Shown here one piece after another: positions 1 to 64,000 of a DNA stretch of 64,000 nt. The position numbers and the translations under genes are program-made. The notes under the pieces are model-generated. The model made no database searches and was not told where the DNA came from. It saw only the letters and a list, made by a program, of their open reading frames with translations. This DNA is from an uncultured Planctomycetales bacterium (lineage in GTDB: Bacteria > Planctomycetota > UBA1135), in contig CAYFGE010000001.1 of the NCBI GenBank assembly GCA_964342475.1, forward strand, positions 315,113 through 379,112. Reading direction: 5' to 3'. Every line of letters begins with the position of its first letter. Positions within the stretch are counted from its first letter, which is position 1.

Positions 1-1424
1 CAGTCGAGCTCGGGCAGGCCGAGCTCGGCGCGGCTGCCCTCGACCAGCGCGCGGACACCGTCGGCGGCGGCGCGGCGGAAGGGGCCGAAGGACATGTCGT
101 TCTCGCCCAGGTGGTAGAAGACCCCGGCCAGCTCGACGGCGTGGCCGCGGGCCTCGAGGTCGGCCACCGCCTCGCGCACGAAGCGCAGGAAGCCGGGGTA
201 GACGTGGCGGAACTCCACCCCGCCGCCGGTCGGCGTCCAGTCGGGGATCTGCGAGCCGGAGTGCGTGTACTTGGCCACCGCGAAGGGCTCGCGCAGGCCG
301 CGGCCGAGGCGGCGGGCGAAGCTGAGCTCCGGGCCGAAGGTGTCGAAGCGGCCGCGCGGGCCGAGGGCCACCCAGCCGCCGGAGTCCTGCACCCCCCCGC
401 CGAGGGAGTAGCGGAAGGGCACCTTCGGCGCCTCCTTGGCCAGCGCGCGGCCGCCGCGCATCCCGCGCAGGTCGGCGACGAAGGCGCGCTCGCCCTCCAT
501 GTTGCGGTGGCCGGCGAGGACGAAGAGGCGCACCGGCTCGCCCTCCTCGAAGGGCCAGTCCTCGAGCGGGTCCGGCGGCGGCGCGGCGAGGCCGAGGTGG
601 GCGAGGTAGGCCTCGGCGTACTCCACCCCGTGCTCGAGCTGGCCGAGGGTGCCGTAGTGGTAGTGCAGGCCGACCCCGCCGCCGATCTCGACCCCGACGT
701 GCGAGGTGCGGACGTACTCCGCCAGCGGGTCGGCGTCGGCCACCGCCCGCTGGCCGCGGCTGATCGCCGCCATGCGCGGGCGCAGGTCCATGCCCCAGAT
801 CGTCTTGGTGCAGAGCTCGCCGATGTAGAAGCGCAGCTCCGGCGCGTCCAGGTCGCGGCGCACGCGGGCGATGAAGCGGGCCAGGTTGGCGCCGTAGGCG
901 GCCTGGTAGCCCTCGTCGAACATGTCGTTCTCGCCCTGGTGCCACATGAAGCCCTCGAGGCGGTAGTCGATCCCCTTGCGCTCGAGCTCGGCCAGCGAGG
1001 AGCGGACCAGCTCGAGCATCAGCGGGTACATCTCGAAGCCGCTGGGCTCGTCCGGGTTCCAGTCGCCGCCCAGATGGGTTCCCCCGGCGGCGCACTTGAT
1101 GATCGCGACCGGCGCGTCGGTGCGCGCGGTGAGCTCGCGGGCGAAGCTGAGCTCGGGCCCGACCACCCCGCCGACGGGCTGCAGCTCCACCCAGCCGTCG
1201 CTGCGCCGCTTGTCCTCCCGCCCGATGCAGTAGGAGAAGCGCACCTTGCGCTGCGCCTCGCCGAGCCCGGCGAAAGGCGGGAAGCGGTCGACGTCGGCGA
1301 CGCGCGAGTCGGAGCCGACCATGTTGGACTGCCCCGCGAAGATGAAGACCCGCGTGGGCTCGCGATCGACCGAAGCAGGGCCGAGGAGGCCGGAGGCCAG
1401 GAGGAGGGCGGCGAGGAAGTGCAC
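1..1424 (-). CDS. Secreted tandem SASA/DUF303-type (sialate-like) carbohydrate O-acetylesterase; N-terminus complete, C-terminus runs off the left edge
   Basis: Not in the ORF track because it is edge-truncated. My minus-strand translation from GTG at 1424 gives VHFLAALLLASGLLGPASVDREPTRVFIFAGQSNMVGSDS..., i.e. a signal peptide followed by the GQSNM esterase motif. A second homologous half reads ...EPVRLFVLAGHRNMEGERAF.... Codon position 3 is strongly G/C and the frame ends at nt 3. Confidence 0.75.
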   Translation of the reverse strand, partial: MHFLAALLLASGLLGPASVDREPTRVFIFAGQSNMVGSDSRVADVDRFPPFAGLGEAQRKVRFSYCIGREDKRRSDGWVELQPVGGVVGPELSFARELTARTDAPVAIIKCAAGGTHLGGDWNPDEPSGFEMYPLMLELVRSSLAELERKGIDYRLEGFMWHQGENDMFDEGYQAAYGANLARFIARVRRDLDAPELRFYIGELCTKTIWGMDLRPRMAAISRGQRAVADADPLAEYVRTSHVGVEIGGGVGLHYHYGTLGQLEHGVEYAEAYLAHLGLAAPPPDPLEDWPFEEGEPVRLFVLAGHRNMEGERAFVADLRGMRGGRALAKEAPKVPFRYSLGGGVQDSGGWVALGPRGRFDTFGPELSFARRLGRGLREPFAVAKYTHSGSQIPDWTPTGGGVEFRHVYPGFLRFVREAVADLEARGHAVELAGVFYHLGENDMSFGPFRRAAADGVRALVEGSRAELGLPELD

Positions 1425-1430
1425 CGCGAC

Positions 1431-1436
1431 AAGCTA
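1431..1436 (-). promoter_or_regulatory. -10-like box TAGCTT, 6 nt from the GTG of the esterase gene
   Basis: The plus strand reads aagcta. Spacer gtcgcg, then GTG at 1424. No SD between box and start. Confidence 0.35.
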
Positions 1437-1458
1437 GCGCACCGGCCGCAACGGGCAC

Positions 1459-1490
1459 GACCCTCGCCGGCCCGAGGCCGGACGAGGGTC
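1459..1490. terminator. GC-rich hairpin between the tRNA 3' end and the esterase start
   Basis: gaccctcgccggcc-cga-ggccgg(a)cgagggtc forms a 14-bp stem with one bulge. It starts 6 nt downstream of the minus-strand tRNA 3' end. There is no clear U-tract on the minus strand. Confidence 0.4.
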
Positions 1491-1495
1491 GTTTC

Positions 1496-1572
1496 TGGTA
1501 GCGGAGAAGGGACTCGAACCCCCGACACGCGGATTATGATTCCGCTGCTCTAACCAACTGAGCTACTCCGCC
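1496..1572 (-). tRNA. tRNA with CAU anticodon (Met elongator by default; a lysidine-type Ile2 cannot be excluded by eye)
   Basis: 77-nt cloverleaf on the minus strand: GGCGGAG-TA-GCTC-AGTTGGTTA-GAGC-A-GCGGA-AT CAT AA-TCCGC-GTGTC-GGGGG-TTCGAGT-CCCTT-CTCCGCT-ACCA. The anticodon stem (G29 G30 A31) lacks the three G-C pairs of an initiator. CCA is encoded. Confidence 0.85.
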
Positions 1573-1628
1573 GTTCGCCGCGCCGGAGCCCGGCGAAGGG
1601 GCGGAGATTCTACCGCCGGTCGCGGCTT

Positions 1629-1961
1629 CTATCCACCCCCACCGTCGAGCAGCAGGTCCACGCCGCGCTCGGCCCAGGCCAGCAGCAGGCAGCCCTCCGG
1701 CCCGGCGCTCGGGGCGTGCGCCGTCCCCTCGGCGTAGCGCAGGAAGCTGCCCGCCGGGTAGCTGCCCTCGGCGTCGCGGTAGCCGCCGCGGATCACGAAG
1801 ACCTCCTCGACGCCGCGGTGGCGGTGCGGCGGGTAGGCCGCGCCGGGCCCCATCTCGATCAGCACCCGGACGCTGCCGTCCTCGCGGTGCTCGAGGAAGG
1901 CCAGCCGCAGGCCCGCGATCGAGGTCGTCTTCCAGACCAGGTTCGGATAGGGAGGCTCCAC
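1629..1961 (-). CDS. Cupin-domain protein
   Basis: 110-aa ORF with a two-motif cupin signature: ...YPPHRHRGVEEVFVIRGGYRD...GSFLRYAEGTAHAP.... GTG start. Confidence 0.7.
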   Translation of the reverse strand: MEPPYPNLVWKTTSIAGLRLAFLEHREDGSVRVLIEMGPGAAYPPHRHRGVEEVFVIRGGYRDAEGSYPAGSFLRYAEGTAHAPSAGPEGCLLLAWAERGVDLLLDGGGG

Positions 1962-1967
1962 GGCCCC

Positions 1968-1973
1968 AGCCTA
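1968..1973 (-). promoter_or_regulatory. -10-like box TAGGCT, 6 nt from the GTG of the cupin gene
   Basis: The plus strand reads agccta. A 6-nt spacer precedes the start at 1961. Confidence 0.35.
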
Positions 1974-2006
1974 GTCCCCGAGTCGCGGCCGGTCTCGCCT
2001 CCGTCC

Positions 2007-2012
2007 TAGAAT
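2007..2012 (+). promoter_or_regulatory. -10-like box TAGAAT, 6 nt from the ATG of the TlpA-like gene
   Basis: tcc-TAGAAT-cccccc-ATG (2019). Confidence 0.5.
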
Positions 2013-2018
2013 CCCCCC

Positions 2019-3101
2019 ATGCAGCTGCGTCGCCCCGCCCCGCTCCTCGCCCTGCTCCTGGCCGCCGCCCCCGCCGCGGCCCAGGTCGTCGACGAGCCCG
2101 CGCCGCCCCCTCGCCCCGCCCCCCCTGCCGGCGGCGAGGTCCAGGTCGACGAGGCCCGCGAGCAGGCCGCCCTGGAGGAGATCAACGCCTACGCCGAGGC
2201 CAACCAGATCCCGCCGCCGAAGGAGCAGGCGGAGGCCGAGCGGCACTTCACCGCCTTCCGCGACGGACTCCTGGCCCTGGAGAAGAAGCACCACGGCACC
2301 TGGGCCGCGTGGCAGGCGCTGATGACCGTCGGCCAGATCGAGTCGCGCATCTTCCGCGACCGCCAGGCCAGCGTGAGCTCCTACCGCCGCGTCTGGCAGG
2401 GCGTCCGGCTGCGCACGGACACCCCGCCGCAGGGCATCTTCCTCAACGTGCCGCGGGTGGCGATGCGCTTCGCCGAGGAGCTCATGCGGATCGACCAGCT
2501 CGACGAGGCCGAGGTCGTGCTGCGCGAGGTGGCCGGCACCGAGCTGCCCGAGGGCGAGCGCATCCGCGAGCGCCTGCGCGAGATCCCCGAGCGGCGCCGC
2601 ATGCTGCCCGGCCAGCCGGCCCCGCTGGTCGAGATGGTGGACACCGCCGGCCGGCCGCAGAACCTCGCCGACCACCGCGGCGACGTCGTCCTGGTGCACT
2701 TCTGGTCGGCCATCCACGGCGGCAGCCTGTCCACCATCCCCCAGGTCAAGGAGCTGCTCGAGCAGCACGCCGCCGCGGGGCTGAAGGTGGTCTCGGTGAA
2801 CACCGACCTCTACGTCACGCGCGAGATCCACGAGCAGATGAAGGCCGCCGGGCAGCGCTTCCTGCCGCGCCTGTTCGACCGCGAGGACCTCGACGAGGCG
2901 GTCGCGCGCCACGGCATGGACTGGCCGGTGGTGTGGGACGGCAAGGGCCTGAACGGCCCGGTGCCCGACGCCTTCACCGTGCGCCAGCTGCCCTCGATCT
3001 ACGTGGTCGGGCGCGACGGCCGCATCGTGATCCGCAACCGCTACAACGAGGACCTGACCGAGGCGGTCGTGCGGGCGCTCGAGGCGCCCCGAGCGGACTA
3101 G
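2019..3101 (+). CDS. Secreted TlpA/thioredoxin-fold protein with a helical N-terminal domain; the CXXC motif is absent
   Basis: Signal peptide MQLRRPAPLLALLLAAAPAAAQ. The C-terminal redoxin-like block reads GDVVLVHFWSAIHGGSLSTIPQVKELLEQHAAAGLKVVSVNTD, where canonical TlpA proteins have FWATWCGPC. Confidence 0.75.
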   Translation: MQLRRPAPLLALLLAAAPAAAQVVDEPAPPPRPAPPAGGEVQVDEAREQAALEEINAYAEANQIPPPKEQAEAERHFTAFRDGLLALEKKHHGTWAAWQALMTVGQIESRIFRDRQASVSSYRRVWQGVRLRTDTPPQGIFLNVPRVAMRFAEELMRIDQLDEAEVVLREVAGTELPEGERIRERLREIPERRRMLPGQPAPLVEMVDTAGRPQNLADHRGDVVLVHFWSAIHGGSLSTIPQVKELLEQHAAAGLKVVSVNTDLYVTREIHEQMKAAGQRFLPRLFDREDLDEAVARHGMDWPVVWDGKGLNGPVPDAFTVRQLPSIYVVGRDGRIVIRNRYNEDLTEAVVRALEAPRAD

Positions 3102-4549
3102 GCCCGCGCCGCGCCGCGCAGCCGCGCGAGGCTGCGCTCGCGGCCGAGCAGGCCGAGGATGTCGCCCACCGGCGGCCCGCCGAGGGTGCCGCTGAGGGCG
3201 GCGCGCAGCGGCTTCATCACCTTGCCCATGCCGAGGCCGAGCTCGGCGGCCAGCTGCTTGGCGAAGGCGTCGAAGTCGGCCGGCGGGAAGTCCCCCGCGC
3301 CGAGCGCCTCGGCCGCGGCGGCCAGCACGCGCGGGGCGTCGGCGTCGGCCAGGGCCGGGGCCGCCTTGGCGTCGGGCTCGGCCCGCTCGCCGCGCAGGAA
3401 GGCGGCCTGCTCCCCCACCTCGGAGTAGAGGCGCAGGCGCTCGCGGAAGGCCGCGGCCAGCCGCTCGACCCAGGCCGGGTCGGTGCCGTCGTCGGCCAGC
3501 CCGGCCTCCTCCAGCCAGGGCAGCAGGCGGCGGGCCAGCTCGCCGGGCCCGGTGCCGCGCAGGTACTCGCCGCAGAGCCAGTGCAGCTTGTCCACGTCGA
3601 AGACCGCGCCGGCCTTGTTGATGCGGCCGAGCTCGAAGGCGGCGACGAGCTGCTCGGGGCGGAAGACGTCGGTCTTGTCGTCGATGGCGAAGCCGAGCAG
3701 GCCGAGGAAGTTGAACATCGCCTCGGGCGGGTAGCCCTTGGCCTCGTAGTCCCCCAGCGCGGTGTCGCCGGTGCGCTTGCTCAGCTTCTTGCCGTCGGCG
3801 CCGAGGATCAGCGGCACGTGGGCGAACTCGGGTTCGGGCAGGCCGAGGGCGCGGCACAGCAGCACCTGCTTGGGCGTGTTGGCGAGGTGCTCCTCGCCGC
3901 GGATCACGTGGCTGATCTCCATCGCCGCGTCGTCGAGGGCGCAGACGAAGTTGTAGGTCGGCATGCCGCCCGAGCGGACCGCCACCCAGTCCTCCACCTC
4001 GCCGCTGCGGAACACCACATCGCCGCGGATGTGGTCGCGCACGACGACCTCCTCGTCGTCCGGCACGGCGAAGCGCAGGACGCAGCTCTCGCCGGCCTCG
4101 GCGCGCCGCGCGGCCTCGGCCCGGTCGAGCCCGCGGCAGGTGCGGTCGTAGCCGATCGCGGCCTGCTTCTCGGCGCGCTGGCGCTCCTTCAGCTCGGCGA
4201 CGCGCTCGGGGCTGCAGAAGCAACGGTAGAGCCAGCCCTCCTCCAGGCCCCGCGCGGCGGCGGCGGCGTAGCGGTCGAGCCGCTGCGACTGGAAGTAGGG
4301 CCCGTGCGCGCCGTCCGCCTCGGGGCCCTCGTCCCAGTCGAGCCCCAGCCAGCGCAGGCTGTCGAGGATCGAGCGCAGCGACTCCTCGCTGTTGCGCTCC
4401 TCGTCAGTGTCCTCGACGCGCAGCACGAAGGCGCCGCCGTGGCGGCGGGCGTAGGCCCAGTTGAACAGGGCCGTGCGCGCCCCGCCGACGTGCAGGCGGC
4501 CGGTCGGGGAGGGCGCGAAGCGGACGCGGATCGGGCGGTCGCTGGACAT
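3098..4549 (-). CDS. gltX: Glutamate--tRNA ligase
   Basis: 483 aa. The N-terminus is RVRFAPSPTGRLHVGGARTALFNWAYARRHGG (HIGH-type motif), and KLSKR (KMSKS-type) is present. Confidence 0.95.
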   Translation of the reverse strand: MSSDRPIRVRFAPSPTGRLHVGGARTALFNWAYARRHGGAFVLRVEDTDEERNSEESLRSILDSLRWLGLDWDEGPEADGAHGPYFQSQRLDRYAAAAARGLEEGWLYRCFCSPERVAELKERQRAEKQAAIGYDRTCRGLDRAEAARRAEAGESCVLRFAVPDDEEVVVRDHIRGDVVFRSGEVEDWVAVRSGGMPTYNFVCALDDAAMEISHVIRGEEHLANTPKQVLLCRALGLPEPEFAHVPLILGADGKKLSKRTGDTALGDYEAKGYPPEAMFNFLGLLGFAIDDKTDVFRPEQLVAAFELGRINKAGAVFDVDKLHWLCGEYLRGTGPGELARRLLPWLEEAGLADDGTDPAWVERLAAAFRERLRLYSEVGEQAAFLRGERAEPDAKAAPALADADAPRVLAAAAEALGAGDFPPADFDAFAKQLAAELGLGMGKVMKPLRAALSGTLGGPPVGDILGLLGRERSLARLRGAARA

Positions 4550-4558
4550 GGACCGGGC

Positions 4559-4564
4559 ATTCTA
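4559..4564 (-). promoter_or_regulatory. -10-like box TAGAAT, 9 nt from the gltX ATG
   Basis: The plus strand reads attcta at 4559-4564. The start codon ends at 4549. Confidence 0.5.
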
Positions 4565-4581
4565 GCCGCGGCCGCGCCGGC

Positions 4582-6246
4582 TCAGCGCTCGGTCAGGACC
4601 GGGGTGAGGTCCTCGTCGAACTCGAGCTCGTAACCCCAGTAGACGTTCTGCCCCTGCCCCGGCGCCAGGCGCAGGCGCCAGCGGTAGACGCCGCGCTCGC
4701 GCTGGTCGCGCAGGTCGGCCTCGTCGCGCAGCGGGTTGGGCCGCAGCTCGACCGGCTTGATCTCGAGGCCGCCGCCGCGCACGACGGGGAGGGCCTCCTC
4801 CACCAGCACGTCGACCGCCCCCAGCGCGGCGGCGCTCAGCTTGAGCTTGGCGCGCCACACGCGGGTGATCGTGGCCGTCGAGCTGAGCAGGCCGGGGTCG
4901 TCGCGCTCGTCGCGCACCACCTCGAGCTCGACCGCCAGGTTCGGGTCGACGCCGAGGTTGAGCGTGGTCGAGTCGCCCGGGCGCAGCACCGGGAAGCGGG
5001 TGTCGCCGAGGTAGTCCGGGCCGAGGAAGATCTTGGCCTGCCCCGGCAGCAGCGGGGTGTCGCCGGTCAGGCGCACCTCGGCGCGCAGGAAGGCGCGGTC
5101 GCTGCGCGAGGGCACCAGGTAGCGCTCGGGGCGCACCTCGAGCGGCACCTCGCGGATGCGGTAGCGGTAGGGTTCGCCGTCGCCGCGGATCGTCTTGCGG
5201 TCGGGCAGCTGGAACAGCGCGCTCAGACCGAGGTCCTGGATCTGCGCCTCGGGGGCCGCGCGGAAGCCCTTGGCCGCCTCGTTGGGCAGGGCCAGGCCCT
5301 CGACCTCGGCGAAGGCCGCGCCGCCGCGGTCGAGCGCGCGCGCGTCCACCGAGGACGGCGTGGCGCGCTGGATCTCGAAGACGCGCAGCGGGACCGGCGG
5401 CGGGTCGAGGCCGACGCTCGGCGTGGAGGTGCTGAGCAGCACCTCGGCGTCGGTCCAGTCCTCGCCGGTGCGCTGGTCGAGCTCGGCGACCAGGCCGACG
5501 GTGACGCCGGTCAGGTCGGGGGCCACGCGCACGTCGTAGGTCGGCCGCCAGCGCGCGCCGCCGATCAGGTAGCTGGCGCGCAGCTCGACGCGCCCGGCGC
5601 GCTCGGCCCACACCTGGATGCGGCCGAGGTGGTAGCGGCGCAGGGGCGCGCCGTTCTCGCCGCCGAGCTCCTCGCGGACCCCGGCGATGCGCTGCTCGAG
5701 TTCGGCCACGGCGGCCTCGAGGGCGGCCAGCTCGCGGTCCAGCTCGGCGCTGCGCTCGCGCACGAAGCCGAACAGGGCGTCGAGGGCGGTGCCGTCGACG
5801 GCCGACTCGAGGATGCGGGCGCCGCCGTCGGGCGTGGCCAGCGAGGCGATCACCGAGGCCACCATCTGCTGGCCGGCCTCGATCGAGGCGCGCTCGGCGT
5901 CGAGGTCGCGGCGCTCGGCCAGCATCTCGGCCAGGCGGGCGCGCAGCTGGTCGCGCTGGCCGCGGTCGAGGGCGTCGCCCGTCACGATGCGCGTCTCCAC
6001 GCCCTGGATCACGGCCTGGCCGGCCTCGACCTTGGTCTGGAAGGAGCTGGTGTCCAGTCCGAGCGGCAGCGGGCCGATCTCGACCGTCATCGGGCCGGGC
6101 TCGTCCGCCTCCACGGCGAAGGTGCGCTCGACCAGGGCCTGGGCGGCATAGACCGTGACCCGGTCGAGGCGGGTCGAGGCCGGGACCACCGGCTGCTCCT
6201 GAGGAGCGGCGGCGGCGGCGAGGACGGCGACAGCGGTGAAAAGCAT
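4582..6246 (-). CDS. Secreted DUF4139/MuiA-like (mucoidy-inhibitor family) protein
   Basis: 554 aa with a signal peptide and a central coiled-coil (LAALEAAVAELEQRIAGV). The C-terminal block ...GQAKIFLGPDYLGDTRFPVLRPGDSTTLNLGVD... is typical of DUF4139, assigned from memory. Confidence 0.7.
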   Translation of the reverse strand: MLFTAVAVLAAAAAPQEQPVVPASTRLDRVTVYAAQALVERTFAVEADEPGPMTVEIGPLPLGLDTSSFQTKVEAGQAVIQGVETRIVTGDALDRGQRDQLRARLAEMLAERRDLDAERASIEAGQQMVASVIASLATPDGGARILESAVDGTALDALFGFVRERSAELDRELAALEAAVAELEQRIAGVREELGGENGAPLRRYHLGRIQVWAERAGRVELRASYLIGGARWRPTYDVRVAPDLTGVTVGLVAELDQRTGEDWTDAEVLLSTSTPSVGLDPPPVPLRVFEIQRATPSSVDARALDRGGAAFAEVEGLALPNEAAKGFRAAPEAQIQDLGLSALFQLPDRKTIRGDGEPYRYRIREVPLEVRPERYLVPSRSDRAFLRAEVRLTGDTPLLPGQAKIFLGPDYLGDTRFPVLRPGDSTTLNLGVDPNLAVELEVVRDERDDPGLLSSTATITRVWRAKLKLSAAALGAVDVLVEEALPVVRGGGLEIKPVELRPNPLRDEADLRDQRERGVYRWRLRLAPGQGQNVYWGYELEFDEDLTPVLTER

Positions 6247-6288
6247 GGAGGTGCTCCGGAGGTGGTCCCGCGGGACCGCGGAGGGGCT

Positions 6289-6294
6289 ATTCTA
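6289..6294 (-). promoter_or_regulatory. -10-like box TAGAAT, 42 nt upstream of the DUF4139 gene (leadered, with a GGAG SD)
   Basis: The plus strand reads attcta. The leader contains the 14-nt palindrome ggtcccgcgggacc and a GGAG 7 nt before the ATG (6246). Confidence 0.4.
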
Positions 6295-6345
6295 GGCCCC
6301 TTGCGGCCCCCCGCCTCCCCCGCGGGAGAGGGCCGGTCCCGCGCG

Positions 6346-7692
6346 ATGGAACCCGTCCCCGTGGTCGGCGCCGGCCTGGCCGGCTCGGAGGCCGCCTGGC
6401 AGCTGGCCGAGGCCGGCATCCCCGTGCGCCTGCACGAGATGCGGCCGGTGGTCCCGACGCCGGCCCACGAGACCGACCGCTGCGCCGAGCTGGTGTGCAG
6501 CAACTCGCTGGGCAGCCGCCTGCCCGACCGCGCCGGCGGCGTGCTCCAGGCCGAGCTGCGCGCGATGGGCTGCCGCCTGCTCGAGCTGGCCGAGGCCACC
6601 TCCGTCCCGGCCGGCCAGGCGCTGGCGGTGGACCGCCTGGCCTTCGCCGCCGCGGTGACCGAGGCGGTCGAGGCCCACCCGCGCATCGAGCTCGTGCGCG
6701 GCGAGGTGCCGGCGGTGCCGGAGGGCCCGGCGGTGATCGCCAGCGGGCCGCTGACCAGCGAGGCCCTCGCCGCCGACCTCGCCCGCCTGGCCGGGTCCGA
6801 ACACCTCGCCTTCTTCGACGCCATCGCCCCGGTGGTGACCGCCGACAGCCTCGACCGGGAGGTGGTCTTCGCCGCCTCGCGCTGGGGCCGCGGCGAGGGC
6901 GACGACTACCTCAACGTGCCGCTCGAGAAGGAGCACTACGAGGCCCTGGTGGACGGCCTGCTCGGCGCCGAGCGCCACGAGCTGAAGGACTTCGAGGCCG
7001 CCGACCCGCGCGCCGCGCGCTTCTTCGAGCGCTGCCTGCCGGTCGAGGTGCTGGCCGCGCGCGGCCGCGACGCCCTGCGCTACGGCCCGCTGCGCCCGGT
7101 CGGCCTCGACGACCCGCGCACCGGCCGCTGGCCCTACGCCGTGATCCAGCTGCGTGCCGAGAACCGCGGGGCGACGCTGTTCAACCTGGTCGGCTTCCAG
7201 ACCAACCTGCGCTACCCCGAGCAGGAGCGCCTGCTGCGCGCGCTGCCCGGCATGGCCGGGGCCGAGTTCGTGCGCCTCGGCAGCATGCACCGCAACACCT
7301 TCCTGTGCTCCCCGCGCGTGCTCGACGCCACCCTCGAGTGGCGCGAGCGGCCCGGCCTCTACGTCGCCGGCCAGCTGACCGGCATGGAGGGCTACCTCGG
7401 CAACATCGGCTCCGGCCTGCTGGCCGGGCGCAACCTGGTCCGCCGCCTGCGCGGCCAGGAGCCCGAGGTCCTGCCGCGCAAGACCCTGCTCGGGTCCCTG
7501 GCCCTCCACGTGGCCGAGGCCCCGGCCGAGTCCTTCCAGCCGATGAAGGCCGAGTTCGGCCTGCTACCCTCTCTGCCCGGCCGCGTGCGCCGGGACCAGC
7601 GCAAGCGCGCCCACGCCGAGCGCTCCGCCCAAGCCCTGCAGGATCACCTGCGCCGACACCCCATGCCCGCCCCCGACCCGGCGGCCGCCTGA
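6346..7692 (+). CDS. trmFO: Methylenetetrahydrofolate--tRNA-(uracil-5-)-methyltransferase
   Basis: The internal ATG of track ORF 5629..7692 gives MEPVPVVGAGLAGSEAAWQLAEAGIPVRLHEMRP...CAELVCSNSLGS, a FAD Rossmann fold with the TrmFO/Gid signature. The upstream extension is a low-complexity shadow frame. Confidence 0.9.
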   Translation: MEPVPVVGAGLAGSEAAWQLAEAGIPVRLHEMRPVVPTPAHETDRCAELVCSNSLGSRLPDRAGGVLQAELRAMGCRLLELAEATSVPAGQALAVDRLAFAAAVTEAVEAHPRIELVRGEVPAVPEGPAVIASGPLTSEALAADLARLAGSEHLAFFDAIAPVVTADSLDREVVFAASRWGRGEGDDYLNVPLEKEHYEALVDGLLGAERHELKDFEAADPRAARFFERCLPVEVLAARGRDALRYGPLRPVGLDDPRTGRWPYAVIQLRAENRGATLFNLVGFQTNLRYPEQERLLRALPGMAGAEFVRLGSMHRNTFLCSPRVLDATLEWRERPGLYVAGQLTGMEGYLGNIGSGLLAGRNLVRRLRGQEPEVLPRKTLLGSLALHVAEAPAESFQPMKAEFGLLPSLPGRVRRDQRKRAHAERSAQALQDHLRRHPMPAPDPAAA

Positions 7693-7696
7693 GACC

Positions 7697-9268
7697 ATGC
7701 TCCAGTCCACTCTCGAGATCACCCCCTTCCAGAACGAGCCCTTCACCGACTTCTCCGCCGAGGAGAACGCCAAGGCCTTCCAGGAGTCGCTCGCCAAGGT
7801 CGAGGCCTCCTTCCCCGTCGTCGTGCGCAGCTGGATCGACGGCGACGAGGGCGAGGGCGGCTCCGGCACCTTCGAGTCGGTCGACCCGAGCCAGGTCTCG
7901 CGCGTCGTCGCCAACTCGGCCAAGTGCAGCCGCGACGACGCCCTGCGCGCCGTGGTCGGCGCCCACAAGGCCTTCGGCGAGTGGTCGCGCAAGACGCCCG
8001 AGCAGCGCGCCGAGTACCTGTTCCAGGCCGCGCGCCTGATGCGCCTGCGCAAGCACGACTTCTCGGCCATGATGGTCTACGAGGTCGGCAAGAGCTGGGC
8101 CGAGGCCGACGGCGACACCGCCGAGGCGATCGACTTCCTCGAGTTCTACGCCCGCGAGGCGATGCGCTACGGCGGCCCGCAGCCGATCACCCCGCACCCG
8201 GTCGAGAAGAACGAGATGATCTACGTGCCGCTCGGCGTCGGCGCGGTCATCCCGCCGTGGAACTTCCCGCTGGCCATCCTGGTCGGCATGACCACCGCGG
8301 CGCTGGTCACCGGCAACACCGTGGTGCTCAAGCCGAGCAGCGACAGCCCCGGCATCGCCTCGATGTTCGTCGACCTGATGAAGGAGGTCGGCATCCCGGC
8401 CGGCGTGCTGCAGTTCGTCCCCGGCAGCGGCGGCGAGGTCGGCAACACCATCGTCGAGCACCCGCTGATCCGCTTCATCAGCTTCACCGGCTCGGCCGAG
8501 GTCGGAATGGGCATCTACGAGAAGGCGGGCAAGGTCGCCGAGGGCCAGATCTGGCTCAAGCGCGTGGTCGCCGAGATGGGCGGCAAGGACTTCATGTTCA
8601 TCGACGAGGACGCCGACCTCGACGCCGCGGCGCAGGCCACCCACGCCGCCGCCTTCGGCTTCCAGGGCCAGAAGTGCTCGGCCTGCTCGCGCCTGATCCT
8701 GCACGAGAAGATCCACGACGCCTTCATGGAGAAGTTCCTGCCGCTGGTCGAGGCCACCACGATGGGCCACCCGAGCGACGCCAAGAACTTCCTCGGCGGC
8801 ATGATCAACGAGAAGGCCCGCCAGGGCGCGCTCGACGGCATCGCCAAGGGCAAGGAGGAGGGCAACACCCTCGTGGCCGGCGGCGAGGTCGGCGAGGAGG
8901 GCGGCTGGTACCTGCAGCCGACCGTGTTCACCGGCGTGAAGCGCAGCGACCACCTGTTCCGCGAGGAGCTGTTCGCCCCGGTCCTGGCCGTCCACCAGGT
9001 CGCCAGCTTCGAGGAGGGCATCGAGGCCGCCAACGACACGATCTTCGGCCTGACCGGCAGCTACTTCGGCCGCGACGAGGAGAAGATCGCCACCGCGCGC
9101 CGCGAGCTGTTCTGCGGCAACCTCTACATCAACCGCAAGTGCACCGGCGCGCTGGTCGGGGTCAACCCCTTCGGCGGCTTCAACATGTCGGGCACCGACT
9201 CGAAGGCCGGCGGCCGGGACTACCTGCTCCTGTTCCTGCAGGCCAAGTCGATCAGCCGGCTGAAGTGA
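7697..9268 (+). CDS. pruA: L-glutamate gamma-semialdehyde (1-pyrroline-5-carboxylate) dehydrogenase
   Basis: 523-aa aldehyde dehydrogenase with ...VAEMGGKDFMFID... and ...GFQGQKCSACSRL.... The N-terminus ITPFQNEPFTDF is typical of the RocA/PruA type. Confidence 0.9.
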   Translation: MLQSTLEITPFQNEPFTDFSAEENAKAFQESLAKVEASFPVVVRSWIDGDEGEGGSGTFESVDPSQVSRVVANSAKCSRDDALRAVVGAHKAFGEWSRKTPEQRAEYLFQAARLMRLRKHDFSAMMVYEVGKSWAEADGDTAEAIDFLEFYAREAMRYGGPQPITPHPVEKNEMIYVPLGVGAVIPPWNFPLAILVGMTTAALVTGNTVVLKPSSDSPGIASMFVDLMKEVGIPAGVLQFVPGSGGEVGNTIVEHPLIRFISFTGSAEVGMGIYEKAGKVAEGQIWLKRVVAEMGGKDFMFIDEDADLDAAAQATHAAAFGFQGQKCSACSRLILHEKIHDAFMEKFLPLVEATTMGHPSDAKNFLGGMINEKARQGALDGIAKGKEEGNTLVAGGEVGEEGGWYLQPTVFTGVKRSDHLFREELFAPVLAVHQVASFEEGIEAANDTIFGLTGSYFGRDEEKIATARRELFCGNLYINRKCTGALVGVNPFGGFNMSGTDSKAGGRDYLLLFLQAKSISRLK

Positions 9269-9285
9269 GCCCCGCGGGGGCCGCA

Positions 9286-9318
9286 GGCGGGCGGGGGCGC
9301 GGCGCGCTCCCGCCCGCC
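9286..9318 (+). terminator. GC hairpin downstream of pruA
   Basis: ggcgggcgggggcgc-ggc-gcgctcccgcccgcc has 15-nt arms with one mismatch. It begins 18 nt after the pruA stop and sits directly upstream of the TAGACT box of the next gene. No U-tract. Confidence 0.4.
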
Positions 9319-9330
9319 GCGCGCTCCGGC

Positions 9331-9336
9331 TAGACT
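9331..9336 (+). promoter_or_regulatory. -10-like box TAGACT, 6 nt from the ATG of the NapF-like gene
   Basis: ggc-TAGACT-cctgcc-ATG (9343). Confidence 0.45.
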
Positions 9337-9342
9337 CCTGCC

Positions 9343-9960
9343 ATGGCCGAGGAGCCGCTCGACCGCCGCGCCTTCTTCCGACGCGGCCTGCGCACGCTGC
9401 TCGACACCGTCAGCGAGACGGTGAAGGCCACGCGCGGCCTCGGCGGAGGCCGCCCCGCGCCCGCCCCGCTGCGGCGGCTGCGCCCGCCCGGCGCCCTGCC
9501 GGAGGCCGACTTCCTCGCCGCCTGCACGCGCTGCGACGACTGCGTCAGCGCCTGCCCGGCGGCCTGCATCGTGCGCGTGCCGGCCGGCGAGCCCGACGCC
9601 GGCACCCCGGTCATCGTGCCCGACGCCCGCGCCTGCGTGCTGTGCTCCGGCCTGAACTGCACCCGGGTGTGCGAGCCCGGCGCGCTGCGCCCGCTGCACG
9701 CCCCGGAGCAGGTCCGCATCGGCGTCGCGGCGGTCGACCGCGACCTGTGCTACCCGTGGATCGGCAGCTACTGCTCCGCCTGCCTGTCGATCTGTCCGAC
9801 CGAGCCGAAGGCCATCGTGGTCGACGAGCAGCAGCGGCCGGGCGTGGACACCGCGCTGTGCACCGGCTGCGGCCTGTGCGAAGAGCGTTGCCCCACCGTG
9901 CCGCGCGCCGTCACCATCCAGGTCGTCGACCGTCTCCTCCCCCGCCCCGCCGCGAGCTGA
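9343..9960 (+). CDS. NapF-like 4Fe-4S ferredoxin-type protein
   Basis: 205 aa. It has an RRAFFRRG Tat-like motif followed by four Cys clusters: CTRCDDCVSACP, CVLCSGLNCTRVCEP, CYPWIGSYCSACLSICP and CTGCGLCEERCP. The layout resembles E. coli NapF, recalled from memory. Confidence 0.75.
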   Translation: MAEEPLDRRAFFRRGLRTLLDTVSETVKATRGLGGGRPAPAPLRRLRPPGALPEADFLAACTRCDDCVSACPAACIVRVPAGEPDAGTPVIVPDARACVLCSGLNCTRVCEPGALRPLHAPEQVRIGVAAVDRDLCYPWIGSYCSACLSICPTEPKAIVVDEQQRPGVDTALCTGCGLCEERCPTVPRAVTIQVVDRLLPRPAAS

Positions 9961-9963
9961 CCC

Positions 9964-10761
9964 GTGTCGCAGAACAGCCGCCGCATCGAGCCCGTCCCCG
10001 AGCACTTCGACCCCGACGAGGTCTTCGACCCGCAGCGCGAGGCGCGCCCGGTGCTCGCGCTCTGGCTCCTGGTCGGTCCGCTGCTCGGCGCGGTCGGCAC
10101 CGTCGGCTGGCTGCGCCTCGTCGCCGGGGTGCCTCTGCCGCTTCCGGACGAGCTCGACGGCGGGGCGCTGCTCGTGGACACCCTGCTGCTCCTCCTCTTC
10201 GTCGTCCCCCACTCGCTGCTGGCGCGCGGCTCGGGGCGGGTGCTGCTCAACCGGCCCTTCGGCCCGAGCGGCGAGCGCCCGCTCTACGTGTTGGTGGCCG
10301 GCGTGACCCTCAGCCTGCTCGTGCTCGGCTGGCGCACCACGGGGCCGGTGCTGTGGGACTACGACGGCGCGGCCAAGATCGCCGCCCGCGGGGTGCAGGC
10401 GCTAGGCCTGCTGCTCGCCACCTGGGCCACGCTGCTCACCGGCGCCGGGCGGATGCTCGGCCTGCCCCACCTGCGCGCGCTCGAGAACGGCACCCAGCCG
10501 CCCTCGCGCGAGCTGATCGCCCTGCCGCCCTACCGCTGGGTGCGCCAGCCGGTGAACCTCGGCTTCCTGCTCATGATGGCGGCGATGCCGGAGGGCACCC
10601 CCGACCGGCTGCTGCTCGCCGTGGGCTTCGGCCTGTGGATCCTGGTCAGCGTGCCCTTCGAGGAGCGCGACCACGAGCCGACCTTCGGCAAGGCCTACCT
10701 GCAGTACCGCGGCCGCACGCCGCGCTGGATCCCGCGCTTCCGCGCCCGCGACGAGGAGTGA
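9964..10761 (+). CDS. ICMT/PEMT-superfamily (MddA-like) membrane methyltransferase
   Basis: 265-aa multi-TM protein with the C-terminal signature ...YRWVRQPVNLGFLLMMAAM...FEERDHEPTFGKAYLQYRGRTPRWIP. It starts at a GTG 3 nt after the ferredoxin stop. Confidence 0.65.
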   Translation: MSQNSRRIEPVPEHFDPDEVFDPQREARPVLALWLLVGPLLGAVGTVGWLRLVAGVPLPLPDELDGGALLVDTLLLLLFVVPHSLLARGSGRVLLNRPFGPSGERPLYVLVAGVTLSLLVLGWRTTGPVLWDYDGAAKIAARGVQALGLLLATWATLLTGAGRMLGLPHLRALENGTQPPSRELIALPPYRWVRQPVNLGFLLMMAAMPEGTPDRLLLAVGFGLWILVSVPFEERDHEPTFGKAYLQYRGRTPRWIPRFRARDEE

Positions 10762-12233
10762 GCCGCGCCGCCGCGCCCGCCGCCGACGCCGCCCCCGCCC
10801 TGCCGCGCGGACTGCTGGCCGAGCTGCGCGCGATCGTCGGCCCGCGCTTCGCCCTCGACGACCCCGGCGCGCTGGCCGCCTACGAGTCGGACGCCCTGAC
10901 CCTGTTCCGCTGCCGCCCCGGCGCGGTGGTCCTGCCGGCGGACCGCGAGCAGCTGGTCGCCTGCGTGGGCGCGCTGCATGCCGCCGGCGTTGTCTTCGCC
11001 GCGCGCGGCGCCGGCACCGGGCTGTCGGGCGGCGCGCTCGTCCCCCCCGGCGGCGTGGTCCTCGGCCTGAGCCGCATGAACCGCGTGCTCGAGCTCGACC
11101 CGGCGCGCCGCTGGGCGCGGGTGGAGCCGGGGGTGGTCAACGCCGAGCTGTCGCGCGCCGCCGCGCCCTTCGGCCTGCGCTACGCCCCCGACCCGGCCAG
11201 CCAGACCGTCTGCACGCTCGGCGGCAACCTGGCCGAGAACTCCGGCGGGCCGCAGTGCTTCCTGCACGGCATGACCGGCCAGCACGTGCTGGCCGCGGAG
11301 GTCGTCCTGCCCGACGGCCGCGTCGAGACCTGGGGCAGCGGCCTCGCCGAGCAGGAGGACCTCGACCTGCGCGGCTTCCTGGTCGGGTCGGAGGGCAGCG
11401 TCGCCATCGCCGCCTCGATCGAGCTGCGCCTGATCCCGGCGGCGGAGGCCGTCGCCACCCTGCTCGGCGCCTACCCCACGATCCGCGCCGCCTGCGAGAC
11501 GGTGGCCGAGATCGTCGCCGCCGGCCTGCGGCCCGTGGCGCTCGAGGTGATGGACCAGCGCGCCGTGCAGGCGGTCGAGAACTCGGTCTACCGCGCCGGG
11601 CTGCCGACCGAGGCCGGCGCCGTGCTGCTGGTCGAGGTCGAGGGCCCGGTCGCGCGCGTCGACGGCGAGGCGGCCGAGATCGAGGCCATCCTGCGCCGGC
11701 GCGATCCGCTGCGCGTGCAGCGCGCGGCCGACGCCGCCGAGCGCGCCGCGATCTGGAAGGGGCGCAAGGGAGCCGGCGGCGCGATGGGCCAGCTCGCGCC
11801 CGACAGCCTGGTCATGGACGGCGTGGTGCCGCGCGCCCGCCTGGCCGAGATCATGGCCTACGTCGAGGAGGTGGCCCAGGACGCCGGGCTGCCGGTGGCC
11901 AACCTGTTCCACGCCGGCGACGGCAACATCCACCCGCACTTCAGCTTCGACGCGCGCGACCCCGACCAGGCCCGCCGCGTCGAGGAGGCCGGCGCGCGCA
12001 TCCTGCGGCGCTGCCTCGAGCTCGGCGGCTCGCTGAGCGGCGAGCACGGCATCGGTCTGGAGAAGGAGGAACTGCTCGCCGAACAGTTCGACGCCGCGAC
12101 CCTCGACTTGATGCGCCGGGTGCGCGCGGTCTTCGACCCCGGCGAGCGCCTCAACCCCGGCCGCGGGCTGCCGCTGCCGCGCGGCTGCGCCGAGGCCTTC
12201 CGCCGCCACCGGAGGACGCCGGATGAACGCTGA
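10758..12233 (+). CDS. glcD: Glycolate oxidase / FAD-linked oxidase subunit GlcD
   Basis: The GTG at 10758 overlaps the upstream TGA as GTGA. The product reads ...LLAELRAIVGPRFALDDPGALAAYESDAL...GAGTGLSGGA...SGEHGIGLEKEELL. Confidence 0.85.
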   Translation: MSRAAAPAADAAPALPRGLLAELRAIVGPRFALDDPGALAAYESDALTLFRCRPGAVVLPADREQLVACVGALHAAGVVFAARGAGTGLSGGALVPPGGVVLGLSRMNRVLELDPARRWARVEPGVVNAELSRAAAPFGLRYAPDPASQTVCTLGGNLAENSGGPQCFLHGMTGQHVLAAEVVLPDGRVETWGSGLAEQEDLDLRGFLVGSEGSVAIAASIELRLIPAAEAVATLLGAYPTIRAACETVAEIVAAGLRPVALEVMDQRAVQAVENSVYRAGLPTEAGAVLLVEVEGPVARVDGEAAEIEAILRRRDPLRVQRAADAAERAAIWKGRKGAGGAMGQLAPDSLVMDGVVPRARLAEIMAYVEEVAQDAGLPVANLFHAGDGNIHPHFSFDARDPDQARRVEEAGARILRRCLELGGSLSGEHGIGLEKEELLAEQFDAATLDLMRRVRAVFDPGERLNPGRGLPLPRGCAEAFRRHRRTPDER

Positions 12234-13170
12234 GCTGCTCGCGCCGGCCACCGCCGCCGAGGCGGCCGAGGCGATCCGCGCCGCTCAGGCCGAGGGCGTG
12301 TCGCTGCTCCCTTGCGGGCGACGCTCCCGCCTGGCGCGCCACGCGCCCGACGCCGCGCCCGCGCGCTGGCTGTCCACGACGGCGATGGACCGGGTCGTCG
12401 AGTTCGACGCCGAGGACCAGACCTGCGTGGTCGAGGCCGGCCTCTCCCCCGCCGCGCTCGACGCGGCCGCCGCCGAGCACGGCCTGGAACTCGGCGTCTG
12501 CTCGCCCGGCGCCGCCGCGGGCACGCTGGGCGGCCTGTTCCTCGCGCCGGAGCTCAGCCTGGCCACGGCCTTCTTCGGCCCGCCACGCGACCAGGTGCTC
12601 GGCGCCGAGTGGCTGCTCGCCGACGGCACCGCGGTGCGGACCGGCGCGCGGGTGGTGAAGTCGGTCGCCGGCTACGACCTCACACGCCTGTTCCTCGGTA
12701 GCCGCGGCCGGCTGGCGCTGTGCACGCGGCTGATCCTGCGCCTGCGCCCGCGGCCGCGGCGGCCGCTGTGGTGCCGCGGCCCGGCGGACGCGGTCGGCGC
12801 CCTGCCGGCGCCGCGGCTGGCCTTCCAGTCCGGCCCCGGAGCGGAGGCCTGCGCGCTGCTCGAAGGCGTGGCCGAGCCCGGCGCCCCAGGCTGGCGCGCG
12901 ATCGATCCGGCCGAGGGCGAGGCGGCGCGCGACGCCGTCCTGCGTGCCTTCGCCGAGGCGCCCCGCCGCGCGAGCTGGCCCGCCGGTCGCGAGGCAGCCG
13001 CCCTCCCCTGGCCGCGCGACCTCCTCGGGCTGCAGGCGCCCCTGCCCGGTGGCGGACCGCCGCCCGCGGGCGCGCACGTCTTCCCCCCGGGAGCTCCGTC
13101 CCCGTGGCTCGAGGCGATCCAGCAGGCCTGCGCCCCCGGCGCGCTCCCCTTCGGCGGGAGGCCCGCATGA
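12223..13170 (+). CDS. glcE: Glycolate oxidase FAD-binding subunit GlcE-like
   Basis: 315 aa, ...VVEFDAEDQTCVVEAGLSPAALDAAAAEHGLEL...VKSVAGYDLTRLFLGSRGRLAL.... A GGAGGA SD lies 7 nt upstream and the start overlaps the glcD 3' end. Confidence 0.7.
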   Translation: MNAELLAPATAAEAAEAIRAAQAEGVSLLPCGRRSRLARHAPDAAPARWLSTTAMDRVVEFDAEDQTCVVEAGLSPAALDAAAAEHGLELGVCSPGAAAGTLGGLFLAPELSLATAFFGPPRDQVLGAEWLLADGTAVRTGARVVKSVAGYDLTRLFLGSRGRLALCTRLILRLRPRPRRPLWCRGPADAVGALPAPRLAFQSGPGAEACALLEGVAEPGAPGWRAIDPAEGEAARDAVLRAFAEAPRRASWPAGREAAALPWPRDLLGLQAPLPGGGPPPAGAHVFPPGAPSPWLEAIQQACAPGALPFGGRPA

Positions 13171-14429
13171 GCGGGACGCGCGCCCCGCTGCCGCCGGACG
13201 ACCCGCTGGCCGGCGTCCCGCAGCTGCTCGACTGCATGCACTGCGGCCTGTGCCTGCAGGAGTGCCCGACCTACCGCGCGACCGGCCTCGAGACCGAATC
13301 GCCGCGCGGGCGGCTGTTCCTCATGCGCGCGGTGACCGAGGGCCGGATCGAGGCCGCGGCCGCCACCGGCGCGCTCGACCGCTGCCTGCAGTGCCGCGCC
13401 TGCGAGCCGGTGTGCCCGTCCAAGGTCGGCTACGCGCACGCGCTGGAGCGCTTCCGCGAGGGCTCGACGCCGACCGTGCTGCGCGCGGCCCTGCGCTCGC
13501 TGCTGCCGGTGCGCAGCCGCCTGCGGGTCCTCGGCCTGCTCCTGCGCCTGGCCCGGCGCAGCGGCCTCCTGCGCCTGTTCGAGCGGCGCGGCGGGCCGCA
13601 GCGCAGCGACGGCCGCAGCGGCCTGCGCGACCGCCTCGACGCGCTGGCCGCAGCGGTGCCTGCGCGGCCGGAGCGCTTCGTGCCGCGCGCAGGCAGCCGC
13701 TTCGCCGCCCGCGGCGAGGCGCGCGGCCGCGTCGCCCTCCACCTCGGCTGCGCGCAGGCCGAGCTGCTCGGCGGCGTGCTGCGCGACACCGTTCGGCTGC
13801 TCACCGCGCAGGGCTTCGAGGTGGTCGTCCCCGAACAGCCGTCCTGCTGCGGCGCGCTGCACGCCCACGCCGGCGACGCCGCGCACGGCGGGGAGCTGGC
13901 CGAGGCGACCGCCGCGGCCTTCGCGCGCGCGCAGGCGGAGTCCGGTCCGGTCGACGCCGTTCTCGTCCCGGCCGCGGGCTGCCTGGCCCACCTCCTCGAG
14001 CGGGTCCCGCAGGCCGCCTTCCGCGAGCCGGTGCTGTTCCTCGCCGAGGCCGGCTGGCGCGGCGCGATGGCGCCGGTGCCCGGCCGCGTCGCCTACGACC
14101 CGCCCTGCCACCTGCAGAACGTGGTCGGCGGCGGCGAGGCGATCCCCGCCCTGCTCGCGCGCGTCCCCGGCCTCGAGCTGCGCGAGCACCTTGGCGCGCG
14201 CCACTGCTGCGGCGCCGGCGGCGTGGCCTTCGCGCGCGAGCCCGTCGCCGCCTTCCCGGTGACCGCGGGCAAGGTCGGAGAGCTGCGGGCCTGCGGCGCG
14301 CAGACCGTCGCCACCGGCAACCCCGGCTGCATGATGCGCCTCGAGGCCGAGCTGCGCCGCACCGGCGGCGGCGTCGAGGTGGTCCACCCGGTGACGCTGC
14401 TCGCGCGCGCCGCCGGACCCGAGGCCTAG
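13167..14429 (+). CDS. glcF: Glycolate oxidase iron-sulfur subunit GlcF
   Basis: ATG at 13167 forms an ATGA overlap with glcE. Motifs present: CMHCGLCLQECPTY, CLQCRACEPVCPS and two CCG-type motifs (PSCCGALHAH, RHCCGAGG). Confidence 0.85.
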   Translation: MSGTRAPLPPDDPLAGVPQLLDCMHCGLCLQECPTYRATGLETESPRGRLFLMRAVTEGRIEAAAATGALDRCLQCRACEPVCPSKVGYAHALERFREGSTPTVLRAALRSLLPVRSRLRVLGLLLRLARRSGLLRLFERRGGPQRSDGRSGLRDRLDALAAAVPARPERFVPRAGSRFAARGEARGRVALHLGCAQAELLGGVLRDTVRLLTAQGFEVVVPEQPSCCGALHAHAGDAAHGGELAEATAAAFARAQAESGPVDAVLVPAAGCLAHLLERVPQAAFREPVLFLAEAGWRGAMAPVPGRVAYDPPCHLQNVVGGGEAIPALLARVPGLELREHLGARHCCGAGGVAFAREPVAAFPVTAGKVGELRACGAQTVATGNPGCMMRLEAELRRTGGGVEVVHPVTLLARAAGPEA

Positions 14430-14830
14430 CCCTCGAGCGGGACCGCGGTCAGGAACATCCAGCCGGCGGTGGCCACGGCGAGCACGACGAGGACCACGAA
14501 GCCGGCCACCCAGCGGCGGTGCACCGGGCGCGCGACGCGGCCGCGCGCGAGGCCGACCCCGGACCAGGCGACGCCCGGCAGCGCGCCGAGGGCGGCGAAG
14601 GCGAAGCCGAGGTGGACGTTCAGACGCATCGCGTCGAACTCGAAGCCGCGGCCGAACAGCTCGGCCTGCACGATGGCCAGCAGCAGCGCGACCGTGGTCG
14701 CGGCGACCAGCGTGTAGTGGAGGCGGCGGCGGCCGGCCCGTCCGCTGGCGAGGGTGAGGGCCAGCAGGGCGACGGTGACGGCCAGGTTGGCGAGGAACAG
14801 CGGACCGGACAAGGGGCGGCAGAATACCAT
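14426..14830 (-). CDS. Small hypothetical membrane protein (about 4 TM helices)
   Basis: This is the C-terminal 134 codons of track ORF 14426..16780. Codon-position-3 G/C is high only downstream of ATG 14830. It has hydrophobic helices (LFLANLAVTVALLALTLA, HYTLVAATTVALLLAIV, VHLGFAFAALGALPGVAW, VAGFVVLVVLAVATAGWMF). I recognise no family. Confidence 0.5.
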   Translation of the reverse strand: MVFCRPLSGPLFLANLAVTVALLALTLASGRAGRRRLHYTLVAATTVALLLAIVQAELFGRGFEFDAMRLNVHLGFAFAALGALPGVAWSGVGLARGRVARPVHRRWVAGFVVLVVLAVATAGWMFLTAVPLEG

Positions 14831-14836
14831 CCGCTC

Positions 14837-17800
14837 ATGCCCGCCACCCCGGCTCTGCTCTTCGCATTCCTCTCGCTGTTCGCCGCGCAGGAGCCGCGCG
14901 AAGGCGACCTGGTGCTGCGCGACCTGCGCTGCTGGACCGGCCCCGGCGAGGTCTCGGCGCCGCGCACCCTGCTCGTGCAGGACGGACGCGCCTTCCCGGT
15001 CGAGGACCTGGACAGCGCGCTGCGCCGCGCTCCCGGCGCGCGCGTCGTGGTGGCCGAGGAGGACTGGATCCTCTACCCGGGCCTGGTCCACGCCGACTTC
15101 TCCGCCGAGTTCGACGCGCCCGAGGAAAGCCCCTACGCCGAGCGCGCCACCGACACGCGGGAGGACGTGATGCCGGCCATGGAGTACGGCGCGCGGCGCG
15201 CGCTGCGCGGCTGGCTGAACGCCGCCGACGTGGCCGTGTGGAAGCCCGAGCAGGGAGAGAGCTGGCGCGAGGCCGGCTTCACCACCGCGCACCTCGTGCC
15301 GAAGGCGGGCGTGCTCGCCGGACGCAGCGCGCTGGTCTCGCTGAACGGCGAGCCGCTCGGCGGCGCGCTGCTCGCGCGCGAGGGCCGCGTGGTCCACGGC
15401 CTGCGCGGCCGCGGCGGCTATCCCGGCACGCCGATGGCGGCGCTCGCCCTGCTGCGCCAGCTCTTCCTCGACGCCGACCGCGCGCGCGCCGGCCACGGCA
15501 GCCGCTTCGAGTCCCCCGACCTGGCGGCGGTCGGTGACGGCATCTTCCTGGCCGACAGCCCGCGCGCGATCGAGAACGTGCTCGACCTGCTGCGCGACCA
15601 CGCCGGCGGCGGCGCCGGCTCGGTGGTGCTCGGCGGCAGCGGCGCCTGGAAGCACGCCGAGCGTCTGCGTGCTCAGGGCGTCGGCGTGGTCTTCGTGCTC
15701 GACCTGGACGAGGCGCCGAAGGGCGACGACGAGCTGAAGACGGCCCCCGAGGACGCGCGCCCCTGGTGGCAGGCGCCGCCGCGGCTGCGCGAGGAGCTGC
15801 GCCGCGAGCACGCCGAGACCGTCGCCGAGTTCCGCCGCCTGCGCGAGGCCGGCGTGGCCTGCGCGCTGGCCCCGAGCGGCAGCGCCAAGGCCTGGCGCGA
15901 GGCGGTCGCGCAGCTCGTCGAGGACGGCCTCGACGCCGAGGAGCTGATCGCAGCGACGAGCCGCGACGTGCTCGCCGTGCTCGGCCTGGCCACGGATCCG
16001 GCTGCCGCCGACTTCGTCGTCTCGCGCGGCCCGCTCGATCCCGCCGACCCCGACCTCGCCTGGGTCCTGGCCGGCGGCGCCGCCTGGGAGTGGCTCGCCG
16101 AGGACGATGAGACGGAGGGCGCGGAGGGCGCCGCCCCCGCCGCCGACAGCGGCTCGATGGCCGGCGACTGGCTGGTGTCCTTCGACACGCCGATGGGCGC
16201 GCAGGAGTTCGGCATGGAGCTCGTCCCCGACGAGGGCGGCGTGCTGCTGTTCGACCCGAAGGACCCGAGCGGCCGCGAGGAGGCCCGCGACATCCGCTAC
16301 CGCGACGGCGGCGTGAGCTTCGGCTTCACCCCGCCGGACTTCAACATGCCGATGGAGCTGAGCGTGACGCTCGGCGCCGACGACGGCCGCGGCACGCTGA
16401 AGATCCCCGGGATGGGCGTCGAGCTGCCGGTGGAGGTCGAGCGGATGGCGGACGAGAGCGCCGCGCCGCCCGCGGCCGCGCCGGTTGCCGAGGCCGACGA
16501 CGACGCGGCGGAAGAGGCCGCGTCCGACCCCGCCCTCGGCCACCCCGCCTGGCCGGTCGAGACCCGCGCCGACCGCGCTCCCGCGCACGCGCTGGCCGGC
16601 GAGGTGCTGCTGCGCGGCGGCACCCTGTGGACGATGACCGGTGACGAGCCGGCCGTCGGCGACCTGCTGATCCGCGACGGACGCATCGCCGCGGTCGGCG
16701 GGGCGATCGCCGCGCCGGACGGCGTCCCGGTGATCGACGCCGCCGGCTGGCACCTCATGCCCGGCATCATCGACGCGCACTCACACCTCGCGCTCGACTC
16801 GATCAACGAGGGCTCGGTGGCGATCACCGCCGAGTGCCGCGTGGGCGACATGATCCACCCCGAGGACCTCGGCATCTGGCGCGCCGCCGCCGGCGGCACC
16901 GCGGTGGTGCAGTCGCTGCACGGCTCCGCCAACCCGGTCGGCGGCCAGGCGGCGGTGTGGGAGCTCGACTACCACGCGCCGTCGATCGCCGGCCTCCTGG
17001 TGCCGGACGCCATGCAGGGCATCAAGTTCGCCCTCGGCGAGAACGTGAAGCGCTCGAACGGCAGCGGCTGGGGGCAGCGCTTCCCCGGCAGCCGCGCCGG
17101 CGTCGAGGCGGTCTACCGCCGCGCCTTCCAGCGGGCGCAGCACTACGCCGAGGAGCGCGCCGCCTTCGAGCGCGGCGAGAACCCGGGCTTCCGCCGCGAC
17201 GTGCGCCTCGAGGTGCTGGCCGGAGTGCTGGCCAACGAGATCCACATCCAGTGCCACGGCTACCGCGCCGACGAGCTGCTCATGTTCCTGCGCGTGTGCG
17301 CCGAGTTCGGCATCGAGCGCCCGACCTTCCAGCACGTGCTCGAGGGCTACAAGATCGCGCCCGAGATGGCAGCCGCCGGTGCGATGGGCTCGACCTTCTC
17401 CGACTGGTGGGCCTACAAGCTCGAGGTGATCGACGCGATCCCGTGGAACCCGGCGCTGATGCAGCGGGCCGGCGTCACCGCCTCGATCAACTCGGACAGC
17501 GACGAGATGATCCGCCGCCTGAACACCGAGGCCGGCAAGGCGCTGCGCTACGGCCGCGTCGGCTGGCAGGAGGCGATGGCCATGTGCACCACGGCCTCGG
17601 CCGAGCAGCTGCGCCTCGAGCAGCGCCTCGGCAAGCTGGCGCCGGGCTACGACGGCACGGTCAGCGTGTTCGACGCGCCGCCGCTGTCGACGCGCGCGCG
17701 CTGCGTCCTGACCCTGGCGCGCGGCCGCGTGCTGTTCGAGCGCGCCGCGGACCACGACGCGCGCTGGGCCGCCTACGCCGAGGGCGCGGCCGCCTTCGCC

Positions 17801-19126
17801 GCGCGCCTCGCCGCCGCGCGGGAGGACGGGTCGGAGGGAGCCGGGGCCGCCGGAGCGGCCCCCGAAGCGGACGCCGACGAGGCCGCCTGGGAGCCGTGGA
17901 TCCGCGCCGGCCGCGGCCGCGCCACCCTGATCCGGAATGCGCGGGTCCACCCCGTCTCCGCCGCCCCCTTCGACGGCGAGATCCTGATCCACGACGGCCG
18001 CATCACCTGGACCGGCCCGCGCTGGGACGGCCCGCTCCCGGCCGGCTGCGAGGTGGTCGACGCCGGCGGTCTGCACGCCTACCCCGGCTTCCTCAACGCC
18101 GGCGACGTCACCGGCCTGTGGGAGATCGGCTCGCTGCGCGCCTCGCGCGACGACGCCGAGACCGGCACCGACCAGCCCGACCTCTCGGTGGCCAGCGCGA
18201 TCCACGCCGACAGCAAGCACCCGCGCGTCACCCGCCTGAACGGCGTGACCCACGTGCTGGCGCGACCGACGCAGGGCCGCATCCGCGGCCGGGCGGCGCT
18301 GATCCAGCTCGACGGCGACTCGCCCGAGGCGATGGTCACCGTGCCCGACCTCGCCCTGTGCATCGCCTTCCCGCGCGCCCGCGCGCCGAAGCCGGGCCAG
18401 GAGCCCGAGCGCCCCGACGCCGTCGACGAGCTCGACGAGTGGTTCGACCAGGCCCTCGCCCTGGGCGAGCGCATCGACCGCCAGCGCGCGGCGGGCGCGC
18501 CGCTGCCGCCGCCCGACCCCAAGCACGAGGCGCTGGTCCCCTTCGCCCGCGGCGAGAAGCCGGTGATCCTCGAGGCCGAGGACCTGTGGACGCTCATGGC
18601 CGCCCGCGAGTGGGCTGCCGCGCGCGGCCTCGACGTGATCTACGCCGGCGCGCAGGACGCGTGGAAGGCGGCCGGCCACTTCGGCGCCGACGGCGCGCGC
18701 ATGATCCTCGGCCCGGTCCACGCCCTGCCGCGCGGCGAGCACGACCCCTTCGACGCGCCCTACCGCAACGCCGGCGTGCTCGAGGCGGCCGGCTGCGCCG
18801 TGGCGCTGCGCACGGCCAACCCCGAGGTCACCCGCAACCTCCCCTTCCAGGCCGCCACCGCCGCGACCCACGGCTGGAGCCAGGAGGCCGCCCTGCGGGC
18901 GATCACCCTCGGCGCGGCCGAGGTGCTCGGCGTCGAGCGCTTCACCGGCAGCCTCGAGGCCGGCAAGGCCGCCAACCTGTTCCTCGCCGAGGGGGACCCG
19001 ATGGACTTCCCCGGCGCCGTCCGCCGCATGTGGATCGGCGGACGCGAGGTCGAGCTGAGCAGCCACCAGACCGAGCTGCGCGACCGCTACCGCTCGCGGA
19101 TCGACCGCATGGCGGCCCAGGACTGA
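14837..19126 (+). CDS. Secreted 1429-aa three-module amidohydrolase-superfamily protein (only the middle module keeps the HxH metal motif)
   Basis: An internal ATG of track ORF 12944..19126 gives the signal peptide MPATPALLFAFLSLFAAQ. Module 2 has MPGIIDAHSHLALDS (D-A-H-S-H at 16772-16786). Modules 1 and 3 carry YPGLVHADFS and YPGFLNAGDV at the equivalent position. Confidence 0.8.
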   Translation: MPATPALLFAFLSLFAAQEPREGDLVLRDLRCWTGPGEVSAPRTLLVQDGRAFPVEDLDSALRRAPGARVVVAEEDWILYPGLVHADFSAEFDAPEESPYAERATDTREDVMPAMEYGARRALRGWLNAADVAVWKPEQGESWREAGFTTAHLVPKAGVLAGRSALVSLNGEPLGGALLAREGRVVHGLRGRGGYPGTPMAALALLRQLFLDADRARAGHGSRFESPDLAAVGDGIFLADSPRAIENVLDLLRDHAGGGAGSVVLGGSGAWKHAERLRAQGVGVVFVLDLDEAPKGDDELKTAPEDARPWWQAPPRLREELRREHAETVAEFRRLREAGVACALAPSGSAKAWREAVAQLVEDGLDAEELIAATSRDVLAVLGLATDPAAADFVVSRGPLDPADPDLAWVLAGGAAWEWLAEDDETEGAEGAAPAADSGSMAGDWLVSFDTPMGAQEFGMELVPDEGGVLLFDPKDPSGREEARDIRYRDGGVSFGFTPPDFNMPMELSVTLGADDGRGTLKIPGMGVELPVEVERMADESAAPPAAAPVAEADDDAAEEAASDPALGHPAWPVETRADRAPAHALAGEVLLRGGTLWTMTGDEPAVGDLLIRDGRIAAVGGAIAAPDGVPVIDAAGWHLMPGIIDAHSHLALDSINEGSVAITAECRVGDMIHPEDLGIWRAAAGGTAVVQSLHGSANPVGGQAAVWELDYHAPSIAGLLVPDAMQGIKFALGENVKRSNGSGWGQRFPGSRAGVEAVYRRAFQRAQHYAEERAAFERGENPGFRRDVRLEVLAGVLANEIHIQCHGYRADELLMFLRVCAEFGIERPTFQHVLEGYKIAPEMAAAGAMGSTFSDWWAYKLEVIDAIPWNPALMQRAGVTASINSDSDEMIRRLNTEAGKALRYGRVGWQEAMAMCTTASAEQLRLEQRLGKLAPGYDGTVSVFDAPPLSTRARCVLTLARGRVLFERAADHDARWAAYAEGAAAFAARLAAAREDGSEGAGAAGAAPEADADEAAWEPWIRAGRGRATLIRNARVHPVSAAPFDGEILIHDGRITWTGPRWDGPLPAGCEVVDAGGLHAYPGFLNAGDVTGLWEIGSLRASRDDAETGTDQPDLSVASAIHADSKHPRVTRLNGVTHVLARPTQGRIRGRAALIQLDGDSPEAMVTVPDLALCIAFPRARAPKPGQEPERPDAVDELDEWFDQALALGERIDRQRAAGAPLPPPDPKHEALVPFARGEKPVILEAEDLWTLMAAREWAAARGLDVIYAGAQDAWKAAGHFGADGARMILGPVHALPRGEHDPFDAPYRNAGVLEAAGCAVALRTANPEVTRNLPFQAATAATHGWSQEAALRAITLGAAEVLGVERFTGSLEAGKAANLFLAEGDPMDFPGAVRRMWIGGREVELSSHQTELRDRYRSRIDRMAAQD

Positions 19127-19155
19127 GGCCGGCCCCGCGGCCCGCGCGGGCGGAG

Positions 19156-19161
19156 TAGGAT
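19156..19161 (+). promoter_or_regulatory. -10-like box TAGGAT upstream of paralog A
   Basis: ggag-TAGGAT-ggatcctcctccgcccgccacc-ATG (19184). The box overlaps the alternative ATG at 19160. Confidence 0.35.
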
Positions 19162-19183
19162 GGATCCTCCTCCGCCCGCCACC

Positions 19184-20548
19184 ATGATCCGCCACCTCGT
19201 CGCCCTCCTCCTCCTGGGCGGCTCCCTGCCGGCGCAGACCGATCTCCACCTGGAGGAGATCCGCGCGCTGCCGGCGCTGGGGGTCTCCAGCGATCACGCC
19301 GTCGTCGCCCTGAACCGCAGCGGCGACCTCCTCGTCGCCTGGCAGAGCCTGTCCCGCGCGGGCTCGACCACCCGCCAGGTCGAGGCCGTCCTCCTGCCCC
19401 GCACCGGCCCCGGGAGCTGGGCCTTCCCCGCCGCGGGCGAGGTGCTCCTGCTCGGCGACCCGGCGCCGTCGCGGATGGGCAACGACACCTGCCAGAAGCC
19501 TGTGGCGGTGGCGCTCGACGAGGACTTCCTCGTCGGCTGGATCCGCGCCGACCAGGCCAGCCAGACGGCCCGCGTCGAGCTCGTCCGCGTCCTGCCGGGC
19601 GGCATCGTGGACGCGCCGCAGCCCGGGGTGGGCTGGACCGCCACGCCGGACTACCCCTGCGGCTCCTCCGGCCGCACCCTCGCGCTGTGCCGCCGCACCT
19701 TCGACCCGGACCGCCCGGGACGGCGGCTCGACACCTCGGTCCACTTCGTCACCGTGACCGAGACGCGGCGCGACGGGGTGCAGCGCGACTACCGCCTGGA
19801 GGCCTGGACCGCGGACTTCAAGAAGTCGCCCGGCCACGCTCCGGACACGGCCGGCCCGTGGCCCCTGGCCGAGGGGGTGGCCGTCGACCTCGCCGTGCCG
19901 GGCGGCCACGGGCGCATCCCGCCCTCGGTCCTCGAGGACGACGCGGGGGACCTGCTCCTGGCCTTCGAGGAGTACCGCGCGCAGGCGCGGCATCCCGCGG
20001 CGGGCGGCCACCAGGGAGGCATCCACCTGCGGCGCTTCCTCACCACCCGCAACGGACCGGTGGCGGACGGCGCGCTGCTCCTGCGCGGCGACCACCCGGA
20101 CTGGCTGCAGCGCCGCCCCCACCTCGACGCCTCGCCGCACGACGACAACGACCTCGTCACGCTGTGCTGGACCGAGTTCGACCCCGACGGCGCCCGCGGC
20201 CGCGGACACCAGTACGAGATCCGCTTCCCGGGCGCAGGAGCCGAGGTGGTCGAGGTGCCGCTCCCGGTCGCCGGCGACCCCGCAGCGACCAGCGTGCGCT
20301 CCCTCCACGGCAGCGGCCTGTTCGTCTCGCTGTCCACCCACGACCGGCCGAGCGAGCAGCTGCTCGGCCTGCAGGCTTCGCCTCCCGCAGCCCTGCGCAG
20401 CTGGAGCTTCCCCGGACGGCGGGTGCAGCGCCCGCACGCCGACCTGCGGGACGAGGGCCTCGCGCCCGGCCAGCGCGACCTGGCCATGGCCTTCGACGTC
20501 GATTCGGGCGCAGGAGGCCGCATCCTCCTCGTGGTCTACCGGGTCTGA
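19184..20548 (+). CDS. Secreted hypothetical repeat protein, paralog A (putative 7-bladed beta-propeller-like)
   Basis: The track ORF starts at 19160 (462 aa). I favour ATG 19184 (MIRHLVALLLLGGSLPAQT) because it aligns with the paralog B signal peptide and lies downstream of a TAGGAT box that overlaps ATG 19160. It shares block-wise similarity with 23220..24608. Confidence 0.7.
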   Translation: MIRHLVALLLLGGSLPAQTDLHLEEIRALPALGVSSDHAVVALNRSGDLLVAWQSLSRAGSTTRQVEAVLLPRTGPGSWAFPAAGEVLLLGDPAPSRMGNDTCQKPVAVALDEDFLVGWIRADQASQTARVELVRVLPGGIVDAPQPGVGWTATPDYPCGSSGRTLALCRRTFDPDRPGRRLDTSVHFVTVTETRRDGVQRDYRLEAWTADFKKSPGHAPDTAGPWPLAEGVAVDLAVPGGHGRIPPSVLEDDAGDLLLAFEEYRAQARHPAAGGHQGGIHLRRFLTTRNGPVADGALLLRGDHPDWLQRRPHLDASPHDDNDLVTLCWTEFDPDGARGRGHQYEIRFPGAGAEVVEVPLPVAGDPAATSVRSLHGSGLFVSLSTHDRPSEQLLGLQASPPAALRSWSFPGRRVQRPHADLRDEGLAPGQRDLAMAFDVDSGAGGRILLVVYRV

Positions 20549-20601
20549 AGCCGGCGCCGGGTTCCGCGCCACTTGCCCTGATCCCGGTCACGGGCGTGGT
20601 T

Positions 20602-20607
20602 TAGAAT
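20602..20607 (+). promoter_or_regulatory. -10-like box TAGAAT, 7 nt from the GTG of the aminotransferase gene
   Basis: ggtt-TAGAAT-tgccctc-GTG (20615). Confidence 0.5.
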
Positions 20608-20614
20608 TGCCCTC

Positions 20615-21946
20615 GTGACCGTGAAGACCCCTCCTCGAACCGTGTCCATCCCCGAGGACTGCGGCGCCGACGCGGCCGCCCGCGGGTTCTCCGCCATGGC
20701 CAACGCGATGGTCGGGTCCTCGATCCTGGTCATCGCCAACGAGATCCGCGCGCTCCTGGCCCAGGGCGTCGACGTGGCCAACATGACCGTCGGCGACTTC
20801 GACCCGAAGGAGTTCCCGATCCCCGACCGCTTCCGCGAGCTGCTGCGCGAGGCGATCGACCAGGGCGACACGAACTACCCCCCGCCGGCCGGGCTCACCG
20901 AGCTGCGCCAGGCGGTGCAGCGCCACGTCCAGCGCACGCAGGGGCTCGACTACCCGCTCGACGGCATCGCCGTCGTCAGCGGCGGCCGCCCGGCCCTCTA
21001 CTCGACCTACCGCCTGCTGGTCGATCCCGGTGAGCTGGTCCTGTTCCCCGTCCCCTCGTGGAACAACCACAACTACCGCGACACCTGCCAGGTGCGCGTG
21101 CGGGCGATCCACTGCGGCCCGGAGACGGCCTTCCAGCCGACGGCGGAGGGCATGCGGCCGCACATCGCCGACGCCCGCCTGCTGGTGCTCAACACGCCGC
21201 AGAACCCGAGCGGCGGGGTGATGGTCCGCGAAGAGGTCGAGGCCTTCGGCCACCTCCTGGTCGAGGAGAACGCGCGCCGCGCGCAGAGCGGCCAGAAGCC
21301 GCTCTACCTGCTCTACGACCAGATCTACCGGCCGATCGTGTTCGACCAGCACGCCCACTGGTCGCCCGTCACGCTGGTGCCCGAGTGCGCGCCCTACGTG
21401 ATCCACTCGGACGGCGTGTCCAAGGGCTTCGCCGGCACCGGCCTGCGCTGCGGCTGGCTGTTCGGCCCGCCCGCGATCGCGCGCAAGGTGGTCGCCCTGC
21501 TGACCCACGTCGGCGCCTGGGCGCCCAAGCCGGTGCAGGCCGCCACCGCCCGCTTCCTCGACGACGCCGAGGCGATGGCCGGCTGGGAGGCCGAGATGAT
21601 CCGCCGCGTGCGCGTGCGCCTCGACGCCCTCCACGAGGGCCTCGAGCAGCTGCGCGCCGAGGGCCTGCCGATCGGCTTCATCGAGCCGCAGGGCGCGATC
21701 TACCTGTCGATCCGCTTCGACCTCGCCGGCAAGGTCACCCCGGACGGCAAGGTCCTGCAGAACAACGAGGACATCCGCTCCTACCTGACCCAGGCCGCCC
21801 ACTTCGCCCTGGTGCCCTTCTCCGCCTTCGGCGTGGACGAAGCCCACGAGGACGGGTGGAACCGGGCCAGCGTCGGCGCGGTGAGCGTCGAGCAGGTGCG
21901 CGCCTCGATCCCGCGCCTGCGCGAGGCCCTGCTCGCGCTGCGCTAG
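20615..21946 (+). CDS. Class I/II pyridoxal-phosphate-dependent aminotransferase (aspartate-aminotransferase-like)
   Basis: 443 aa with ...GDTNYPPPAGLTELRQAV...LVLNTPQNPSGG...HSDGVSKGFAGTGLRCGW..., which includes the PLP-lysine context SxxK. GTG start. Confidence 0.85.
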   Translation: MTVKTPPRTVSIPEDCGADAAARGFSAMANAMVGSSILVIANEIRALLAQGVDVANMTVGDFDPKEFPIPDRFRELLREAIDQGDTNYPPPAGLTELRQAVQRHVQRTQGLDYPLDGIAVVSGGRPALYSTYRLLVDPGELVLFPVPSWNNHNYRDTCQVRVRAIHCGPETAFQPTAEGMRPHIADARLLVLNTPQNPSGGVMVREEVEAFGHLLVEENARRAQSGQKPLYLLYDQIYRPIVFDQHAHWSPVTLVPECAPYVIHSDGVSKGFAGTGLRCGWLFGPPAIARKVVALLTHVGAWAPKPVQAATARFLDDAEAMAGWEAEMIRRVRVRLDALHEGLEQLRAEGLPIGFIEPQGAIYLSIRFDLAGKVTPDGKVLQNNEDIRSYLTQAAHFALVPFSAFGVDEAHEDGWNRASVGAVSVEQVRASIPRLREALLALR

Positions 21947-23088
21947 GCGGGCCGCTCGAGGACGAAGGGCAGCTCGGCCACCGGCTCGCCGTTGAGGAAG
22001 AAGCGGATCCGGCAGGGTCCGTCGATCAGCGGCGCGGCGCGCGTGTCGAACAGGCGCTCGCGGCTGCGGACGACCAGCTCCTCGCCGCCGGGCAGCCGCA
22101 GCGGCCGCCCGTGGTAGCGCTTGCGGCGCGGCCGCTGCGGGTTCTTGCCGGGGGTCTCGATCTCGTAGACCAGCTTGGCGCTGGCGGCGCGGCCGCGGTT
22201 GCGCACGCGCAGGTCGAAGGCCAGCATCTGGTTCGGCCGCGCCGTCCCGGGCTCGGCCAGCCGCGCCTCGGCCTCCACCTCGAGGGCCTCGAAGCCGAGC
22301 AGGCGCAGCGCCTGGGGGTCGCCCGCCTTGGTCAGCGTGCGCAGCCCCTTGGCCGCGATGTGGCGCAGCAGCGGCCCCGGCTCCGCCTCCTCCAGCCAGC
22401 CCTGCAACACCTCCTTGGTCAGCTGCGGCCGCGTCCAGGAGATGTCGTTCAGGCAGTTGGCCACCGCGTTGGCCGGGTAGAGCTCCTCCTCGTGCCGCAT
22501 GCGGCGCAGCATCGGCAGGAGCAGGGCGGGCTGCTCGACGGCCCAGCGCAGGTGCTTCACCCACACACCGCGCGGGCGCGTGGCCTCCACCGCGGCGCGG
22601 CGCACGAAGGGCGAGGCGTCCTCGGTCCAGGGCCGCAGCACCTCGAGCACCGGCGGCCCGAGGCGCTCGGCGGCCGGGCGGACGGCGAAGGCCTGCACGG
22701 CCTCGGCCACCCGCTTGTCGCGGTCGGCGGCCATCCGCCGGCAGATCGGCAGCACCAGCTCGGGCTGCTCGCCGAGGACCCGGTCGAGCGCGGCCGGGAC
22801 GAAGAAGCGGATGCGGGCGTCCGGGCTGGAGGCCAGGGCGAGGAGGGGCGGGAGGCGGTCCGGCGCCTCCTCGAGCTGCTCGGCCAGCACCCGCGAGACC
22901 AGGGCCCACTGGTCGAGCAGGGAGGCCTCCCAGTAGCCCGCGGCCACCACGGCCCGCTGCAGGCCCAGAGCTCCCGGCACGCCCGCCTCGAGGCAGGCGG
23001 CCTCCAGCAGGGGCAGGACGGAGTCCTCCGGGGACTCGCGGGAGAGGCCGTCCCCTCCCCGACGGCGGCGGCGCAGCTTGCCGGGCAC
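21943..23088 (-). CDS. DNA alkylation repair (AlkD-like HEAT-repeat) family protein
   Basis: 381 aa. ...FVRRAAVEATRPRGVWVKHL...NAVANCLNDISWTRPQLT... resembles the AlkD-like/YhaZ family from memory. GTG start. Confidence 0.7.
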   Translation of the reverse strand: MPGKLRRRRRGGDGLSRESPEDSVLPLLEAACLEAGVPGALGLQRAVVAAGYWEASLLDQWALVSRVLAEQLEEAPDRLPPLLALASSPDARIRFFVPAALDRVLGEQPELVLPICRRMAADRDKRVAEAVQAFAVRPAAERLGPPVLEVLRPWTEDASPFVRRAAVEATRPRGVWVKHLRWAVEQPALLLPMLRRMRHEEELYPANAVANCLNDISWTRPQLTKEVLQGWLEEAEPGPLLRHIAAKGLRTLTKAGDPQALRLLGFEALEVEAEARLAEPGTARPNQMLAFDLRVRNRGRAASAKLVYEIETPGKNPQRPRRKRYHGRPLRLPGGEELVVRSRERLFDTRAAPLIDGPCRIRFFLNGEPVAELPFVLERPA

Positions 23089-23094
23089 GGCTCC

Positions 23095-23100
23095 AGTCTA
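23095..23100 (-). promoter_or_regulatory. -10-like box TAGACT, 6 nt from the GTG of the AlkD-like gene
   Basis: The plus strand reads agtcta. Spacer ggctcc, start at 23088. Confidence 0.45.
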
Positions 23101-23180
23101 GCCCGCCAGGCCCCCGGCGCATCTGTCCCAGATCTGGACGGATCCGGTCACGAACTCCGGCATCCAGGCATTCTGTCTTG

Positions 23181-23186
23181 TAGGAT
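23181..23186 (+). promoter_or_regulatory. -10-like box TAGGAT upstream of paralog B
   Basis: cttg-TAGGAT-tcgaacgtcccctcctatccctctcctccccgc-TTG (23220). The leader is pyrimidine-rich and has no SD. Confidence 0.35.
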
Positions 23187-23219
23187 TCGAACGTCCCCTC
23201 CTATCCCTCTCCTCCCCGC

Positions 23220-24608
23220 TTGTTCCCCCGCCTCCACCTCCTCCTGCTGGCCACGGCCGGCCTCGCCCCGCCGATCGCGGCGCAGGGCACGGCTCTGCTC
23301 CAGGACGTGATCGAACTGCCCCGGCTGGGCGCCGGCGAGGCCGACCACGCCACGGTGGCGCTGAACGCGAACGGCGACGCCTTCGTGACCTGGCACGCGC
23401 GAAGCTCCTTCGGCGGGCCGCACCAGGTCGAGGGCGTGCTGGTCCGGCGCGGGACCGGCATGAGCTGGGAGATCCCGGCGCCGACCGACACGATCCTGCT
23501 CGGTGATCCCTCGCTGGCCCTGCTCAGCCCCTTCGAGGAGTGCACCAAGCCGGACGTGATCGCCCTGGGCGACGACTTCCTCGTGGTGTGGCCGCGCAAT
23601 GCTCCCTTCAGCGGCTACAGCCAGCTCGAAGCGGCGCTGGTCGTCGTCCCCCCCGCCGGCCCGCCGGTGGTGGACCAGCCCCTGCCCGGCCAGGGCTGGA
23701 CCGTCGACGCCAACCTGGTCGGCGGAGACGCCGGGGTGATGCCCAACCTCAGCGCGCGCGAGGCCTTCCCCGGCACCGCCGCGGTGGTCTACGCCCACGA
23801 GACCTTCGCCCAGGCCGCGCTGCGCGAGTACGAGGTCCGCGCGACGACCCTCGACTTCAGCGTCTCGCCGCCGGTGATCGGCGCTCCCGCCGCCGTCGCC
23901 AACGGAGTGCCGGTCGACAACACGACCTGGGGTCCGGCCGGCGGCCGCGTGCTGCCCGACCTGGTCGAGGACGACCACGGCTACTTCGTGCTGGCCTACG
24001 AGAGCTTCGAGCTGGCCGTCCACCACGGCCTGCCCACCGACGAGGGGCACATCGTGATCCAGCGCCTGCAGGAGAGCGGCGGCGCGTGGAGCGTGCTCGA
24101 GACGCACCTCATGAGCGGGCTGAGCCTCCAGGACCGGCAGCGGCGTCCCAGCCTGGCCACCTCGCGCGCGGACAACGAGAACACGGTCAGCATCTCGTGG
24201 TTCGAGCAGGGCAACGGCTTCCTCGACGACATCGACACCCGCTACGGCGAGATCGAGTTCCTCGGCGGCTCCCAGGTCGGCACGGTCGCGCAGTTCAACT
24301 ACGTGTTCCCGAACCTGCCCAAGCGGGACCACTCGCTGTCGGTGCCGCTGCACTCCCCCGGCTTCCGCACCGTGCTCTGCTCGCGCTGGTACAGCTTCAT
24401 GACCGGCGTGGTGGCCTTCTCGGCCCAGCCCTCGCTGCCGGAGCGCCCGCTGCCGAACCAGCCCAGCTGGTCCTGGCGCCCGGCGGCCGACCTGCTCGAG
24501 ATCGGCGCGCCCGGCACGCGCGACTCGCGGCTGATCGCGGTCAGCTACGAGGCCGACAGCCTCACCACGCCCTACGACGTGATCTTCCTGCAGCTGTTCC
24601 GCCGTTAG
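23220..24608 (+). CDS. Secreted hypothetical repeat protein, paralog B (putative 7-bladed beta-propeller-like)
   Basis: 462 aa. TTG is the only start that keeps the signal peptide MFPRLHLLLLATAGLAPPIAAQ. Blocks shared with paralog A include DHATVALNANGDAFVTWHA, ILLGDP, CTKPDVIALGDDFLVVWPR, LVEDDHGYFVLAYE and RRPSLA...NTVSISWFE. Confidence 0.7.
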   Translation: MFPRLHLLLLATAGLAPPIAAQGTALLQDVIELPRLGAGEADHATVALNANGDAFVTWHARSSFGGPHQVEGVLVRRGTGMSWEIPAPTDTILLGDPSLALLSPFEECTKPDVIALGDDFLVVWPRNAPFSGYSQLEAALVVVPPAGPPVVDQPLPGQGWTVDANLVGGDAGVMPNLSAREAFPGTAAVVYAHETFAQAALREYEVRATTLDFSVSPPVIGAPAAVANGVPVDNTTWGPAGGRVLPDLVEDDHGYFVLAYESFELAVHHGLPTDEGHIVIQRLQESGGAWSVLETHLMSGLSLQDRQRRPSLATSRADNENTVSISWFEQGNGFLDDIDTRYGEIEFLGGSQVGTVAQFNYVFPNLPKRDHSLSVPLHSPGFRTVLCSRWYSFMTGVVAFSAQPSLPERPLPNQPSWSWRPAADLLEIGAPGTRDSRLIAVSYEADSLTTPYDVIFLQLFRR

Positions 24609-25567
24609 GCGGGGCCGGCGGCGAGGCGCTCGCGCAGGGTGCGCCCGACCACCTCGACGGTGAAGCGCACGGCGTCGGTCGGATAGGGCCGCGGCTGCGG
24701 CTCGACCTTGACCAGGCCGCCCTGCTTCTTCGGCGCCACGCGCAGGTAGTAGATCTGCGAGAAGGAGCCGTCGGCGCTCAGCACCTTGAGCAGCCAGCTG
24801 TCGCTGGCGCGGAAGCACTCCTTCACCTCGGCCACCTTGCCGGACTCGCGGAAGCTCTGGCCGACGAGGGCCTCGACGGCCTCGGCGCGGAGGGGCTGGT
24901 CGATGTGGACGCAGTGCATGGCGGGATCGCGGATGATGCGGTCGGCGGCGGCGCCCTCGAGCAGGCGGGCCTCGACGCGGAAGATGTCGCGGCCCTCCTC
25001 GAGCCACTTCTGTTCGTAGCGGGTGCGGAAAGGGCGAGCGGGATCGACCTCGAGCGGGCCGAGCTCGAAGCGCCCGTCCCCCGACAGGAAGTCGTGCGCC
25101 TCGGTGGCGTACCAGCCCTGGTCGGTGACCAGTTCGAAGCTGCCGCCCGGCCGCAGCACCGTGGCGAGGACCGCGGCGAAGCCCGGGCTGCTCACGCGGT
25201 GCTTGGCGTGCTTCTCCTTGGGCCACGGCATCGGGAACTGCATGAGCACCTTCTCGAGCGAGGCGGGCGCGAACAGCTCGCGCAGCAGGGTGCGCGCGTC
25301 GCCGCGCACGAGCCGCAGGTTCTCCAGGCCGGCGCGCTCGAAGTCGCGCGCCGCGCGCCAGACGCACTCGGGCGGCTGCTCGATGCCGACGAGGTTCCAC
25401 TCCGGCTGCTGGGAGGCCCACCAACCGAGGTACTCGCCGCCGCCGAAGCCGACCTCGACGGCCAGCGGCGCGGGGCGACCGAAGATCTCCGCCCAGGCGA
25501 GCGGGTAGCGCTCGGCCTCGTGGGCCGGGACCAGGAAGCGTTCCAGCGCGGACGGGCGGGGTCGCAT
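24605..25567 (-). CDS. trmB: tRNA (guanine-N7)-methyltransferase with a C-terminal extension of about 100 aa
   Basis: An internal ATG of track ORF 24605..26134 gives MRPRPSALERF...LAVEVGFGGGEYLGWWA...LVGIEQ...MQFPMPWPKEKHAKHRV...TDQGWY...RTRYEQKW. The residues after about position 215 have no TrmB counterpart that I recognise. Confidence 0.85.
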   Translation of the reverse strand: MRPRPSALERFLVPAHEAERYPLAWAEIFGRPAPLAVEVGFGGGEYLGWWASQQPEWNLVGIEQPPECVWRAARDFERAGLENLRLVRGDARTLLRELFAPASLEKVLMQFPMPWPKEKHAKHRVSSPGFAAVLATVLRPGGSFELVTDQGWYATEAHDFLSGDGRFELGPLEVDPARPFRTRYEQKWLEEGRDIFRVEARLLEGAAADRIIRDPAMHCVHIDQPLRAEAVEALVGQSFRESGKVAEVKECFRASDSWLLKVLSADGSFSQIYYLRVAPKKQGGLVKVEPQPRPYPTDAVRFTVEVVGRTLRERLAAGPA

Positions 25568-25576
25568 GGATTCCGC

Positions 25577-25582
25577 ATTCTC
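25577..25582 (-). promoter_or_regulatory. -10-like box GAGAAT, 9 nt from the trmB ATG
   Basis: The plus strand reads attctc. The start codon ends at 25567. Confidence 0.35.
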
Positions 25583-25654
25583 CCCGCGCGGCCCGGGGGA
25601 GGGAAGTCCCCGGGAAGGGCTGGATTTCTCCCGCCCGCGAGCCGATTCCTGTCG

Positions 25655-25660
25655 TAGACT
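25655..25660 (+). promoter_or_regulatory. -10-like box TAGACT, 11 nt from the GTG of the CCCE ORF
   Basis: gtcg-TAGACT-gtacccggatc-GTG (25672). Confidence 0.4.
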
Positions 25661-25671
25661 GTACCCGGATC

Positions 25672-26043
25672 GTGTCGCACCGCCTCCATGTCCTCGTGGC
25701 CGTCCTGCTGCTGCTCCTGCCGAGCGGCGCGCAGGCCTGGGCCGCGGCGTCGCCCTGCGATCCCAGCGCCTGCTGCTGCGAGGTGCCCGAGCCCAGCCCG
25801 GGCCCGGCGGTGACCCGCGGCTGCTGCTGCGAGGCCCGGCCCGCGCCGGCCCTGCCCTTCGAGGCGCCCGCCCCCGAGCGCGCGCCCTCCGCCGGCCCCG
25901 AGCTGCCCGAGCTCGAGGCCTGCCCTGCCGCGGCCCTCCCCCTCGCCGCTCCTGTCCGACCCGTGGCCCGCGTCCTGCGCTCCCCCGCGCCGCGACCGCC
26001 ACCCCGGCCGCTGTTCCTGCTGCACGCCGCCTTCCTCTGCTGA
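25672..26043 (+). CDS. Small secreted Cys/Pro-rich protein with two CCCE motifs (unknown family)
   Basis: 123-aa ORF with near-uniform G/C at codon position 3. Signal peptide MSHRLHVLVAVLLLLLPSGAQA, then SPCDPSACCCEVPEPSPGPAVTRGCCCEARP, ending ...LFLLHAAFLC. It lies 89 nt upstream of the efflux OMF gene on the same strand. Confidence 0.55.
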   Translation: MSHRLHVLVAVLLLLLPSGAQAWAAASPCDPSACCCEVPEPSPGPAVTRGCCCEARPAPALPFEAPAPERAPSAGPELPELEACPAAALPLAAPVRPVARVLRSPAPRPPPRPLFLLHAAFLC

Positions 26044-26055
26044 TCGTCCCCGACG

Positions 26056-26079
26056 CTCCGGTCCGCCCCCGGTCCGGAG
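26056..26079 (+). terminator. Hairpin between the CCCE ORF and the OMF gene (possible attenuator or partial terminator)
   Basis: ctccggtccg-cccc-cggtccggag has a 10-bp stem with one mismatch, 13 nt after the TGA of the small ORF. No U-tract. Confidence 0.3.
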
Positions 26080-26132
26080 AAGTGGCCCTTCCCGCCCGTC
26101 CGTCGTGAACCCGATCCCGCAGAGGAACATCC

Positions 26133-27473
26133 ATGGAACACCGATCCTGGCTCGCCGCCGCGCTGCTCGTCGCGTGCGGCTGCAGCGCCCCGCCCCCGCC
26201 GCTCTTCCAGCAGCGGCTGGACGAGGCCGACGCGCGCGCCGCCGCCTTCCTGCCGCCCGCGGAACCCGTCCCGCTCTCCGCCGCCCCCGACCTCGCCGAG
26301 CTGTGGGCCGCCGCCCAGCGCGGGAACCCCGGCCTGCGCGCCGCCTACCACCGCTGGCGCGCCGAGCTCGAGGCCGCCGGCGGCGCGGGCGAGCTGCCCC
26401 AGCCGCGCCTCGGCATCGGCGCCTTCCTGTCCGCCGTCGAGACCCGCAGCGGGCCGATGCGCGGCCGGATCGGGCTGAGCCAGGCCCTGCCCTGGTTCGG
26501 CACGACCGCCGCGGCGCAGGACCGCGCCCTGGCCGCCGCTGAAGCCGCGCGCGAGGACTTCGAGGCCGCGCGCACCGCGCTGCGCGCCGAGCTGGCCCAC
26601 GCCTGGCTGGAGCTGCACGACCTGCAGCGGACCCTGGAGACGACCCGCGCCCACCGCGAGCTGCTCGTCCACCTCGAGGCCGTCTCGCGCGTGCGTTACG
26701 AGAGCGGCAGCGGCGGCCACGGCGACCTGATCCGGGCCCAGGTCGAGCTGGCCCAGCTCGAGGACCGCCTGGCCGAGCTCGAGGACCTGCGCGCGCCCTC
26801 CGTGGCGCGCCTCGAGGCCCTCCTGGGGCGCCCGGCCGGCGAACCCCTGCCGTGGCCGGCGGACGAGCTCCCGGCCTCTCCTGGGCTCCCGGAGGGCCTG
26901 GAGAGCGGCCTCGCGCAGAGCCACCCCGGCCTGCGCGCCCTCGCCGCCCGCGCCGAGGCCGCCCGCCACGGCGTGGTCCTGGCCGAGAAGGCCTACCACC
27001 CCGCCTGGACGGTGGGCGCCGAATGGACCTGGATCGGCGAGGCCGACGACCCGGCCATGCCCGACTCCGGCAAGGACGCGGTGGCCCTGACCCTGGGGGT
27101 CGAGCTGCCGCTTCGCCGGGGACGCCTCGACGCCGGCCTCGCCGCGGCCCGCGCGCGCGAGGCCGAGACCGCCGACCGGGCGGCCGACCTCGAGCGCCGC
27201 CTCGGCGCCGAACTGGCGCTGGTCCGCCACCGCCACCGGGACGCCGCCCGCCGCGTCGCCCTCTACCGCGAGGGCCTGGTCGCCAAGAGCGAAGAGGCCT
27301 TCGAGACCACGCTCACCGGCTACCAAGCGGCCACCGCCCCCTTCGACTCGGTGATCGACGCCGCGCGCCACCTGCTCGAGTTCCAGCTCGCCCAGGCCCA
27401 CGCCGAGATCGACCTCGTGCAGGCCGCGGTCGACGCCGAACGCGCCACCGGCCTCGTCCTCCTGCCCTTCTGA
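26133..27473 (+). CDS. Outer-membrane efflux factor (TolC/CusC/CzcC family), lipoprotein
   Basis: 446 aa. Lipobox-like LLVACGCS, then ...LAELWAAAQRGNPGLRAAYHRWRAELEAAG... and two OEP repeats. An AGAGGAA SD lies upstream. Confidence 0.85.
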   Translation: MEHRSWLAAALLVACGCSAPPPPLFQQRLDEADARAAAFLPPAEPVPLSAAPDLAELWAAAQRGNPGLRAAYHRWRAELEAAGGAGELPQPRLGIGAFLSAVETRSGPMRGRIGLSQALPWFGTTAAAQDRALAAAEAAREDFEAARTALRAELAHAWLELHDLQRTLETTRAHRELLVHLEAVSRVRYESGSGGHGDLIRAQVELAQLEDRLAELEDLRAPSVARLEALLGRPAGEPLPWPADELPASPGLPEGLESGLAQSHPGLRALAARAEAARHGVVLAEKAYHPAWTVGAEWTWIGEADDPAMPDSGKDAVALTLGVELPLRRGRLDAGLAAARAREAETADRAADLERRLGAELALVRHRHRDAARRVALYREGLVAKSEEAFETTLTGYQAATAPFDSVIDAARHLLEFQLAQAHAEIDLVQAAVDAERATGLVLLPF

Positions 27474-27478
27474 CGACC

Positions 27479-29401
27479 ATGCGCCTCACGCCCACCCGCG
27501 CCGTCCTCCTCGCTCTGCTCCTCCTCGCCCTCGGCTGGGGCCTCGGCCACCGCGCCGCCGCGCCCGCGCCCGCGCCCGCGCCGGACGCCGCCTCGGAGCA
27601 GACGGCCAGCGCCGAGCCGACGATCTGGACCTGCTCCATGCACCCCTCGGTGAAGCTGCCCGCGCCGGGGCAGTGCCCGATCTGCTTCATGGACCTGATC
27701 CCGCTGGTCGAGGACCCCTCCGCCGGCGCGCATCCCACCCGCGTGCGCCTCTCGGCCGGCGCCGCCGCCCTGGCCGGCATCCGCACCGCCGAGGTCGCGC
27801 GGCTCGACGTCGCCCACGAGCGCACCCTCTCGGGCAAGGTGGCCCTCGACGAGACCCGCGTGGCGACGATCACCACCTGGGTGCCGGGCCGCCTCGAGCG
27901 CCTCTACGTCGACTTCACCGGCGTGCGCGTGCGCCCCGGCGACCACCTGGTCGAGCTCTACAGCCCGCAGCTCTACGCGGCGCAGCAGGAGCTCAAGCAG
28001 GCGCGCGCCGCCGCCGCCCGCCTGACCGGGGCGAGCGGCAGCCTGGGGAGGGTGAGCGACGCGACGGTCGCCGCGGCGCGCAGCAAGCTGCGCCTGCTCG
28101 GGCTCGACGAGGCCCAGGTCGCCGAGATCGAGGCCAGCGGAGAGCTGCTCGAACGGCTCACCCTGCACGCCCCCATCGGCGGCGTGGTGATCGAGAAGCA
28201 GGCCGTCGAGGGGCGCTACGTCGACACCGGCACGCCGATCTACACGATCGCCGACCTGAGCCGCGTGTGGGTCGAGCTGGAGGCCTACGAGACCGACCTG
28301 GCCTGGCTGCGCTACGGCCAGGAAGTCACCTTCCAGGTCGAGGCCTACCCCGGCGAGGTCTTCCACGGCCGCATCGCCTTCGTCGACCCGCTGCTCGACG
28401 ACGCCACGCGCACGGTGCGCGTGCGCCTCAACGTGGCGAACCCGGAGCAGAAGCTGAAGCCCGAGATGTTCGTGCGCGCCACCGTCCGCGCCGAGCTGGG
28501 CGCGGACGGCCGCGTGGTCGACGCCGAGCTGGCCGGGCAGTGGATGTGCCCGATGCACCCCGAGGAGGTCTCCGACGCGCCGGGCGCCTGCGGCTCCTGC
28601 GGCATGGACCTCGTGCCCGCCGCCGAGCTCGGCTTCCGCCCGCGGGCCTCGGCGGAGTTGCCGCTCGTGGTGCCCGCCACCGCGCCGCTGCTGACCGGGC
28701 GCCGCGCGGTGGTCTACGTCGCCGCCGGGACGCCCGAGGAACCGGCCTTCGACGGCCGCGTGGTCAGCCTCGGCCCGCGGGCCGGCGACTGGTACGTGGT
28801 GCTCGACGGCCTCGCGGAGGGCGAGCGCGTGGTGGTGAACGGCGCCTTCAAGCTCGACAGCGAGCTGCAGCTGCAGGGCCGGACCAGCATGATGCACCCG
28901 GGCGAGGAGGAGACCGCGCCGGCACCGGCCGACGCGGTCCCGGCTGCCTTCCAGGAGCAGCTCGGCGCCTTGCTGCCGCACGCCCTGGCCGTCCAGGTGG
29001 CGCTGGCGGCGGACGATCTCGAGGCGGCCCGCGGCCCCGCCAGCGCCCTGGGCGCGGCCCTCGACGCGGTGGCCGACGCGGCCCTGCTCGGGGAGGCCCG
29101 CTCGGCCTGGAACGGCGCCCGCGCCGGCATCGCGCGCGGCGCGGAGGGCTTGGCCGCGGCCGAGGACATCGAGGCGGCGCGCGCCGCCTTCCAGCCGCTG
29201 AGCGACGGCCTGATCGTCGCCCTCGCGCGCTTCGGCTACCGCGGCGGGCCGACCGAGGTCCAGCGCAGCCACTGCCCGATGGCCTTCGACGACCTGGGCG
29301 CGGAGTGGCTGCAGCTGCCCGGCACCCTGGCCAACCCCTACTTCGGCTCCGCCATGCTGCGCTGCGGCACGGACGAGGGCCGCTTCACCGCGGAGCGCTG
29401 A
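27479..29401 (+). CDS. Efflux RND periplasmic adaptor (CusB/CzcB family) with two heavy-metal-binding domains and a DUF3347-like C-terminal domain
   Basis: An internal ATG of track ORF 26852..29401 gives a 640-aa protein. WTCSMHPSVKLPAPGQCPICFMDL is at 27625-27697 and WMCPMHPEEVSDAPGACGSCGMDL at 28541-28612. The C-terminus ends HCPMAFDDLGAEWLQLPGTLANPYFGSAMLRCG. Confidence 0.85.
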   Translation: MRLTPTRAVLLALLLLALGWGLGHRAAAPAPAPAPDAASEQTASAEPTIWTCSMHPSVKLPAPGQCPICFMDLIPLVEDPSAGAHPTRVRLSAGAAALAGIRTAEVARLDVAHERTLSGKVALDETRVATITTWVPGRLERLYVDFTGVRVRPGDHLVELYSPQLYAAQQELKQARAAAARLTGASGSLGRVSDATVAAARSKLRLLGLDEAQVAEIEASGELLERLTLHAPIGGVVIEKQAVEGRYVDTGTPIYTIADLSRVWVELEAYETDLAWLRYGQEVTFQVEAYPGEVFHGRIAFVDPLLDDATRTVRVRLNVANPEQKLKPEMFVRATVRAELGADGRVVDAELAGQWMCPMHPEEVSDAPGACGSCGMDLVPAAELGFRPRASAELPLVVPATAPLLTGRRAVVYVAAGTPEEPAFDGRVVSLGPRAGDWYVVLDGLAEGERVVVNGAFKLDSELQLQGRTSMMHPGEEETAPAPADAVPAAFQEQLGALLPHALAVQVALAADDLEAARGPASALGAALDAVADAALLGEARSAWNGARAGIARGAEGLAAAEDIEAARAAFQPLSDGLIVALARFGYRGGPTEVQRSHCPMAFDDLGAEWLQLPGTLANPYFGSAMLRCGTDEGRFTAER

Positions 29402-29404
29402 GCC

Positions 29405-33061
<3,657 letters not shown>

Positions 33062-33135
33062 CTTGAGGGGCCCGGCGCGCGGATCGCGCTCGGACTCCTG
33101 ACCCCATCCAACCACCCACCCCGACCCACCACCCC

Positions 33136-33885
33136 ATGAACCCGATCCGCCTCCTCGTCGCGGCCCTCGCCCTGGCCGCCCCCCTCGCCGCCCAGGCCGG
33201 CCCGCCCAAGGGCCCGCCGCAGCCGGCCGACCTCGTCGCCCAGACCACCTGCCCCATCTCCGGTGAGGAGCTCACCGGCGGCGAGGGCGAGAAGGAGGTC
33301 GTCTACGAGGGCCAGAAGATCCGCCTGTGCTGCGCCAAGTGCGTCAAGAAGTTCGACGAGTTCCCGGACGCCGTCGTCTACGGCATGTACCGCCAGGGCG
33401 TGAAGCCCGAGAACACGCAGACCACCTGCGTGGTCAGCGGCGAGGAGCTCGGCGACGACTACGAGAGCTTCTGGGTGATGAACAAGGAGCTGCGCGTCTG
33501 CTGCAAGAAGTGCCTGGCCAAGGTCGCCAAGGACCCGGCCGTCTACTTCGACCAGCTGCAGGGCCGCAAGAAGCAGACCCACTGCCCGGTGATGGGCGGC
33601 GAGATCGACCCCGAGGTCTACTCGGTGGTCCAGGGCCAGAAGGTCTACCACTGCTGCCCCGGCTGCGAGGGCAAGATGAAGGCCGACCCGGCCAAGTTCT
33701 TCGCCGCCGAAGCCGCCAAGGGCGTGGTCTTCGAGCCGGCCACGAACATGTGCGTGGTCATGGAGGAGCCCAACGAGGACAAGCTGTGGTGGGTCACCTA
33801 TGAGGGCCGCCGCATCCACTTCTGCTGCCGCAAGTGCGTCGGCCGCTTCGTGAAGGACCCGGCCAAGTACCTGGCGATGATGTGA
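33136..33885 (+). CDS. Secreted protein made of four tandem YHS/TRASH-like Cys-motif repeats
   Basis: 249 aa with signal peptide MNPIRLLVAALALAAPLAAQA. Four units follow the pattern C-x(22-25)-CC-x2-C-x3-[FVM]-x2-[DF]P: QTTCPISGEEL..LCCAKCVKKFDEFP, QTTCVVSGEEL..VCCKKCLAKVAKDP, QTHCPVMGGEI..HCCPGCEGKMKADP and NMCVVMEEP..FCCRKCVGRFVKDP. Confidence 0.75.
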   Translation: MNPIRLLVAALALAAPLAAQAGPPKGPPQPADLVAQTTCPISGEELTGGEGEKEVVYEGQKIRLCCAKCVKKFDEFPDAVVYGMYRQGVKPENTQTTCVVSGEELGDDYESFWVMNKELRVCCKKCLAKVAKDPAVYFDQLQGRKKQTHCPVMGGEIDPEVYSVVQGQKVYHCCPGCEGKMKADPAKFFAAEAAKGVVFEPATNMCVVMEEPNEDKLWWVTYEGRRIHFCCRKCVGRFVKDPAKYLAMM

Positions 33886-33909
33886 TCGCGCCGCACGGCG
33901 CGAACGCCC

Positions 33910-33936
33910 GAGGGGGAGGCCGCCGGCCTCCCCCTC
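33910..33936. terminator. Bidirectional intrinsic-terminator-like hairpin between convergent genes
   Basis: gagggggaggc-cgccg-gcctccccctc has a perfect 11-bp stem and is followed by tcttcgtt on the plus strand. It lies in the 73-nt gap between the 33885 (+) and 33959 (-) gene ends. Confidence 0.6.
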
Positions 33937-33958
33937 TCTTCGTTCCGGGCCGCCGCGA

Positions 33959-34942
33959 TCAGCCCCAGTTGGTCATCGCCGCGCGGATGCGGTGGGCCAG
34001 CGCCACCGCGCGGGCGCCGTCCTCGCCGGTGACCGGGGCCGGGCCGCCGTCCCGCACCGCGGCGGCGAAGGCGGCCAGCTCGGCGCGCAGCGGCTCGTCC
34101 TCGCGCAGCTCGAGCTCCTCGGTGTGCAGCAGGCTCTTGAAGCCCTCCACCGGCTGCGGCGAGGCCGCCGCGGCGCGCACCGCCTCCGGGCTGAAGCCGG
34201 GCGCCTTCTGCACCAGGAGCGCGTAGCGGTCCTGGCTGTCGGCGCTGACGTAGCAGTCGGGGCCGAAGACGCGGAAGCGGCGCATGGGCTTCAGGCTGAG
34301 CCGGCTGGCGGTCAGGTTGGCCACCGTGCCGCCGGGGAAGCGCAGCCGCGCCGAGCAGATGTCCTCGGCGGTCGACAGCACCGTGCCGCCGGTGGCGTCC
34401 ACGCTCTCGACCTCCTCGCCCACCCAGGCCAGCACCAGGTCGAGGTCGTGGATCATCAGGTCGAGGACCACGCCGACGTCGGTGGAGCGGAAGGTGTAGG
34501 GCGCCAGCCGGTGGGCCTCGATGAAGCGCGGGCGGATGCCGAGCTCCATGGCGCGCCGCAGGGCCGGGTTGAAGCGCTCGACGTGGCCGGTGCCGAGGAT
34601 CGCGCCGCCGGCGCGGGCGTCCTCGAGGATGGCGGCGCAGGTCTCCGGGTCGGGCGCGAGGGGCTTCTCGACCAGGCAGGCCACCCCTGCGCGCAGGAAG
34701 TCGCGCGCGCACTCGAGGTGCTTGACCGTCGGAGTGGCGACGACGGCGAAGTCCACCTCGCCGGGCAGCCCGCTGCGGTCGGCCTGCCAGCGGCAGCCGT
34801 ACTTGGCAGCCAGCTCGCGGCCGCGGGCCTCGTCCGGCTCGGCGATGGCGACCAGCTCGACGCCGTCGAGCTCGGCCAGGATGCGGGCGTGGTGCCGGCC
34901 GAGGTGGCCGACGCCGACCACGGCGGCGCGGAGCGGCCGCAC
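33959..34942 (-). CDS. Gfo/Idh/MocA-family NAD-dependent oxidoreductase (GnnA-like candidate)
   Basis: I chose GTG 34942, 2 nt after the lpxA stop, giving VRPLRAAVVGVGHLGRHHARIL... (Rossmann fold). The track ATG at 35053 would overlap lpxA by 109 nt. ...CLVEKPLAP...GHVERFNPA... is typical of the family. Confidence 0.8.
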   Translation of the reverse strand: MRPLRAAVVGVGHLGRHHARILAELDGVELVAIAEPDEARGRELAAKYGCRWQADRSGLPGEVDFAVVATPTVKHLECARDFLRAGVACLVEKPLAPDPETCAAILEDARAGGAILGTGHVERFNPALRRAMELGIRPRFIEAHRLAPYTFRSTDVGVVLDLMIHDLDLVLAWVGEEVESVDATGGTVLSTAEDICSARLRFPGGTVANLTASRLSLKPMRRFRVFGPDCYVSADSQDRYALLVQKAPGFSPEAVRAAAASPQPVEGFKSLLHTEELELREDEPLRAELAAFAAAVRDGGPAPVTGEDGARAVALAHRIRAAMTNWG

Positions 34943-34944
34943 GC

Positions 34945-35766
34945 TCAGGCCTCCGCCTCGGCGGGCGGCCGGCGCAGGGACTCGCGGTAGCGCCCCTGGT
35001 AGCCGCGCTCCATGTCGCGCAGGAAGGAGAGCAGGCGGCTGACCTCCGGGCACCAGTCGCCCTCGGCCTCCATCGCCTGCACCTCGAGCGAGATCGGCTT
35101 CTCCTCGGCGAACAGGCGGCGGAAGGCCTCGCGCAGTTGGTTGACGGCCTCCTCGGTGAAGCCGCGCCGGCGCAGGCCGACCATGTTCACGCCGCGCACG
35201 CGCGCCGGGCTGCCCTCGATGACCATGTAGGGCGGCACGTCCTTCACCACGCGCGCCATGCCCCCCACCATGGCGTTGCAGCCGATGGTGACGAAGTGGT
35301 TGACGGCGGTGCCGCCGCTGACGATGACCTGGCTCTCGATGCGCACGTGGCCCGCGAGCAGGGCGTTGTTGCCGACGATCACGTCGTCCTCGATCACGCA
35401 GTCGTGGGCGACGTGCGAGCAGGCCATGAGCAGGTTGCGGTCGCCGATCGAGGTGATCCAGGAGCCGGCCGCGGTGCCGATGTTGATCGTGACGAACTCG
35501 CGGATCACGTTGCCGTCGCCGATCGACAGGCCGGACTCCTCGCCGGCGTACTTCAGGTCCTGCGGCAGGCCGCCAATCGCGGCCGAGCCCATGAAGCGGT
35601 TGTCCTGGCCGATGTGCGTCTTGCCCTGCACGGTGACGTGCGGGCCCAGCTTGGTGCCGGCGGCGATGCGCACCTTCGGCCCGATGTAGCAGAAGGGCCC
35701 GACGACCACGCTGGAGTCGAGCTCGGCGCCGGGGGCGACGAAGGAGCTGGGGTGGATCTGGGTCAT
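34945..35766 (-). CDS. lpxA: Acyl-ACP--UDP-N-acetylglucosamine O-acyltransferase
   Basis: 273 aa with hexapeptide repeats: MTQIHPSSFVAPGAELDSSVVVGPFCYIGPKVRI...IGDRNLLMACSHVAHDCVIEDDVIVGNN.... Confidence 0.95.
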   Translation of the reverse strand: MTQIHPSSFVAPGAELDSSVVVGPFCYIGPKVRIAAGTKLGPHVTVQGKTHIGQDNRFMGSAAIGGLPQDLKYAGEESGLSIGDGNVIREFVTINIGTAAGSWITSIGDRNLLMACSHVAHDCVIEDDVIVGNNALLAGHVRIESQVIVSGGTAVNHFVTIGCNAMVGGMARVVKDVPPYMVIEGSPARVRGVNMVGLRRRGFTEEAVNQLREAFRRLFAEEKPISLEVQAMEAEGDWCPEVSRLLSFLRDMERGYQGRYRESLRRPPAEAEA

Positions 35767-35767
35767 C

Positions 35768-37057
35768 TCAGACGTCGACCAGGGCGAAGGCCAGCACCGC
35801 CTCGGCGACGGTGCGCAGGCCGACCTTGACCAGGCCGCGCACCTGGCCGCGGTTGCGGTTCAGGCGCAGGGTCTCGACCTCGATGCGCAGCTGGTCGCCG
35901 GGGACGACGGCGCCGCGGAAGCGGACCTTGTCGATCGAGGCCAGGACGGCGACCTTGCCGGTGTGCTCGAGCCGGCGCAGCAGCAGCAGGCCGGCCACCT
36001 GGGCCATCGCCTCGAGCTGCAGCACCCCGGGCATCACCGGGTGGTCGGGCCAGTGGCCCTGGAAGAAGGGCTCGTTGATCGTGACGTTCTTGATCCCGAC
36101 GGCGAAGCGCGTGCCCTCGATCTCGATGACGCGGTCCACCAGCAGGAAGGGATAACGGTGCGGCAGGACGCGGAAGATGTCGCGGATCTCGTAGCCGGTC
36201 TCGCGCGGCTCCTCGATCATCTCCTCGGCCTCCAGCTGGGCGCGCAGCAGGCGCGCCATCTCCTGGTTCAGGGCGTGGCCGCTGCGCGTGGCGATGAAGT
36301 CCGCGTGCAGGTCCGCCCCGACCAGGGCGAGGTCGCCGATCAGGTCGGCGATCTTGTGCCGCGTGGGTTCGCGGTCGATGCGCAGCTCCGGGGCCTCCTC
36401 GCCGCCGAGGACCAGGGTGTTCTCGGCCGTCGCGCCCTTGCCGAAGCCGGCCTCGAGCAGCTTCTCGACCTCCTCGGCGCGGACGAAGGTGCGCGCCGGA
36501 CCGATCTCGGCGGCGAAGTCGCCGCTGGCGCTGTCCCAGGCGACCGGCCGCGAGTCGAGCCCCTCGGGCAGCTCGGGCAGGTAGCGCACGCGCATGCCCT
36601 CCCCGCTCGGGGGCAGCGCGACCAGCTCGCAGTCGCCGTCGCGCACGACCACCGGCTCGCTGAGGTGCAGCACCTTGCGCGGCGCCTTCTGCTCGACGAT
36701 GCCGCCCTTGCGCAGGGCCTCGACGTAGGGGCGCACCGAGCCGTCGAAGCCGGGCAGCTCGTCGCCGTCCACCTGGACGACCAGGTTGTCCACCCGCATG
36801 CCGGCGCAGGCCGCCAGCAGGTGCTCGATCATGCCGATGTCCTGGCCGTCGGTGCGCAGCACGGTGCGGCGCGCCGAGTTGATCAGGTTGCCCGGGGCGG
36901 CGCTGATGTCGGCCGGGTCCTCGAGGTCGGCGCGGCGGAAGACGATCCCGGTGCCGACCGCGGCCGGCTCCAGGCGCAGCACGACCGGCCGCCCCGAGTG
37001 GAGGGCGACACCCTCCAGCTCGACCGCGCTCTTCAGGCTGCGCTGGTTGCGGGCCAT
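35768..37057 (-). CDS. lpxC/fabZ: Bifunctional UDP-3-O-acyl-GlcNAc deacetylase / 3-hydroxyacyl-ACP dehydratase (LpxC-FabZ fusion)
   Basis: 429 aa. The N-terminal half is LpxC (...[17 protein letters not shown]...[12 protein letters not shown]...[12 protein letters not shown]...). The C-terminal half is FabZ ([13 protein letters not shown]...[27 protein letters not shown]). Confidence 0.9.
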
Positions 37058-37099
37058 TCCCCTATTCCACCGCTTTCCGGACGGTCCGGCAACCGGGGC

Positions 37100-37684
37100 T
37101 CAGCCCTGGTTGAGGACCTCCACCACCAGCTCGGTGACGTCGTAGCTCGGGTTGGACCACAACAGGTTGCGGTACTGCAGGGCCTCGAGGGCGGCGGCGG
37201 GCTGCTGGAGGAGCTCCGGGTCGAGGTCCTTGGGGATGACCATCACCGCGCCGAAGCCCTCGCGGGCGCCGACCCGGGAGGCCGCCTTCTGCACCATGGT
37301 CCAGGTGCGGACCAGGAGCTGGCTCTCGGCGTTCTGCAGCTGCTGCCGCGCGAAGTCCATGTCCGAGCGCAGGCGCTGCAGGTCGGCCTCGATGGCGTGC
37401 GCCTCGGCGGCGTAGGCCTCGGAGGCCGGGTCCATCACGCGCATCTCGTCGCGGCGGCCCTGCAGGGCGGTCTCGCGGGCGCTGAAGGCCTTCTGGAAGT
37501 CGGTGGCGCGCTGGTTGATCGCGCCCAGCTCCTTCTGGGCGGCCTGGTAGGTGTCGAGGCAGCGCTGCAGGTCGACGTAGCGCACGCCCGGATCCGGGTC
37601 CTGGGCGCTGCGGTCGGCGAGGAGGGCGCCGGCGCCGAGCAGGGCGGCGGCCAGGGCCAGGGTCGGGAGTGCGGGGAGTCTCAT
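37100..37684 (-). CDS. skp: OmpH/Skp-family periplasmic chaperone
   Basis: An internal ATG of track ORF 37100..39940 gives 194 aa: a signal peptide MRLPALPTLALAAALLGAGA followed by a long coiled-coil. It sits between bamA and the lpx genes, and its start shares 1 nt with the bamA stop. Confidence 0.7.
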   Translation of the reverse strand: MRLPALPTLALAAALLGAGALLADRSAQDPDPGVRYVDLQRCLDTYQAAQKELGAINQRATDFQKAFSARETALQGRRDEMRVMDPASEAYAAEAHAIEADLQRLRSDMDFARQQLQNAESQLLVRTWTMVQKAASRVGAREGFGAVMVIPKDLDPELLQQPAAALEALQYRNLLWSNPSYDVTELVVEVLNQG

Positions 37685-40158
37685 CAGAAGTTGCCGAAGG
37701 TGAAGCTGAACACGCGCTCGTCGTCGAAGGGCTCGCTGCGGACGGGCCAGCCGAAGTCGAGGGCGAGCGGCATGGTGGGCATGAAGGGGATCCGGATGCG
37801 GATGCCGAAGCCGGCGGCCACGCGGGCCGGCCCCAGCTCGGAGTAGTGCGGACCGACCGCGCCGGCGTCCACCCACAGCGCGCCGCGCACGTACTCGACC
37901 TCGGCCACGGCGTCGCGCACGCGGGTCGAGACCAGCGGCACGCGCAGCTCGAGACTGCCGTTCCACGCGGCCTCGCCGCCCAGCGGGTAGAGGCCGTCGC
38001 GCGGGCCCACGCCGCGGAAGTCGAAGCCGCGCAGCGTCGAGTGGCCGCCGAGGAACAGGCGCTCGGAGTAGGGCACCCGGCTCAGGTCGCCGAACTCGCG
38101 CTGGTGGCGCAGGCGGCCGGAGAAGGCCAGCACGTACTTGCGGTCGAGCGAGTCGGTCCACACCGGCAGGTACTTCTCGAAGGAGAGGTCGGTGGTGTGG
38201 AAGTCCCAGTCGCCGCCGAAGATGCCGCCCGCCCGCGAGTAGGAAAGGCGCACGCCGCCGCCGTCGATCGGCGAGAAGGCGTCCTCGACGGTGTTGTAGC
38301 TGGCGCCGACGGTGAGCGAGTTGTAGTCGTTCGTGCCCTCGATCTCCTGCACCAGGGCGGGCGCGCCGGTGGCGAGGTCGGCCACCTCGACGGTGGTCAG
38401 GCTGGGCGACACCCACAGGTGGGTGAAGCGGCCGAAGGTGCGGCCGAGCGAGAAGTTGCCGCCGGTGCGGGTCTCCTCGTGCGTGTCGAGGAAGAAGTAG
38501 CTCTTGAACAGGCCGAGGTTGAAGGGCCAGCGGTCGATGTGGTCGCCGAACAGGTCCGGCTCGCTGAAGTCGATGCGGTACTGGCTGAACTGCGTGCCGG
38601 GCGCCAGGAACAGGCGCAGGTTCTGGCCGCCGCCGGTGAAGGCGCGGCCGTCGAGGATCTCGCTCCAGGCGTCCCCCAGCGAGCTCGGCGTGTCGAACAG
38701 GTCGAAGTTGTCCTTCTGCAGGCTGACCGAGACGAAGGGCCCGGTGCTGGAGTTCAGGCCGCCGCCGAACAGCATGCGCCCGGTCTGGCCCTCGGCGACC
38801 TCGAACTGCAGGTCCACCATGCCGGGGTCGTCGGTCTCGAGGAACTTCCAGTCGACGAAGGGCGCGCGGGTCTCCGGGTCCTGGAACCAGCCCTTGCCCA
38901 TCAGGCGGCGCCACGAGCGCATCGCCTCGTCGCCGTCGGCCAGCATGCCGGGCTCGAGGCTGATCTCGCGCCGGATCACGCGGTCCTGGGTCTGGGTGTT
39001 GCCCAGGACGAGGACGTCGCGCACGTGCATCCGCCGGCCCTCGCGGATGCGGTAGACCACGTCGACCTGGTGCGCCTCGGTGTCGACGGTGAGCTGGGGC
39101 TCGCCGCCGTTGGCCGGGTTGAAGGCGAAGAAGCTGCCCTGGCCGGCGTAGCCGCGCGCGGCGGCGGGGTGACCCAGGCGCCCGTAGTACTTGCGCAGGG
39201 CGGCCTCGTCGGCGGCGACGCGCGCCCTCTCGTAGGCCTGCCCGGGCTGCAGCCCGACCTCGGCCAGCAGCTCGGCCTCGGGGTACTCGAGCTCGCCCTC
39301 GGCCGCCACCACGCGCACGCTGCGCACGGTGTAGAGCGGCCCCTCGTCGACGGCGAAGGTCAGCGCCACGCGCTTGCCGTCGCGGTAGAACTCCTCGCGC
39401 GCCAGCTCGACGCGGGCGTCGAGGTAGCCGTAGTCGCGGTAGAGCTGCTCGAGCGCGACGACGTCGCGCTGCACCATGCCCTCGACGTACTTCGAACCGG
39501 GAAAGATGAACCAGCCGTCGCCGGCCTCGATCTCGCCGGAGAGGCTGGCCCCCACCCCGAAGAGGGTGCGCGAGGGCAGCGCCTCGTTGCCCTCGAACTC
39601 GACCTCGCCGACGCGCACCAGCGGCCCCTCGGTGACCACGATGCGCACCTCGTTGCGCTCTTCCACGGTCTCGGCGCGGGCGCTGGCGAAGTGGTAGCCC
39701 TCGCGGCGGTAGTGGGCTTCGACGTCGCCGAGGATGGCCGGGATGCGGGCCGGGTCGACCGCCTGCGCGCCGGTCAGGCCGGCGGCCAGCAGCAGGTCCT
39801 CGCGCTCGAACTCCTCCACCCCGAGGAAGACCACGCGCCGGAAGGCGGCCACCGGCTCGACCTTGAGCACCAGCCGCGCCCCGCCGCTCGGCAGCTGGTA
39901 CAGCTCGTACTCGAGCAGGCGGATGCGCATCGGGCTCCACAGGAACTCCCAGTCGCGCTGCAGGCCGTTGGGCGAGAAGGGCTTGCCGACCTTCGTGCGC
40001 AGGGCGGCGAGGATCTCCGCCTCGCGCCCGGGCGCGCCCTGGATCTCGATCTGCTCCACCACCAGCTGCTGCTGCGGGGCCGCCTCCTGCGGGGCGGCGG
40101 CGTGGACGGCGGCGGCTGGACCGAGGGCCAGGAGGAGGAAGAGGATTCGCGGGAGCAT
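37684..40158 (-). CDS. bamA: Outer membrane protein assembly factor BamA
   Basis: An internal ATG of track ORF 37684..41445 gives 824 aa: signal peptide, POTRA-like repeats (VEQIEIQGAP..., VGEVEFEGNEALP...) and a C-terminal beta-barrel ending ...FSFTFGNF. Confidence 0.9.
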   Translation of the reverse strand: MLPRILFLLLALGPAAAVHAAAPQEAAPQQQLVVEQIEIQGAPGREAEILAALRTKVGKPFSPNGLQRDWEFLWSPMRIRLLEYELYQLPSGGARLVLKVEPVAAFRRVVFLGVEEFEREDLLLAAGLTGAQAVDPARIPAILGDVEAHYRREGYHFASARAETVEERNEVRIVVTEGPLVRVGEVEFEGNEALPSRTLFGVGASLSGEIEAGDGWFIFPGSKYVEGMVQRDVVALEQLYRDYGYLDARVELAREEFYRDGKRVALTFAVDEGPLYTVRSVRVVAAEGELEYPEAELLAEVGLQPGQAYERARVAADEAALRKYYGRLGHPAAARGYAGQGSFFAFNPANGGEPQLTVDTEAHQVDVVYRIREGRRMHVRDVLVLGNTQTQDRVIRREISLEPGMLADGDEAMRSWRRLMGKGWFQDPETRAPFVDWKFLETDDPGMVDLQFEVAEGQTGRMLFGGGLNSSTGPFVSVSLQKDNFDLFDTPSSLGDAWSEILDGRAFTGGGQNLRLFLAPGTQFSQYRIDFSEPDLFGDHIDRWPFNLGLFKSYFFLDTHEETRTGGNFSLGRTFGRFTHLWVSPSLTTVEVADLATGAPALVQEIEGTNDYNSLTVGASYNTVEDAFSPIDGGGVRLSYSRAGGIFGGDWDFHTTDLSFEKYLPVWTDSLDRKYVLAFSGRLRHQREFGDLSRVPYSERLFLGGHSTLRGFDFRGVGPRDGLYPLGGEAAWNGSLELRVPLVSTRVRDAVAEVEYVRGALWVDAGAVGPHYSELGPARVAAGFGIRIRIPFMPTMPLALDFGWPVRSEPFDDERVFSFTFGNF

Positions 40159-40169
40159 GCGGGGAGGGG

Positions 40170-41498
40170 TCAGAGGCCGGAGTCGCGGACGAAGTTCTCG
40201 AAGCGCATCAGCTCCTTGGTGAAGCGGAGCTGCACGTCGCCCGTCGGGCCGTTGCGGTTCTTCGCCACGATGACGTCGGCGATGCCGGCGCGCTCGGAGT
40301 CCTTCTGGTAGTACTCCTCGCGGTAGAGCATCATGACCAGGTCGGCGTCCTGCTCGATCGCGCCCGACTCGCGCAGGTCGGAGAGCATCGGCCGGTGGTC
40401 GGAGCGGTCCTCGGCCTTCCGGTTGAGCTGGGCCAGGGCCAGCACCGGGAGCTTGAGGTCGCGGGCCAGCGCCTTGAGGGCCCGCGAGATGATCGAGATC
40501 TCCACCTGGCGGCTCTCGGCGCGCGGCACGGTGAGCAGCTGGAGGTAGTCGATGACGATCAGCGACAGGCCGCCCTCGCGCTTGAGGCGGCGCGCCTTGG
40601 CGCGGATCTCGGCCAGCGTCGGCTGCGAGCTGTCGTCGATGTAGATCGGCGCGCGCTCGAAGGAGTCGCCGGAGAACACGATGCGCTTGCGATCGGTCTG
40701 GTCCAGCTTGCCGGTGCGCAGCGCGTCGTGGCGCACCTTGGCGTGCGAGGACAGCATCCGCATCACGATCTGGTCGGCCGGCATCTCGAGCGAGAACAGC
40801 AGCACCGGCTGCTGGTAGTCGAGGGCCACGCGCTCGACGATGTTCAGCGCGAAGGCGGTCTTGCCCATCGAGGGGCGCGCGGCGAGCACCACGAGGTCGC
40901 CCGGGCGGAAGCCCTGGCGCTCGTCGAGGTCGATGTAGCCGGTCTGCAGGCCGGCCGGCGCGCCGTCGGCGTTGAGGATGCGCTCGAGGCTCTTGTGGAC
41001 CAGGTCCTTGGTCGAGAACAGCTGGCCCTCGACCAGCCGGTCGCCGACCCCGAAGACCTCCTGCTCGGCCGAGTCGAGCAGGGCGCGGACGTCCTCGCTG
41101 CCCTCGTAGACGTCGCGCTGGATGCGCTCGGCCGCCTCGAGCAGGTTGCGCCGGATCGACAGGTCGCGGACGATGTCGATGTGGTTCTCGAGGAAGGCCA
41201 GCGAGGGCACCGAGAGCATCAGTTCCTCGAGGTAGGCGCGGCCGCCGGTCTCCTCCGCCCCGCTGACGCGGTCGATCTCGTGGCCGACCGTGACCGGGTC
41301 GCAGGCGCCGGGGCGCGCGGCCTCGAGCCGCTCGAACAGCGCGAACAGCGCGCGGTGCCGCGGCAGGTAGAAGTCCTCGCGGTCCAGCTTCGCCGACACC
41401 TCGGTGGCGCAGCGCGGATCGCGCAGAATGCTCCCCAGCACGCACTTCTCGGCCTCGAGATCGAAGGGCCGCGTCTTCTGCTGCTGCTGGACTTCCAT
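40170..41498 (-). CDS. dnaB: Replicative DNA helicase
   Basis: 442 aa with PFDLEAEKCVLGSIL..., the Walker A motif ARPSMGKTAFAL, and ...IDYLQLL.... Confidence 0.95.
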   Translation of the reverse strand: MEVQQQQKTRPFDLEAEKCVLGSILRDPRCATEVSAKLDREDFYLPRHRALFALFERLEAARPGACDPVTVGHEIDRVSGAEETGGRAYLEELMLSVPSLAFLENHIDIVRDLSIRRNLLEAAERIQRDVYEGSEDVRALLDSAEQEVFGVGDRLVEGQLFSTKDLVHKSLERILNADGAPAGLQTGYIDLDERQGFRPGDLVVLAARPSMGKTAFALNIVERVALDYQQPVLLFSLEMPADQIVMRMLSSHAKVRHDALRTGKLDQTDRKRIVFSGDSFERAPIYIDDSSQPTLAEIRAKARRLKREGGLSLIVIDYLQLLTVPRAESRQVEISIISRALKALARDLKLPVLALAQLNRKAEDRSDHRPMLSDLRESGAIEQDADLVMMLYREEYYQKDSERAGIADVIVAKNRNGPTGDVQLRFTKELMRFENFVRDSGL

Positions 41499-41515
41499 GG
41501 GGCTTCCAACGGGTC

Positions 41516-41521
41516 AGGATA
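41516..41521 (-). promoter_or_regulatory. -10-like box TATCCT, 17 nt upstream of the dnaB ATG
   Basis: The plus strand reads aggata. It lies downstream (minus sense) of the 41560-41592 hairpin. Confidence 0.3.
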
Positions 41522-41559
41522 GCGCCGCGCAGGCGAATTCCGCAGCGGCGGGAGCAGGA

Positions 41560-41592
41560 GCGGGAGCGCCCCTCACGGAGGAGCGCTCCCGC
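41560..41592 (-). terminator. Hairpin between rplI and dnaB
   Basis: gcgggagcgc-c-cctc-acg-gagg-a-gcgctcccgc forms 14 bp in two segments, starting 20 nt downstream of the rplI stop on the minus strand. No U-tract. A TATCCT box for dnaB follows. Confidence 0.4.
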
Positions 41593-41611
41593 TGGTGGAA
41601 AGGCTGTGGAA

Positions 41612-42085
41612 TCAGCCCTCGGCGGGCGTCTCGCTGGCGGCAGCGACCACCCAGACCTTGATCGGGGCCTCCACGTCGCCGTGGACGTGGACCACCACCT
41701 CGAACTCGCCCACCTCGCGCAGCGGCTCGGCGAGGCGGACCTGGCGGTCCTCGACGGGCAGCCCCATGCCGGAGAGCGACTCCGCGATGCGGTGCGCGCT
41801 GACCGAACCGTAGAGGTGCCCCTCTTCGGAGACCTTCTCCTCGAAGGTGAGCTGGACCTCGGCCAGACGCGCGGCCACGGCCTCGTGCGCCTTGCGCTCC
41901 GCCATGCGGCGCTCCTCGGCCAGCTTGCGGTCCTTCTCGACCCGCTGCAGGGCGTCGGCGTTGTAGGGGTAGGCCTTGCCGAGCGGCAGGAGGTAGTTGC
42001 GGGCGAAGCCCGTGGAGACCTCCACCGCGTCCCCGACGTGGCCGAGGGAGGCGATGTCCTCTCGCAGGATGACGCGCGTCTTCAT
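41612..42085 (-). CDS. rplI: 50S ribosomal protein L9
   Basis: An internal ATG of track ORF 41612..42478 gives MKTRVILREDIASLGHVGDAVEVSTGFARNYLLPLGKA.... Confidence 0.9.
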   Translation of the reverse strand: MKTRVILREDIASLGHVGDAVEVSTGFARNYLLPLGKAYPYNADALQRVEKDRKLAEERRMAERKAHEAVAARLAEVQLTFEEKVSEEGHLYGSVSAHRIAESLSGMGLPVEDRQVRLAEPLREVGEFEVVVHVHGDVEAPIKVWVVAAASETPAEG

Positions 42086-42290
42086 CGGTTGTCGTAGGGG
42101 ATGAGGGCCAGGAAGCGGGCGGTCTTGATCGCCATCTTCAGTTCCCGCTGCTTGCGGGCGTTGAGCCCGGTGCGCTTGCGGCTGTGGATGCGCCCCTGCG
42201 GCGACAGGAAGCGCTGCAGGGTCTCGACGTCCTTGAAGTCGAAGTGATCGATCTTCGGCATCGGCTTGCGCTGTTCGAAGCGGTTCATCA

Positions 42291-42294
<4 letters not shown>
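42082..42294 (-). CDS. rpsR: 30S ribosomal protein S18
   Basis: 70 aa: ...IDHFDFKDVETLQRFLSPQGRIHSRKRTGLNARKQRELKMAIKTARFLALIPY. Confidence 0.95.
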
Positions 42295-42785
<491 letters not shown>

Positions 42786-42829
42786 GTCGTGCCTTTCCGG
42801 TCAAACCGGTTTCAGCCGGGTGGCTCCGC

Positions 42830-43459
42830 CTAGGGCGAGCGGCGGTTGTAACGGGCGGCGATCTCCTCGACGGAGAGGCCGCGGATCCAGTCCTCGGCAG
42901 CGAAGGAAGCGGTCTCGAGGGTCTCCTCGACGACCTTCTGTTCGCCGCGCTTGAACCGGCTGAGGACGAAGTCCACCGAGTCGTGGCCCGGCTCCCCCAC
43001 CCCGATGCGCAGGCGCGGATAGGCCTGGGTGCCGAGCACCTTCTCGATCGAGCGGAGGCCGTTGTGGCCGCCCGCGCTGCCGCCGGGGCGGATGCGCAGG
43101 GCGCCGAGGGCCAGGTGGAAGTCGTCCGTGAGGACAAAGAGCGAGTCCGGCGCACCCCCGACGCGTTCGAGGGCGCGGGCCACCGCGCCGCCGCTCAGGT
43201 TCATGTAGGTGAGCGGCCAGAGCAGGGCGTAGCGGCCGTCGGGCGAGCGGTGGAGCCGCCCGACGCGCTGGCCCGCCACCTTGAGCACCGAGGGCTCGGC
43301 GCCGAGGCGGGAGGCCAAAAGATCGAGGGCGTCGAAGCCGACGTTGTGGCGGGTGCCGTCGTACTCCGGGCCCGGATTGCCGAGGCCGACGACCAAGCGG
43401 GTCGCCGGTTCCGGCGGCTCCCCGGCGGCGGGGTCGGCCGGAACGGGGCCGGGAATCAT
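42830..43459 (-). CDS. pth: Peptidyl-tRNA hydrolase
   Basis: 209 aa with ...RLVVGLGNPGPEYDGTRHNVGF.... The 22-aa N-terminal extension is unusual, and an internal TTG (giving MVVGLGNPG) is a possible alternative start. Confidence 0.85.
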   Translation of the reverse strand: MIPGPVPADPAAGEPPEPATRLVVGLGNPGPEYDGTRHNVGFDALDLLASRLGAEPSVLKVAGQRVGRLHRSPDGRYALLWPLTYMNLSGGAVARALERVGGAPDSLFVLTDDFHLALGALRIRPGGSAGGHNGLRSIEKVLGTQAYPRLRIGVGEPGHDSVDFVLSRFKRGEQKVVEETLETASFAAEDWIRGLSVEEIAARYNRRSP

Positions 43460-43480
43460 AGCCGCGCGGCGGAAAGCCGG

Positions 43481-44116
43481 CTATGCGTCCCCTTCGGGCT
43501 CCTCGTCGGAGGACTTGCCCTTGCCGATGACCTCGGGCTCGGCGCCCTCGGCGCCCTCCTCGCCCTCGGTCTCCTCCTCCTCGCTGCGGGCGTGGATGCC
43601 GCAGATCACGGTGGAGGGCTCGGTCAGCAGCTCGACGCCCTCCGGCATCTCGAGGTCGCTGGCGTGGATGGTGTCGCCGACGTCCAGGTCGCTGATGTGG
43701 ACCGCCAGCTTCTCCGGGATCGAGCGCGGGGTGCAGCTCACGGCGACCTCCTGGACGTTCTTGACGAACTCGCCCTTGGCCGCGCCCTTGGCGTGACCGA
43801 CGAACTCCAGGGCCACCTCGACCTCGACCTTGGTGCCGCGCGAGGCGCGCTTGAAGTCGATGTGCATCAGGGTGTCGCCCATGTGGTCCCAGTGGACCTC
43901 GTGGATCAGCACCTGCTGGGCCTTGCCGTCCAGCTCCAGGTCGACCACGCGCTCGTGGTGACGGAGGACGGCCTCGAAGGCATGGGCGTCGACGGAGACG
44001 GCGACGGTCTCGCCCCCCTCGCCGTAGACGACGGCGGGCAGGCGGCCGTCGCGGCGCAGGTTGAAGGAGGCGCGGGTCCCGTGGGACGAGCGGGGTTCGG
44101 CGTGGAGCGTGGTCAT
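43481..44116 (-). CDS. rplY: 50S ribosomal protein L25 / general stress protein Ctc
   Basis: 211 aa: ...FNLRRDGRLPAVVYGEGGETVAVSVDAHAF...QQVLIHEVHWDHMGDTLMHIDF.... It has an acidic C-terminal tail. Confidence 0.9.
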   Translation of the reverse strand: MTTLHAEPRSSHGTRASFNLRRDGRLPAVVYGEGGETVAVSVDAHAFEAVLRHHERVVDLELDGKAQQVLIHEVHWDHMGDTLMHIDFKRASRGTKVEVEVALEFVGHAKGAAKGEFVKNVQEVAVSCTPRSIPEKLAVHISDLDVGDTIHASDLEMPEGVELLTEPSTVICGIHARSEEEETEGEEGAEGAEPEVIGKGKSSDEEPEGDA

Positions 44117-44152
44117 CTTGAACAGGCCGGGCGTCCGGCCCGGGCGGGGAAA

Positions 44153-45106
44153 TCAGTCGTCGAACAGGGCGCTGACCGACTCCTCCCGGTGGATCCGGGT
44201 GATCGCGCGGGCCAGCAGCGGGGCGACCGAAACGACTTTCAGGCGTTCGGGCCGCTCACCGCGAAGGGGTATTGTATTGGAAACGTAAATTGCTTCCACC
44301 GGAGAATTGTCCAGCCGTTCCCGTGCGGGTCCGCACAGCACGGCGTGGGTGGCGGCGATGAAGACCCGCTCGGCCCCCTGGTCCTTGAGGATCCGGGCCG
44401 CCTCGGTGATCGTCCCGGCGGTCGAGATCATGTCGTCGGTCACCAGGACGTCCTTGCCGTCCACCTGGCCGATCACGTTCTCCATCATGACCGAGTCGCC
44501 GGAGGTCCGACGCTTGTCCACGATGGCCAGGTTGACCCCCAGGGCCTTGGCCCAGGCCCGGGCCAGCTTGACCCCGCCCACGTCCGGGCTGCAGACCACC
44601 AGCCGGGAGGGGTCGAGGTCGCCCAGGATGGCGTCCTGCAGGGTGACCCGGGCCCACAGGTGGTCCACCGGGATGTCGAAGAAGCCCTGGATCTGCTGGG
44701 CGTGGAGGTCGATGGTCAGCACCCGGCTGGCCCCCACCGCGGTCAGCATGTTGGCCACCACCTTGGCCGAGATCGGCACCCGGCCCTCGTCCTTGCGGTC
44801 CTTGCGGGCGTAGCCGAAGTACGGGATGACCGCCGTGATCCGGTTGGCCGAGGCCCGCCTCAGGCAGTCCATCATGAGCATGAGCTCCATGATCGACTCG
44901 TTGACCGGCGGGCAGGTCGACTGGACCAGGAAGACGTCCGCGCCGCGGATGTCCTCGTTGATCTTGATGTCGATCTCGCCGTCGGGGAAGCGCCCGACGT
45001 GGGCCGAGGTGAGCGGCAGGTCGAGGCAGGCGCAGATCTCGCGCGCCAGCTCGGGGTGGGCGCTGCCGGAGAGGACCTTGATGCGGCCGTGGTCGAGGTC
45101 AGGCAT
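44153..45106 (-). CDS. prs: Ribose-phosphate pyrophosphokinase
   Basis: 317 aa: ...RFPDGEIDIKINEDIRGADVFLVQST...VIPYFGYARKDRK...LVTDDMISTAGT.... Confidence 0.95.
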   Translation of the reverse strand: MPDLDHGRIKVLSGSAHPELAREICACLDLPLTSAHVGRFPDGEIDIKINEDIRGADVFLVQSTCPPVNESIMELMLMMDCLRRASANRITAVIPYFGYARKDRKDEGRVPISAKVVANMLTAVGASRVLTIDLHAQQIQGFFDIPVDHLWARVTLQDAILGDLDPSRLVVCSPDVGGVKLARAWAKALGVNLAIVDKRRTSGDSVMMENVIGQVDGKDVLVTDDMISTAGTITEAARILKDQGAERVFIAATHAVLCGPARERLDNSPVEAIYVSNTIPLRGERPERLKVVSVAPLLARAITRIHREESVSALFDD

Positions 45107-46367
45107 CGGGGGAGGAAGGCTTCTCGAGGGGGCGTGCGGGGACGCCGGCCACCACGCCCCCCTCGGGGACGTCGCGGCCGCGCAGGACGACGGCGCCGGC
45201 GGCGGTCATGGCGCCCGCGCCGACCCGCACCGGGGCGACCAGGATCGTGCCCGAGCCGACGAAGGCCCGCGCGCCGATCTCGGTGCGGTGCTTGTGCTTG
45301 CCGTCGTAGTTGGCGGTGATCGTGCCGCAGCCGATGTTGGCGCGGGCACCGACCACCGTGTCGCCGAGGTAGCTCAGGTGCTTGGCCTTGGCCCGCTCCC
45401 CCAGCTCGGCGTTCTTGGTCTCGACGAAGTTGCCGACCTCGGCGCCGTCCTGCAGCACCGTCCCCGGGCGCAGGTGGGCGAAGGGGCCGACCTGGCAGCC
45501 GGCGCCGACGCGGACGCCGCGGCGCAGGACGCAGAAGGGCATGACCCGGGCGCCGGGGCCGATCTCCACGCCGTCCTCGACGTAGGCGGTCCCCGGGTCG
45601 TCGAAGATCACCCCGTTGGCCAGGTGACGCTCGAGGATGGCGGTGCGCATCACCGCGCCGGCCTCGGCCAGGTCGGCCAGGGTGTTCACCCCGAGGATCT
45701 CGTCGGCGTCCCCGATCTGGGCGACCACGCCCTCGGTCTCGGCCAGGACGGCCACCGCGGCGTCGGTCAGGTAGAACTCGCCCTGGGCGTTGTCGGTGCC
45801 AAGGGCGGCGGCGGCGGCGCGCAGGCGGGCCAGGTCGAGGACGTAGACCCCGGCGTTGACCAGTCGGACCTCGGCCTGCTCCTCGTCGCAGTCGGCCTGC
45901 TCGACGATGCCGGCCAGGCCGCCTTCCTCGTCCAGGACGACGCGGCCGTAGCCGGTCGGGTCGTCCACCTCGGCGGTCAGCAGGGCGCCGCCGGGCTGCT
46001 CGACCAGGAAGTTCAGGGTGTCGGGCTGCAGCAGCGGGGTGTCGCCGCACAGCACCAGGACGCGGCCCTCCTCCGGCAGCAGCGGGAAGGCCGAGGCGAC
46101 CGCGTCGGCCGTGCCGCGGGGTTCGGCCTGGACCGCGACCTGCCAGCCGGCGTGGGCCGAGCCGCGCAGCCATTCCTCGATGGTCTCGCGGTGGCTGCCG
46201 CCGAGGACGAGGGTGCGCGACGCGGCGGGGACCTGCTCGGCGGCGGCGAGCACGTGTTCGAGCAGCGGCCGGCCGCAGAGATCCAGCAGGGCCTTGGGGG
46301 ACCCGGTGCGGATTCGCGTCGACTCGCCGCCCGCCAGGACCAGGACGTGGACTTCCGAGACAGGCAT
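45099..46367 (-). CDS. glmU: Bifunctional UDP-GlcNAc pyrophosphorylase / GlcN-1-P N-acetyltransferase
   Basis: An internal ATG of track ORF 45099..46583 gives 422 aa: VLVLAGGESTRIRTGSPKALLDLCGRPLLEHV...EPRGTADAV..., followed by C-terminal hexapeptide repeats ...NYDGKHKHRTEIG.... Confidence 0.9.
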   Translation of the reverse strand: MPVSEVHVLVLAGGESTRIRTGSPKALLDLCGRPLLEHVLAAAEQVPAASRTLVLGGSHRETIEEWLRGSAHAGWQVAVQAEPRGTADAVASAFPLLPEEGRVLVLCGDTPLLQPDTLNFLVEQPGGALLTAEVDDPTGYGRVVLDEEGGLAGIVEQADCDEEQAEVRLVNAGVYVLDLARLRAAAAALGTDNAQGEFYLTDAAVAVLAETEGVVAQIGDADEILGVNTLADLAEAGAVMRTAILERHLANGVIFDDPGTAYVEDGVEIGPGARVMPFCVLRRGVRVGAGCQVGPFAHLRPGTVLQDGAEVGNFVETKNAELGERAKAKHLSYLGDTVVGARANIGCGTITANYDGKHKHRTEIGARAFVGSGTILVAPVRVGAGAMTAAGAVVLRGRDVPEGGVVAGVPARPLEKPSSPDA

Positions 46368-46386
46368 GGGGGGCAGAACCGCGGGC

Positions 46387-46392
46387 AGTATA
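46387..46392 (-). promoter_or_regulatory. -10-like box TATACT, 19 nt upstream of the glmU ATG
   Basis: The plus strand reads agtata, in the 73-nt divergent glmU/psd spacer. Confidence 0.35.
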
Positions 46393-46440
46393 GCCGCGCA
46401 GGCAGCGCGCCCCGCGCCGCCCGTATGCTGTGCCCGAACG

Positions 46441-47286
46441 GTGCCCGACCCCCGCTTCCTGCTGACCCTCCCGGGCGTCCCTCGCCGCCTGATCAGCCGC
46501 TGCGCCGGCGCGGCGGCGCGGGCGCGGCTGCCCCTCGGCCTGCGCCGGCGGCTGTGGCCGCGGCTGGCCCGCCGCCTGGGCATCGAGCGCGAGCAGGTGC
46601 CCGGGGAATGGGAGGACTACGCCAGCTTCCTCGACCTGTTCACCCGCCCGCTGCCCGCACCCGGGCGCCCGCTGCCGGACAGCGACCACTGGCTCTCCCC
46701 CGCCGACGGGCTGGTCGTGTCGCGCTCGCCGGTCTGCCCCGAGGGCACCTGGCTGATCAAGGGCACCCCCTACGGCGGCGAGGAGCTCCTGCCCGGCGCC
46801 GACCCGCGCGCGCTGGCCGGCTACGAGGCCTACCAGATCTACCTCGCGCCGCGCGACTACCACCGTTACCACGCGCCCTGCGCGATGACCGTCGAGGCGG
46901 CCTGGAGCGGCCCCGGCGGCCTGCAGCCGGTCGACCCCGGCCTGGTGCGCCGCTCGATGCGCGTGCTGGCGACCAACCGGCGCGTCCTGCTCCACGGCCG
47001 CACCGACGAGGGCGAGTGGGTCGGCCTGCTGTTCGTCGCCGCGCTCAACGTCGGCGGCATGCGCTTCCGCTTCGACCCCTCGCTCGGCGCCGCCCCGATG
47101 ACGCGCGGCCTGCGGCGCTACGACCCGCCGGTGCGCCTCGAGGCGGGCGAGGAGATCGGCTGCTTCGAGCTCGGGTCCACCGTGGTGGTGTTCGTCCCGC
47201 CCGGGTGGAAACCGCTGGTCGAGGTCGGCGGCCGCACCCAGGCCCGCGTGCCCTTCCTCGCCCCGGACGGCGCCACCGAGCACTGA
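46441..47286 (+). CDS. psd: Phosphatidylserine decarboxylase proenzyme
   Basis: In-frame GTG at 46441 within track ORF 46018..47286. The product reads ...FLDLFTRPL...IYLAPRDYHRYHAP...GEEIGCFELGSTVVVF, including the LGST self-cleavage motif. Confidence 0.8.
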   Translation: MPDPRFLLTLPGVPRRLISRCAGAAARARLPLGLRRRLWPRLARRLGIEREQVPGEWEDYASFLDLFTRPLPAPGRPLPDSDHWLSPADGLVVSRSPVCPEGTWLIKGTPYGGEELLPGADPRALAGYEAYQIYLAPRDYHRYHAPCAMTVEAAWSGPGGLQPVDPGLVRRSMRVLATNRRVLLHGRTDEGEWVGLLFVAALNVGGMRFRFDPSLGAAPMTRGLRRYDPPVRLEAGEEIGCFELGSTVVVFVPPGWKPLVEVGGRTQARVPFLAPDGATEH

Positions 47287-47903
47287 TGGACCGCTTCGCC
47301 CGCCTGGTCGCGCTGGCCGCCGCGGTGGACCGCCGCGACGACGGGGCGATCCGCGCCGCCGCCGCCGGGCTGCTGCGCGAGGACGGCGCCGAGGCCGTGC
47401 GCGAGCTGCTGCGGCAGATCCACCTGTTCCGTGGCTTCCCGCGCGTGGTCCACGCGCTCGGCGTCGTCGCCGACCTGCTGCCCGCGGCCGACCCGGACGA
47501 GGCCGCCCCCGCCGCGGCGGACGCGGGCGGGACCTGCGGCCTGCGCGGCGAAGCCCTGTTCCGCGAGCTCTACGGCCCGGACGCCGAGCGCGTGCTCCCC
47601 CACCTGCGGCGCCTCGACCCGGTCTTCTCGGCCTGGGTGCTCGACCACGCCTACGGCCGGGTGATGCAGCGCGAGGTCCTGCCGCTGGTCGAGCGCGAGC
47701 GCCTCGCGGCGCTGCTCCTGGCCAGCGACGCCTGCTGGAAGCAGTGGGAGTCGCACGCCCGCATCTGCCTGCGGCTCGGCGTCCCGCGCGCCACTCTCGA
47801 GGCCGACCTCGAGCGCGCCGGCTGGCTCGACGCCGGCCAGGTCGCGCGCGCCCGCGGCGGCCTCGACGGGCTGGACGTCCCCGGCCCCGGCGGGAAGGCG
47901 TGA
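47286..47903 (+). CDS. Carboxymuconolactone decarboxylase (AhpD-like) family protein
   Basis: ATG at 47286 forms a TGATG overlap with the psd stop. 205 aa: ...QIHLFRGFPRVVHAL...ERERLAALLLASDACWKQWESHARICLRLG.... Confidence 0.6.
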   Translation: MDRFARLVALAAAVDRRDDGAIRAAAAGLLREDGAEAVRELLRQIHLFRGFPRVVHALGVVADLLPAADPDEAAPAAADAGGTCGLRGEALFRELYGPDAERVLPHLRRLDPVFSAWVLDHAYGRVMQREVLPLVERERLAALLLASDACWKQWESHARICLRLGVPRATLEADLERAGWLDAGQVARARGGLDGLDVPGPGGKA

Positions 47904-49120
47904 GCGGCCCGCCCCGGCTCGGCGCCTCCTTCCGCCGGTTGGTGGCGACGCAGTTCCTGACCGTCGTCAACGACAACGCCTTCAAGCAGATCGTGCTGCT
48001 GCTGGCGCTGACCCAGGGTTCGGCGATGCTCGGGCAGGACGCGCAGGCCGGCGCCGGCCTGGTCTTCGCCCTGCCCTTCCTGCTGTTCGCGGTCTTCGCC
48101 GGCGACCTGGCCGACCGCTGCTCCAAGCCGCGCGTGGTCGTCGCCACCAAGCTGGCCGAGGTCGGGGTGATGCTGCTGGCCGCGCTCGCCCTGGGCATCG
48201 GCTCGCTCGAGCTCGGCGTGCTGGCCCTGTTCCTGATGGGCGCGCAGAGCGCCTTCCTCGGCCCGGCCAAGTACGGCCTGATCCCCGAGCTGGTCCCGAC
48301 CCCCGAGCTCTCGCGCGCCAACGGCAGCTTCAACGCCTGGGTGGTGGGCGGCATCCTGCTCGGCATCGGCGGCAGCGGCTTCCTGCTAAGCGGCCTGGGC
48401 CGCGACCGGCTGTGGCTGGCCGGCCTGCTGTTCGCCGCCGTCGCCGCCGTCGGCGCCTGGATCGCGCGCGGCATCGAGCCGGTGCCCGCGGCCGACCCCG
48501 CGCGCCCGCTGCGCCTCGACCCCCTGCTGCGCCTGCGCGACGGCTGGCGCCTGGCGGCCCGCCGCCCCGGCCTGCGCAGCTCGATGCTCGGCCGCAGCCT
48601 CTTCTACCACGTGGGCGCGGTGGTCCTGTTCGCCTGGAACGAGATGGGCACGACCCTCCTCGAGGTGCGGGAGGACTGGTGGACCGCCGGCCTCGCCAGC
48701 CTGACCGTCTCGCTCGGCGCCGGCAGCTACCTGGCCGGCCGCCTCTCGCGCGGGCGTCCCCGCCCCTCCCTGTCGGTGGTCTCGGGCGGCGCGATGGGCC
48801 TGCTCTTCCTCGCCGTCGGGCTCGGCCCGCGCGAGCCGACCTGGGTGCTCGGCGTGATGCTGGCGGCCAACTTCTTCACCGGGATGTACCTCGTGCCGCT
48901 GATGACGCTGATCCAGCAGCTGCCGGCCGGCGCCGACCGCGGCCGCATCCAGGGCGCGAGCCAGATGATGGACTGGGTCTTCATCCTCGCCGCCAGCCTG
49001 GCCAAGATGTCGATGACCTGGCTCGGCCTCGACGCCGCCCAGGTCTTCCTCGTGCTCGGCGCCGAGCTGGCCCTGGCCGCGCTGTTCCTGCGCCGGCTGC
49101 CGCGGCGGCTGGCGGCCTAG
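47900..49120 (+). CDS. MFS transporter (LplT-like lysophospholipid-transporter-type)
   Basis: GTG at 47900 forms a GTGA overlap with the upstream stop. 406 aa, 12 TM-like: FRRLVATQFLTVVNDNAFKQIVLLLA...GDLADRCSKPRVVVATKLAEV...FLGPAKYGLIPELV.... Confidence 0.7.
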   Translation: MSGPPRLGASFRRLVATQFLTVVNDNAFKQIVLLLALTQGSAMLGQDAQAGAGLVFALPFLLFAVFAGDLADRCSKPRVVVATKLAEVGVMLLAALALGIGSLELGVLALFLMGAQSAFLGPAKYGLIPELVPTPELSRANGSFNAWVVGGILLGIGGSGFLLSGLGRDRLWLAGLLFAAVAAVGAWIARGIEPVPAADPARPLRLDPLLRLRDGWRLAARRPGLRSSMLGRSLFYHVGAVVLFAWNEMGTTLLEVREDWWTAGLASLTVSLGAGSYLAGRLSRGRPRPSLSVVSGGAMGLLFLAVGLGPREPTWVLGVMLAANFFTGMYLVPLMTLIQQLPAGADRGRIQGASQMMDWVFILAASLAKMSMTWLGLDAAQVFLVLGAELALAALFLRRLPRRLAA

Positions 49121-51516
49121 TCCGGCACCACGCGCAGCCAGACCCGCTCCAGCGTGAGCGAGGGGTCGGCCTGCGAGCGGATCACCAGCCGGTTGCCGCG
49201 CAGCGCCTCGACGCGGCCGACCGGGATGCCGTCCAGACTGACCTCCCCGTCGCGCATCTCCAGGGTCTGCGGGGTGCCGGGCTGGAAGCCCAGGCCGCGG
49301 CGCTCCTCCTCGCCGACCCGCAGCACCGGCGCGCTCGACGGGCTCGGGTGGAGCAGCTCGACCTGGCCGAGCCAGCCCACCAGCCGCGGGGGCGCCGCGT
49401 CCGCCGCCAGTTTCCAGCTCAGGCGCCACTCGGCGACGCGCCACTGGCCGCGCTCCCACGGCAGCGAGTCGCTGCGCGCCGCGCCCCAGCGGGGCTGGCT
49501 CCAGCTCAGCTCGACGCCGCCGGCCCGGACCACGACCTCGGCGTCGCCGAGGCGCTCGCGCCAGCGGGCGGCGAGCTCCTCCAGCGGGTCCGGCGGCGCC
49601 GCGTCGACGCCCCCGTCCCCGTCCTTCTGGCGCGGCGCGGCGGCCAGGGCGGCGCGCAGCTCCAGCTCCCACTCGTCGATCCAGAAGGCCGGGTCGCGCG
49701 CCGGCGGCCAGCGCTCGGCCTCGAGCGGGCGCATGAGCTCGAGCGCGGTCTCGAGCTCGCCGCGGCACCAGGCGACGTGGGCCAGGACCCAGTCCTGCTC
49801 CGACGGCCCGGCCGCCACCCGGCTCCGCAGCCTCCCGAGCGGCGCGCGGTAGAGCGCGTCCGCGTCGAGGCCGGCCAGAGCGGCGAGGCGCGCGTCCTCG
49901 AAGCGCCCCTCGCGCGACCAGCCGAGCAGGCCGCGGTCCACGGCCCCCCAGTTCACCAGCGCCTTCTCGAGTTCGCCGGCGCGCAGCAGCCTGCGGACCT
50001 CCTCGCGGCGCGGGGGCACGGCGCGCGCGGCGCGGTCGTTCAGCGCGTGGGCCTGGAGGTCGCGCAGCCGGTCGACCGTCTGCCGCAGGCGCGCGCGCGG
50101 CGAGGAGCCGCCGAGGCGCAGCGGGAGCTCGGCGACGCGCAGGCCGCGGTCGCGCCAGGCCCGCTCGACCATCTCCTCCCAGGCGCGCAGGTCGTGGAAG
50201 GGATCGGTGGAGAGGGCGCGCCGCGCCTCGCGCTCGGCCTCCTCGAGCAGCGCCTCGGCCTCGACCGCGACCTCCTCGCCGCGGCGCAGCACCTCCGACT
50301 CGGCGCGCCGCAGGTGCCGCTCGTGCTCGGCGGCGAAGACCTCGTCCGCCTCGGGAGGCAGCGGGAGGGCGGCGAGCAGGTCGACCTCCTCGAGCGCCCG
50401 GCGCAGGTTGCCGGTGGCCAGCGCCGTGCGCCAAGGGCCCTCGAGCGGCAGCACCCACTGGCGGTGCCGCAGGACCCCGCGCGGGCCCGCGGGCGGGTCG
50501 GTCGGCGGGGCAGGGCCGCCGGGAGCGGTCTCGGGGCGCTCCGGCTCGGGGGCGCGGGCCGACGCCTCCTCGGCCGGCCGCGGGCCGGGGCCCTCGGGGA
50601 GCCAGCCGAGGAACAGCCGGCCGACGGCGCCGAGCACCACGACGGCGGCCACACCGCCCGCCCAGCGGCGCCGCGCGCGCAGGCGGTGGGCGGTGAGCAG
50701 GCGCGGCGCGGCACCGGTCAGCACCCGCGCGAGGTCGGCGCGCAGGTCGGCGGCGCGCGAGTAGCGGCGGTCCGGGTCCTTGGCCATCGCCGCGGCGAGC
50801 ACCCGCGCCAGCGGCTCGGGGGTCTCGGCGGGCAGCGGCTCGGGCTCGAGGTGGAGCACGCGGTGGATGACCTCCCCCACCCCCGAGCCGAGGAAGGGCG
50901 GCTTACCGCTGATCGCGTGGTGCAGGGTGGCGCCGAGCGAGTAGACGTCGGCCGCGGGGCCGATCTCGCTGGGGTCGCGCGCCTGCTCCGGGCTCATGTA
51001 GGCCGGCGAGCCGAGGGCGGCGCCCTGGCGGGTCAGGGTCGGGTCCTCGCGCCGCCGCACCAGGCCGAGGTCGGCGAGCACCGCGCCGCGGCGCGGGTGG
51101 AGCAGCACGTTGTGCGGCTTGACGTCGCGGTGGATCGCGCCGTGGCGGTGCAGCCGCTCGAGCGCGCGGGCGACCTGCACGCCGATGCGCGCGGCCTGCT
51201 CCCACTCGAGCGGCCCCTGCTGCAGGCGGTCTCGCAGGCTGGCGCCCTCGACGTACTCGAGCAGCAGACCGGGGCGGCCGTCCACCTCGAGCTCGCCGTG
51301 GCTGTGGACGAGGTTCGGGTGGTCGATCTCGCCGAGCAGCTGCGACTCGCGCCGCCAGCGCTCGAGGATGCGCGGGTCGCCGGCGACGCTGGGGCGCAGC
51401 AGCTTCAGGGCGCGCAGCTCGCCGCCCGGCTCCCGCACCAGGAAGACCTCGCTCAGCGGCGAGTGGCCCAGGCGGCGCAGCAGCTCGTGGCCGGGCGGGA
51501 GGACGGGCTCGGCCAC
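49117..51516 (-). CDS. Ser/Thr protein kinase with one TM segment and a large uncharacterised C-terminal domain
   Basis: 799 aa with a Hanks kinase core: ...LRALKLL...HRDVKPHNVLL...LADLGL...GSPAYMSPEQ.... A TM segment follows (WAGGVAAVVVLGAVGRLFLGWL), then about 470 aa of unknown fold. GTG start. Confidence 0.85.
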   Translation of the reverse strand: MAEPVLPPGHELLRRLGHSPLSEVFLVREPGGELRALKLLRPSVAGDPRILERWRRESQLLGEIDHPNLVHSHGELEVDGRPGLLLEYVEGASLRDRLQQGPLEWEQAARIGVQVARALERLHRHGAIHRDVKPHNVLLHPRRGAVLADLGLVRRREDPTLTRQGAALGSPAYMSPEQARDPSEIGPAADVYSLGATLHHAISGKPPFLGSGVGEVIHRVLHLEPEPLPAETPEPLARVLAAAMAKDPDRRYSRAADLRADLARVLTGAAPRLLTAHRLRARRRWAGGVAAVVVLGAVGRLFLGWLPEGPGPRPAEEASARAPEPERPETAPGGPAPPTDPPAGPRGVLRHRQWVLPLEGPWRTALATGNLRRALEEVDLLAALPLPPEADEVFAAEHERHLRRAESEVLRRGEEVAVEAEALLEEAEREARRALSTDPFHDLRAWEEMVERAWRDRGLRVAELPLRLGGSSPRARLRQTVDRLRDLQAHALNDRAARAVPPRREEVRRLLRAGELEKALVNWGAVDRGLLGWSREGRFEDARLAALAGLDADALYRAPLGRLRSRVAAGPSEQDWVLAHVAWCRGELETALELMRPLEAERWPPARDPAFWIDEWELELRAALAAAPRQKDGDGGVDAAPPDPLEELAARWRERLGDAEVVVRAGGVELSWSQPRWGAARSDSLPWERGQWRVAEWRLSWKLAADAAPPRLVGWLGQVELLHPSPSSAPVLRVGEEERRGLGFQPGTPQTLEMRDGEVSLDGIPVGRVEALRGNRLVIRSQADPSLTLERVWLRVVPD

Positions 51517-51522
51517 CGCGGC

Positions 51523-53460
<1,938 letters not shown>

Positions 53461-53466
53461 GGTCTC

Positions 53467-53472
53467 AGGATA
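53467..53472 (-). promoter_or_regulatory. -10-like box TATCCT, 6 nt from the ATG of the FHA-sigma54 activator gene
   Basis: The plus strand reads aggata. Spacer ggtctc, start at 53460. It overlaps the opposite-strand box by 2 nt. Confidence 0.4.
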
Positions 53473-53476
53473 AGCT
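53471..53476 (+). promoter_or_regulatory. -10-like box TAAGCT, 7 nt from the GTG of the ykgJ-like gene
   Basis: gga-TAAGCT-ctccgcc-GTG (53484). Confidence 0.35.
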
Positions 53477-53483
53477 CTCCGCC

Positions 53484-53948
53484 GTGACCGCCGCCTCCCC
53501 TTCCCCGCGCCCGTGGTGGGCGGACGGCCTGCCCTTCGCCTGCACCCAGTGCGGCGAGTGCTGCCACGGCCGGGGCGGTTACCAGTACGTCTACGTCAAC
53601 GAGGAGGAGCGGCGGCGCCTCGCGGAGCACCTCGGCCTCGGGCTGGAGGCCTTCCAGGAGCGGTATACCGTGCTCGACGAGGACGGTTACCCCACCCTGC
53701 GCTTCCAGGACGGCCACTGCGTCTTCCTCGACGGCAAGCGCTGCGTGGTGCACGAGGCCAAGCCGGTGCAGTGCCGCACCTGGCCCTTCTGGGTCGAGCT
53801 GCTCGAGGACGAGGAAACCTACCGCCGCGAGGTGCTCGACTTCTGCCCCGGCAGCCGCGGCGGGCCGCTGGTGCCGGCGGCGCGGATCCGGGCGGCGGTC
53901 GAGGAGACCGAGGCCGCCCTCCACGCCGACGAGGAAAGCGGGGACTGA
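53484..53948 (+). CDS. YkgJ-family (CxxCxxCC) cysteine-cluster protein
   Basis: In-frame GTG at 53484 within track ORF 52917..53948. 154 aa: ...FACTQCGECCHGRGGYQYVYVNEEE...CVFLDGKRCVVHEAKPVQCRTWPFW.... Confidence 0.75.
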   Translation: MTAASPSPRPWWADGLPFACTQCGECCHGRGGYQYVYVNEEERRRLAEHLGLGLEAFQERYTVLDEDGYPTLRFQDGHCVFLDGKRCVVHEAKPVQCRTWPFWVELLEDEETYRREVLDFCPGSRGGPLVPAARIRAAVEETEAALHADEESGD

Positions 53949-53984
53949 AGCTCCCCGGGCGGGTGCGCCGCGCCCTTCCGGTGG

Positions 53985-53990
53985 TAGACT
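53985..53990 (+). promoter_or_regulatory. -10-like box TAGACT, 10 nt from the ettA ATG
   Basis: gtgg-TAGACT-ctccgtcctc-ATG (54001). Confidence 0.45.
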
Positions 53991-54000
53991 CTCCGTCCTC

Positions 54001-55692
<1,692 letters not shown>

Positions 55693-55707
55693 GCGGAGCC
55701 GCGCGGA

Positions 55708-57696
55708 CTACTCGTCGTCCGAGTCGACGTAGCCCAGGTCCTGCAGGTTCTGGTCCGCCGCCTCGGCGGCCATCGGGTCGCTCGGCATGCGCGGCTCGGG
55801 CGGCTCGGGGAGGCCGCCGGGCACCGTGCGCACCGGGCGCGCCGCGAGGGCGGCCGGATCGAAGGCCTCGGTGAGCACGCGGCCGGGCAGGTCCGCGGGC
55901 ACCGGCAGCCCCATCGCGTGGAGCAGGGTCGGGGCGACGTCGTAGAGGTCCGCCACCTCGTCCCCGCCCTCGCCGATGCGCGCGCCGGGGAGGATGCCCG
56001 GGCCGCGCAGCAGCACGATGCCGTCCAGGGTGTGGTCGCCGCTGCGGTCCTCGGTGCGGAACAGGTCGCCGGCGGTGACCTCCTGGCCGGCCACGAGCAG
56101 CGGGGTGTCGAAGCCGTCGAGGACGCCGGGGGCGTAGTCGACCACGACCAGGCCGACCTCCTCGCGGAAGGGCTGAGGCAGGAAGGGCCGCGCCTCGGGC
56201 TTGCCCACGACGTGGCTCTCCGAGAGCAGGCGGTGGACCTCGAGCAGGTCCTGGCGCCCGGCCTCGCCCCCCACCGAGCTGGAGATGTTGAGCTGCTTGC
56301 CGGCCACCGAGTAGTTCACCCGCTCGGCCACGCCGAGCAGCTCGAACAGGGCCTGGGCGCGCACACGCCCGGTCAGGTGGCCGCCCTCGGCCGCGGCCTT
56401 CATGCCGTGGTCGGAGACCACCGCGACGAGGACCCGGTCGAGGTCGAGCCGCGCGAGGACGCGGCCGAGGTGCCGGTCGGACTCGCGGTAGGCGTCGCGC
56501 ACGACCTCGGCGCGCTCGGCGCGCAGCTCGGGGCTGACGCCCTCGAAGGCCTCCTCACCGAAGGCCTCGGGCTCGTGGTACTTCCAGTAGTTGTGCCCGA
56601 GGGAGTCGACCGGGTACAGGATCAGCGCCGAGCAGCCCGGCGCCTCGCGCAGCATGAGCTCGAACCACAGGTCGGTCTGCAGCCGGGCCTGGACCATCTT
56701 GATCCGCCAGTAGCGGTCCTCCTCGCCGAGGCCGCGCAGCAGGATCTCGCCCATCGCGTGCAGGTTCAGCCAGGCGCTGTCGGCGGCAGAGATGGCCATC
56801 GCGCTGAGCCCGTCGCCGAGCATGCGGCCGCTCAGCAGCGGCGTGCGCGCCTTCCCGCTCGCCTCGAGGCGCTTGAGGAAGGAGGCCTCGGCGGGCAGGG
56901 TCTCGTAACCGCGGGCGAGCCAGCCGGGCACGCCGAAGCCGGGGTAGTCGTCCGGCGGCCAGGTGATGTGCCACTCCATCAGGCCGACGCCGCTGCCGGC
57001 CTCGACGGCGGCGTCCCAGAAGCGGCCGACCTTGAGGTTCTGCCGGTCGGAGTTGAAGTCGATCACGCCGTTGACCTCGGTCGGCTGGCCGGTGGCCATG
57101 ATCGTCCACACGCGCGGCGACAGGCTGGGCTCCTCCGACTTCAGGGTGCCGGAGGCCCCCTCCTCTCGCAGCGCGGCGAGGTGCGGCAGCTCGCCGGCGG
57201 CGATCATCGGGTCGATCTGCGGCCAGGTACCGGCGTCGATGCCGACGACGACGACGGGCTGCACGGCGGAGGCGTCGGGCTCGACCGGCGGCGCCGGCCG
57301 GGCGGCCACGACCAGGACCCCGAGCACCACGGCCACCGCGCGGCGGCGGCCCGCCGCGCTCAGCCAGACGCCCAGGAGGACGGCCAGCAGGGCCCCGACC
57401 CAGCCCATCAGGGGCAGCCGGGCGATCGGCGCGGCGGCCACGCCGAGCCACGGGGCGGCCGCGAGCAGCGCGCCGAGGGCGGCGGCCACCGCGTGGCGCC
57501 CGCGCAGGACGAGGCCGAACAGGCCGCCGAAGACCAGGCCGAGCAGGGCCGGGGCGAGGACGAGCAGGGCCAGGGCCGGCAGCAGCGGCCGCGCCAGGGA
57601 GGGCGCCGAGACGGACACCGCCACGGTGGCGGCGAGGACGGCGGCGGCGGCGGCGGAGAGGCCCGCGGACGGGCGCGACTCGGGAGGCGCGGTCAT
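55708..57696 (-). CDS. Membrane-anchored alkaline-phosphatase-superfamily (nucleotide pyrophosphatase/phosphodiesterase-like) protein
   Basis: 662 aa. It has about 4 N-terminal TM helices, then VVVVGIDAGTWPQIDPMIAAGELPHLAAL...EPSLSPRVWTIMATGQ...VAVVSDHGM..., the AlkP-type metal and nucleophile motifs. Confidence 0.7.
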   Translation of the reverse strand: MTAPPESRPSAGLSAAAAAVLAATVAVSVSAPSLARPLLPALALLVLAPALLGLVFGGLFGLVLRGRHAVAAALGALLAAAPWLGVAAAPIARLPLMGWVGALLAVLLGVWLSAAGRRRAVAVVLGVLVVAARPAPPVEPDASAVQPVVVVGIDAGTWPQIDPMIAAGELPHLAALREEGASGTLKSEEPSLSPRVWTIMATGQPTEVNGVIDFNSDRQNLKVGRFWDAAVEAGSGVGLMEWHITWPPDDYPGFGVPGWLARGYETLPAEASFLKRLEASGKARTPLLSGRMLGDGLSAMAISAADSAWLNLHAMGEILLRGLGEEDRYWRIKMVQARLQTDLWFELMLREAPGCSALILYPVDSLGHNYWKYHEPEAFGEEAFEGVSPELRAERAEVVRDAYRESDRHLGRVLARLDLDRVLVAVVSDHGMKAAAEGGHLTGRVRAQALFELLGVAERVNYSVAGKQLNISSSVGGEAGRQDLLEVHRLLSESHVVGKPEARPFLPQPFREEVGLVVVDYAPGVLDGFDTPLLVAGQEVTAGDLFRTEDRSGDHTLDGIVLLRGPGILPGARIGEGGDEVADLYDVAPTLLHAMGLPVPADLPGRVLTEAFDPAALAARPVRTVPGGLPEPPEPRMPSDPMAAEAADQNLQDLGYVDSDDE

Positions 57697-57705
57697 GGGA
57701 CTCCG

Positions 57706-57711
57706 ATTCTA
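57706..57711 (-). promoter_or_regulatory. -10-like box TAGAAT, 9 nt from the ATG of the AlkP-family gene
   Basis: The plus strand reads attcta. The start codon ends at 57696. Confidence 0.5.
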
Positions 57712-57736
57712 CGGGGCCGGGGAAGCGCGGGCCGGC

Positions 57737-58522
57737 TCAGCGGCCCTCGAAGGCGGGCGGCCGCTTCTCGGCGAAGGCGGCCAGGGCCTCGAGGCGGTCG
57801 CGGGTCGGCAGGATGCGCTGGTAGCAGGCCGACTCGTGCTCGAGCCCCTCCTCCTCGGTCAGGTCGAGGCTGCCGTCGATGGCCGCCTTGGCGGCGCGCA
57901 GGGCCAGCGGCCCGTTGCGCAGCAGGGCCTCGACCATCTCCTCCCCCGCGCGGCGCGCCCCGCCCGCCTCGGCGGCGAGGTGGACCAGGCCGACGCGCGC
58001 GGCCTCGGCGGCGTCGAGCCGCTGGGCGAGCAGGATGAGCTCCTTCGCCTTGGCTGCGCCGACGAGGCGCGGCAGGCGCACGCAGCCGCCGGCCCCGGGG
58101 ATGATCGCCAGGCTGGTCTCGGTCAGGCCGATGCTCGCCGCGCCGTCGAGCACGCGCAGGTCGCAGGCCAGCGCCATCTCGCAGCCGCCGCCGAAGGCGT
58201 GGCCGTTCATCACCGCCACGGTCGGCTGCGGCAGGGCGGCGACGTCGTCCATCGTGCCGCGGATCTGCCGCACGAACTCCCGCACCTGCTCCTCGCTCAG
58301 CGTGCGCCGCTCCTTGAGGTCAGCGCCGGCGCAGAAGGCGCGGTCGCCCGCCCCGGTGATCGCCACCACCCAGGTCTCGGGATCCTCGCGCAGCTCGGCG
58401 AGCAGGCCGCGCAGGCGCAGCAGCGTGGGCAGGGAGAGGGCGTTGCGCGCCTCCGGCCGGTTCAGGGTGAGCCAAGCCGTGCGGCCGCGGCGCTCGAGGA
58501 GGACGAGGTCTTGGTCGGTCAT
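57737..58522 (-). CDS. Enoyl-CoA hydratase/isomerase family (methylglutaconyl-CoA-hydratase-like)
   Basis: An internal ATG of track ORF 57737..58573 gives 261 aa: ...LTLNRPEARNAL...ITGAGDRAFCAGADLKER...MNGHAFGGGCEMALACD.... Confidence 0.85.
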   Translation of the reverse strand: MTDQDLVLLERRGRTAWLTLNRPEARNALSLPTLLRLRGLLAELREDPETWVVAITGAGDRAFCAGADLKERRTLSEEQVREFVRQIRGTMDDVAALPQPTVAVMNGHAFGGGCEMALACDLRVLDGAASIGLTETSLAIIPGAGGCVRLPRLVGAAKAKELILLAQRLDAAEAARVGLVHLAAEAGGARRAGEEMVEALLRNGPLALRAAKAAIDGSLDLTEEEGLEHESACYQRILPTRDRLEALAAFAEKRPPAFEGR

Positions 58523-58535
58523 CGCTGTCGCGGCG

Positions 58536-59411
58536 TCACGCCGAGGTCCGGGCGCGCGCCAGGGATTCTCCAAGGTAACGGGTCGCCTCGCCGAGGGCGC
58601 CGCCGTCGAGCGGGAACTCGGCCCCTTCCTCGCGCAGCGCGGCGGCCAGGGCGGCCATGTCGAGGTTGCCCTTGGCTCCGGGCGCGAAGGGGCAGCCGCC
58701 CGCCCCGCCGGCGGCGGCGTCGAAGTGGCGCACCCCGAGCTGCCAGGCGCGGCGCGCGTTCTCGGCCGCGTGACCGAAGGTGTCGTGCAGGTGGACGCCG
58801 AGGTGCTCGCCGTCGACCCGCTCGAGGGCGCCGCCGACCAGCTCCTCGACCTGCGCCACGGAGCCGGTGCCGAGGGTGTCCGCCAGGACCAGCACTTCGG
58901 GACCGGCCCCGGCCCAGGCGTCGACCAGCTCCATCACCCACGCCACGGGCGGCGGGCCGTCGAAGGGGCAGCCGAAGGCCATGGAGACGTAGGCGCGCAC
59001 GGGGTGCCCGGCGGCGCGCGCTGCCCGCGCCAGGGCGAGGTTCTCCTCGAGCGCCCCGGCCACCGACATGCCGACGTTCGCCCGGCTGTGGCCCTCGGTC
59101 GAGGAGACGAGCAGGGTCACGCCGTCGAGGCCGGAGGCGAGGAAGCGCTCCATGCCGCGCGCGTTGGCCACCAGGCCGTAGAGCGCCACCCGGTCGCGCC
59201 AGGCGGCGCCGCGCAGACCGGCGCAGACCGCCTCGGCGTCGGCCAGCGGCGGCAGGAGGTCGGGGCGGACGAAGCTCGTGGCCTCGATGGTGTCCGGCCG
59301 CGCGGCAGCGAGCCGCTCGATCAGGGCCAGCTTGTCGGCGGTGGGCAGCACCGCCTTCTCGTTCTGCAGCCCGTCCCGCGGCGCGACCTCGTGCAGGTGC
59401 GCGCGGCTCAC
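58536..59411 (-). CDS. Hydroxymethylglutaryl-CoA lyase
   Basis: GTG at 59411 forms a GTGA overlap with the upstream gene. 291 aa: HEVAPRDGLQNE...IEATSFV...LADTLGTG...GVHLHDTFGHA...FDAAAGGAGGCPFAPGAKGN. Confidence 0.85.
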   Translation of the reverse strand: MSRAHLHEVAPRDGLQNEKAVLPTADKLALIERLAAARPDTIEATSFVRPDLLPPLADAEAVCAGLRGAAWRDRVALYGLVANARGMERFLASGLDGVTLLVSSTEGHSRANVGMSVAGALEENLALARAARAAGHPVRAYVSMAFGCPFDGPPPVAWVMELVDAWAGAGPEVLVLADTLGTGSVAQVEELVGGALERVDGEHLGVHLHDTFGHAAENARRAWQLGVRHFDAAAGGAGGCPFAPGAKGNLDMAALAAALREEGAEFPLDGGALGEATRYLGESLARARTSA

Positions 59412-60142
59412 CGCGGCTTCTCCAGGCACACCATGCCGAAGGTGAAGCGGCGGTCGGGGTGGCGCAGGTCGAGCAGGTGGCGCGCGCCGTCGTCGTGGAA
59501 GCCCGGCTCCCCCACCCAGGCGAGCCCGAGGTGGTCGACCAGCTCGTGCACGGCCGCGGTGTCGCGCAGCGCGCCCTCGCCCGGCGCGTCGCGCCCGAGC
59601 TCGAAGCTGAAGACCATGCGGCCGCCCGGGCGCAGCGCGGCGGCCAGGCGGCGCAGCGCGGCGCGGTGGGCGTCGTGCGGCATGTGCTCGATCACGCAGA
59701 AGCTGGTGACCAGGTCGAGCGAGCAGTCCGGCGGCAGCTCCGCGGTGGTCAGGTCGACGGTGCTGGCCTCGAGCTTCCAGCCGAAGCGGCGCGCCGCGCG
59801 CTGGCTGCGCTCGACCAGGTCGGCGTCGATGTCGTGGACCCGGACGCGGGCGCCGCGCGCGGCCAAGTAGTAGGCCGGCAGGGTGGCGCCGCCGCCGAAG
59901 TCGAGGACGTCCCGCGCCTCCTCGGCGCGCGCGTGGGCCAGGCCGCAGGCGTACTCCCACATCTTCGGACCGCGCACGTAGAAGCGGCCGTGCGGGATGC
60001 CGTTGACCGCCACCGCCTGCCCGCGGAGGAACATCCGGCGCACGAAGCGCCGCAGGCGCGCCGCCTGCGAGCGCACCGGTTCCCGGCGCAGGTCGAGGAG
60101 GTCGAGGCTCTTGTGGATCGGCTGCGGGGACGCCGCGCTCAT
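59408..60142 (-). CDS. Class I SAM-dependent methyltransferase
   Basis: An internal ATG of track ORF 59408..60697 gives 244 aa. Motif I is [29 protein letters not shown], followed by ...[13 protein letters not shown].... Confidence 0.75.
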
Positions 60143-60144
60143 GC

Positions 60145-60999
60145 TCAGGGGAACTTCGGCTCGTGCGCGGCGATGCGCGCCTCCTTCTCCGTCACCTCGC
60201 GCGCCCACTGGCGCACCAGCGGGTCGACGCGCGACTTGCACAGGTACTGGAGCAGGAAACGCAGGCGGTCGGCGCGCGTCACCGTGGCGGGCGCGGAGTG
60301 GGCCATCGCGGCCAGGTCCTTGACCAGCCAGCGCCGCCGCGGCGGGAACCGCTGCTCGACGCGCTGCAGGTCGATCAGGTAGGGCCGGCCCCAGCGCTCG
60401 TCCTCGGTGACGACGAAGTGGGCCAGGTAGAGGTCGCGGTGGTAGAAGCCGCTGCTGTGCAGGCGGCGGACGAGGCCGGCCACGTCGCGCACCACGCGGT
60501 CGCGGGCCTGCGCCGCGGTGAGGCCGGGGAAGGCGCCCCAGCCGTCCGCGAGCAGGTGGTCGAGGCGGCGCCCGGGGATCTCGCGCAGGACGAGGAAGCT
60601 CTCGCAGGGGCGGCCGGGGCCGATCGGCGCATCGCCCACCGCCACCATCTCCGGGACGTCGAACCAGGCGCGCCGCAGCAGGCGCAGGTTGTCCCACTCG
60701 CGGTGGCCGGGGCTGCGGCTCGGCAGCAGCCAGCCCAGCCAGCGGTGGCGCAGGTCGGCGCGCGCGTAGGACTTCAGGTAGAGCGCGCCGGCGGGGGTCT
60801 CGATGCGGCGCGTCACCCGCGGCCCGGCCACCCGGACGACCTCGCCCCCGTCGAAGGCCACCGCGCCGGCCACCGTGTCGAGGCCGAGCTCGCGCAGCAC
60901 CTCCTGGTAGGGCTCGGCCGCCAGCACGCGCCCGTGATCCAGCTCGACGATCGGGAGCTGGCGCGGGCGGTAGCGTCGGGCGGCGCGCGGCGCGTCCAT
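60145..60999 (-). CDS. Lipopolysaccharide kinase (WaaP/RfaP/InaA family)
   Basis: An internal ATG of track ORF 60145..62502 gives 284 aa: ...LYLKSYA...REWDNLRLL...[10 protein letters not shown]...[15 protein letters not shown]...YLIDLQRV. The HRDxYxxHF motif matches WaaP from memory. Confidence 0.75.
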
Positions 61000-61005
61000 G
61001 CGCTC

Positions 61006-61011
61006 ATCCTC
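61006..61011 (-). promoter_or_regulatory. -10-like box GAGGAT, 6 nt from the ATG of the LPS-kinase gene
   Basis: The plus strand reads atcctc. Spacer gcgctc, start at 60999. Confidence 0.3.
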
Positions 61012-61056
61012 GGATTCGGGCGCGGTCGAGACAACCGCCGGAGGGGGAAAATGCGC

Positions 61057-61076
61057 GGCCGGCGCGCGCGCGCCGG
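61057..61076. promoter_or_regulatory. Perfect 20-bp palindrome in the divergent LPS-kinase / gdh control region
   Basis: ggccggcgcg|cgcgccggcc is self-complementary over all 20 nt. It lies 58 nt from the kinase start and 68 nt from the gdh start. Confidence 0.3.
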
Positions 61077-61143
61077 CCCCACGCGGATAACCTTGTCCCC
61101 CCTCCGCTCCCCTCTTCCCCCTTGGAGTACCCTGGGAGTCCTC

Positions 61144-62421
61144 ATGGCGGAACCCGTCACCCACTCTCCTGCCGGGCAGGAGTCCAACCCGTTCGTCCAG
61201 ATGCAGCGGCGCTTCGACCTCGCCGCGCAGCTGCTGGGGCTCGATCCCGGGACCGCCAAGATCCTGTCCACCCCGGCCCAGGAGATCACCACCGCGGTGC
61301 CGGTCTCGATGGACGACGGCTCGCTGCGGGTGTTCACCGGCTACCGGGTCCAGCACTCGATCGCGCGCGGCCCGGCCAAGGGCGGCATCCGCTACGCGCC
61401 GGACGTCTCGCTCGACGAGGTGCGCGCGCTGGCCGCCTGGATGAGCTGGAAGTGCGCGGTGGTCGACGTCCCCTTCGGCGGCGGCAAGGGCGGCATCATC
61501 TGCGATCCGCGGCGCATGTCGCAGCGCGAGCTGGAGCGGATGACCCGCCGCTACACCTCGAACCTGCTCGACCTGATCGGTCCCGAGCGCGACGTGCCGG
61601 CGCCCGACATGAACACCAACGAGCAGGTCATGGCCTGGTTCATGGACACCTACTCCATGCACCGCCGCTCGACCCAGACGGCCATCGTGACCGGCAAGCC
61701 GATCGGCCTCGGCGGCAGCCAGGGGCGCCGCGAGGCGACCGGCCTCGGCGTGGCCTTCACCGTGCGCGAGTCGCTCAAGCACCTCGGCATGCCCGACCGC
61801 GGCTGCCGCATCGTGGTGCAGGGCTCGGGCAACGTCGGCGGCCTCGGCGCGCTGTTCCTGCACGAGATGGGCCACAAGGTGGTCGCCATCTCGGACATGT
61901 ACGGCGCGATCCACGACGAGAAGGGCCTCGACATGCCCAAGGTGCTCGACCACCTGCGCGACCACGGCCGCCTCGAGGGCTTCCCCGGCAGCACCACGAT
62001 CAGCAACGCCGAGCTGCTGGAGCTCGACTGCGAGGTGCTGGTGCCGGCGGCCACCGAGAACCAGATCACCTCGGAGAACGCCGCGCGCGTGAAGGCGAAG
62101 GTCATCGTCGAGGGCGCCAACGGTCCGACCACGGCCTCGGCCGACGAGATCCTCCAGGGCCAGGGCGTGTTCGTCGCGCCCGACATCCTGGCCAACGCCG
62201 GCGGCGTGACCGTGTCCTACTTCGAGTGGGTGCAGGACCGCATGGGCTACTTCTGGGACAAGCAGGACGTCTTCGACCGGATGGAGAACATCATGGTGAA
62301 GTCCTTCCACGACGTGGCCACCGCCGCCGAGCGCTACGGCACCAGCCCGCGCATCGGCGCCTACTGCGTCGCCATCGACCGCGTGGCCTACTGCCTGAAG
62401 ATGCGAGGGATCTATGCCTGA
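61144..62421 (+). CDS. gdh: Glutamate (Glu/Leu/Phe/Val-family) dehydrogenase, catalytically complete copy
   Basis: An internal ATG of track ORF 60163..62421 gives 425 aa with [37 protein letters not shown] and [17 protein letters not shown] lies 5 nt upstream. Confidence 0.9.
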
Positions 62422-63721
62422 TCCGCGGAACACCGCCCCGCCCGAGTTCGAGGAGCAGCAGCCGCCGAGCCCCGCGCTCGACGAGGACGACCCCTTCTCC
62501 ACGATGATGGAGCGCTTCGACGAGGCCGCCGTGCTGCTCGGCCTCGCCCCGGACGCCTACATGGTCCTCCGCCGCCCCGACCGCGAGTTCAAGTTCGCGG
62601 TGCCGATCATCGACGAGCACGGCGAGATCCAGGTCCACCACGGCTTCCGCATCCGCCACAACCTGTCGCTCGGCCCCTGCCTCGGCGGCCTGCGCCTCGA
62701 CGCCCACCTCAAGCGCGAGGAGCTGCGCGCCCTGGCCGCCTGGACGACCTGGAAGTGCGCCGCGCTGAACATCCCCTTCGGCGGCGCCATGGGCGGCGTG
62801 GACTTCGACCCCCGCGGCCGCGACCCGCACGTCACCGAGGGCGTGGTGCGCCGCTACATGTCCGGCGTGCTCGACCTGGTCGGCCCGGAGCAGGACATCC
62901 TCGCCCCCGACCTGCACTGCGACGAGCAGATCATGGCCTGGTGCCTCGACACCTACTCGATGCACGCGCGCCACACCGAGAACGCCGTGGTGGTCGGCAA
63001 GCCGCTGGGCCTCGGCGGCTCGATCGGGCGCGACTACGCCGTCGGCCGCGGCGCCCGCGTGCTCATGGAGGAGTGCCTGCGCGAGCGGGGCCACGAGGGT
63101 CCGGCCGAGGTCGTGGTGCAGGGCACCGGCAACGTCGGCGGCCAGGTCCTTCGCGAGCTCGCCCGCACCGGGCACCGCGTGGTCGCCGTCGGCGACTTCC
63201 GCGGCGCCGTACGCCGCGAGGGCGGCCTCGACCTCCAGGCCCTGATGGCCTGGCGCGGCGAGCACCTCACCGTGGCCGGCTTCCCCGGCGGCGAGGCGAT
63301 CAGCCAGGAGGAGCTCCTCGCCCACCCCTGCGACGTGCTCATCCCCGCCGCGGTGTCCAAGCAGCTGACCGGCGGGAACGCCGGCGGCGTGCAGGCGCGC
63401 CTGGTGGTCGAGGTGGCCAACGGGCCGACCACGGCCAACGCCGACCGCGAGTTGGCCGAGCGCGGCGTCACCGTCGTGCCCGACCTGCTGGGCAACGCCG
63501 GCTCGGCGATCATCGCCTACTTCGAGTGGGTGCAGAACCGCATGGGCTACCGCTGGGACGAGGCCATGGTGCAGGAGCGCCTCGACCGCATGCTGCTCGA
63601 CGCCTTCCGCCGCACCCGCGAGGAGGCGCGCAAGCACGACTGCAGCCTGCGCCTCGCCGCCTGCCTGATCGGGGTCGAGCGGGTCGCCTACTACGACCGC
63701 ATCCGCGGGACCTACGCCTGA
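62414..63721 (+). CDS. Glutamate-dehydrogenase-family paralog lacking two conserved lysines (putative non-catalytic or regulatory subunit)
   Basis: 435 aa with an 8-nt overlap on the upstream gdh. The fold is colinear, but the motifs read GPCLGGLRL and [10 protein letters not shown] in place of GPAKGGIRY and [10 protein letters not shown]. The Rossmann motif VQGTGNVGG is retained. Confidence 0.8.
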
Positions 63722-63748
63722 GCGCCGGCGCGCCGCGCCCGGGGCGGC

Positions 63749-64000
63749 CTAGCCCGGCCCGGGCGGCTCGCCCCAGTGCAGCTTGCTGCGCAGGCGGGCG
63801 AAGAAGTTGGCGTCGGGGTCGACGACCAGGTGGAAGCGCCGCGTGCTCGGCGTGACGCGCACCACGTCGCCCGGCTGCAGCCGCGCCTCGAGGTGGCCGT
63901 CGGCGGTGAAGCCGGCCCAACCGTGCACGTTCAGCTGCGCCATGCGCTGCCCCGGCAGGACCAGCGGGCGCTGGTTCAGGGTGTGCGGGGCGATCGGCGT
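63749..64000 (-). CDS. nadK: NAD(+) kinase, C-terminal part only (N-terminus beyond the right edge)
   Basis: My minus-strand translation from nt 64000 gives TPIAPHTLNQRPLVLPGQRMAQLNVHGWAGFTADGHLEARLQPGDVVRVTPS.... The xPIxPHTLxxRPLV motif is typical of NadK/PpnK. The track lists only the part starting at the internal Met. Confidence 0.8.
   Translation of the reverse strand, partial: TPIAPHTLNQRPLVLPGQRMAQLNVHGWAGFTADGHLEARLQPGDVVRVTPSTRRFHLVVDPDANFFARLRSKLHWGEPPGPG

Follow-up and report, generated by a model that had tools for sequence, protein, structure and literature searches.

Does the A/T-rich hexamer that stands just ahead of many start codons in this GC-rich DNA act as a promoter -10 element, placed so near the start that no usable leader is left on the mRNA? 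The window, a 64-kb stretch from an uncultured high-GC member of the Planctomycetota with a very compact genome of 75% GC, had been given a preliminary description that listed 16 such boxes; we found all 16 hexamers where they had been placed, on the same strands and with the same box-to-start spacings. Fifty-one genes were called with a codon log-odds model that took as start the start codon closest to the onset of the coding signal; the motif played no part in start calling and the previously proposed starts were not used. For four genes (645, 154, 563 and 662 aa) the lengths agree with those publicly annotated on two ENA contigs, and the NCBIfam profiles for gltX, ettA, glmU and dnaB start 3-7 residues from the N-terminus or thereabouts. 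Coding DNA amounts to 61.8 kb (96.5% of the window), leaving 2.2 kb of non-coding DNA.

An exhaustive scan of both strands found TANNNT only 40 times in the 64 kb. Twelve occurrences lie inside coding DNA and 28 in, or at the edge of, non-coding DNA, which corresponds to a density about 65-fold higher outside genes; TAGAMT occurs 10 times, never in coding DNA, against a total of 4.2 expected from dinucleotide shuffles. This count had been proposed as a check, with equal frequencies speaking against a promoter, and the frequencies are far from equal. On the sense strand, 14 TANNNT boxes lie 5-12 nt upstream (N5-12) of independently called starts; if the 28 non-coding boxes are placed uniformly, the probability of finding at least 14 in this slot is 3e-11. 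Of 160 patterns that fix three A/T letters, TANNNT ranked first by the number of genes with a box (14; median 1). The box consensus is T-A-G-A-A/C-T, with TANNNT (T1, A2, T6) as invariant core, and the modal spacing in the window is 6 nt (N6). When 33 clade loci and the window were pooled, weighted by family, the 91 first-gene families again gave N6 as the mode; control loci from other lineages gave a small N6-N7 peak too, with a box at N5-8 in 9% of 436 first genes.

RNA polymerase usually initiates about 6-7 nt past the last T of a -10 box, and every transcription start given here is derived from this usual distance. A box 6-7 nt before ATG or GTG would thus give an mRNA beginning at the start codon, and since every N6-N7 start is ATG or GTG, a transcription start there would land on a purine. 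Leaderless mRNAs of this kind are predicted for a SASA-type esterase (3-1424; TAGCTT 1431-1436 (-), N6 to GTG 1424), a ChrR-like cupin (TAGGCT 1968-1973 (-), N6 to GTG 1961; CAGAAT-N6-ATG in relative L040), an AhpC/TSA-redoxin protein (TAGAAT 2007-2012 (+), N6 to ATG 2019), a 4Fe-4S protein (TAGACT 9331-9336 (+), N6 to ATG 9343), a 1429-aa amidohydrolase-domain protein (TACCAT 14825-14830 (+), N6 to ATG 14837), a HEAT-repeat protein (TAGACT 23095-23100 (-), N6 to GTG 23088), an FHA-GAF sigma-54 activator (TATCCT 53467-53472 (-), N6 to ATG 53460) and a CxxCxxCC protein (TAAGCT 53471-53476 (+), N7 to GTG 53484). The last two boxes are divergent and overlap by 2 nt, and public gene calls give identical starts for both genes. 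For the amidohydrolase gene a weak CAGAAT-N11 had been put forward; it is replaced by TACCAT-N6, which is conserved as TAACAT or TACCAT (TAMCAT) at N6-N8 before ATG in three relatives (L039, L041, L043). The Kdo/WaaP-family kinase has a variant box that begins with G (GAGGAT 61006-61011 (-), N6 to ATG 60999; GACGAT-N7 in L002, GAAGAT-N6 in L009 and L022), and its mRNA would probably be leaderless too. Five N6 boxes open with a TAG in frame with the start codon, and because this TAG also sets the ORF boundary, box and start call are partly dependent in these five cases; no such dependence affects the conserved orthologs or the cases at N7, N8, N10 and N11. In the esterase the TAG of the box is the in-frame stop that bounds the ORF, and GTG 1424 is the sole start candidate.

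A second set of boxes lies at N9-N11, where the expected leader would be 2-5 nt long and could not accommodate a Shine-Dalgarno (SD) site. It comprises gltX (TAGAAT 4559-4564 (-), N9 to ATG 4549, predicted leader about 2-3 nt; the TIGR00464 profile begins at residue 7), ettA (TAGACT 53985-53990 (+), N10 to ATG 54001, about 3-4 nt; the EttA profile begins at residue 8), a type I phosphodiesterase family gene (TAGAAT 57706-57711 (-), N9 to ATG 57696), psd (TATGCT 46424-46429 (+), N11 to GTG 46441, about 4-5 nt), an ORF with two CCCE motifs (TAGACT 25655-25660 (+), N11 to GTG 25672, short leader) and perhaps trmB, a weaker case with a variant box (GAGAAT 25577-25582 (-), N9 to ATG 25567). The CCCE ORF (25672-26043) encodes 123 aa with a signal-peptide-like N-terminus; its GC3 is 0.93 and its codon score, 20.4, is slightly below the calling threshold of 25. 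By these predicted leaders, genes of the N9-N11 class would not be leaderless in the strict sense, a correction to the earlier reading of operon-leading genes as leaderless. In E. coli, even a few additional 5' nucleotides lower leaderless translation.

Seven other first genes have the box 17-52 nt upstream. These include dnaB (TATCCT 41516-41521 (-), N17 to ATG 41498, predicted leader about 10 nt), glmU (TATACT 46387-46392 (-), N19 to ATG 46367, about 12 nt, no SD), a gene for an unknown protein with a short C-rich leader lacking an SD (TAGGAT 19156-19161 (+), N22 to ATG 19184) and one for an unknown 462-aa protein with a C/T-rich leader (TAGGAT 23181-23186 (+), N33 to TTG 23220). Overlapping divergent boxes at 6288-6294 precede the leadered genes of a DUF4139/4140 protein (TAGAAT 6289-6294 (-), N42 to ATG 6246) and a GIDA-family protein (TATTCT 6288-6293 (+), N52 to ATG 6346), and both leaders carry GGAG-type SDs. 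Glutamate dehydrogenase (gdh) also appears leadered, with GGGAG ahead of its start (TAACCT 61088-61093 (+), N50 to ATG 61144); TAACCT, TATCCT and TACGCT lie at a similar distance in L002, L003 and L019, and a nearer TACCCT (61128-61133, N10) is not conserved in the relatives compared. Two starts are ambiguous. For an aminotransferase, TAGAAT 20602-20607 (+) had been paired with GTG at N7, and hexamer and spacing are indeed present, but GTG 20615 (N7), 20621 (N13) and 20642 (N34) are all possible; the coding signal runs from 20639. The 128-aa gene at 14426-14812 has TATTCT 14821-14826 (-) at N8 to TTG 14812; relatives have CTG at the aligned position and an in-frame ATG 9 codons upstream, and the start is more likely at ATG 14830, which would put the box within coding sequence.

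The same hexamer was also found away from start codons. TAGAAT 1607-1612 (-) is the -10 box in the promoter of a tRNA-Met gene (1496-1572): it precedes the 5' end of the mature tRNA by 34 nt, and a 17-nt spacer separates it from a -35-like TGGATA at 1630-1635. No other full -35/-10 match occurs within positions 1-20000 of the window, and most boxes have no recognisable -35 element. Here the motif acts ahead of an untranslated gene. The prs coding sequence contains TACAAT 44271-44276 (-), and the L25/ctc start at 44116 follows 154 nt downstream; the codons GTT-TCN-AAT-ACA-AT are nucleotide-identical in 13 genomes of 48-75% GC, and the box is probably an internal promoter.

About half of the transcription units in these 64 kb have a -10 box 6-11 nt before the start codon; related loci come mostly from the same two syntenic regions, and a genome-wide fraction would be an extrapolation. 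Among some 30 candidate first genes, 13 are clear, two have ambiguous starts and two have G at box position 1, so the preliminary description overstated the case in giving a box to nearly every unit. The restriction to first genes is sharp: TANNNT at N5-12 precedes 14 of 29 first genes and none of 21 internal genes (Fisher P = 9e-5). Internal genes had been said to use GGAG-type SDs or overlapping stop and start codons. Overlap with the upstream gene was found in 11 of 21, and GGAG-type SDs in only 8 of 21, with a chance rate of 19% for the same 4-mers. Across all gene classes only 23-38% of genes have the 4-mer SD core, compared with a background of 19%; with SD use this weak throughout, the lack of an SD between box and start is uninformative.

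Although the flanking sequence diverges, several boxes stay in place in relatives whose proteins are 51-94% identical and whose GC content spans 48-75%, and the conserved spacings are not multiples of three. Before the sigma-54 activator, TATCCT stands at N6 in most of 20 relatives (51-83% protein identity), with some at N7 and one at N10; L012, L014 and L016 depart from this pattern. Both TAAGCT of the CxxCxxCC gene and TAGAAT of the phosphodiesterase are conserved in L001-L003. For ettA, 18 relatives (48-73% GC) have TAGAMT or TACAAT at N9-N12; TAGAAT, TAAACT or TAAAAT precedes gltX at N9-N12 in L033, L035, L036, L038 and L040; and TATACT precedes glmU at roughly N10-N19 in 13 of 13 relatives. 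L003 shares the psd arrangement, and less closely related loci have TACACT at a greater distance upstream. The DUF4139/4140 ortholog has TAGAAT-N6/N8-ATG in L039 and L041, and the enoyl-CoA hydratase gene, internal in the window, has TAAACT, TACAAT or TACGAT at N6-N8 in L009, L016, L019 and L022.

We considered whether chance and selection bias could create the pattern, through A/T-richer intergenic DNA, TAG-type stops upstream and an ATG or GTG always near. By base composition, an 8-nt slot at 75% GC has an estimated chance of about 20% of containing ATG, GTG or TTG, and the in-frame TAGs and the two boxes that require G at position 1 weigh in the same direction. Yet non-coding DNA is not A/T-richer (GC 0.750 vs 0.742 in coding DNA), the chance stop expected from this composition would be TGA rather than TAG, the starts were called blind to a motif that nevertheless ranked first, and boxes persist in relatives out of triplet register. 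Given the non-coding enrichment, the placement probability and the first-versus-internal contrast, we rejected this explanation as highly implausible. Little more probable is that the hexamer is a non-SD ribosome-binding or translation-enhancer motif within longer 5' leaders, transcription starting further upstream. Weak SD use would call for another initiation signal, the start regions are rich in C, poor in G and weakly folded, and Planctomycetes have been counted among the phyla with low SD use whose signal is ambiguous ('leaderless and/or S1'; PMC5397173). Such a motif would however be expected before internal operon genes too, the very feature by which GeneMarkS-2 separates group B from group C (PMC6028130), and T1, A2 and T6 are -10 element positions. 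Occurrence before first genes only and before a tRNA gene, as well as 17-52 nt from other starts, and conserved position amid diverged flanks argue for a promoter.

It is also unlikely, if somewhat less so, that the boxes are true -10 elements but many genes are not leaderless, either because translation starts further downstream or because the main promoters lie upstream and the start-adjacent boxes are minor or condition-specific. The aminotransferase, whose NCBIfam profiles are compatible with each possible start, the 128-aa gene, whose probable start is not the codon closest to the box, and gdh with its conserved distant box fit this reading, as do orthologs that alternate between adjacent and distant boxes (DUF4139 gene, psd). 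In most cases, however, the coding signal begins at the called codon with an in-frame stop just upstream, ortholog alignments extend to residue 1, and profiles and public gene calls agree; with 23-57 nt between genes, there is little space for a further promoter outside the neighbouring gene. Upstream promoters may still give leadered transcripts of the same genes. We therefore consider it likely that the hexamers are -10 elements, presumably of housekeeping sigma-70-type promoters, close enough to the starts that the mRNAs have no usable leader. Decoding of leaderless mRNAs would rely on the ribosome and initiator tRNA binding directly to the 5' AUG or GUG, and the remaining units would either have this box 17-52 nt upstream or be co-transcribed with the preceding gene.

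Start-adjacent -10 boxes are well known in Actinobacteria and Deinococcus. In GeneMarkS-2 group C genomes a Pribnow box precedes the starts of first genes by 6-8 nt (PMC6028130), 'TA-led' genes with TANNNT have been described (PMC3160421), as has the Deinococcus -10 motif (PMC12340547). The architecture is also predicted in some Proteobacteria, Acidobacteria and Aquificae (PMC6028130, PMC3160421), which makes its presence in an LPS/BamA-encoding organism less remarkable than first proposed. In the literature we found no report of it in this planctomycete lineage, to which a known leaderless architecture would here be extended. The 'group B' genomes of Bacteroidota differ in that a non-SD motif lies inside longer leaders, unlike the first-gene-only box of the window. 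The pattern, seen here at the level of sequence, matches the group C leaderless or TA-led architecture that has been experimentally validated elsewhere.

The GC content is 72-78% throughout the window. Genes were called with a codon log-odds model with best-suffix onset, trained on the window's own clearest ORFs and used instead of a whole-ORF GC3 filter, which was too noisy and returned spurious long ORFs covering several genes. This led to the identification of 51 genes, with a non-coding remainder of only about 2.2 kb. To guard against circularity the start of each gene was defined as the ATG, GTG or TTG nearest the onset of the coding signal, blind to upstream motifs. Searches against Pfam and NCBIfam agreed with the gene labels of a preliminary description of this DNA (SASA esterase, cupin, AhpC/TSA, gltX, 4Fe-4S protein, amidohydrolase, aminotransferase, HEAT protein, trmB, psd, FHA-GAF sigma-54 activator, CxxCxxCC protein, ettA, phosphodiesterase and Kdo kinase) and also identified BamA, Skp, LpxC-FabZ and LpxA, a set consistent with an LPS-making diderm. 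The LpxC-FabZ gene (35768-37057, minus strand), clustered with those for BamA, Skp and LpxA, encodes a 429-aa protein in which one chain carries LpxC at residues 5-271 and, at residues 298-419, a FabA/FabZ-like dehydratase. Among the 23 close ettA loci in a collection of species-representative genomes, nearly all uncultured MAGs, 20 carry Planctomycetota or Planctomycetales labels. Three loci (L001-L003) share 88-94% protein identity with the window ettA locus at 71-73% GC, and about 18 further ones, including one from 'Planctomycetes bacterium UBA1135', share 74-81% at 48-62% GC. Because the closest ettA-locus relatives are nearly all Planctomycetota MAGs we place the host in this uncultured planctomycete clade, of which it is a high-GC member. 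A myxobacterial host (Myxococcota/Anaeromyxobacter), which the 75% GC and the sigma-54 activator had suggested, was rejected on the strength of these labels. One locus, L012 (JBLINB010000068.1), comes from a MAG labelled Myxococcota; its ettA locus has 48% GC and is near-identical, promoter region included, to a low-GC Planctomycetota group (L007-L009, L011 and L022), and the bin is probably mislabelled or contaminated.

All 16 hexamers that the preliminary description had placed before start codons are present at their coordinates and with their spacings, and an exhaustive scan of both strands confirmed that such hexamers are concentrated outside coding DNA, one of the points on which that description had made its proposal depend. 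Out of 40 TANNNT matches, 12 lie inside coding DNA and 28 in or at the edge of the 3.5% of the window that is non-coding, and the ten TAGAMT matches (M = A or C) all lie outside coding DNA. This enrichment is not an effect of composition because non-coding DNA is not A/T-richer than coding DNA (GC 0.750 and 0.742, respectively). On the sense strand 14 TANNNT boxes stand 5-12 nt before a called start; if the 28 non-coding boxes were placed randomly, at least 14 would fall in that slot with P = 3e-11. Of 160 hexamer patterns in which three letters are fixed as A or T, TANNNT ranked first, with 14 genes as opposed to a median of 1. As a control, we ran the identical pipeline on 44 loci from other lineages. 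A box 5-8 nt before the start (N5-8, where Nx is the number of nucleotides between box and start codon) was found for 9% of 436 control first genes, the leading genes of transcription units, as against about a third in the window, so that the peak is not created by the pipeline. Pooled, the controls retain a small N6-N7 peak, which fits the wide, low-level occurrence of leaderless genes reported previously (PMC3160421). Many control loci (L044-L049 and other gltX loci from unrelated metagenome lineages) have exactly one first gene with TANNNT at N5-8; this gene may be gltX itself, in which case gltX would be leaderless in other lineages too.

The TANNNT boxes before independently called starts fall into eight at N6-N7 and six more at N8-N11. 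The modal spacing is N6 (esterase, cupin, AhpC/TSA, 4Fe-4S, amidohydrolase, HEAT and sigma-54 activator genes), the CxxCxxCC gene has N7, and gltX, the phosphodiesterase gene, ettA, psd and an ORF with CCCE motifs form an N9-N11 group. An unweighted histogram over ettA-linked loci is not independent because repeated orthologs dominate it, and it was replaced by a family-weighted version in which 33 clade loci and the window were pooled and each protein family was counted once. In the resulting 91 first-gene families a sharp N6 peak is accompanied by a broad N9-N13 shoulder, and about 25% of the families have a box at N5-N13. Every start with a box at N6-N7 is an ATG or a GTG; for leaderless translation in mycobacteria, AUG or GUG at the 5' end of the message is enough. 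Transcription usually begins 6-7 nt beyond the last T of a -10 box, so that N6-N7 would place the start codon at the very 5' end of the mRNA and N9-N11 would leave a leader of 2-5 nt. All the transcription starts that we infer at or near initiation codons derive from this usual distance.

The pattern was proposed to precede nearly every transcription unit, which is more than we observed. Among roughly 30 candidate first genes, an adjacent box is clear for 13 and ambiguous for two, and two more have G at box position 1, giving 13-17 of about 30 for this 64-kb window; in another seven the box stands further upstream. The other six lack any box within 60 nt and may share a transcript with the preceding gene. 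Adjacent boxes thus make up half to two-thirds of the recognisable promoters.

Several observations bear on the reliability of the start codons. ENA assemblies ERZ930063 and ERZ930069 (PRJEB17505) contain an identical set of proteins. Public gene calls on two ENA contigs with identical proteins gave the same four starts, full-length NCBIfam profiles begin at residues 4-8 of gltX, ettA, glmU and dnaB, and ortholog alignments extend to residue 1. For the aminotransferase gene there are three start candidates, GTG at 20615, 20621 or 20642. The single TTG case, TATTCT-N8-TTG before the 128-aa gene beside the amidohydrolase gene, was set aside because the start is doubtful: it is probably mis-called, with ATG at 14830 the probable start rather than TTG at 14812. 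In five N6 cases the box opens with a TAG that shares the frame of the start codon, and since the same TAG sets the ORF boundary, box and start call are not fully independent in those five; no such dependence affects the boxes at N7, N8, N10 and N11 or the conserved orthologs. Only 23 nt separate the divergent starts of the sigma-54 activator and CxxCxxCC genes (53460-53484), and their boxes, TATCCT on the minus strand and TAAGCT on the plus strand, overlap by 2 nt, so that competition between the two promoters for RNA polymerase is expected. Boxes in a similar back-to-back arrangement are found at 14821-14830, and in the orthologous pair of one relative (L039) the start codons overlap as CATG. 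The ORF with CCCE motifs (25672-26043, plus strand; 123 aa) was missed by the gene model and has a codon score of 20.4 and a GC3 of 0.93. It encodes a signal-peptide-like N-terminus and two CCCE motifs, and a Pfam search with it gave no match. The ORF is followed directly by an operon for CusC/CusB/CusA-like heavy-metal RND efflux (26133-33061: OEP, HlyD with HMBD, ACR_tran), with a gene for a YHS-domain protein (33136-33885) also downstream, and its product is a candidate periplasmic metal-binding partner.

Conservation across relatives is the strongest independent evidence for the proposed boxes. Most of 20 relatives, with protein identities as low as 51%, keep TATCCT before the ATG of the sigma-54 activator gene, at N6 (N7 in some, N10 in one) and with differing flanking bases; low-GC genomes read TATCCT-TACAGT-ATG, and L012, L014 and L016 depart from the pattern. 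Before ettA, 18 relatives with GC contents of 48-73% have TAGACT, TAGAAT or TACAAT at N9-N12. Except where gltX has become part of an upstream operon, it too has a box at N9-N12, which reads TAGAAT, TAAACT or TAAAAT. For the amidohydrolase gene, three relatives keep TAACAT or TACCAT at N6-N8; we consequently take TACCAT-N6 as its box in place of the CAGAAT-N11 of the preliminary description. The GAGGAT-N6 variant of the Kdo kinase gene recurs in relatives as GACGAT-N7 and GAAGAT-N6. TACCCT-N10 before gdh was rejected as a leaderless case as the box is not conserved. Genes can switch between adjacent-box and other states: the enoyl-CoA hydratase gene, internal in the window, has TAAACT, TACAAT or TACGAT at N6-N8 in four relatives, and the DUF4139 gene, leadered in the window (N42), has TAGAAT at N6 and N8 in L039 and L041. 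An A/T-rich patch (44265-44295, minus strand) lies inside prs (44153-45106), a gene with a GC3 of about 0.93. Its codons, GTT-TCN-AAT-ACA-AT (V-S-N-T-I/M), are nucleotide-identical, synonymous sites included, in 13 of 13 clade orthologs of 48-75% GC, and it supplies four of the 12 coding TANNNT matches. Since this identical patch includes a TACAAT (44271-44276) and L25/ctc starts 154 nt further on, at 44116, the hexamer is probably an internal promoter for rplY-pth. That single boxes are kept across 48-75% GC, one of them embedded in prs despite strong codon bias, indicates strong selection on the few A/T positions of the -10 element in extreme-GC genomes.

A short A/T-containing motif upstream of starts, together with low Shine-Dalgarno (SD) usage, could in principle mark a non-SD ribosome-binding site, as in the group B genomes of GeneMarkS-2 (mostly of the FCB group), which the window resembles in both respects. 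There the motif precedes all genes, internal ones included (PMC6028130), unlike in the window, where it stands before first genes and a tRNA gene only. Adjacent boxes were found for 14 of 29 first genes and for none of 21 internal genes, the later genes of operons (Fisher P = 9e-5), and are almost absent from internal genes of the clade loci. The tRNA-Met gene has a perfect TAGAAT 34 nt before its mature 5' end, with a -35-like TGGATA at 17 nt, the sole two-hexamer promoter match in window positions 1-20000. Seven other first genes (DUF4139, GIDA-family, two of unknown function, dnaB, glmU and gdh) have their box 17-52 nt upstream, and the leaders of three of these (DUF4139, GIDA-family and gdh) contain GGAG-type sites. 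The absence from internal genes and the box before a tRNA gene rule out membership of group B, and the restriction to first genes, the tRNA-Met box and the distant boxes together favour a promoter over a ribosome-binding motif. The hexamers thus point to promoter elements. Across 24 aligned boxes the consensus is T-A-G-A-A/C-T, with T1, A2 and T6 essentially invariant and G favoured at position 3 (15 of 24); the Streptomyces -10 consensus TAG(Pu)(Pu)T resembles this TAGAMT. In the same 24 boxes we found no information content at -35, and a search of the alignment for an extended -10 found none. Of a canonical sigma-70 promoter, then, the -10 part is present and the TTGACA-like hexamer 16-18 nt upstream of it is absent. 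On this alignment the window boxes appear to be promoters with a -10 element only, as described for Deinococcus and mycobacteria. An Rfam scan of the window for leader RNAs or riboswitches matched tRNA-Met alone, and the window holds no 16S rRNA gene.

SD use is weak in all gene classes. The SD 4-mer core is found in 38% of internal genes (8 of 21), 31% of other first genes (4 of 13) and 23% of the adjacent-box class, with a background of 19%, and strong sites are few, a duplex energy of -9.5 kcal/mol or below being reached in five genes. SD sites discriminate only weakly between the classes. Of the two features that had been ascribed to internal genes, GGAG-type SDs and overlapping stop and start codons, overlap is seen in 11 of 21 internal genes, and the use of GGAG-type sites was overstated, with the core in only 8 of 21. 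Several leaders are C/T-rich with CCTCC instead of GGAGG. In codons 2-11 of all gene classes C is 0.47-0.50 and G 0.24-0.26, compared with 0.38 and 0.36 in gene bodies, and the first 45 nt fold at -11.6 kcal/mol, compared with -16.3 kcal/mol in gene bodies (about 4.6 kcal/mol less stable). This folding energy is equal in every gene class and was rejected as a marker of a leaderless class. C-rich, G-poor and weakly folded starts are a general feature of the genome, not a mark of leaderless genes.

Taken more broadly, it is possible, if slightly on the doubtful side, that this uncultured, largely marine Planctomycetota clade (48-75% GC, including the MAG UBA1135) is an unrecognised leaderless lineage in the PVC superphylum, in which about half of the units have -10-only TAGAMT promoters directly before the start codon, a second, evolutionarily conserved class that includes ettA and gltX has leaders of about 3-6 nt, and 5'-end-dependent, SD-independent initiation is the main mode in a diderm, LPS-making bacterium. 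SD-independent initiation is proposed as the main mode because SD use is weak overall. If true, a PVC-superphylum lineage would join the taxa with abundant leaderless genes and, given the weak SD use, would offer a case in which to study SD-independent initiation beyond Actinobacteria and Deinococcus. In such genomes starts would be misplaced by gene finders built around SD sites, and in this clade a -10-adjacent rule would fix many GTG and ATG starts and mark operon boundaries in unculturable MAGs.

The pattern itself has already been described and no new mechanism is revealed. Zheng et al. (2011) took TANNNT some 10 bp before the start as the mark of a leaderless ('TA-led') gene; in their survey the share of such genes exceeds 20% in Actinobacteria and Deinococcus-Thermus and is smaller in Acidobacteria, Aquificae and delta-Proteobacteria (PMC3160421). 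In group C of GeneMarkS-2 (Lomsadze et al. 2018) a Pribnow box lies 6-8 nt from first-gene starts, typically in 25-50% of operons, and the group includes 90% of Actinobacteria, 97% of Deinococcus-Thermus and, rarely, Proteobacteria (PMC6028130). We found no statement on Planctomycetes in the main texts of either paper. One planctomycete genome has been given a low-SD, ambiguous 'leaderless and/or S1' signal (PMC5397173); beyond it, we found no experimental start-site study and no explicit prediction in the literature on leaderless genes in Planctomycetes/Planctomycetota. The window resembles group C and the TA-led genes in having TANNNT most often at N6 before first genes and none before internal genes (PMC6028130, PMC3160421), and resembles high-GC group C genomes in the low information of the middle three box positions and, as far as 64 kb can indicate, probably in the large share of operons affected. 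Unlike in the group C description, the clade of the window has a second conserved N9-N13 class beside the sharp N6 peak. As in the mycobacterial and Streptomyces leaderless mRNAs of Cortes et al. (2013; PMC3898074) and related papers, high GC, a TANNNT -10 and a poor -35 go together with a 5'-terminal AUG or GUG, predicted in the window; those Gram-positive Actinobacteria have clear SD sites on leadered and internal genes, unlike the window, where SD cores are only about twice background even in internal genes. In Deinococcus the pattern has been validated experimentally, -10-only promoters included, in the 2014 and 2025 work (PMC4007540, PMC12340547), whereas the window cases are predicted from sequence. 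In D. deserti 47% of mRNAs begin precisely with the start codon, a share that rises to 60% when starts close to it are included (de Groot et al. 2014; PMC4007540), and for the Deinococcus -10 motif the -10 alone suffices, an optional -35 acting as an enhancer (Zhong et al. 2025; PMC12340547). The window differs from Deinococcus in that its phylum belongs to the PVC superphylum, with BamA and Lpx genes, and in that box position 3 favours G. It is like Deinococcus in having TANNNT directly upstream of ORFs and, by prediction, in about half of its transcripts being affected; a -35, which is optional in Deinococcus, has a counterpart in the window only before the tRNA gene, as a -35-like hexamer.

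Follow-up and report, generated by a model that had tools for sequence, protein, structure and literature searches.

A SilD/CusD-type leader ORF as a candidate nascent-chain metal sensor upstream of a planctomycetal RND metal-efflux operon

The window, a 64,000-nt stretch of DNA from an uncultured Planctomycetales bacterium with a G+C content of 74%, carries a metal-efflux operon on the forward strand, directly preceded by a small ORF (25672..26043) of 123 codons that starts with GTG and ends with TGA. We classify this ORF as a CutF-like upstream ORF of the SilD/CusD type. After a spacer of 89 nt it is followed by an OEP gene of the TolC/NodT type (26133..27473; PF02321, 1.3e-39), whose product has a lipobox-like LVAC and which, as the first gene of the pump, is the presumed target of control. 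Next come a CusB-type MFP periplasmic adaptor (27479..29401), in which domain scans found two HMBD domains and DUF3347, and a heavy-metal RND permease of the CusA/CzcA family (29405..33061), which scores 755.8 bits against TIGR00914, where the cut-off is 701. The last gene of the operon encodes a secreted protein with four YHS/TRASH-like Cys repeats (33136..33885; PF04945, 1e-12). The first-pass annotation had placed the small ORF directly upstream of a metal-efflux RND operon, and this gene order agrees with it. A pattern search of the RND protein for the VEN motif, an HME signature that would bear on metal specificity, gave no match. In each of the 12 loci examined, the next gene after the small ORF is an OEP gene, with a spacer of 66-110 nt in related loci, and the succession from OEP to HMBD-bearing MFP to RND is uninterrupted even where the flanks are unrelated.

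Long spurious ORFs are frequent in the window owing to its high G+C content, and the small ORF begins with GTG and has no Shine-Dalgarno (SD) sequence ahead of it, as might be expected of a chance ORF in intergenic DNA rather than a gene. Evidence to the contrary comes from its orthologs. Those at 92, 57 and 55% identity each encode 123 aa in the same frame, and dN/dS is 0.30-0.60, as compared with 0.16-0.61 for the adjacent OEP gene. More distant orthologs start with ATG, family members occur in genomes of 49-60% G+C with different codons, and an exhaustive profile search returned about 45 cluster representatives that match end to end and are mostly 116-138 aa long. G+C by codon position is 0.82/0.66/0.93 in the small ORF and 0.84/0.55/0.96 in the OEP gene. 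The small ORF is a real gene under purifying selection; the chance-ORF reading, to which we give almost no credence, was ruled out by the conservation of frame and length, by dN/dS below 1 and by the 45 representatives from the profile search. The first-pass annotation had argued for real coding, and would have withdrawn the proposal had the frame been unconserved or the substitutions followed a non-coding pattern. The frame conservation, the dN/dS values and the third-position G+C bear its argument out, and the relatives that it suggested seeking were found by the profile search and keep the Cys runs.

A conserved motif, GCCGATTCCTGTCGTAGACT (25641..25660), lies immediately upstream of the small ORF and ends in a −10-like hexamer, TAGACT (25655-25660), 11 nt before the start codon. 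This motif is unique within the window and is found in all five close orthologs, and a TAnAcT hexamer is located 6-11 nt before the start in the independent lineages L015/L018 and L009/L011 as well. The motif is probably the promoter of the operon, in which case the mRNA would be leaderless or nearly so. The promoter reading depends on the conserved −10-like hexamer, since a scan for the sigma-70 consensus found no full promoter.

The N-terminus of the encoded protein has the features of a signal peptide (residues 1-22, MSHRLHVLVAVLLLLLPSGAQA; 25672..25737), as the first-pass annotation had proposed. The n-, h- and c-regions can be read by eye as R4, the hydrophobic run LHVLVAVLLLLL and PSGAQA|W, with predicted cleavage before W23, and they are conserved across the family, where an alignment of 43 sequences gives the consensus xxxRxxxLxAxLLLLLPGxxxA. 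Residues 2-25 form the sole helix in an AlphaFold2 model, which has no fold past the signal peptide and a pTM of 0.25. The 123-aa product contains nine Cys residues (C29, C34-36, C51-53, C84 and C123), most of which are arranged in two clusters. The first consists of C29-D30 followed by C34-C35-C36-E37 (25756..25782), and the second of C51-C52-C53-E54 (25822..25833). In the 43-sequence alignment, C29, C34, C36 and C51-C53 are at least 90% conserved. The two clusters are 13-23 aa apart across the family, and 55 of 61 members have 67-71 aa between the second cluster and the C-terminus, although the Pro-rich linker varies in sequence.

The nine Cys residues and the encoding of both CCCE runs by one 12-mer, TGCTGCTGCGAG, were reported in the first-pass annotation and are confirmed: the 12-mer occurs exactly twice in the window (25771-25782 and 25822-25833), where shuffled sequences give 0.01. 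The runs are closer than the 20 residues it stated; their starts are 17 residues apart, with 13 residues in between. The repeated 12-mer is no DNA repeat as such, simply the preferred codons for Cys-Cys-Cys-Glu; orthologs carry TGT and GAA codons at these sites. Two other readings of the Cys residues were rejected. No lipobox is conserved ahead of C29 in the orthologs, arguing against a lipoprotein. Amino-acid attenuation through Cys codons is incompatible with an ORF of 123 codons, with an operon unrelated to cysteine biosynthesis and with a distance of more than 200 nt between the Cys codons and the intergenic hairpin.

The C-terminus of the protein carries a candidate ribosome-arrest motif, R108-P109-P110-P111 (25993..26004), of the RxPP or RAPP-like type, followed by a conserved tail of 12 residues, R-P-L-F-L-L-H-A-A-F-L-C, that ends the protein (26005..26040). 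The motif occurs as R-[A/G/P/S/T]-P-P in 39 of 61 family members (RAPP in 20, RPPP in 12, RGPP in five, RSPP and RTPP in one each), with the Arg 16 residues from the C-terminus in 35 and 15 residues in four; strict RxPP is absent from the other 22, which have APP, GPP, SPP or other variants instead. The distance from the second Cys cluster to this Arg is also nearly constant, at 51-55 aa in 38 of 39 members and 54 aa in the window protein. Counted from the C-terminus, P109-P111 are at 15 to 13, and the last PP starts at 14 in most members. Together, motif and tail form a module, R-x-P-P-x-P-L-F-L-x-H-x-x-F-L-x-COOH, in which x is A, G or P. The tail is unchanged across four close orthologs and has the family consensus PLFLxHxxFLx. 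It is also kept in members from loci of 49% G+C with different codons, indicating that selection acts on the peptide. The hydrophobic LFLLHAAFLC end noted in the first-pass annotation is thus present, but it was treated there as incidental and is in fact the most conserved part of the protein. A membrane anchor or sorting signal was rejected as an explanation for the tail, which has only about 10 hydrophobic residues and is found beside an arrest motif in SilD too.

Published work indicates that RxPP is arrest-inducing where x is G, A, S or P (PMC12992588). Within the R-[A/G]-P-P core of RAPP-type motifs, Pro, Ser and Asp are partly permissive at position 2, Pro according to PMC12992588, and the RPPP of the window protein falls within this partly permissive range. 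RPPP may pause ribosomes less strongly than RAPP or RGPP and in an EF-P-sensitive way. Small secreted proteins encoded upstream of metal genes show an enrichment of RAPP and RGPP towards their C-terminal ends, and the arrest-type motif is otherwise avoided in bacterial proteomes (PMC12992588). The known RAPP/RGPP peptides (ApcA, ApdA, ApdP and a Streptomyces set; PMC7897499, PMC10951233, PMC12992588) are small and secreted, have an R-[A/G/P]-P-P core close to the C-terminal end and are encoded upstream of the gene that they regulate, an arrangement that the window protein, with its predicted signal peptide and presumed OEP target, resembles; metal-related downstream genes have been reported for them. 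They differ in that most of them monitor Sec/YidC, and in that neither a 12-residue hydrophobic tail after the motif nor Cys3 clusters have been reported for them.

Scans of the window ORF and 43 relatives against Pfam and NCBIfam matched no family, and an Rfam scan of 25400-26300 and a tblastn search against plasmids were likewise empty. The window protein has no match to PF11162 (DUF2946) at E ≤ 0.01, and one of 43 family members matches it at E = 0.99. The family is found in Planctomycetota and in one MAG labelled Myxococcota. A small, Cys-rich protein with a predicted signal peptide and a conserved C-terminus could also be a RiPP or bufferin-like precursor, or a sorting-signal protein, with post-translationally modified Cys residues. 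This is very improbable, as genes for modifying enzymes such as MNIO/DUF692 or radical SAM proteins are not conserved in the vicinity, where conservation is limited to OEP, MFP and RND and the flanks vary by lineage, and the hydrophobic tail of about 10 residues is too short for a membrane anchor in a protein that also lacks a conserved lipobox.

The closest known relatives are SilD and CusD of Cupriavidus metallidurans CH34, the products of the first genes of silDCBA (pMOL30) and cusDCBAF. Ozturk et al. (2023; PMC9973294) placed them among the CutF-like proteins, and they are uncharacterised experimentally. SilD (131 aa) and the window protein (123 aa) are both small, with an N-terminal export signal in SilD and a predicted one in the window protein, and the genes for SilD and CusD, like the window ORF, come first in their operons, immediately ahead of the OEP gene of a Cu/Ag-type RND pump. 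Alignment of the family profile with SilD using hhalign gave an E-value of 1.6e-5, and alignment with the SilD family gave a probability of 93% and an E-value of 3.5e-7 over the last 29 columns. The window tail aligns with the SilD tail, RPLAILHCCFRI, and the C-terminal ends are nearly identical (PRPPPRPLAILHCCFRI in SilD, upstream of silC, and PRPPPRPLFLLHAAFLC in the window protein). The Arg of RxPP is at −16 in both families, and the SilD module, R-x-P-P-x-P-L-x-[IL]-L-H-x-x-F-x-x-COOH, recurs in the window family. Another point in common is a predicted pairing in which the final codons and the stop take up the translation-initiation region of the gene that follows. The resemblance is confined to the C-terminal end, with only the last 20-29 columns aligning rather than the full length. 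In the sensor region, SilD has AAAYAC...LCxxHCQ, a CxxxC with His, in place of the two Cys3 clusters, and CQAHC is 46 residues from the Arg as compared with 54 in the window protein. The hosts also differ, SilD being from Betaproteobacteria and the window family from Planctomycetota and the one Myxococcota-labelled MAG. Two SilD relatives carry PF11162, and through them the window family would have an indirect link to PF11162 and CruR.

CutF of Rhodobacter capsulatus (cutFOG; PMC9973294; bioRxiv 10.1101/2025.02.05.636593) provides one point of comparison. [quoted passage not shown] CutF and the window protein are both predicted to be unstructured, and mRNA structure shields the downstream RBS in CutF and is predicted to do so here. 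By function, the class is defined by stalling that depends on metal and unfolds such an RBS-shielding structure, and the RNA part of this has its counterpart here in a predicted, covarying helix. The two differ in that the CutF sensor is CxxxC, not Cys3...Cys3, and the downstream gene encodes a multicopper oxidase rather than an OEP. Moreover, the PPP of CutF is two residues from the C-terminus, such that the stalled ribosome itself melts the stem-loop, whereas RxPP here is 12 codons before the stop, and a ribosome stalled there would therefore be unable to reach the helix.

A second point of comparison is CruR (Bp2923) of Bordetella pertussis (DUF2946/PF11162; PMC9426467), which is likewise encoded by an upstream ORF at the head of a metal-homeostasis operon and has an export signal, as is predicted for the window protein. 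Little structure is reported for CruR and predicted for the window protein. Both have a Cys motif at a conserved distance from a RAPP-type motif, 45 aa in CruR, where the CXXC-RAPP spacing is conserved (PMC9426467), and 54 aa here. The principle of conserved spacing is thus common to both, but the particulars are not: CruR has CXXC, about 45 residues to RAPP and about three from RAPP to the end, as compared with CCC...CCC, 54 and 16 here, and the window protein, unlike CruR, has no match to PF11162. CruR acts through Rho-dependent termination to repress an uptake system, with a spacer of 162 nt rather than 89 nt. Metal relieves the stall in CruR, and would do so here if the switch runs in the direction proposed below.

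The RNA between the small ORF and the OEP gene is predicted to form a helix that sequesters the OEP ribosome-binding site. Its 5′ arm (26032..26046) comprises the last three codons of the small ORF (UUC CUC UGC), the UGA stop codon and the next three nucleotides (UCG), and its 3′ arm (26112..26127; CGAUC..GCAGAGGAA) holds the OEP SD sequence, GAGGAA (26122-26127). This pairing of the last codons with the OEP ribosome-binding site is found in eight Planctomycetota loci, and RNAalifold recovers it from alignments of four and of eight loci without being given it. Of the helix cells, 96.8% are paired, as compared with 40-54% for slid partners, and five pairs have changed on both sides. Enclosed between the arms is an inner hairpin (26056..26079; CUCCGG..CCGGAG with a nested CCG/CGG), which also shows compensatory changes, with CUCCGG/CCGGAG in the window replaced by CGGACCGG/CCGGUCCG in L004 and by CGGUCCGG/CCGGACCG in L001. 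No T-run follows the hairpin, and a scan for intrinsic terminators was empty. The window fold has a z-score of −2.7. In constrained folding, the unpaired probability of the SD is about 0 in the free mRNA, stays there when a ribosome is positioned at RPPP, and rises only when the ribosome occupies the stop codon. A similar fold is predicted for the silD-silC spacer.

A duplex-energy test, with random windows of the same locus as controls, was not significant for four loci outside Planctomycetota (fractions 0.11-0.61); the fraction of control windows scoring as well or better was 0.03-0.27 in the window's own clade and 0.005 in L015/L018. This test discriminates poorly in GC-rich DNA, so the case for the helix leans on covariation. 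Much of the helix is invariant, which constraints from coding and from the SD could account for. We regard the anti-RBS helix as predicted and covarying, well supported only in Planctomycetota, in about three independent lineages, and we do not claim it for the whole family.

By itself, an anti-RBS helix of this kind would tie OEP translation to ribosomes that finish the upstream ORF. In the simplest case, constitutive translation of the small ORF would serve to open the OEP ribosome-binding site and nothing would be sensed, the Cys and Pro motifs having an unrelated or minor role. This reading is quite unlikely, as it leaves unexplained the Cys clusters and their fixed spacing of 51-55 aa to RxPP, the presence of an arrest-type motif that proteomes avoid (PMC12992588), and the exclusive association with metal-efflux operons at every locus examined.

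The first-pass annotation had offered three options for the small protein: a metal sensor, a metal buffer or a cis-regulatory leader peptide. We favour a combination of the first and last, and hold it more likely than not that the small ORF is the first cistron of the operon and encodes a nascent-chain metal sensor of the SilD/CusD type, within the CutF/CruR class. This preference stems from the RAPP-like motif at a fixed position with a tail common to SilD, from the conserved spacing between Cys cluster and motif, from the pairing of the last codons with the OEP ribosome-binding site and its compensatory changes, and from the published action of CutF and CruR (PMC9973294, PMC9426467). Export, arrest, metal binding, the identity of the metal and the direction of the switch are the parts that we infer. 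According to this model, the signal peptide would bring the growing chain into the Sec translocon, and the ribosome would pause at R108-P-P-P111. By then the distance from the peptidyl-transferase centre would be 57 residues for one Cys3 cluster and 74 for the other, which would put both past the exit tunnel of roughly 35 residues and near the periplasmic face of the translocon. A metal of the Cu(I)/Ag(I) type binding the clusters would alter the force on the chain and hence the duration of the pause. The OEP ribosome-binding site, locked in the helix, would be opened only by a ribosome that has passed the pause and reached the stop codon, and translation of the pump would thereby be tied to completed translation of the leader. 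This geometry suggests that release of the pause turns the pump on, combining the stall logic of CruR with an RNA switch like that of CutF.

Rather than the act of its translation, the mature secreted protein could be the product that matters: a disordered, thiolate-rich periplasmic metal binder, akin to a CusF-like chaperone or a SilE/PcoE-like sponge, with the helix providing ordinary coupling only. The predicted signal peptide, the six to nine conserved Cys residues in two clusters, the location in a Cu/Ag-type efflux operon and a predicted disorder like that of SilE all fit such a protein, which would also be compatible with a regulatory role. We nevertheless consider it unlikely. The strongest conservation is in the RxPP tail and the linker length and not in a fold; a sponge or chaperone would not require a constant distance to the stop codon; and the tail is common to SilD, whose metal motif differs. 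CutF and CruR could not be detected in vivo and are presumed to be rapidly degraded (PMC9973294, PMC9426467), and vicinal Cys triplets would oxidise easily in the periplasm, an oxidising compartment. As for the stable buffer among the options of the first-pass annotation, it gains nothing from these data, because the model of the protein has no fold past the signal peptide and the operon already has a secreted protein with four YHS/TRASH repeats.

The nascent-chain sensor reading has to accommodate the conserved tail past the motif, which neither the CutF nor the CruR model explains. A bolder proposal, doubtful though worth stating, is that the SilD-type tail marks a separate device rather than a variant of CutF, a "pull-to-open" transmembrane metal switch whose logic would be the reverse of CutF's. 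With the motif 12 codons upstream of the helix, the stall would hold the pump off, until metal-induced folding of the Cys3 clusters at the periplasmic mouth of SecYEG pulled the chain free and turned the pump on. More unusual still, metal might be sensed inside the ribosomal exit tunnel, with the ribosome at the stop codon, by the conserved His and Cys residues of the tail (LHCCF in SilD, LHAAFLC here), in the way that TnaC senses tryptophan.

Post-transcriptional metal sensing by nascent exported leaders has been described in 2022-2025 for CruR and CutF only, which control an uptake receptor and an oxidase. Leaders of RND pumps such as SilD and CusD are reportedly the commonest context of such peptides, and none has been studied so far. 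The locus described here extends the group, in that the C-terminal module of SilD is common to a Cys3...Cys3 family currently annotated as "hypothetical protein" for want of a Pfam or NCBIfam model. This is a compact, model-free family with a distinct and unusual putative Cys3...Cys3 sensor. The window protein offers a strict ruler, with 54 aa from sensor to RxPP and 16 aa from motif to C-terminus, and the predicted pairing of last codons and RBS offers a concrete RNA target with covariation. The arrangement would give these bacteria a route by which periplasmic metal induces efflux pumps without an adjacent two-component or MerR regulator, and it can be tested explicitly and cheaply.

The small open reading frame at 25672-26043 (+) has a GTG start, 123 codons and a TGA stop, and its product matches the first-pass annotation in having an N-terminus that reads as signal-peptide-like (MSHRLHVLVAVLLLLLPSGAQA, with predicted cleavage before W), nine Cys residues and a C-terminal tail ending in LFLLHAAFLC. 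The two Cys-Cys-Cys-Glu runs, at 25771-25782 (+) and 25822-25833 (+), are both encoded by the 12-mer TGCTGCTGCGAG, as claimed; this 12-mer has just two copies within the whole window, both in the small ORF. The sole error was the distance between the runs, given as 20 residues, which is 17 residues from start to start. The earlier argument that G/C-rich third positions support coding also holds: G+C at codon positions 1, 2 and 3 is 0.82, 0.66 and 0.93, compared with 0.84, 0.55 and 0.96 for the OEP gene downstream, values typical of genuine coding sequence here, the window as a whole having 74% G+C. Three orthologous clusters (92, 57 and 55% identity), all from syntenic loci of Planctomycetota MAGs, are each exactly 123 residues long, and the start codon is ATG in more distant orthologs. 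Pairwise dN/dS is 0.30-0.60 (dS up to ~0.9), which falls inside the 0.16-0.61 seen over the initial 288 codons of the OEP gene next to it. Given the conserved frame and length and these dN/dS values, a chance ORF was rejected, and the small ORF is a real gene. Readings as a RiPP precursor or a lipoprotein were also rejected, the former because the neighbourhood has no conserved modifying enzyme and the latter because no lipobox is conserved ahead of C29.

The small ORF lies directly upstream of an HME-RND operon, as previously proposed. It is followed by the OEP gene (26133-27473, +), a CusB-type adaptor (MFP; 27479-29401, +) with two HMBD domains and DUF3347, a CusA/CzcA-family RND permease (29405-33061, +) and, as the final operon gene, a secreted YHS-domain protein of 249 aa (33136-33885, +). 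The divergent upstream gene (24605-25567, -) encodes a Methyltransf_4 protein in orthologs. One HMBD of the adaptor is N-terminal (WTCSMHP...CPICFMDL) and the other internal, with DUF3347 at the C-terminus. The permease, at 1218 aa, is ~170 aa longer than typical CusA/CzcA proteins (orthologs, 1218-1241 aa; more distant loci, 1076-1157 aa), and Pfam ACR_tran aligns to it in four discontinuous pieces, pointing to a possible insertion between about residues 530 and 860. The YHS-domain protein consists of four YHS/TRASH-like repeats (T/H/M-C-P/V-x-x-G/E...CCxxC) and may be a periplasmic metallochaperone; at the orthologous locus L001, two YHS/TRASH-type genes flank a 69-aa ORF. Owing to the high G+C, the locus is also spanned by spurious antisense ORFs of great length, such as 23148-27401 (-; 1417 aa). 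In several independent lineages (the window, L015, L018, L009 and L011), a −10-like hexamer (variants TAGACT, TACACT and TAGGCT) lies only 6-11 nt before the small-ORF start, and in the window's clade it forms part of a conserved 20-nt motif, GCCGATTNNTGNCGTAGRCT (25641-25660, +). Since these lineages also have no Shine-Dalgarno (SD) sequence upstream of the small ORF, the operon mRNA may be leaderless or nearly so.

When a profile built from four sequences was run exhaustively with HMMER against 1.84 billion representatives, 45 proteins scored at E <= 1e-3; almost all have 116-138 aa and align over their whole length. Pfam and NCBIfam gave no family match for the window protein or its relatives, the single weak Pfam hit being one member against DUF2946 (E = 0.99). 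In every locus examined (the window, L001, L004, L005, L009-L012 and L015-L019; ~8 independent lineages), an OEP gene lies 66-110 nt downstream, followed, where the contig extends, by genes for an MFP with HMBD and for an RND protein, in that order, while the flanking genes are unrelated from lineage to lineage; the window holds one family copy. An alignment of 43 sequences shows conservation of 90% or more at C29, C34, C36 and C51-53 and a consensus C-terminus of PRxPPxPLFLxHxxFLx. Among 61 non-redundant members, 39 have R-x-P-P with Arg at −16 (n = 35) or −15 (n = 4) from the C-terminus: RAPP in 20, RPPP in 12, RGPP in 5, and RSPP and RTPP in one each. The window protein is among the RPPP group, with this candidate arrest-type motif at R108-P111. 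From the second Cys cluster to RxPP, the linker varies widely in sequence, yet its length is nearly fixed: 51-55 residues in 38 of the 39, with a mode of 54. Measured to the C-terminus, the distance from that cluster is 67-71 residues in 55/61 members. AlphaFold2 with the family alignment predicted no tertiary structure beyond the signal-peptide helix (pTM 0.25). The tail peptide is retained in 49% G+C members despite quite different codons, so selection acts on the peptide itself.

Elements of exactly this kind are already described in the literature. In Bordetella, the DUF2946 protein CruR is encoded by an upstream ORF and carries an export signal, with a conserved 45 residues separating CXXC from a C-terminal RAPP arrest motif; copper relieves the stall and triggers Rho termination (PMC9426467). 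Ozturk et al. [quoted passage not shown] Fujiwara et al. identified RAPP and RGPP as robust arrest cores, with Pro, Ser and Asp partly permissive at position 2; these motifs are avoided by bacterial proteomes and show enrichment close to the C-terminal ends of small secreted proteins whose genes lie upstream of metal genes (PMC12992588). Unlike CruR and CutF, the window family has a sensor of two Cys3 clusters 13-23 residues apart, a sensor-to-arrest-motif spacing of 54 residues, and twelve conserved codons after the arrest motif, the last of which form one arm of a predicted RNA helix.

The closest parallel is with SilD (131 aa), encoded on pMOL30 (locus L020, 10024-10419, -) 72 nt upstream of the TolC-family silC. 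SilD ends in NPVPRPPPRPLAILHCCFRI and the window protein in SPAPRPPPRPLFLLHAAFLC. The window-family profile matches the SilD sequence at E 1.6e-5 and a 27-member SilD-family alignment at 93% probability (E 3.5e-7), the latter over the last 29 columns only. The SilD-family consensus tail, RAPPPPLAILHCCFRx, likewise has Arg at −16. No alignment was obtained between the Cys3 clusters and the sensor region of SilD (AAAYAC...LCxxHCQ); PF11162 is present in two relatives of SilD. The His-Cys-Cys after the RAPP motif (LHCCF) is nearly invariant in the SilD family, and in about half of the window's family similar positions are occupied by a His and a terminal Cys. The SilD-family residues are potential metal ligands, and translation would reach them only beyond the presumed arrest point. 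Within the CutF/CruR class, the small ORF is best placed as a SilD/CusD-type member.

Unguided RNAalifold on four close orthologs predicted a helix in which UUCCUCUGC-U-GAUCG (26032-26046, +), made up of the three final codons, the stop codon and a further 3 nt, pairs with CGAUC..GCAGAGGAA (26112-26127, +), which contains the OEP SD, GAGGAA. This anti-RBS helix encloses an inner hairpin with compensatory changes (26056-26079, +); the predicted folding energy of the window RNA is −54 kcal/mol (z = −2.7), and Rfam gave no family match. The same closing helix is predicted across eight Planctomycetota loci, some just 34-36% identical in protein and of 58-60% G+C. Five pairs are altered on both sides; in ORFs that end in ...AUU UGA rather than ...UGC UGA, the partner segment ahead of the OEP start is altered correspondingly. 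Overall, 96.8% of cells are paired, versus 40-54% with the partner slid by 1-3 columns. Outside Planctomycetota, family loci also have intergenic stem-loops, and pairing of the last codons with the RBS is statistically indistinguishable from background there. In the silD-silC spacer, too, the fold pairs terminal codons with an initiation region: the last two codons and stop codon are predicted to pair with the silC SD and AUG. A small predicted hairpin (GGC.GCUGU...ACG.CG.GCC; 26006-26031, +) separates the RPPP codons from the anti-RBS arm; its 5' arm would be covered by a ribosome stalled at RPPP. In constrained folding, the probability that the OEP SD is unpaired is ~0 both in free mRNA and with a ribosome parked at RPPP, and the SD opens only with a ribosome on the last codon or stop codon of the small ORF. 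Plain translational coupling without sensing could use such a helix, but it leaves the conserved Cys clusters and their spacing unaccounted for.

We propose that the small ORF is a leader cistron whose nascent product would sense metal and control translation of the pump genes. With a ribosome at RxPP, the 54-residue spacing would, judging from general dimensions, put the Cys clusters beyond the ribosomal tunnel, roughly across the translocon. In the simplest logic, whose direction we infer, stalling would withhold pump translation and release would permit it, because a ribosome at RxPP cannot reach the anti-RBS arm. Of the roles first suggested, a metal-sensing or cis-regulatory leader peptide is favored by the SilD-like arrest tail, the ruler and the helix. 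A metal buffer is not supported, so the first interpretation holds in part: the product could also be a stable periplasmic metal binder, a role compatible with that of a leader, but this leaves the ruler and the arrest-type tail unexplained, and a secreted protein with four YHS/TRASH repeats already ends the operon. While the class of the small ORF would be recognizable to a specialist, the value of the leader cistron lies in its SilD-type geometry, Cys3 sensor, strict ruler and covarying RNA target, which together may provide a directly testable switch for efflux-pump induction.

Follow-up and report, generated by a model that had tools for sequence, protein, structure and literature searches.

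The gene at 33136..33885 of the window (the whole 64,000-nucleotide stretch of DNA analyzed here) probably codes for an accessory of a CusCBA-type pump, a periplasmic protein that binds Cu(I)/Ag(I) through thiolates and serves as either chaperone or buffer. Sequence evidence and analogy with known systems give this reading a probability of roughly 0.55, with the protein acting as a nonhomologous analogue of CusF. The observations on which it builds are the place of the gene in a pump operon, the family and fold of its product, the conservation of four Cys per repeat, linkage and fusion with CusB, the homology of the CusB heavy-metal-binding segments (HMBDs), and the monovalent-metal signature of CusA. 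The mechanism of Cus-type pumps is known almost entirely from the Met-based relay of Escherichia coli, in which metal passes from CusF to CusB and on to CusA. To our knowledge, most cus-like operons outside the Proteobacteria are without a recognized chaperone.

Pump operon and exported protein

The operon and the four-repeat gene comprise the following features.

26133..27473, + strand: outer-membrane factor, CusC/TolC-like, the first recognizable pump gene (Pfam OEP PF02321, 1.3e-39; syntenic in related loci)
27479..29401, + strand: CusB-like periplasmic adaptor with two Cys-type HMBDs and DUF3347 (HlyD_D23, 9.3e-73; HMBD PF19335, 7.2e-18, two stretches; DUF3347, 9.1e-10)
27626..27697, + strand: N-terminal HMBD of CusB (WTCSMHPSVKLPAPGQCPICFMDL), the proposed acceptor site (gapless alignment to E. 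coli CusB)
28541..28612, + strand: second HMBD of CusB (WMCPMHPEEVSDAPGACGSCGMDL; Pfam HMBD)
29405..33061, + strand: CusA-type HME-RND permease (TIGR00914 CusA/CzcA, 755.8 bits versus 701.45)
33136..33885, + strand: four-repeat YHS/TRASH-type exported protein (249 aa, 16 Cys)
33136..33198, + strand: predicted Sec signal peptide, residues 1 to 21, with an AQA/G cut (read from the sequence; homologue N termini equivalent)
33241..33417, + strand: repeat 1, Q36 to N94, Cys 39, 65, 66, and 69 (subthreshold YHS, TRASH, and L24e matches)
33418..33573, + strand: repeat 2, Q95 to K146, Cys 98, 122, 123, and 126 (alignment, repeat profile)
33574..33741, + strand: repeat 3, Q147 to A202, Cys 150, 173, 174, and 177 (alignment)
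33742..33882, + strand: repeat 4, T203 to M249, Cys 206, 230, 231, and 234 (YHS, 30.5 bits versus a cutoff of 30.3)
33910..33936, + strand: terminator-like hairpin with a 12-bp stem containing 10 G-C pairs, then TCTTCGTTCC (25 nt beyond the stop codon)

The adaptor gene starts with ATG at 27479, and its product exceeds the NCBIfam RND_mfp cutoff. The permease is 39% identical to E. coli CusA and retains the three-Met site M573/M623/M672 (E. coli CusA numbering, as for the residues that follow) as M669/M719/M808. E567, D617, R83, R669, and D405 are also kept, and M1009 is the only one retained of the six transmembrane Met-pair residues (M410-M501, M403-M486, and M391-M1009). Permease family and the three-Met site together mark the predicted pump as a CusCBA-type monovalent-cation HME-RND system. 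The four-repeat gene shares the strand of cusA and lies 74 nt beyond it. The hairpin region beyond it folds with a dG of −45.7 kcal/mol (z, −4.7), and as a terminator-like structure it suggests the end of the operon; the four-repeat gene therefore likely closes the OEP-CusB-CusA array.

The open reading frame is the longest one in its frame. A chance open reading frame was rejected because its GC3 is 0.99, similar to that of the adjoining genes, and it has >500 homologues. Its N terminus, MNPIRLLVAALALAAPLAAQA followed by G at the cut, reads as a Sec/SPase I-type signal peptide, and the N termini of all listed homologues are similarly hydrophobic. A lipoprotein and a Tat substrate were ruled out from the sequence, which has neither a lipobox Cys nor an RR motif.

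The initial annotation described a signal peptide and four tandem units of 47 to 59 aa, and the reading frame, its translation, and the Cys positions agree with that description; the unit starts it gave (33241, 33418, 33574, and 33742) fall exactly on Q36, Q95, Q147, and T203. A residue count confirms four Cys per unit, 16 in total and none outside the repeats, spaced C-x25-CC-x2-C in repeat 1 and with x23, x22, and x23 in repeats 2, 3, and 4 (overall, C-x(22-25)-CC-x2-C). Some finer details fared less well. The frame [QT]-T-x-C-[PV]-[IV]-[SM]-G holds overall but is only a loose fit to repeat 4 (TNMCVVMEEP), and the DP-A tail motif is missing from repeat 1, which has FPDA. Of two DNA strings reported as common to repeats 1 and 2, cagaccacctgc does occur at both 33241 and 33418, but the second differs by one base between them (ggTgaggagctc versus ggCgaggagctc).

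Pairwise identity among the four units is 32 to 39%, and the four Cys and one Pro are invariant in their alignment. A repeat profile trained on 40 sequences, mostly repeats of other proteins (four of the 40 are the window protein's own), finds four domains in the window protein with E values of 5e-19 to 5e-24. The four-Cys pattern is also kept in 699 of 784 repeats from 265 homologous proteins, so that it cannot be put down to chance. The family comprises 2,766 clusters (50% identity) at an E value of ≤1e-3 and 639 at ≤1e-10. Its members have two to four repeat sites per chain, and many have His-rich N- or C-terminal tails beside the repeats (e.g., DHSGHNH and HDHDSHEHG), unlike the window protein, which has no such tail. 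Repeat 3 is the counterpart of the first repeat in widespread two-repeat proteins (QTHCPVMGG...YHCCPxC). Some degenerate repeats lose all four Cys jointly, e.g., repeat 2 of homologues P0031, P0035, and P0038. Large planctomycete proteins that have PSCyt1/LRR or HEAT domains also contain this type of repeat, and the module is therefore not specific to pumps.

A distinct subtype of the YHS/TRASH family

The repeats had been said to resemble YHS/TRASH modules, which proves an understatement. The whole protein scores 48.3 bits on Pfam YHS PF04945 (cutoff, 30.3) and 35.5 bits on TRASH_HVO_1752_C (cutoff, 27). Single-repeat Pfam searches, as the initial annotation had proposed, succeed for repeat 4 on YHS, while repeats 1 to 3 alone give subthreshold YHS/TRASH/L24e matches with E values of about 0.01 to 0.03. 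The repeat profile aligns “yfCCkkC” with “HFCSDGC” of the phenol-hydroxylase YHS domain (PDB sequences; E value, 0.0024) and, also in the PDB, matches Ta0938 more weakly (E value, 0.7). The whole protein searched by sequence against the PDB gave chance antibody matches only, and no NCBIfam family matched it.

The AF2 model has a pLDDT of 90.3 and a pTM of 0.83, with 209 of 249 residues at a pLDDT of at least 90, and builds every repeat as a two-stranded β-hairpin followed by two helices. As modeled, each repeat would have a treble-clef-like fold, i.e., a hairpin knuckle and then a helix with the last ligand position. The best local Foldseek matches are to L24e/Rlp24 (root mean square deviation of 1.3 to 1.9 Å over 37 to 40 residues; probability up to 0.85) and to the YHS domain in phenol hydroxylase and toluene hydroxylase (2inn and 1t0q); all are local and cover a single repeat, and none against the PDB reaches an E value of ≤1e-3. 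Together, the Pfam, profile, and Foldseek matches indicate a true YHS/TRASH protein rather than a mere resemblance, and by its sequence it is a member of a distinct subtype. The initial annotation would have given up its proposal on a match to a characterized non-metal-binding domain; no such match appeared, and those obtained were to YHS/TRASH.

The TRASH Cys motif was reportedly defined as C-x19-22-C-x3-C by Ettema et al. in 2003. The window repeats keep this register (C39-x25-C65-x3-C69, C98-x23-C122-x3-C126, C150-x22-C173-x3-C177, and C206-x23-C230-x3-C234), as confirmed by the alignment to “FCSDGC” of the phenol-hydroxylase domain, and they share with the family (Pfam PF04945, PF24273, and PF08394; L24e fold) the hairpin knuckle, the helix starting with C-x3-C, and the trailing “DP-x-K-Y” helix. 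Their spacer between the first and second Cys, 22 to 25 residues versus 19 to 22 in canonical TRASH, exceeds that range by 1 to 3 residues in three of the four repeats. Judged from the alignment, the “CC” is the canonical third ligand position plus an extra Cys where “FCS” has Ser. This extra Cys, which gives CC-x2-C, is near-invariant in the subtype and is replaced, mostly by S or G, in 25 repeats.

In canonical domains, the first ligand is commonly, although not obligatorily, an Asp or Cys three residues before the knuckle Cys (PMC4626032). The window protein has Gln at this position in repeats 1 to 3 and Thr in repeat 4, and Gln is found in 482 of the 494 all-Cys homologue repeats whose alignment extends that far. 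The missing Asp/Cys ligand may be made up for by the extra Cys that follows the third ligand. The characterized YHS/TRASH examples are cytosolic (Cu-ATPase N termini, archaeal regulators, adenylyl cyclase, di-iron hydroxylases, and L24e [PMC4626032]), whereas the window protein is exported and has four tandem copies. Among them, L24e uses its TRASH/YHS Cys to bind metal (Cd2+), and an adenylyl cyclase owes its Cu2+ response to a YHS domain (PMC4626032). In the subtype described here, the conservation of the Cys suggests that they may bind metal ions.

Linkage to pumps and the proposed CusB acceptor site

The comparison covers about 100 related loci. A pump is linked to the gene in all nine genome loci and adjoins it directly in 26 of the 32 well-flanked metagenome loci (≥1.5 kb either side), with no pump nearby in four of the 32. 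The linkage to HME-RND pumps in other genomes that the initial annotation depended on is thus present. Two-repeat relatives lie between OEP and cusB, which is the cusF slot of E. coli cusCFBA, and the order OEP-YHS-CusB is found in 22 of the 32 well-flanked loci. Relatives with three to four Cys-bearing repeats lie directly after cusA in 8 of 10 contexts, a count that includes the window itself and a truncated contig, L003; the arrangement is seen in L001, L002, L010/L011, L098, L099, and L100. In four loci (L007, L009, L081, and L085), a YHS-CC repeat is fused to the C terminus of CusB. These fusions and the prevailing OEP-YHS-CusB order point to a physical partnership with the adaptor, which argues against a pure buffer.

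Pump linkage, in varied gene orders and also as fusions, occurs in records labeled Planctomycetota, Ignavibacteriales, Krumholzibacteriota, and Pontiella. In the window, L098, and L101, the gene also adjoins a GFO-lpxA-lpxC/fabZ-ompH-bamA-dnaB cluster. This second linkage was rejected as the meaningful one, being kept only in the closest lineage, whereas pump linkage is cross-phylum. Some neighborhoods point to copper. The L007 operon begins with a CsoR-family metal-sensing repressor, and beside the L010 operon lie two multicopper oxidases and a P-type ATPase with an HMBD. L073/L063 have no pump, and the partner of the gene there is a periplasmic Cu,Zn-SOD (SodC). The pump linkage also has exceptions: P0057 is encoded beside a cytochrome c, and in L101 the pump is divergent and 3 kb away.

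The N-terminal HMBD of the window CusB aligns without gaps to residues 45 to 70 of E. coli CusB (WYDPMYP...SPFMDMDLVP), a segment that scores 47 bits on Pfam HMBD. E. coli CusB M49/M64/M66 (mature M21/M36/M38) form the site to which CusF delivers metal (PMC6235853). In sequence terms, the E. coli acceptor segment (residues 44 to 71) is a Met-type version of the same Pfam HMBD. This N-terminal HMBD is of the Cys3 type, TC[ST]MHP...CPxCxM, in 49 of 54 CusB-like open reading frames of the related loci. Like the YHS repeats, HMBDs (PF19335) of CusB and P1B-ATPases are short Cys-knuckle metal-binding modules, here in the same operons and compartment, with a CP-x-C knuckle and Met/His beside Cys (compare “HCPVMGG...HCCPMC” of the repeats). 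They nevertheless belong to another Pfam family, span 28 residues, and are built into the adaptor instead of forming a separate protein.

Comparison with known accessory proteins

CusF consists of one OB-fold barrel, and its metal site is of the Met2-His(-Trp) type (PMC4446572, PMC6235853). The window protein has no Pfam CusF (CusF_Ec) match, its predicted fold consists of hairpin-plus-helices repeats, and its conserved positions are Cys together with Gln, Pro, and Gly, with no conserved Met-x-Met/His/Trp constellation. With E. coli CusF as query, tblastn gave no match in the window or in 96 related loci (L001 to L096); a single short, divergent query run on loci instead of whole genomes makes this a weak test. 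On these sequence features, the window protein is not a member of the CusF family, and any relationship would be one of functional analogy at most. The likenesses are that both CusF/SilF and the window protein are small exported proteins within a cusCBA-type operon, that the two-repeat relatives occupy the CusF/SilF slot between the outer-membrane factor and cusB, and that the proposed acceptor, the N-terminal HMBD of CusB, is a homologue of the segment that receives metal from CusF in E. coli. The window gene takes the final place in its operon. By contrast with CusF/SilF, the window protein consists of treble-clef repeats in which Cys alone fills the conserved positions, and its family has two to four sites per chain. 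The suggestion in the initial annotation that the protein could plausibly substitute for CusF gains support, by analogy, from the cusF-slot position of the two-repeat relatives and the four CusB fusions.

SilB of Cupriavidus metallidurans CH34 carries a C-terminal CusF-like metallochaperone domain (PMC4446572), in the same place as the YHS-CC repeat of the four CusB fusions. The fused module is a YHS/TRASH repeat there rather than an OB barrel, and in the window it is a separate gene. SilE/PcoE are, in kind, similarly exported multisite accessory proteins of copper and silver resistance loci. SilE is intrinsically disordered and His/Met based (PMC10407283), whereas the window protein is predicted to be folded and is Cys based. 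Among the papers searched, none connects YHS/TRASH repeats with cus operons or with the periplasm.

The relay sites known from the Cus and Sil systems use Met and His, and Cys-based sites are unusual in the oxidizing periplasm. CopG, a Cys-based periplasmic copper protein with a thioredoxin-like fold and a CxCC motif, indicates that such copper sites are possible there, although CopG has no TRASH repeats.

Proposed role and alternative explanations

Metal binding by the repeat Cys in the periplasm, the identity of the metal as Cu(I)/Ag(I), the stoichiometry, and the direction and partner of transfer are inferred, as follows. The protein would be exported by Sec, lose its signal peptide, and fold as four rigidly packed TRASH/YHS treble-clef modules. 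Each module would form a four-thiol cluster, with one Cys from the β-hairpin knuckle (C-P-[VI]-[SM]-G), the other three from CC-x2-C, where the first helix begins, and a conserved Gln at the position of the first Asp/Cys ligand of canonical domains. Cu(I) in the periplasm, and probably Ag(I) as well, would be bound at these sites and passed by ligand exchange to the Cys/Met/His-type HMBD at the N terminus of CusB. CusB would then feed or activate CusA, which has kept its three-Met site, and the outer-membrane factor would let the metal out.

The protein might instead be a periplasmic buffer or sponge that soaks up Cu(I)/Ag(I), or Cd, Hg, or Zn, in a SilE/PcoE-like role without a specific handoff to CusB. 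Four sites per protein (two to four across the family) and, in many relatives, His-rich tails suit a buffer better than a shuttle with one site. In L073/L063, the gene stands beside Cu,Zn-SOD with no pump, and in the window it is last in the operon and not between OEP and CusB. This alternative is nonetheless considered unlikely, given the C-terminal CusB fusions, the OEP-YHS-CusB order kept strictly in 22 of 32 loci, and a compact predicted fold (pLDDT, 90), unlike the intrinsic disorder of SilE (PMC10407283). The repeat Cys could also form disulfides or hold structural Zn, making the protein an envelope scaffold or interaction module rather than a carrier of transported metal. Phenol hydroxylase has a YHS domain with a structural Cys4 Zn, the PSCyt1-LRR and HEAT-repeat proteins contain the same repeats, and the pTM of 0.83 suggests a rigid, rod-like body. 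The L24e TRASH fold is likewise a structural four-Cys site, and the YHS domain of toluene 4-monooxygenase binds no metal (PMC4626032). A purely structural role is nevertheless improbable: it leaves unexplained the copper context (cusF slot, CusB fusions, CsoR-family repressor, multicopper oxidases, and SodC), the co-occurrence with Cys-type HMBDs, and the conservation of the extra Cys, without which canonical YHS domains fold.

It is very unlikely that the protein is a thioredoxin-type thiol redox protein which, through C-x2-C at a helix N terminus, might reduce Cu(II) to the Cu(I) transported by CusA or guard the thiols of the envelope during copper stress. The last Cys does form a C-x-x-C with the second member of the pair, just before and in the first turn of a helix (C-P-G-C in repeat 3), and selenoproteins with YHS domains exist (PMC1976440, PMC9312934), hinting at chemically active Cys in some YHS proteins. 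The thioredoxin fold is absent, however, no DsbD/CcdA-type reductant partner is encoded in the operon, and the canonical TRASH C-x3-C register accounts for the motif. There is hardly any case for a passenger gene unrelated to the pump and adjacent to it through lineage-specific synteny. The position beside the lpx/bamA cluster is kept in the window, L098, and L101, in the last despite a pump that is 3 kb away and inverted (divergent), but cross-phylum pump linkage, differing gene orders, and fusions are not explained by synteny inertia and largely refute this view.

Implications for Cus-type relays

Beyond the window, a thiolate-based accessory of CusCBA-type pumps raises the tentative and rather doubtful possibility of a thiolate-based Cus relay in many non-Proteobacteria, in which an exported CC-x2-C YHS/TRASH chain would take the place of CusF and a Cys-type HMBD that of the Met-type CusB N terminus. 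Records bearing on this idea are labeled Planctomycetota, Ignavibacteriales, Krumholzibacteriota, Zixibacteria, and Pontiella. Q-x2-C...CC-x2-C would then be a previously undescribed Cu(I) motif, possibly multinuclear, on a treble-clef scaffold, and the Met-only relay of E. coli might be an oxidation-resistant derivative of a more general Cys design. If the family does bind and deliver Cu(I)/Ag(I), a function would be assigned to a widespread group of proteins so far annotated only generically, as “YHS domain-containing protein.” A periplasmic copper site built on Cys would then join the Met and His sites that dominate the field, and nonhomologous replacement inside a metal relay would have a directly testable case. 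Metal resistance in environmental metagenomes could also be annotated better.

Gene, product, and operon

The open reading frame at 33136-33885 is a genuine gene, its GC3 of 0.99 matching that of its neighbors in the 74%-GC window, and encodes 249 aa with a predicted Sec signal peptide at the N terminus (MNPIRLLVAALALAAPLAAQA, cleaved before G, as read from the sequence). The four tandem units described in the initial annotation start exactly where it had placed them (Q36, Q95, Q147, and T203), and each holds four of the 16 Cys, with none outside the units and with a spacing of C-x25/23/22/23-CC-x2-C. Identity among the units is 32 to 39%, and the four Cys and one Pro are invariant. The DNA strings said to be common to the first two repeats are not all identical: cagaccacctgc is present at both 33241 and 33418, but the other differs by one base (ggTgaggagctc versus ggCgaggagctc). 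Repeat 4 matches the N-terminal frame of the proposed consensus only loosely, and repeat 1 lacks the "DPA."

Features of the operon and its surroundings in the window
25672-26043, + strand, small ORF directly 5' of the OEP gene (123 aa, GTG start, GC3 0.93)
26133-27473, + strand, outer-membrane factor (OEP, 1.3e-39)
27479-29401, + strand, CusB-like adaptor (HlyD_D23, two HMBD, DUF3347), with its second heavy-metal-binding domain (HMBD) at 28541-28612
29405-33061, + strand, CusA/CzcA permease (TIGR00914, 755.8 bits versus a cut-off of 701.45)
33136-33885, + strand, repeat gene
33910-33936, hairpin with a 12-bp G+C-rich stem and a T-rich tail, 25 nt past the repeat-gene stop codon
33959-41498, - strand, GFO/IDH/MocA oxidoreductase-lpxA-lpxC/fabZ fusion-ompH-bamA-dnaB, directly downstream and convergent with the repeat gene

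The gap between cusA and the repeat gene is 74 nt, and the position of the hairpin and its T-rich tail indicates that the repeat gene is the last gene of the operon. The convergent cluster is unrelated to the cus operon. Its synteny is kept at about 50% identity in two related loci (L098:7150-14108 and L101:7793-14726), even in L101, whose pump is inverted at a distance of 3 kb.

The window CusA shares 39% identity with its E. coli counterpart and keeps the three-Met periplasmic site (M573/M623/M672 = M669/M719/M808) as well as E567, D617, R83, R669, and D405, a pattern characteristic of the Cu(I)/Ag(I) type. Of the three transmembrane Met pairs of the E. coli protein, M1009 is the sole conserved residue. 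The permease has 1,218 aa versus 1,047 aa in E. coli (1,198 to 1,267 aa in relatives), with an insertion at about residues 519 to 650 that opens right after the residue aligned to E. coli M501 and is Arg-rich and then hydrophobic (RRRRGAARAAP...LVVLAGGLLLA...).

The 123-aa ORF has a signal-like N terminus, the Cys clusters "CDPSACCCEV" and "GCCCEA," a Pro-rich middle, and the C terminus "RPPPRPLFLLHAAFLC"; it has no match in Pfam or NCBIfam. Its C-terminal half is conserved in L002:1-250 (reading frame 2), where the last 16 aa are identical. Positional analogues 5' of OEP (L010:473-874 and L009:4198-4620) carry CC/CCCC motifs and an "RPPP"/"PPCP" hydrophobic tail, and loci of the Ignavibacteria type lack such an ORF. 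It may represent an additional Cys-rich exported component of cus operons in planctomycetes.

Domain identity and fold

The suggested resemblance to YHS/TRASH modules was borne out by Pfam scores, fold, and the C...C-x3-C motif. The whole protein exceeds the cut-offs for YHS (48.3 versus 30.3 bits) and TRASH (35.5 versus 27 bits), and among single repeats, repeat 4 alone passes; NCBIfam holds no family for it. A confident AF2 model built from 42 homologues (pLDDT 90.3, pTM 0.83) predicts a β-hairpin followed by two helices in each repeat. Foldseek gave no significant whole-chain match in the PDB. Its best local matches were L24e/Rlp24 (rmsd of 1.3 to 1.9 Å over 37 to 40 residues) and the YHS domains of phenol/toluene hydroxylases, which are those expected of TRASH/YHS.

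A 40-repeat profile aligned "yfCCkkC...dPakY" with "HFCSDGC...EPEKY" of phenol hydroxylase PhN (E 0.0024). This alignment fixes the register: the canonical C-x3-C corresponds to the first Cys of the pair plus the last Cys, and the second Cys of the pair occupies the Ser position of the canonical "FCS." The canonical knuckle is [D/C]-x2-C (PMC4626032); the lone N-terminal Cys is its second residue, and the first ligand position, commonly Asp or Cys, is Gln. The protein is thus a bona fide YHS/TRASH member of a distinct Q-x2-C...CC-x2-C subtype (YHS-CC).

Family size and conservation of the cysteines

A word-indexed search found 515 homologues at E ≤ 1e-3, and an exhaustive search of clusters at 50% identity found 2,766 at E ≤ 1e-3 and 639 at E ≤ 1e-10. 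At least one CC-x2-C is present in 144/144 new representatives among the top matches listed, and conservation across so large a family indicates that the pattern is not due to chance. All four Cys are kept in 699 of 784 repeats (265 proteins). The extra Cys alone is missing in 25 of the 784, mostly replaced by S or G as in canonical YHS domains, and some degenerate repeats have lost all four jointly (e.g., repeat 2 of homologues P0031, P0035, and P0038). Of the 494 all-Cys repeats aligned over the first ligand position, 482 have Gln there. His-rich tails stand beside the repeats in many homologues, which public sources name "hypothetical" or "YHS domain-containing protein." A "YHS domain protein" is reported as one of the selenoprotein families in sulfate-reducing symbionts (PMC1976440, PMC9312934); the searches here were ORF based and would have missed any member with UGA in frame at one of the Cys codons.

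Linkage to efflux pumps and fusion to CusB

Linkage to efflux genes extends to other genomes: 9/9 relatives in the genome collection adjoin OEP-CusB-CusA, and look-ups of individual homologues agree. In the closest relatives (uncultured Planctomycetales), the repeat gene is 3' of cusA, with two tandem paralogues in L001 and L003. In Ignavibacteriales and Krumholzibacteriota, the gene encodes two repeats and is placed between OEP and cusB. Partner adaptors found by individual look-up all carry an HMBD, and most also have DUF3347. In L010, genes for an HMBD P-type ATPase and two multicopper oxidases flank the operon. A metagenome scan yielded 80 loci, those matching a two-repeat profile best and therefore biased to that subfamily, of which 32 had at least 1.5 kb on each side. 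The gene directly adjoins a pump component in 26 of these 32 (order OEP-YHS-CusB in 22); four have no pump, and two have one at a distance only. The position between OEP and cusB is that of cusF in E. coli cusCFBA.

Exceptions are P0057, which neighbors a cytochrome c, L101, with a divergent pump 3 kb distant, and L073:10040-11055 and L063:1389-2404. In the last two, the gene that comes after a two-repeat YHS-CC gene encodes, in place of a pump, a Cu,Zn-superoxide dismutase of the periplasm (PF00080, 2.1e-48) whose N terminus is rich in His and Met; the same sigma-54 response regulator and histidine kinase are encoded divergently as at the pump loci.

A DUF2231 membrane protein is a recurrent uncharacterized neighbor 3' of pump genes in other lineages (L015:14468-15331 and L099:7958-8509); the former follows cusA and carries a fused N-terminal YHS domain, and the latter follows the YHS-CC gene. 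Near the L009 cus operon, L009:1678-2562 encodes an exported 294-aa protein, with no Pfam match, in which one YHS-CC repeat precedes several other Cys-rich repeats (e.g., "GTAECCNPDAKKCSECGLNKGSIGCCKD" and "GKCCQPDTQKCSKCSLNKGAPGCCK").

The repeat is fused to the CusB C terminus in four loci: L007 (Pontiella), whose first operon gene encodes a CsoR-family metal-sensing repressor (1e-29), L009 (Planctomycetota), L081, and L085, which carries two repeats. Pfam YHS was over its cut-off in both fusions scanned. The arrangement is that of C. metallidurans SilB, an adaptor with a C-terminal chaperone extension homologous to CusF (PMC4446572).

In E. coli CusB, M21/M36/M38 (mature numbering; M49/M64/M66 of the precursor) receive Cu(I) from CusF (PMC6235853), and residues 44 to 71, which include them, score 47 bits on Pfam HMBD as a Met-type copy of the domain. 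The window N-terminal HMBD (27626-27697; WTCSMHPSVKLPAPGQCPICFMDLIP) aligns without gaps to this segment (WYDPMYPNTRFDKPGKSPFMDMDLVP), with Met at two of the three positions, Cys at the third, and two more Cys and one His. This Cys3-type HMBD (TC[ST]MHP...CPxCxM) is found in 49/54 CusB-like ORFs of related loci. The HMBD of this CusB is a homologue of the site that accepts metal from CusF, and the partner CusA is of the monovalent-metal type. The likeness of the HMBDs suggests that one relay exists in a Met-type and a Cys-type version.

Possible role in metal transfer

The initial annotation considered the protein a plausible substitute for CusF-type chaperones. A search for CusF homologues in the window and 96 related loci, a weak test, found none. 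The repeat protein differs from CusF/SilF in sequence, fold, and ligands and resembles them only in its position and the function proposed for it. Cu(I) binds well to vicinal Cys pairs and to C-x2-C motifs. The four constrained Cys of each repeat, the predicted export, and the operonic linkage and repeated fusion to CusB are best read, with a probability of about 0.55, as a thiolate relay handing Cu(I)/Ag(I) to the CusB HMBD. Each repeat would bind the metal via thiols and pass it to the HMBD by ligand exchange, and CusB would then load or activate CusA, so that the CusF-to-CusB-NT-to-CusA relay would exist here in a thiolate form.

A weakness of the relay reading is that a periplasm seldom holds free thiols, and the repeats could instead form a scaffold held by structural Zn or disulfides, which is improbable, or have a thiol redox role, which is more doubtful still. 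A further weakness is that the same module occurs in unrelated planctomycete proteins. YHS-CC repeats form the C-terminal part of the large proteins P0174, P0176, P0193, P0220, and P0127, some with a PSCyt1 cytochrome c domain and LRR and one a 2,065-aa HEAT-repeat protein, so the module is reused outside cus operons. That the gene is a mere passenger of the operon is very unlikely. A multisite buffer or sponge without specific hand-off is the likeliest of these alternatives, if still rather unlikely; the superoxide dismutase-linked genes of L073 and L063 hint at a part in supplying or buffering copper.

In the literature searched, no paper was found that ties YHS/TRASH repeats to cus operons or the periplasm. 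Both the domain family and the type of accessory role are known; under the thiolate relay, that role would here be filled by a nonhomologous, chemically different module.

Follow-up and report, generated by a model that had tools for sequence, protein, structure and literature searches.

Two adjacent genes of the Glu/Leu/Phe/Val dehydrogenase superfamily, located in a window of 64,000 nucleotides from an uncultured Planctomycetales bacterium, encode a canonical glutamate dehydrogenase (GDH; copy 1) and a paralog (copy 2) in which two conserved active-site lysines, the catalytic one among them, are replaced by other residues (hereafter, a K-less GDH). Copy 2 is under purifying selection and is not a decaying gene, and its pairing with a canonical GDH is strict and ancient. 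The best explanation, to which we assign a probability of about 0.6, is that copy 2 would be a non-catalytic partner, made together with copy 1 and co-assembling with it into a hetero-oligomeric GDH. In this model, copy 1 would be the catalytic glutamate dehydrogenase, and copy 2 a presumably dead paralog, or pseudoenzyme, whose translation is coupled to that of copy 1. The coupling and a bacterial precedent point to a hetero-hexamer as the most likely assembly, in which copy 2 would modify the kinetics or the regulation of copy 1, in the way that GdhA acts on GdhB in Thermus thermophilus.

The gene pair and its junction

Copy 1 (positions 61144..62421, + strand, 425 aa) is a canonical GDH of the 50-kDa class and the presumed catalytic subunit. 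It is followed on the same strand by copy 2 (62414..63721, 435 aa), which presumably encodes the non-catalytic partner. Both proteins lie far past the Pfam cut-offs of the superfamily, with two full domains each: ELFV_dehydrog_N (PF02812), with E-values of 3e-58 in copy 1 and 2.3e-40 in copy 2, and ELFV_dehydrog (PF00208), with 1.8e-79 and 2e-58, respectively. The top PDB match of copy 1 is the GDH of Thermotoga (E 3e-145). A previous sequence-only reading of this DNA had described a coupled GDH-family pair with colinear products and an 8-nt overlap, which was borne out by our analysis: the ORFs, the ATG and the TGA lie at the positions it gave, all the motifs quoted for either copy are present (DVPAPDMNT in copy 1 and GTGNVGG in copy 2, for example), and the two proteins are colinear at 46% identity, with one single-residue gap.

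The overlap (ATGCCTGA, 62414..62421, + strand) places the start codon of copy 2 (ATG, 62414-62416) inside the last codons and the stop codon (TGA, 62419-62421) of copy 1, an arrangement that points to translational coupling. A purine-rich GAGGG stretch (62405..62409, + strand), which could act as a ribosome-binding site, occurs 4 nt 5′ of the ATG of copy 2. This stretch is made by the Arg-Gly codons of the C-terminal RG(I/L)YA motif of copy 1, which are equivalently placed 5′ of the ATG at other loci of the pair, and it is inseparable from coding constraint. On the other side of the pair, an intergenic region of 144 nt (61000..61143, assigned to neither strand) separates copy 1 from a divergent gene for a Kdo/WaaP-family kinase, and presumably contains the promoter of the pair; the positions of these upstream elements were carried over from a locus that is 96% identical across 8 kb (L089). 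A scan of the pair for promoters and terminators found none, including no sigma-70-like consensus, a result that is uninformative because the host has a GC content of 74% and probably does not follow the sigma-70 consensus.

Active site and predicted fold of copy 2

In the GDH of E. coli, at the equivalent positions, the gamma-carboxyl group of the substrate is held by K92 and S380, and the main-chain carboxyl by K116 and N348, with K126 as the key catalytic residue (PMC8784811). We aligned both copies to the C. symbiosum (Cs) enzyme (PDB 1bgv_A), plus verified PDB sequences from Thermotoga and Thermus. Copy 1 is canonical throughout, with K79, K103, K115, A153, D155 and S358 at the positions of Cs K89, K113, K125, A163, D165 and S380. 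In copy 2, the site of the gamma-carboxylate lysine K89 is occupied by Leu90 (codon CTC, 62681..62683; this and the following codons are all on the + strand), the site of the catalytic lysine K125 by Met126 (ATG, 62789..62791), and the site of the second gamma-carboxylate binder, S380, by Ala368 (GCC, 63515..63517). The alpha-carboxylate lysine K113 is retained as Lys114 (AAG, 62753..62755) and the active-site aspartate D165 as Asp166 (GAC, 62909..62911), together with the GTGNVG (GxGxxG) motif and the acidic D261 of the dinucleotide fold. Thus, of the residues expected in a competent GDH, the catalytic lysine and both gamma-carboxylate binders are missing. The sequence-only reading had anticipated the Leu and Met replacements, as well as the conservation of the other lysine, the aspartate and the Rossmann motif, all of which agree with the alignment, but it missed the loss of S380. 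It had also raised the possibility that the lysines were merely shifted; this was rejected, as the alignment is gap-free around the motifs and the lysines are replaced.

The same replacements characterize the relatives of copy 2, which form a clade of 83 protein clusters (described below). Position 90 is Leu in 80 of the 83 and Ile in the other 3; position 126 is mostly Met, Ala in one subclade, Phe once and Lys never; and Ala368 and Lys114 are each found in at least 90% of the clade. Asp166 and D261 are invariant, and the other dinucleotide-fold residues are conserved. None of the 127 canonical relatives in the same alignment departs from K89, K113, K125 or D165, which puts the substitutions of copy 2 far beyond normal variation. 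The retention of K113, D165, GxGxxG and D261 leaves room for ligand binding, and possibly for residual or different chemistry. Copy 2 shares with Leu/Phe/Val dehydrogenases a hydrophobic character at Cs positions 89 and 380, but not the catalytic lysine, and it matches the Leu and Phe dehydrogenases of the PDB with E-values of only about 1e-10, versus about 1e-101 for GDH. A candidate metal or redox site specific to the clade (C89, H168, C169) was dropped, because Cys88 is seen in canonical GDHs too and residue 169 varies.

The AF2 model of copy 2 shows a full GDH fold (pLDDT 82.5, pTM 0.82), with TM-scores of 0.85-0.89 against solved GDHs and Arabidopsis GDH2 as its best structural match (TM 0.89). 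The core of the N-terminal, or dimerisation, domain is well conserved between copy 2 and copy 1. The first 26 or so residues of copy 2 (62414..62491, + strand) form an acidic, proline-rich extension that only the K-less copies have; it is predicted to be disordered, with residues 9-22 showing pLDDT values below 50. The extension has a clade consensus (MPD..EEPQAPSP.L..DDPF) with an invariant P18, and it occurs in a sister K-less clade too.

Conservation, pairing and related K-less GDHs

A conserved clade of K-less copies, whose existence the sequence-only reading had proposed to test, was indeed recovered. The copy 2 clade comprises 83 protein clusters at 90% identity (P0001-P0083), mostly from Planctomycetota MAGs and 60-97% identical to copy 2, with an NJ bootstrap of 100 and the motifs GPCLGG (Leu to Ile in 3/83) and GG[AS][MAF]GG fixed. 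Across the clade, 91 alignment columns show no variation at all. The dN/dS values are 0.12-0.43 for copy 2 and 0.07-0.20 for copy 1, and the rate of evolution of copy 2 is about 1.5-2 times that of its partner. A pseudogene reading of copy 2 was rejected on the basis of this conservation and of the dN/dS values. Within the pocket for the substrate side chain, positions 163, 376 and 377 vary freely, the first of them being A, C, I, S, T, F, L, V or M.

The K-less gene is directly preceded by a canonical GDH in each of the ten lineages of the copy 2 clade that were examined, nine of which have an identical 8-nt overlap; the overlap reads ATGCCTGA, ATGCCTAA or ATGCTTAA at L076, L081, L082, L084, L089, L092, L093 and L095. 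Moreover, every K-less gene examined, in either the copy 2 clade or its sister, has an ortholog of copy 1 upstream. Among 80 GDH loci of other genomes, tandem GDH pairs occur solely where the second gene is K-less; this baseline comes from a scan of genome contigs with the clade alignment, using patterns that are unspecific (MAWx[LM]DTYS, YFEWVQN), and the scan gave mostly canonical GDHs at 41-49% identity, with L076 and L004 as the only informative loci. The distance matrices of the upstream and downstream genes correlate with r = 0.95, indicating that the pair is inherited together, and the NJ tree places the origin of the pair before the split between two Planctomycetota clades.

The sister K-less clade (P0084, P0093, P0095, P0106, P0115, P0118, P0123 and the downstream gene of L004, from Planctomycetia and related MAGs) occupies the same slot, after a divergent Kdo/WaaP-family kinase gene and a canonical GDH. 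Like the copy 2 clade, with which it is monophyletic (bootstrap 91), it has neither K89 nor K125. However, its motifs are GP[FY][LFI]GP (G91 to Pro), GG[AS][AS]GG and EG[AS]H (N347 to His), R205 is lost, and at position 380 three of its 8 members carry Ser, the others Asn or Asp. Its junctions also differ, with a 14-nt gap or TGATG instead of the 8-nt overlap of the copy 2 clade. Taken more widely, K89, K113 or K125 is missing from 32 of the nearest 150 representative proteins (about a fifth), an indication that K-less paralogs of GDH are common.

Hetero-oligomeric precedents and alternative explanations

GdhA of T. thermophilus is a catalytically inactive regulatory subunit that responds to leucine (PMC9570180, citing Tomita et al. 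2010, 2011, 2019), and not a poorly active paralog, as the sequence-only reading had put it. In the PDB entry 3aoe_E, GdhA accounts for four chains per hexamer, that is, a GdhA4-GdhB2 crystal hexamer. As in Thermus, we find adjacent paralogous GDH genes of the 50-kDa class, one canonical and the other without the catalytic lysine: PFGGAAGG in GdhA (3aoe_E; K125 to Ala) and PFGGAMGG in copy 2, with one subclade of the copy 2 clade carrying the same Ala as GdhA. Both proteins also share the replacement of P162 and of F/Y94 by Leu, and the variants EVAN and PDLL; the common changes at P162 and F94 could reflect either ancestry or convergence. On the other hand, K89 and S380 are kept in GdhA and lost in copy 2, and the NAD-fold acidic residue (VAVATS in GdhA) and the NGPTT motif are kept in copy 2 and lost in GdhA. 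The order of the genes appears to be reversed as well: the regulatory gdhA precedes gdhB in the Thermus operon, and the K-less copy comes second here. No counterpart of the AMP-sensing APRT-homolog partner was noticed near the pair. In phmmer comparisons, copy 2 scores closer to GdhB (301 bits) than to GdhA (263 bits), and so does copy 1. The NJ subtree with GdhA and copy 2 consists of 33 taxa, every one of them K-less, but the bootstraps of the deep nodes are near 0. The analogy with GdhA/GdhB drawn in the sequence-only reading is therefore strengthened by the absence of K125 from GdhA, but does not extend to orthology, which neither the tree nor the scores appear to support.

Residues at a subunit interface have been reported to bind leucine in the Thermus GDH (PMC9570180). 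The corresponding residues (the Arg of RRY, the Asp of MDTYS and the C-terminal RGxY) are found in both copies, and they do not discriminate between GDHs because the Thermotoga enzyme and the aligned canonical relatives have them too; their presence would be compatible with a leucine effect in a permissive sense only.

To our knowledge, T. thermophilus is the one organism known to have a bacterial hetero-oligomeric GDH with a dead regulatory paralog, and a literature search for K-less, pseudo- or hetero-oligomeric GDHs beyond Thermus found nothing relevant. Plant GDHs, all of whose subunits are, as far as is known, catalytically competent, offer another likeness. They form alpha/beta(/gamma) hetero-hexamers, where paralogous subunits mix in one hexamer and alter its properties (PMC12364357), although these subunits come from separate genes (PMC2759343) instead of a coupled operon. 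In trypanosomes, the AdoMetDC prozyme is a catalytically dead paralog that partners and regulates its active counterpart (PMC5201418), but it has an unrelated fold and forms a heterodimer, and the analogy is conceptual only.

Coupled translation and inheritance as a pair would suit any function that the two proteins share, with or without co-assembly. Copy 2 could form a stand-alone, non-catalytic homo-hexamer, either a sensor of metabolites or NAD(H) or a regulator akin to a trigger enzyme, co-expressed but not co-assembled with copy 1. The retained K113, D165, GxGxxG and D261 suggest that a ligand and NAD(H) site has been kept, and the conserved disordered extension, absent from canonical copies, could be an interaction tail. 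We regard such an arrangement as unlikely: an 8-nt overlap with a preceding canonical GDH, found in nine of ten lineages, is most simply explained by co-assembly, which has a precedent in the GdhA4-GdhB2 crystal hexamer, and the conserved core of the dimerisation domain argues in the same direction.

The possibility that copy 2 is an active enzyme with a new chemistry or specificity, such as an NAD(P)H-dependent reductase or dehydrogenase for a hydrophobic amino or imino acid for which the water-activating lysine is not needed, seems very unlikely to us. Leu/Phe/Val dehydrogenases are set apart from GDH by the same kind of change at positions 89 and 380, and the replacements of K89 by Leu and S380 by Ala remove exactly both gamma-carboxylate binders, leaving a hydrophobic pocket; Leu90 is nearly invariant, beyond what pure decay predicts, and the alpha-carboxylate lysine, D165 and the dinucleotide fold are conserved. 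However, the catalytic lysine, invariant in the 127 canonical relatives, is absent from all members of the clade (Met, Ala or Phe), the free variation at 163, 376 and 377 is not what a specific substrate site would show, G91, R205 and N347 are lost as well in the sister clade at this locus, and the real Leu and Phe dehydrogenases are remote. As for a copy 2 recently inactivated and heading for loss, or for substitutions that would be artefacts of assembly or sequencing, its faster evolution is what such an explanation could invoke, but an intact full-length ORF, the same replacements in 83 clusters from many independent assemblies, a dN/dS well below 1, the 91 invariant columns and a pair that predates the split of the two clades make it scarcely credible.

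With copy 2 as a non-catalytic partner of copy 1, a Thermus-like logic would have become fixed in a Planctomycetota-wide clade, with different active-site losses and a strictly conserved coupling, and the pair would provide a compact system for studying how a pseudoenzyme subunit tunes an oligomeric dehydrogenase. The K-less genes are annotated plainly as glutamate dehydrogenase or Glu/Leu/Phe/Val dehydrogenase, so metabolic reconstructions would credit genomes with too much GDH activity and overlook a regulatory layer at the carbon-nitrogen branch point.

A more specific role for copy 2 as a partner subunit, which we consider quite unlikely, is that its former active site acts as a sensor for a hydrophobic amino acid (leucine, methionine) and/or NAD(H), signalling within the mixed hexamer. 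The idea stems from the conservation of the alpha-carboxylate lysine, the aspartate and the NAD fold, next to the change of the gamma-carboxylate binders to Leu and Ala. If true, the sensor pocket would be an allosteric route unlike that of Thermus and mammals, where leucine binds at an interface, and copy 2 would be a member of a family of K-less GDH subunits that is widespread and has gone unrecognised. Conserved genes for an HMG-CoA lyase and an enoyl-CoA hydratase are found nearby; they relate to late leucine breakdown and would fit a link with this amino acid.

Active-site residues of the paired dehydrogenases

Two genes of the glutamate dehydrogenase (GDH) family adjoin on the plus strand of the window, copy 1 (61144..62421, 425 aa) and copy 2 (62414..63721, 435 aa). 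The ATG of copy 2 (62414) lies 5 nt ahead of the TGA of copy 1 (62419-62421), an 8-nt overlap whose junction reads ATCTATGCCTGATCC. Both the overlap of two GDH-family genes and all the motifs quoted in the sequence-only reading were found in the ORFs and sequence. Each copy has complete ELFV_dehydrog_N and ELFV_dehydrog domains, and the two are colinear at 46% identity, with one single-residue gap. Their closest solved relative is the GDH of Thermotoga maritima (E 3e-145 for copy 1, 2e-101 for copy 2). Very long overlapping ORFs fill several frames on both strands at 55918-63920, such as 56963..60382 (1139 aa) and 60145..62502 on the minus strand (785 aa); they are a by-product of the 74% GC, and real genes match only parts of them.

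Residues were numbered on C. symbiosum GDH, in a sequence identical to PDB 1bgv_A. By alignment, copy 1 is canonical throughout, its K79, K103, K115, A153, D155 and S358 corresponding to K89, K113, K125, A163, D165 and S380. Copy 2 keeps K113 (Lys114) and D165 (Asp166), but K89 is replaced by Leu90, K125 by Met126 and S380 by Ala368, and further changes affect P162 and F/Y94 (both Leu), G376 (Ser) and V377 (Ala). The loss of two active-site lysines, already claimed from the sequence alone, is thus borne out. In the E. coli enzyme, the equivalents K92 and S380 bind the gamma-carboxyl, K116 and N348 bind that of the main chain, and K126 is the residue central to catalysis (PMC8784811), so that copy 2 is left without the catalytic lysine and without both binders of the glutamate side chain. 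It retains the Lys that binds the alpha-carboxylate, the Asp, the GxGxxG motif and the NAD-fold acidic residue. Among 127 canonical relatives in a joint alignment, K89, K113, K125 and D165 are invariant (127/127) and S380 nearly so (126/127). Judged by these residues, copy 2 very probably has no GDH activity.

Conservation of the copy 2 clade and of its pairing

A search of 5.8 billion proteins returned 83 clusters at 60-97% identity to copy 2, with ordinary GDHs sharply lower, at about 50% or less. Named members come mostly from Planctomycetota MAGs. All clade members carry GP[C/T][L/I]GG and PFGG[A/S][M/A/F]G[G/A], nearly all carry AYFEWVQN, and a sample of 46 sequences has 91 invariant columns. 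Against close and distant relatives, dN/dS is 0.12-0.43 for copy 2 vs 0.07-0.20 for copy 1; purifying selection acts on both, with copy 2 changing about 1.5-2 times faster. An AF2 model of copy 2 (pLDDT 82.5, pTM 0.82) reaches a TM of 0.89 against solved GDHs, with disorder confined to the first ~25 residues.

A second clade lacking active-site lysines (K-less) is found at the equivalent position, downstream of a canonical GDH of its own and with the same kinase gene alongside, in Planctomycetia-type MAGs (L004, 4726-5988; L086-L088, 6001-7314 or 3021-4334). Its motifs are GP[FY][LFI]GP, GG[AS][AS]GG and EG[AS]H. A neighbour-joining tree built from 176 sequences supports each of the K-less clades at bootstrap 100 and their union at 91, and the upstream canonical partners group in matching clades; K-less copies like copy 2 do form a conserved clade. 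An acidic, proline-rich N-terminal extension, predicted to be disordered (copy 2 residues 1-26, window 62414-62491; consensus MPD..EEPQAPSP.L..DDPF), is kept in both K-less clades and absent in the canonical partners.

A canonical GDH lies immediately upstream of the K-less gene in all 10 independent lineages of the copy 2 clade that were examined (the window and loci L076, L081, L082/83, L084/85, L089-91, L092, L093, L094 and L095/96). Nine share the 8-nt overlap, as ATGCCTGA, ATGCCTAA or ATGCTTAA; in L094, which is basal, 18 nt separate the two genes. The distance matrices of upstream and downstream genes correlate at r = 0.95. The pairing is ancient and holds without exception in these lineages. 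Among 80 GDH loci of other genomes there are only two tandem pairs, both with a K-less second gene. Over 8 kb (56001-64000) the window has 96% DNA identity to L089 (GCA_046766295.1, JBJNWA010001024.1), which marks its source as closely related to that assembly.

The neighbourhood is likewise conserved. Divergent genes upstream comprise a Kdo/WaaP-family kinase (60145-60999 in the window), often a methyltransferase (59408-60142), HMG-CoA lyase (58536-59411, above the NCBIfam NF004283 cut-off) and enoyl-CoA hydratase (57737-58522), all on the minus strand. Convergent genes downstream are NAD kinase, DXP synthase, polyprenyl synthase and exonuclease VII. The C-terminal part of the NAD kinase (63749-64000, minus) faces the end of copy 2, 27 nt past its stop, and this convergence is kept in most clade loci. 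HMG-CoA lyase and enoyl-CoA hydratase act in late steps of leucine breakdown, and leucine activates Thermus and mammalian GDH; these neighbours are suggestive of a leucine link, with plain synteny equally possible.

Relation to Thermus GdhA/GdhB and alternative roles

In Thermus GDH, GdhA is described as a regulatory subunit that has no catalytic activity and responds to leucine, and AMP works via an additional partner (PMC9570180). We compared the pair with the regulatory subunit GdhA (reference identical to PDB 3aoe_E over residues 3-419) and the catalytic subunit GdhB (one mismatch to 3aoe_A). GdhA reads PFGGAAGG in the verified sequence, and this known regulatory subunit therefore also lacks the catalytic Lys; like copy 2, it has Leu in place of P162 and F/Y94. 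The likeness to Thermus drawn in the sequence-only reading stands in this respect. There are also differences: GdhA keeps K89 and S380, both gone from copy 2. Conversely, the NAD-fold acidic residue and the NGPTT motif survive in copy 2 but not in GdhA, which reads VAVATS at the former. The dead copy is second in the pair here, whereas in the Thermus operon the regulatory gene presumably precedes the catalytic one. A subtree holding GdhA and copy 2 is K-less in 33/33 taxa, its deep nodes being without bootstrap support. Both window copies score nearer GdhB than GdhA, and both carry the reported leucine-binding interface residues, as ordinary GDHs equally do. By analogy, the pair appears to be a Thermus-type hetero-oligomeric GDH in variant form, its organisation kept throughout a phylum-level clade and its pattern of active-site loss distinct. 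The earlier reading was largely right.

The best-supported view makes copy 2 a pseudoenzyme subunit, produced in step with copy 1. Termination-reinitiation at the overlap would tie its synthesis to that of copy 1, and the two would join in a mixed hexamer whose catalytic subunits have altered kinetics or respond differently to effectors; co-assembly is moderately likely, at about 0.6. That copy 2 instead works as a stand-alone sensor or regulator seems unlikely. Somewhat less likely still is a neofunctionalised enzyme for hydrophobic substrates: Leu90, K114, D166 and D261 are near-invariant, and the old active site could yet bind something, but pocket positions 163, 376 and 377 vary inside the clade and the sister clade has decayed further (G91, R205 and N347 are also gone), which argues against a precise new substrate site. 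A decaying gene, rejected given the 83 clusters with fixed motifs, the 91 invariant columns and the dN/dS of 0.12-0.43, is hardly credible.

Other GDH paralogs without active-site lysines

K-less GDH paralogs look common: when 50%-identity representatives were searched with copy 2, a query that skews the sample to K-less sequences, 32 of the best 150 lack K89, K113 or K125 in many combinations, two N-terminally truncated fragments being left out of the count. Beyond the Planctomycetota clade, and not counting Thermus GdhA, 20 lineages lack K125; of these, 9 have Leu at K89, 16 have another residue at P162 and 18 retain the NAD-fold acidic residue. No description of such clades was found in the searched literature. 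The dead-paralog concept is already known; neither how widely it extends nor the shift of the pocket to hydrophobic residues is described in the searchable literature.

Residue patterns among the K-less members of this representative set (P0121-P0269) include LKQ, LRQ, LTA, LQM, IKM, KKC and KKS, and one of them, P0260 (LKA), groups with Thermus GdhA (bootstrap 100). The gene at 6001-7272 of L048 (Terriglobia MAG SRVP_23) reads PFGGAAGG (K125 to Ala) and is otherwise canonical (GPAKGG, SYFEW); the surrounding 6 kb hold no further GDH, and the gene is either a solitary dead GDH or a product of misassembly. In P0108, the change of K125 to Met (PFGGAMGG) is the only one. This protein groups with P0112 (bootstrap 92) inside a canonical clade, and its loss of the lysine may be independent and recent.
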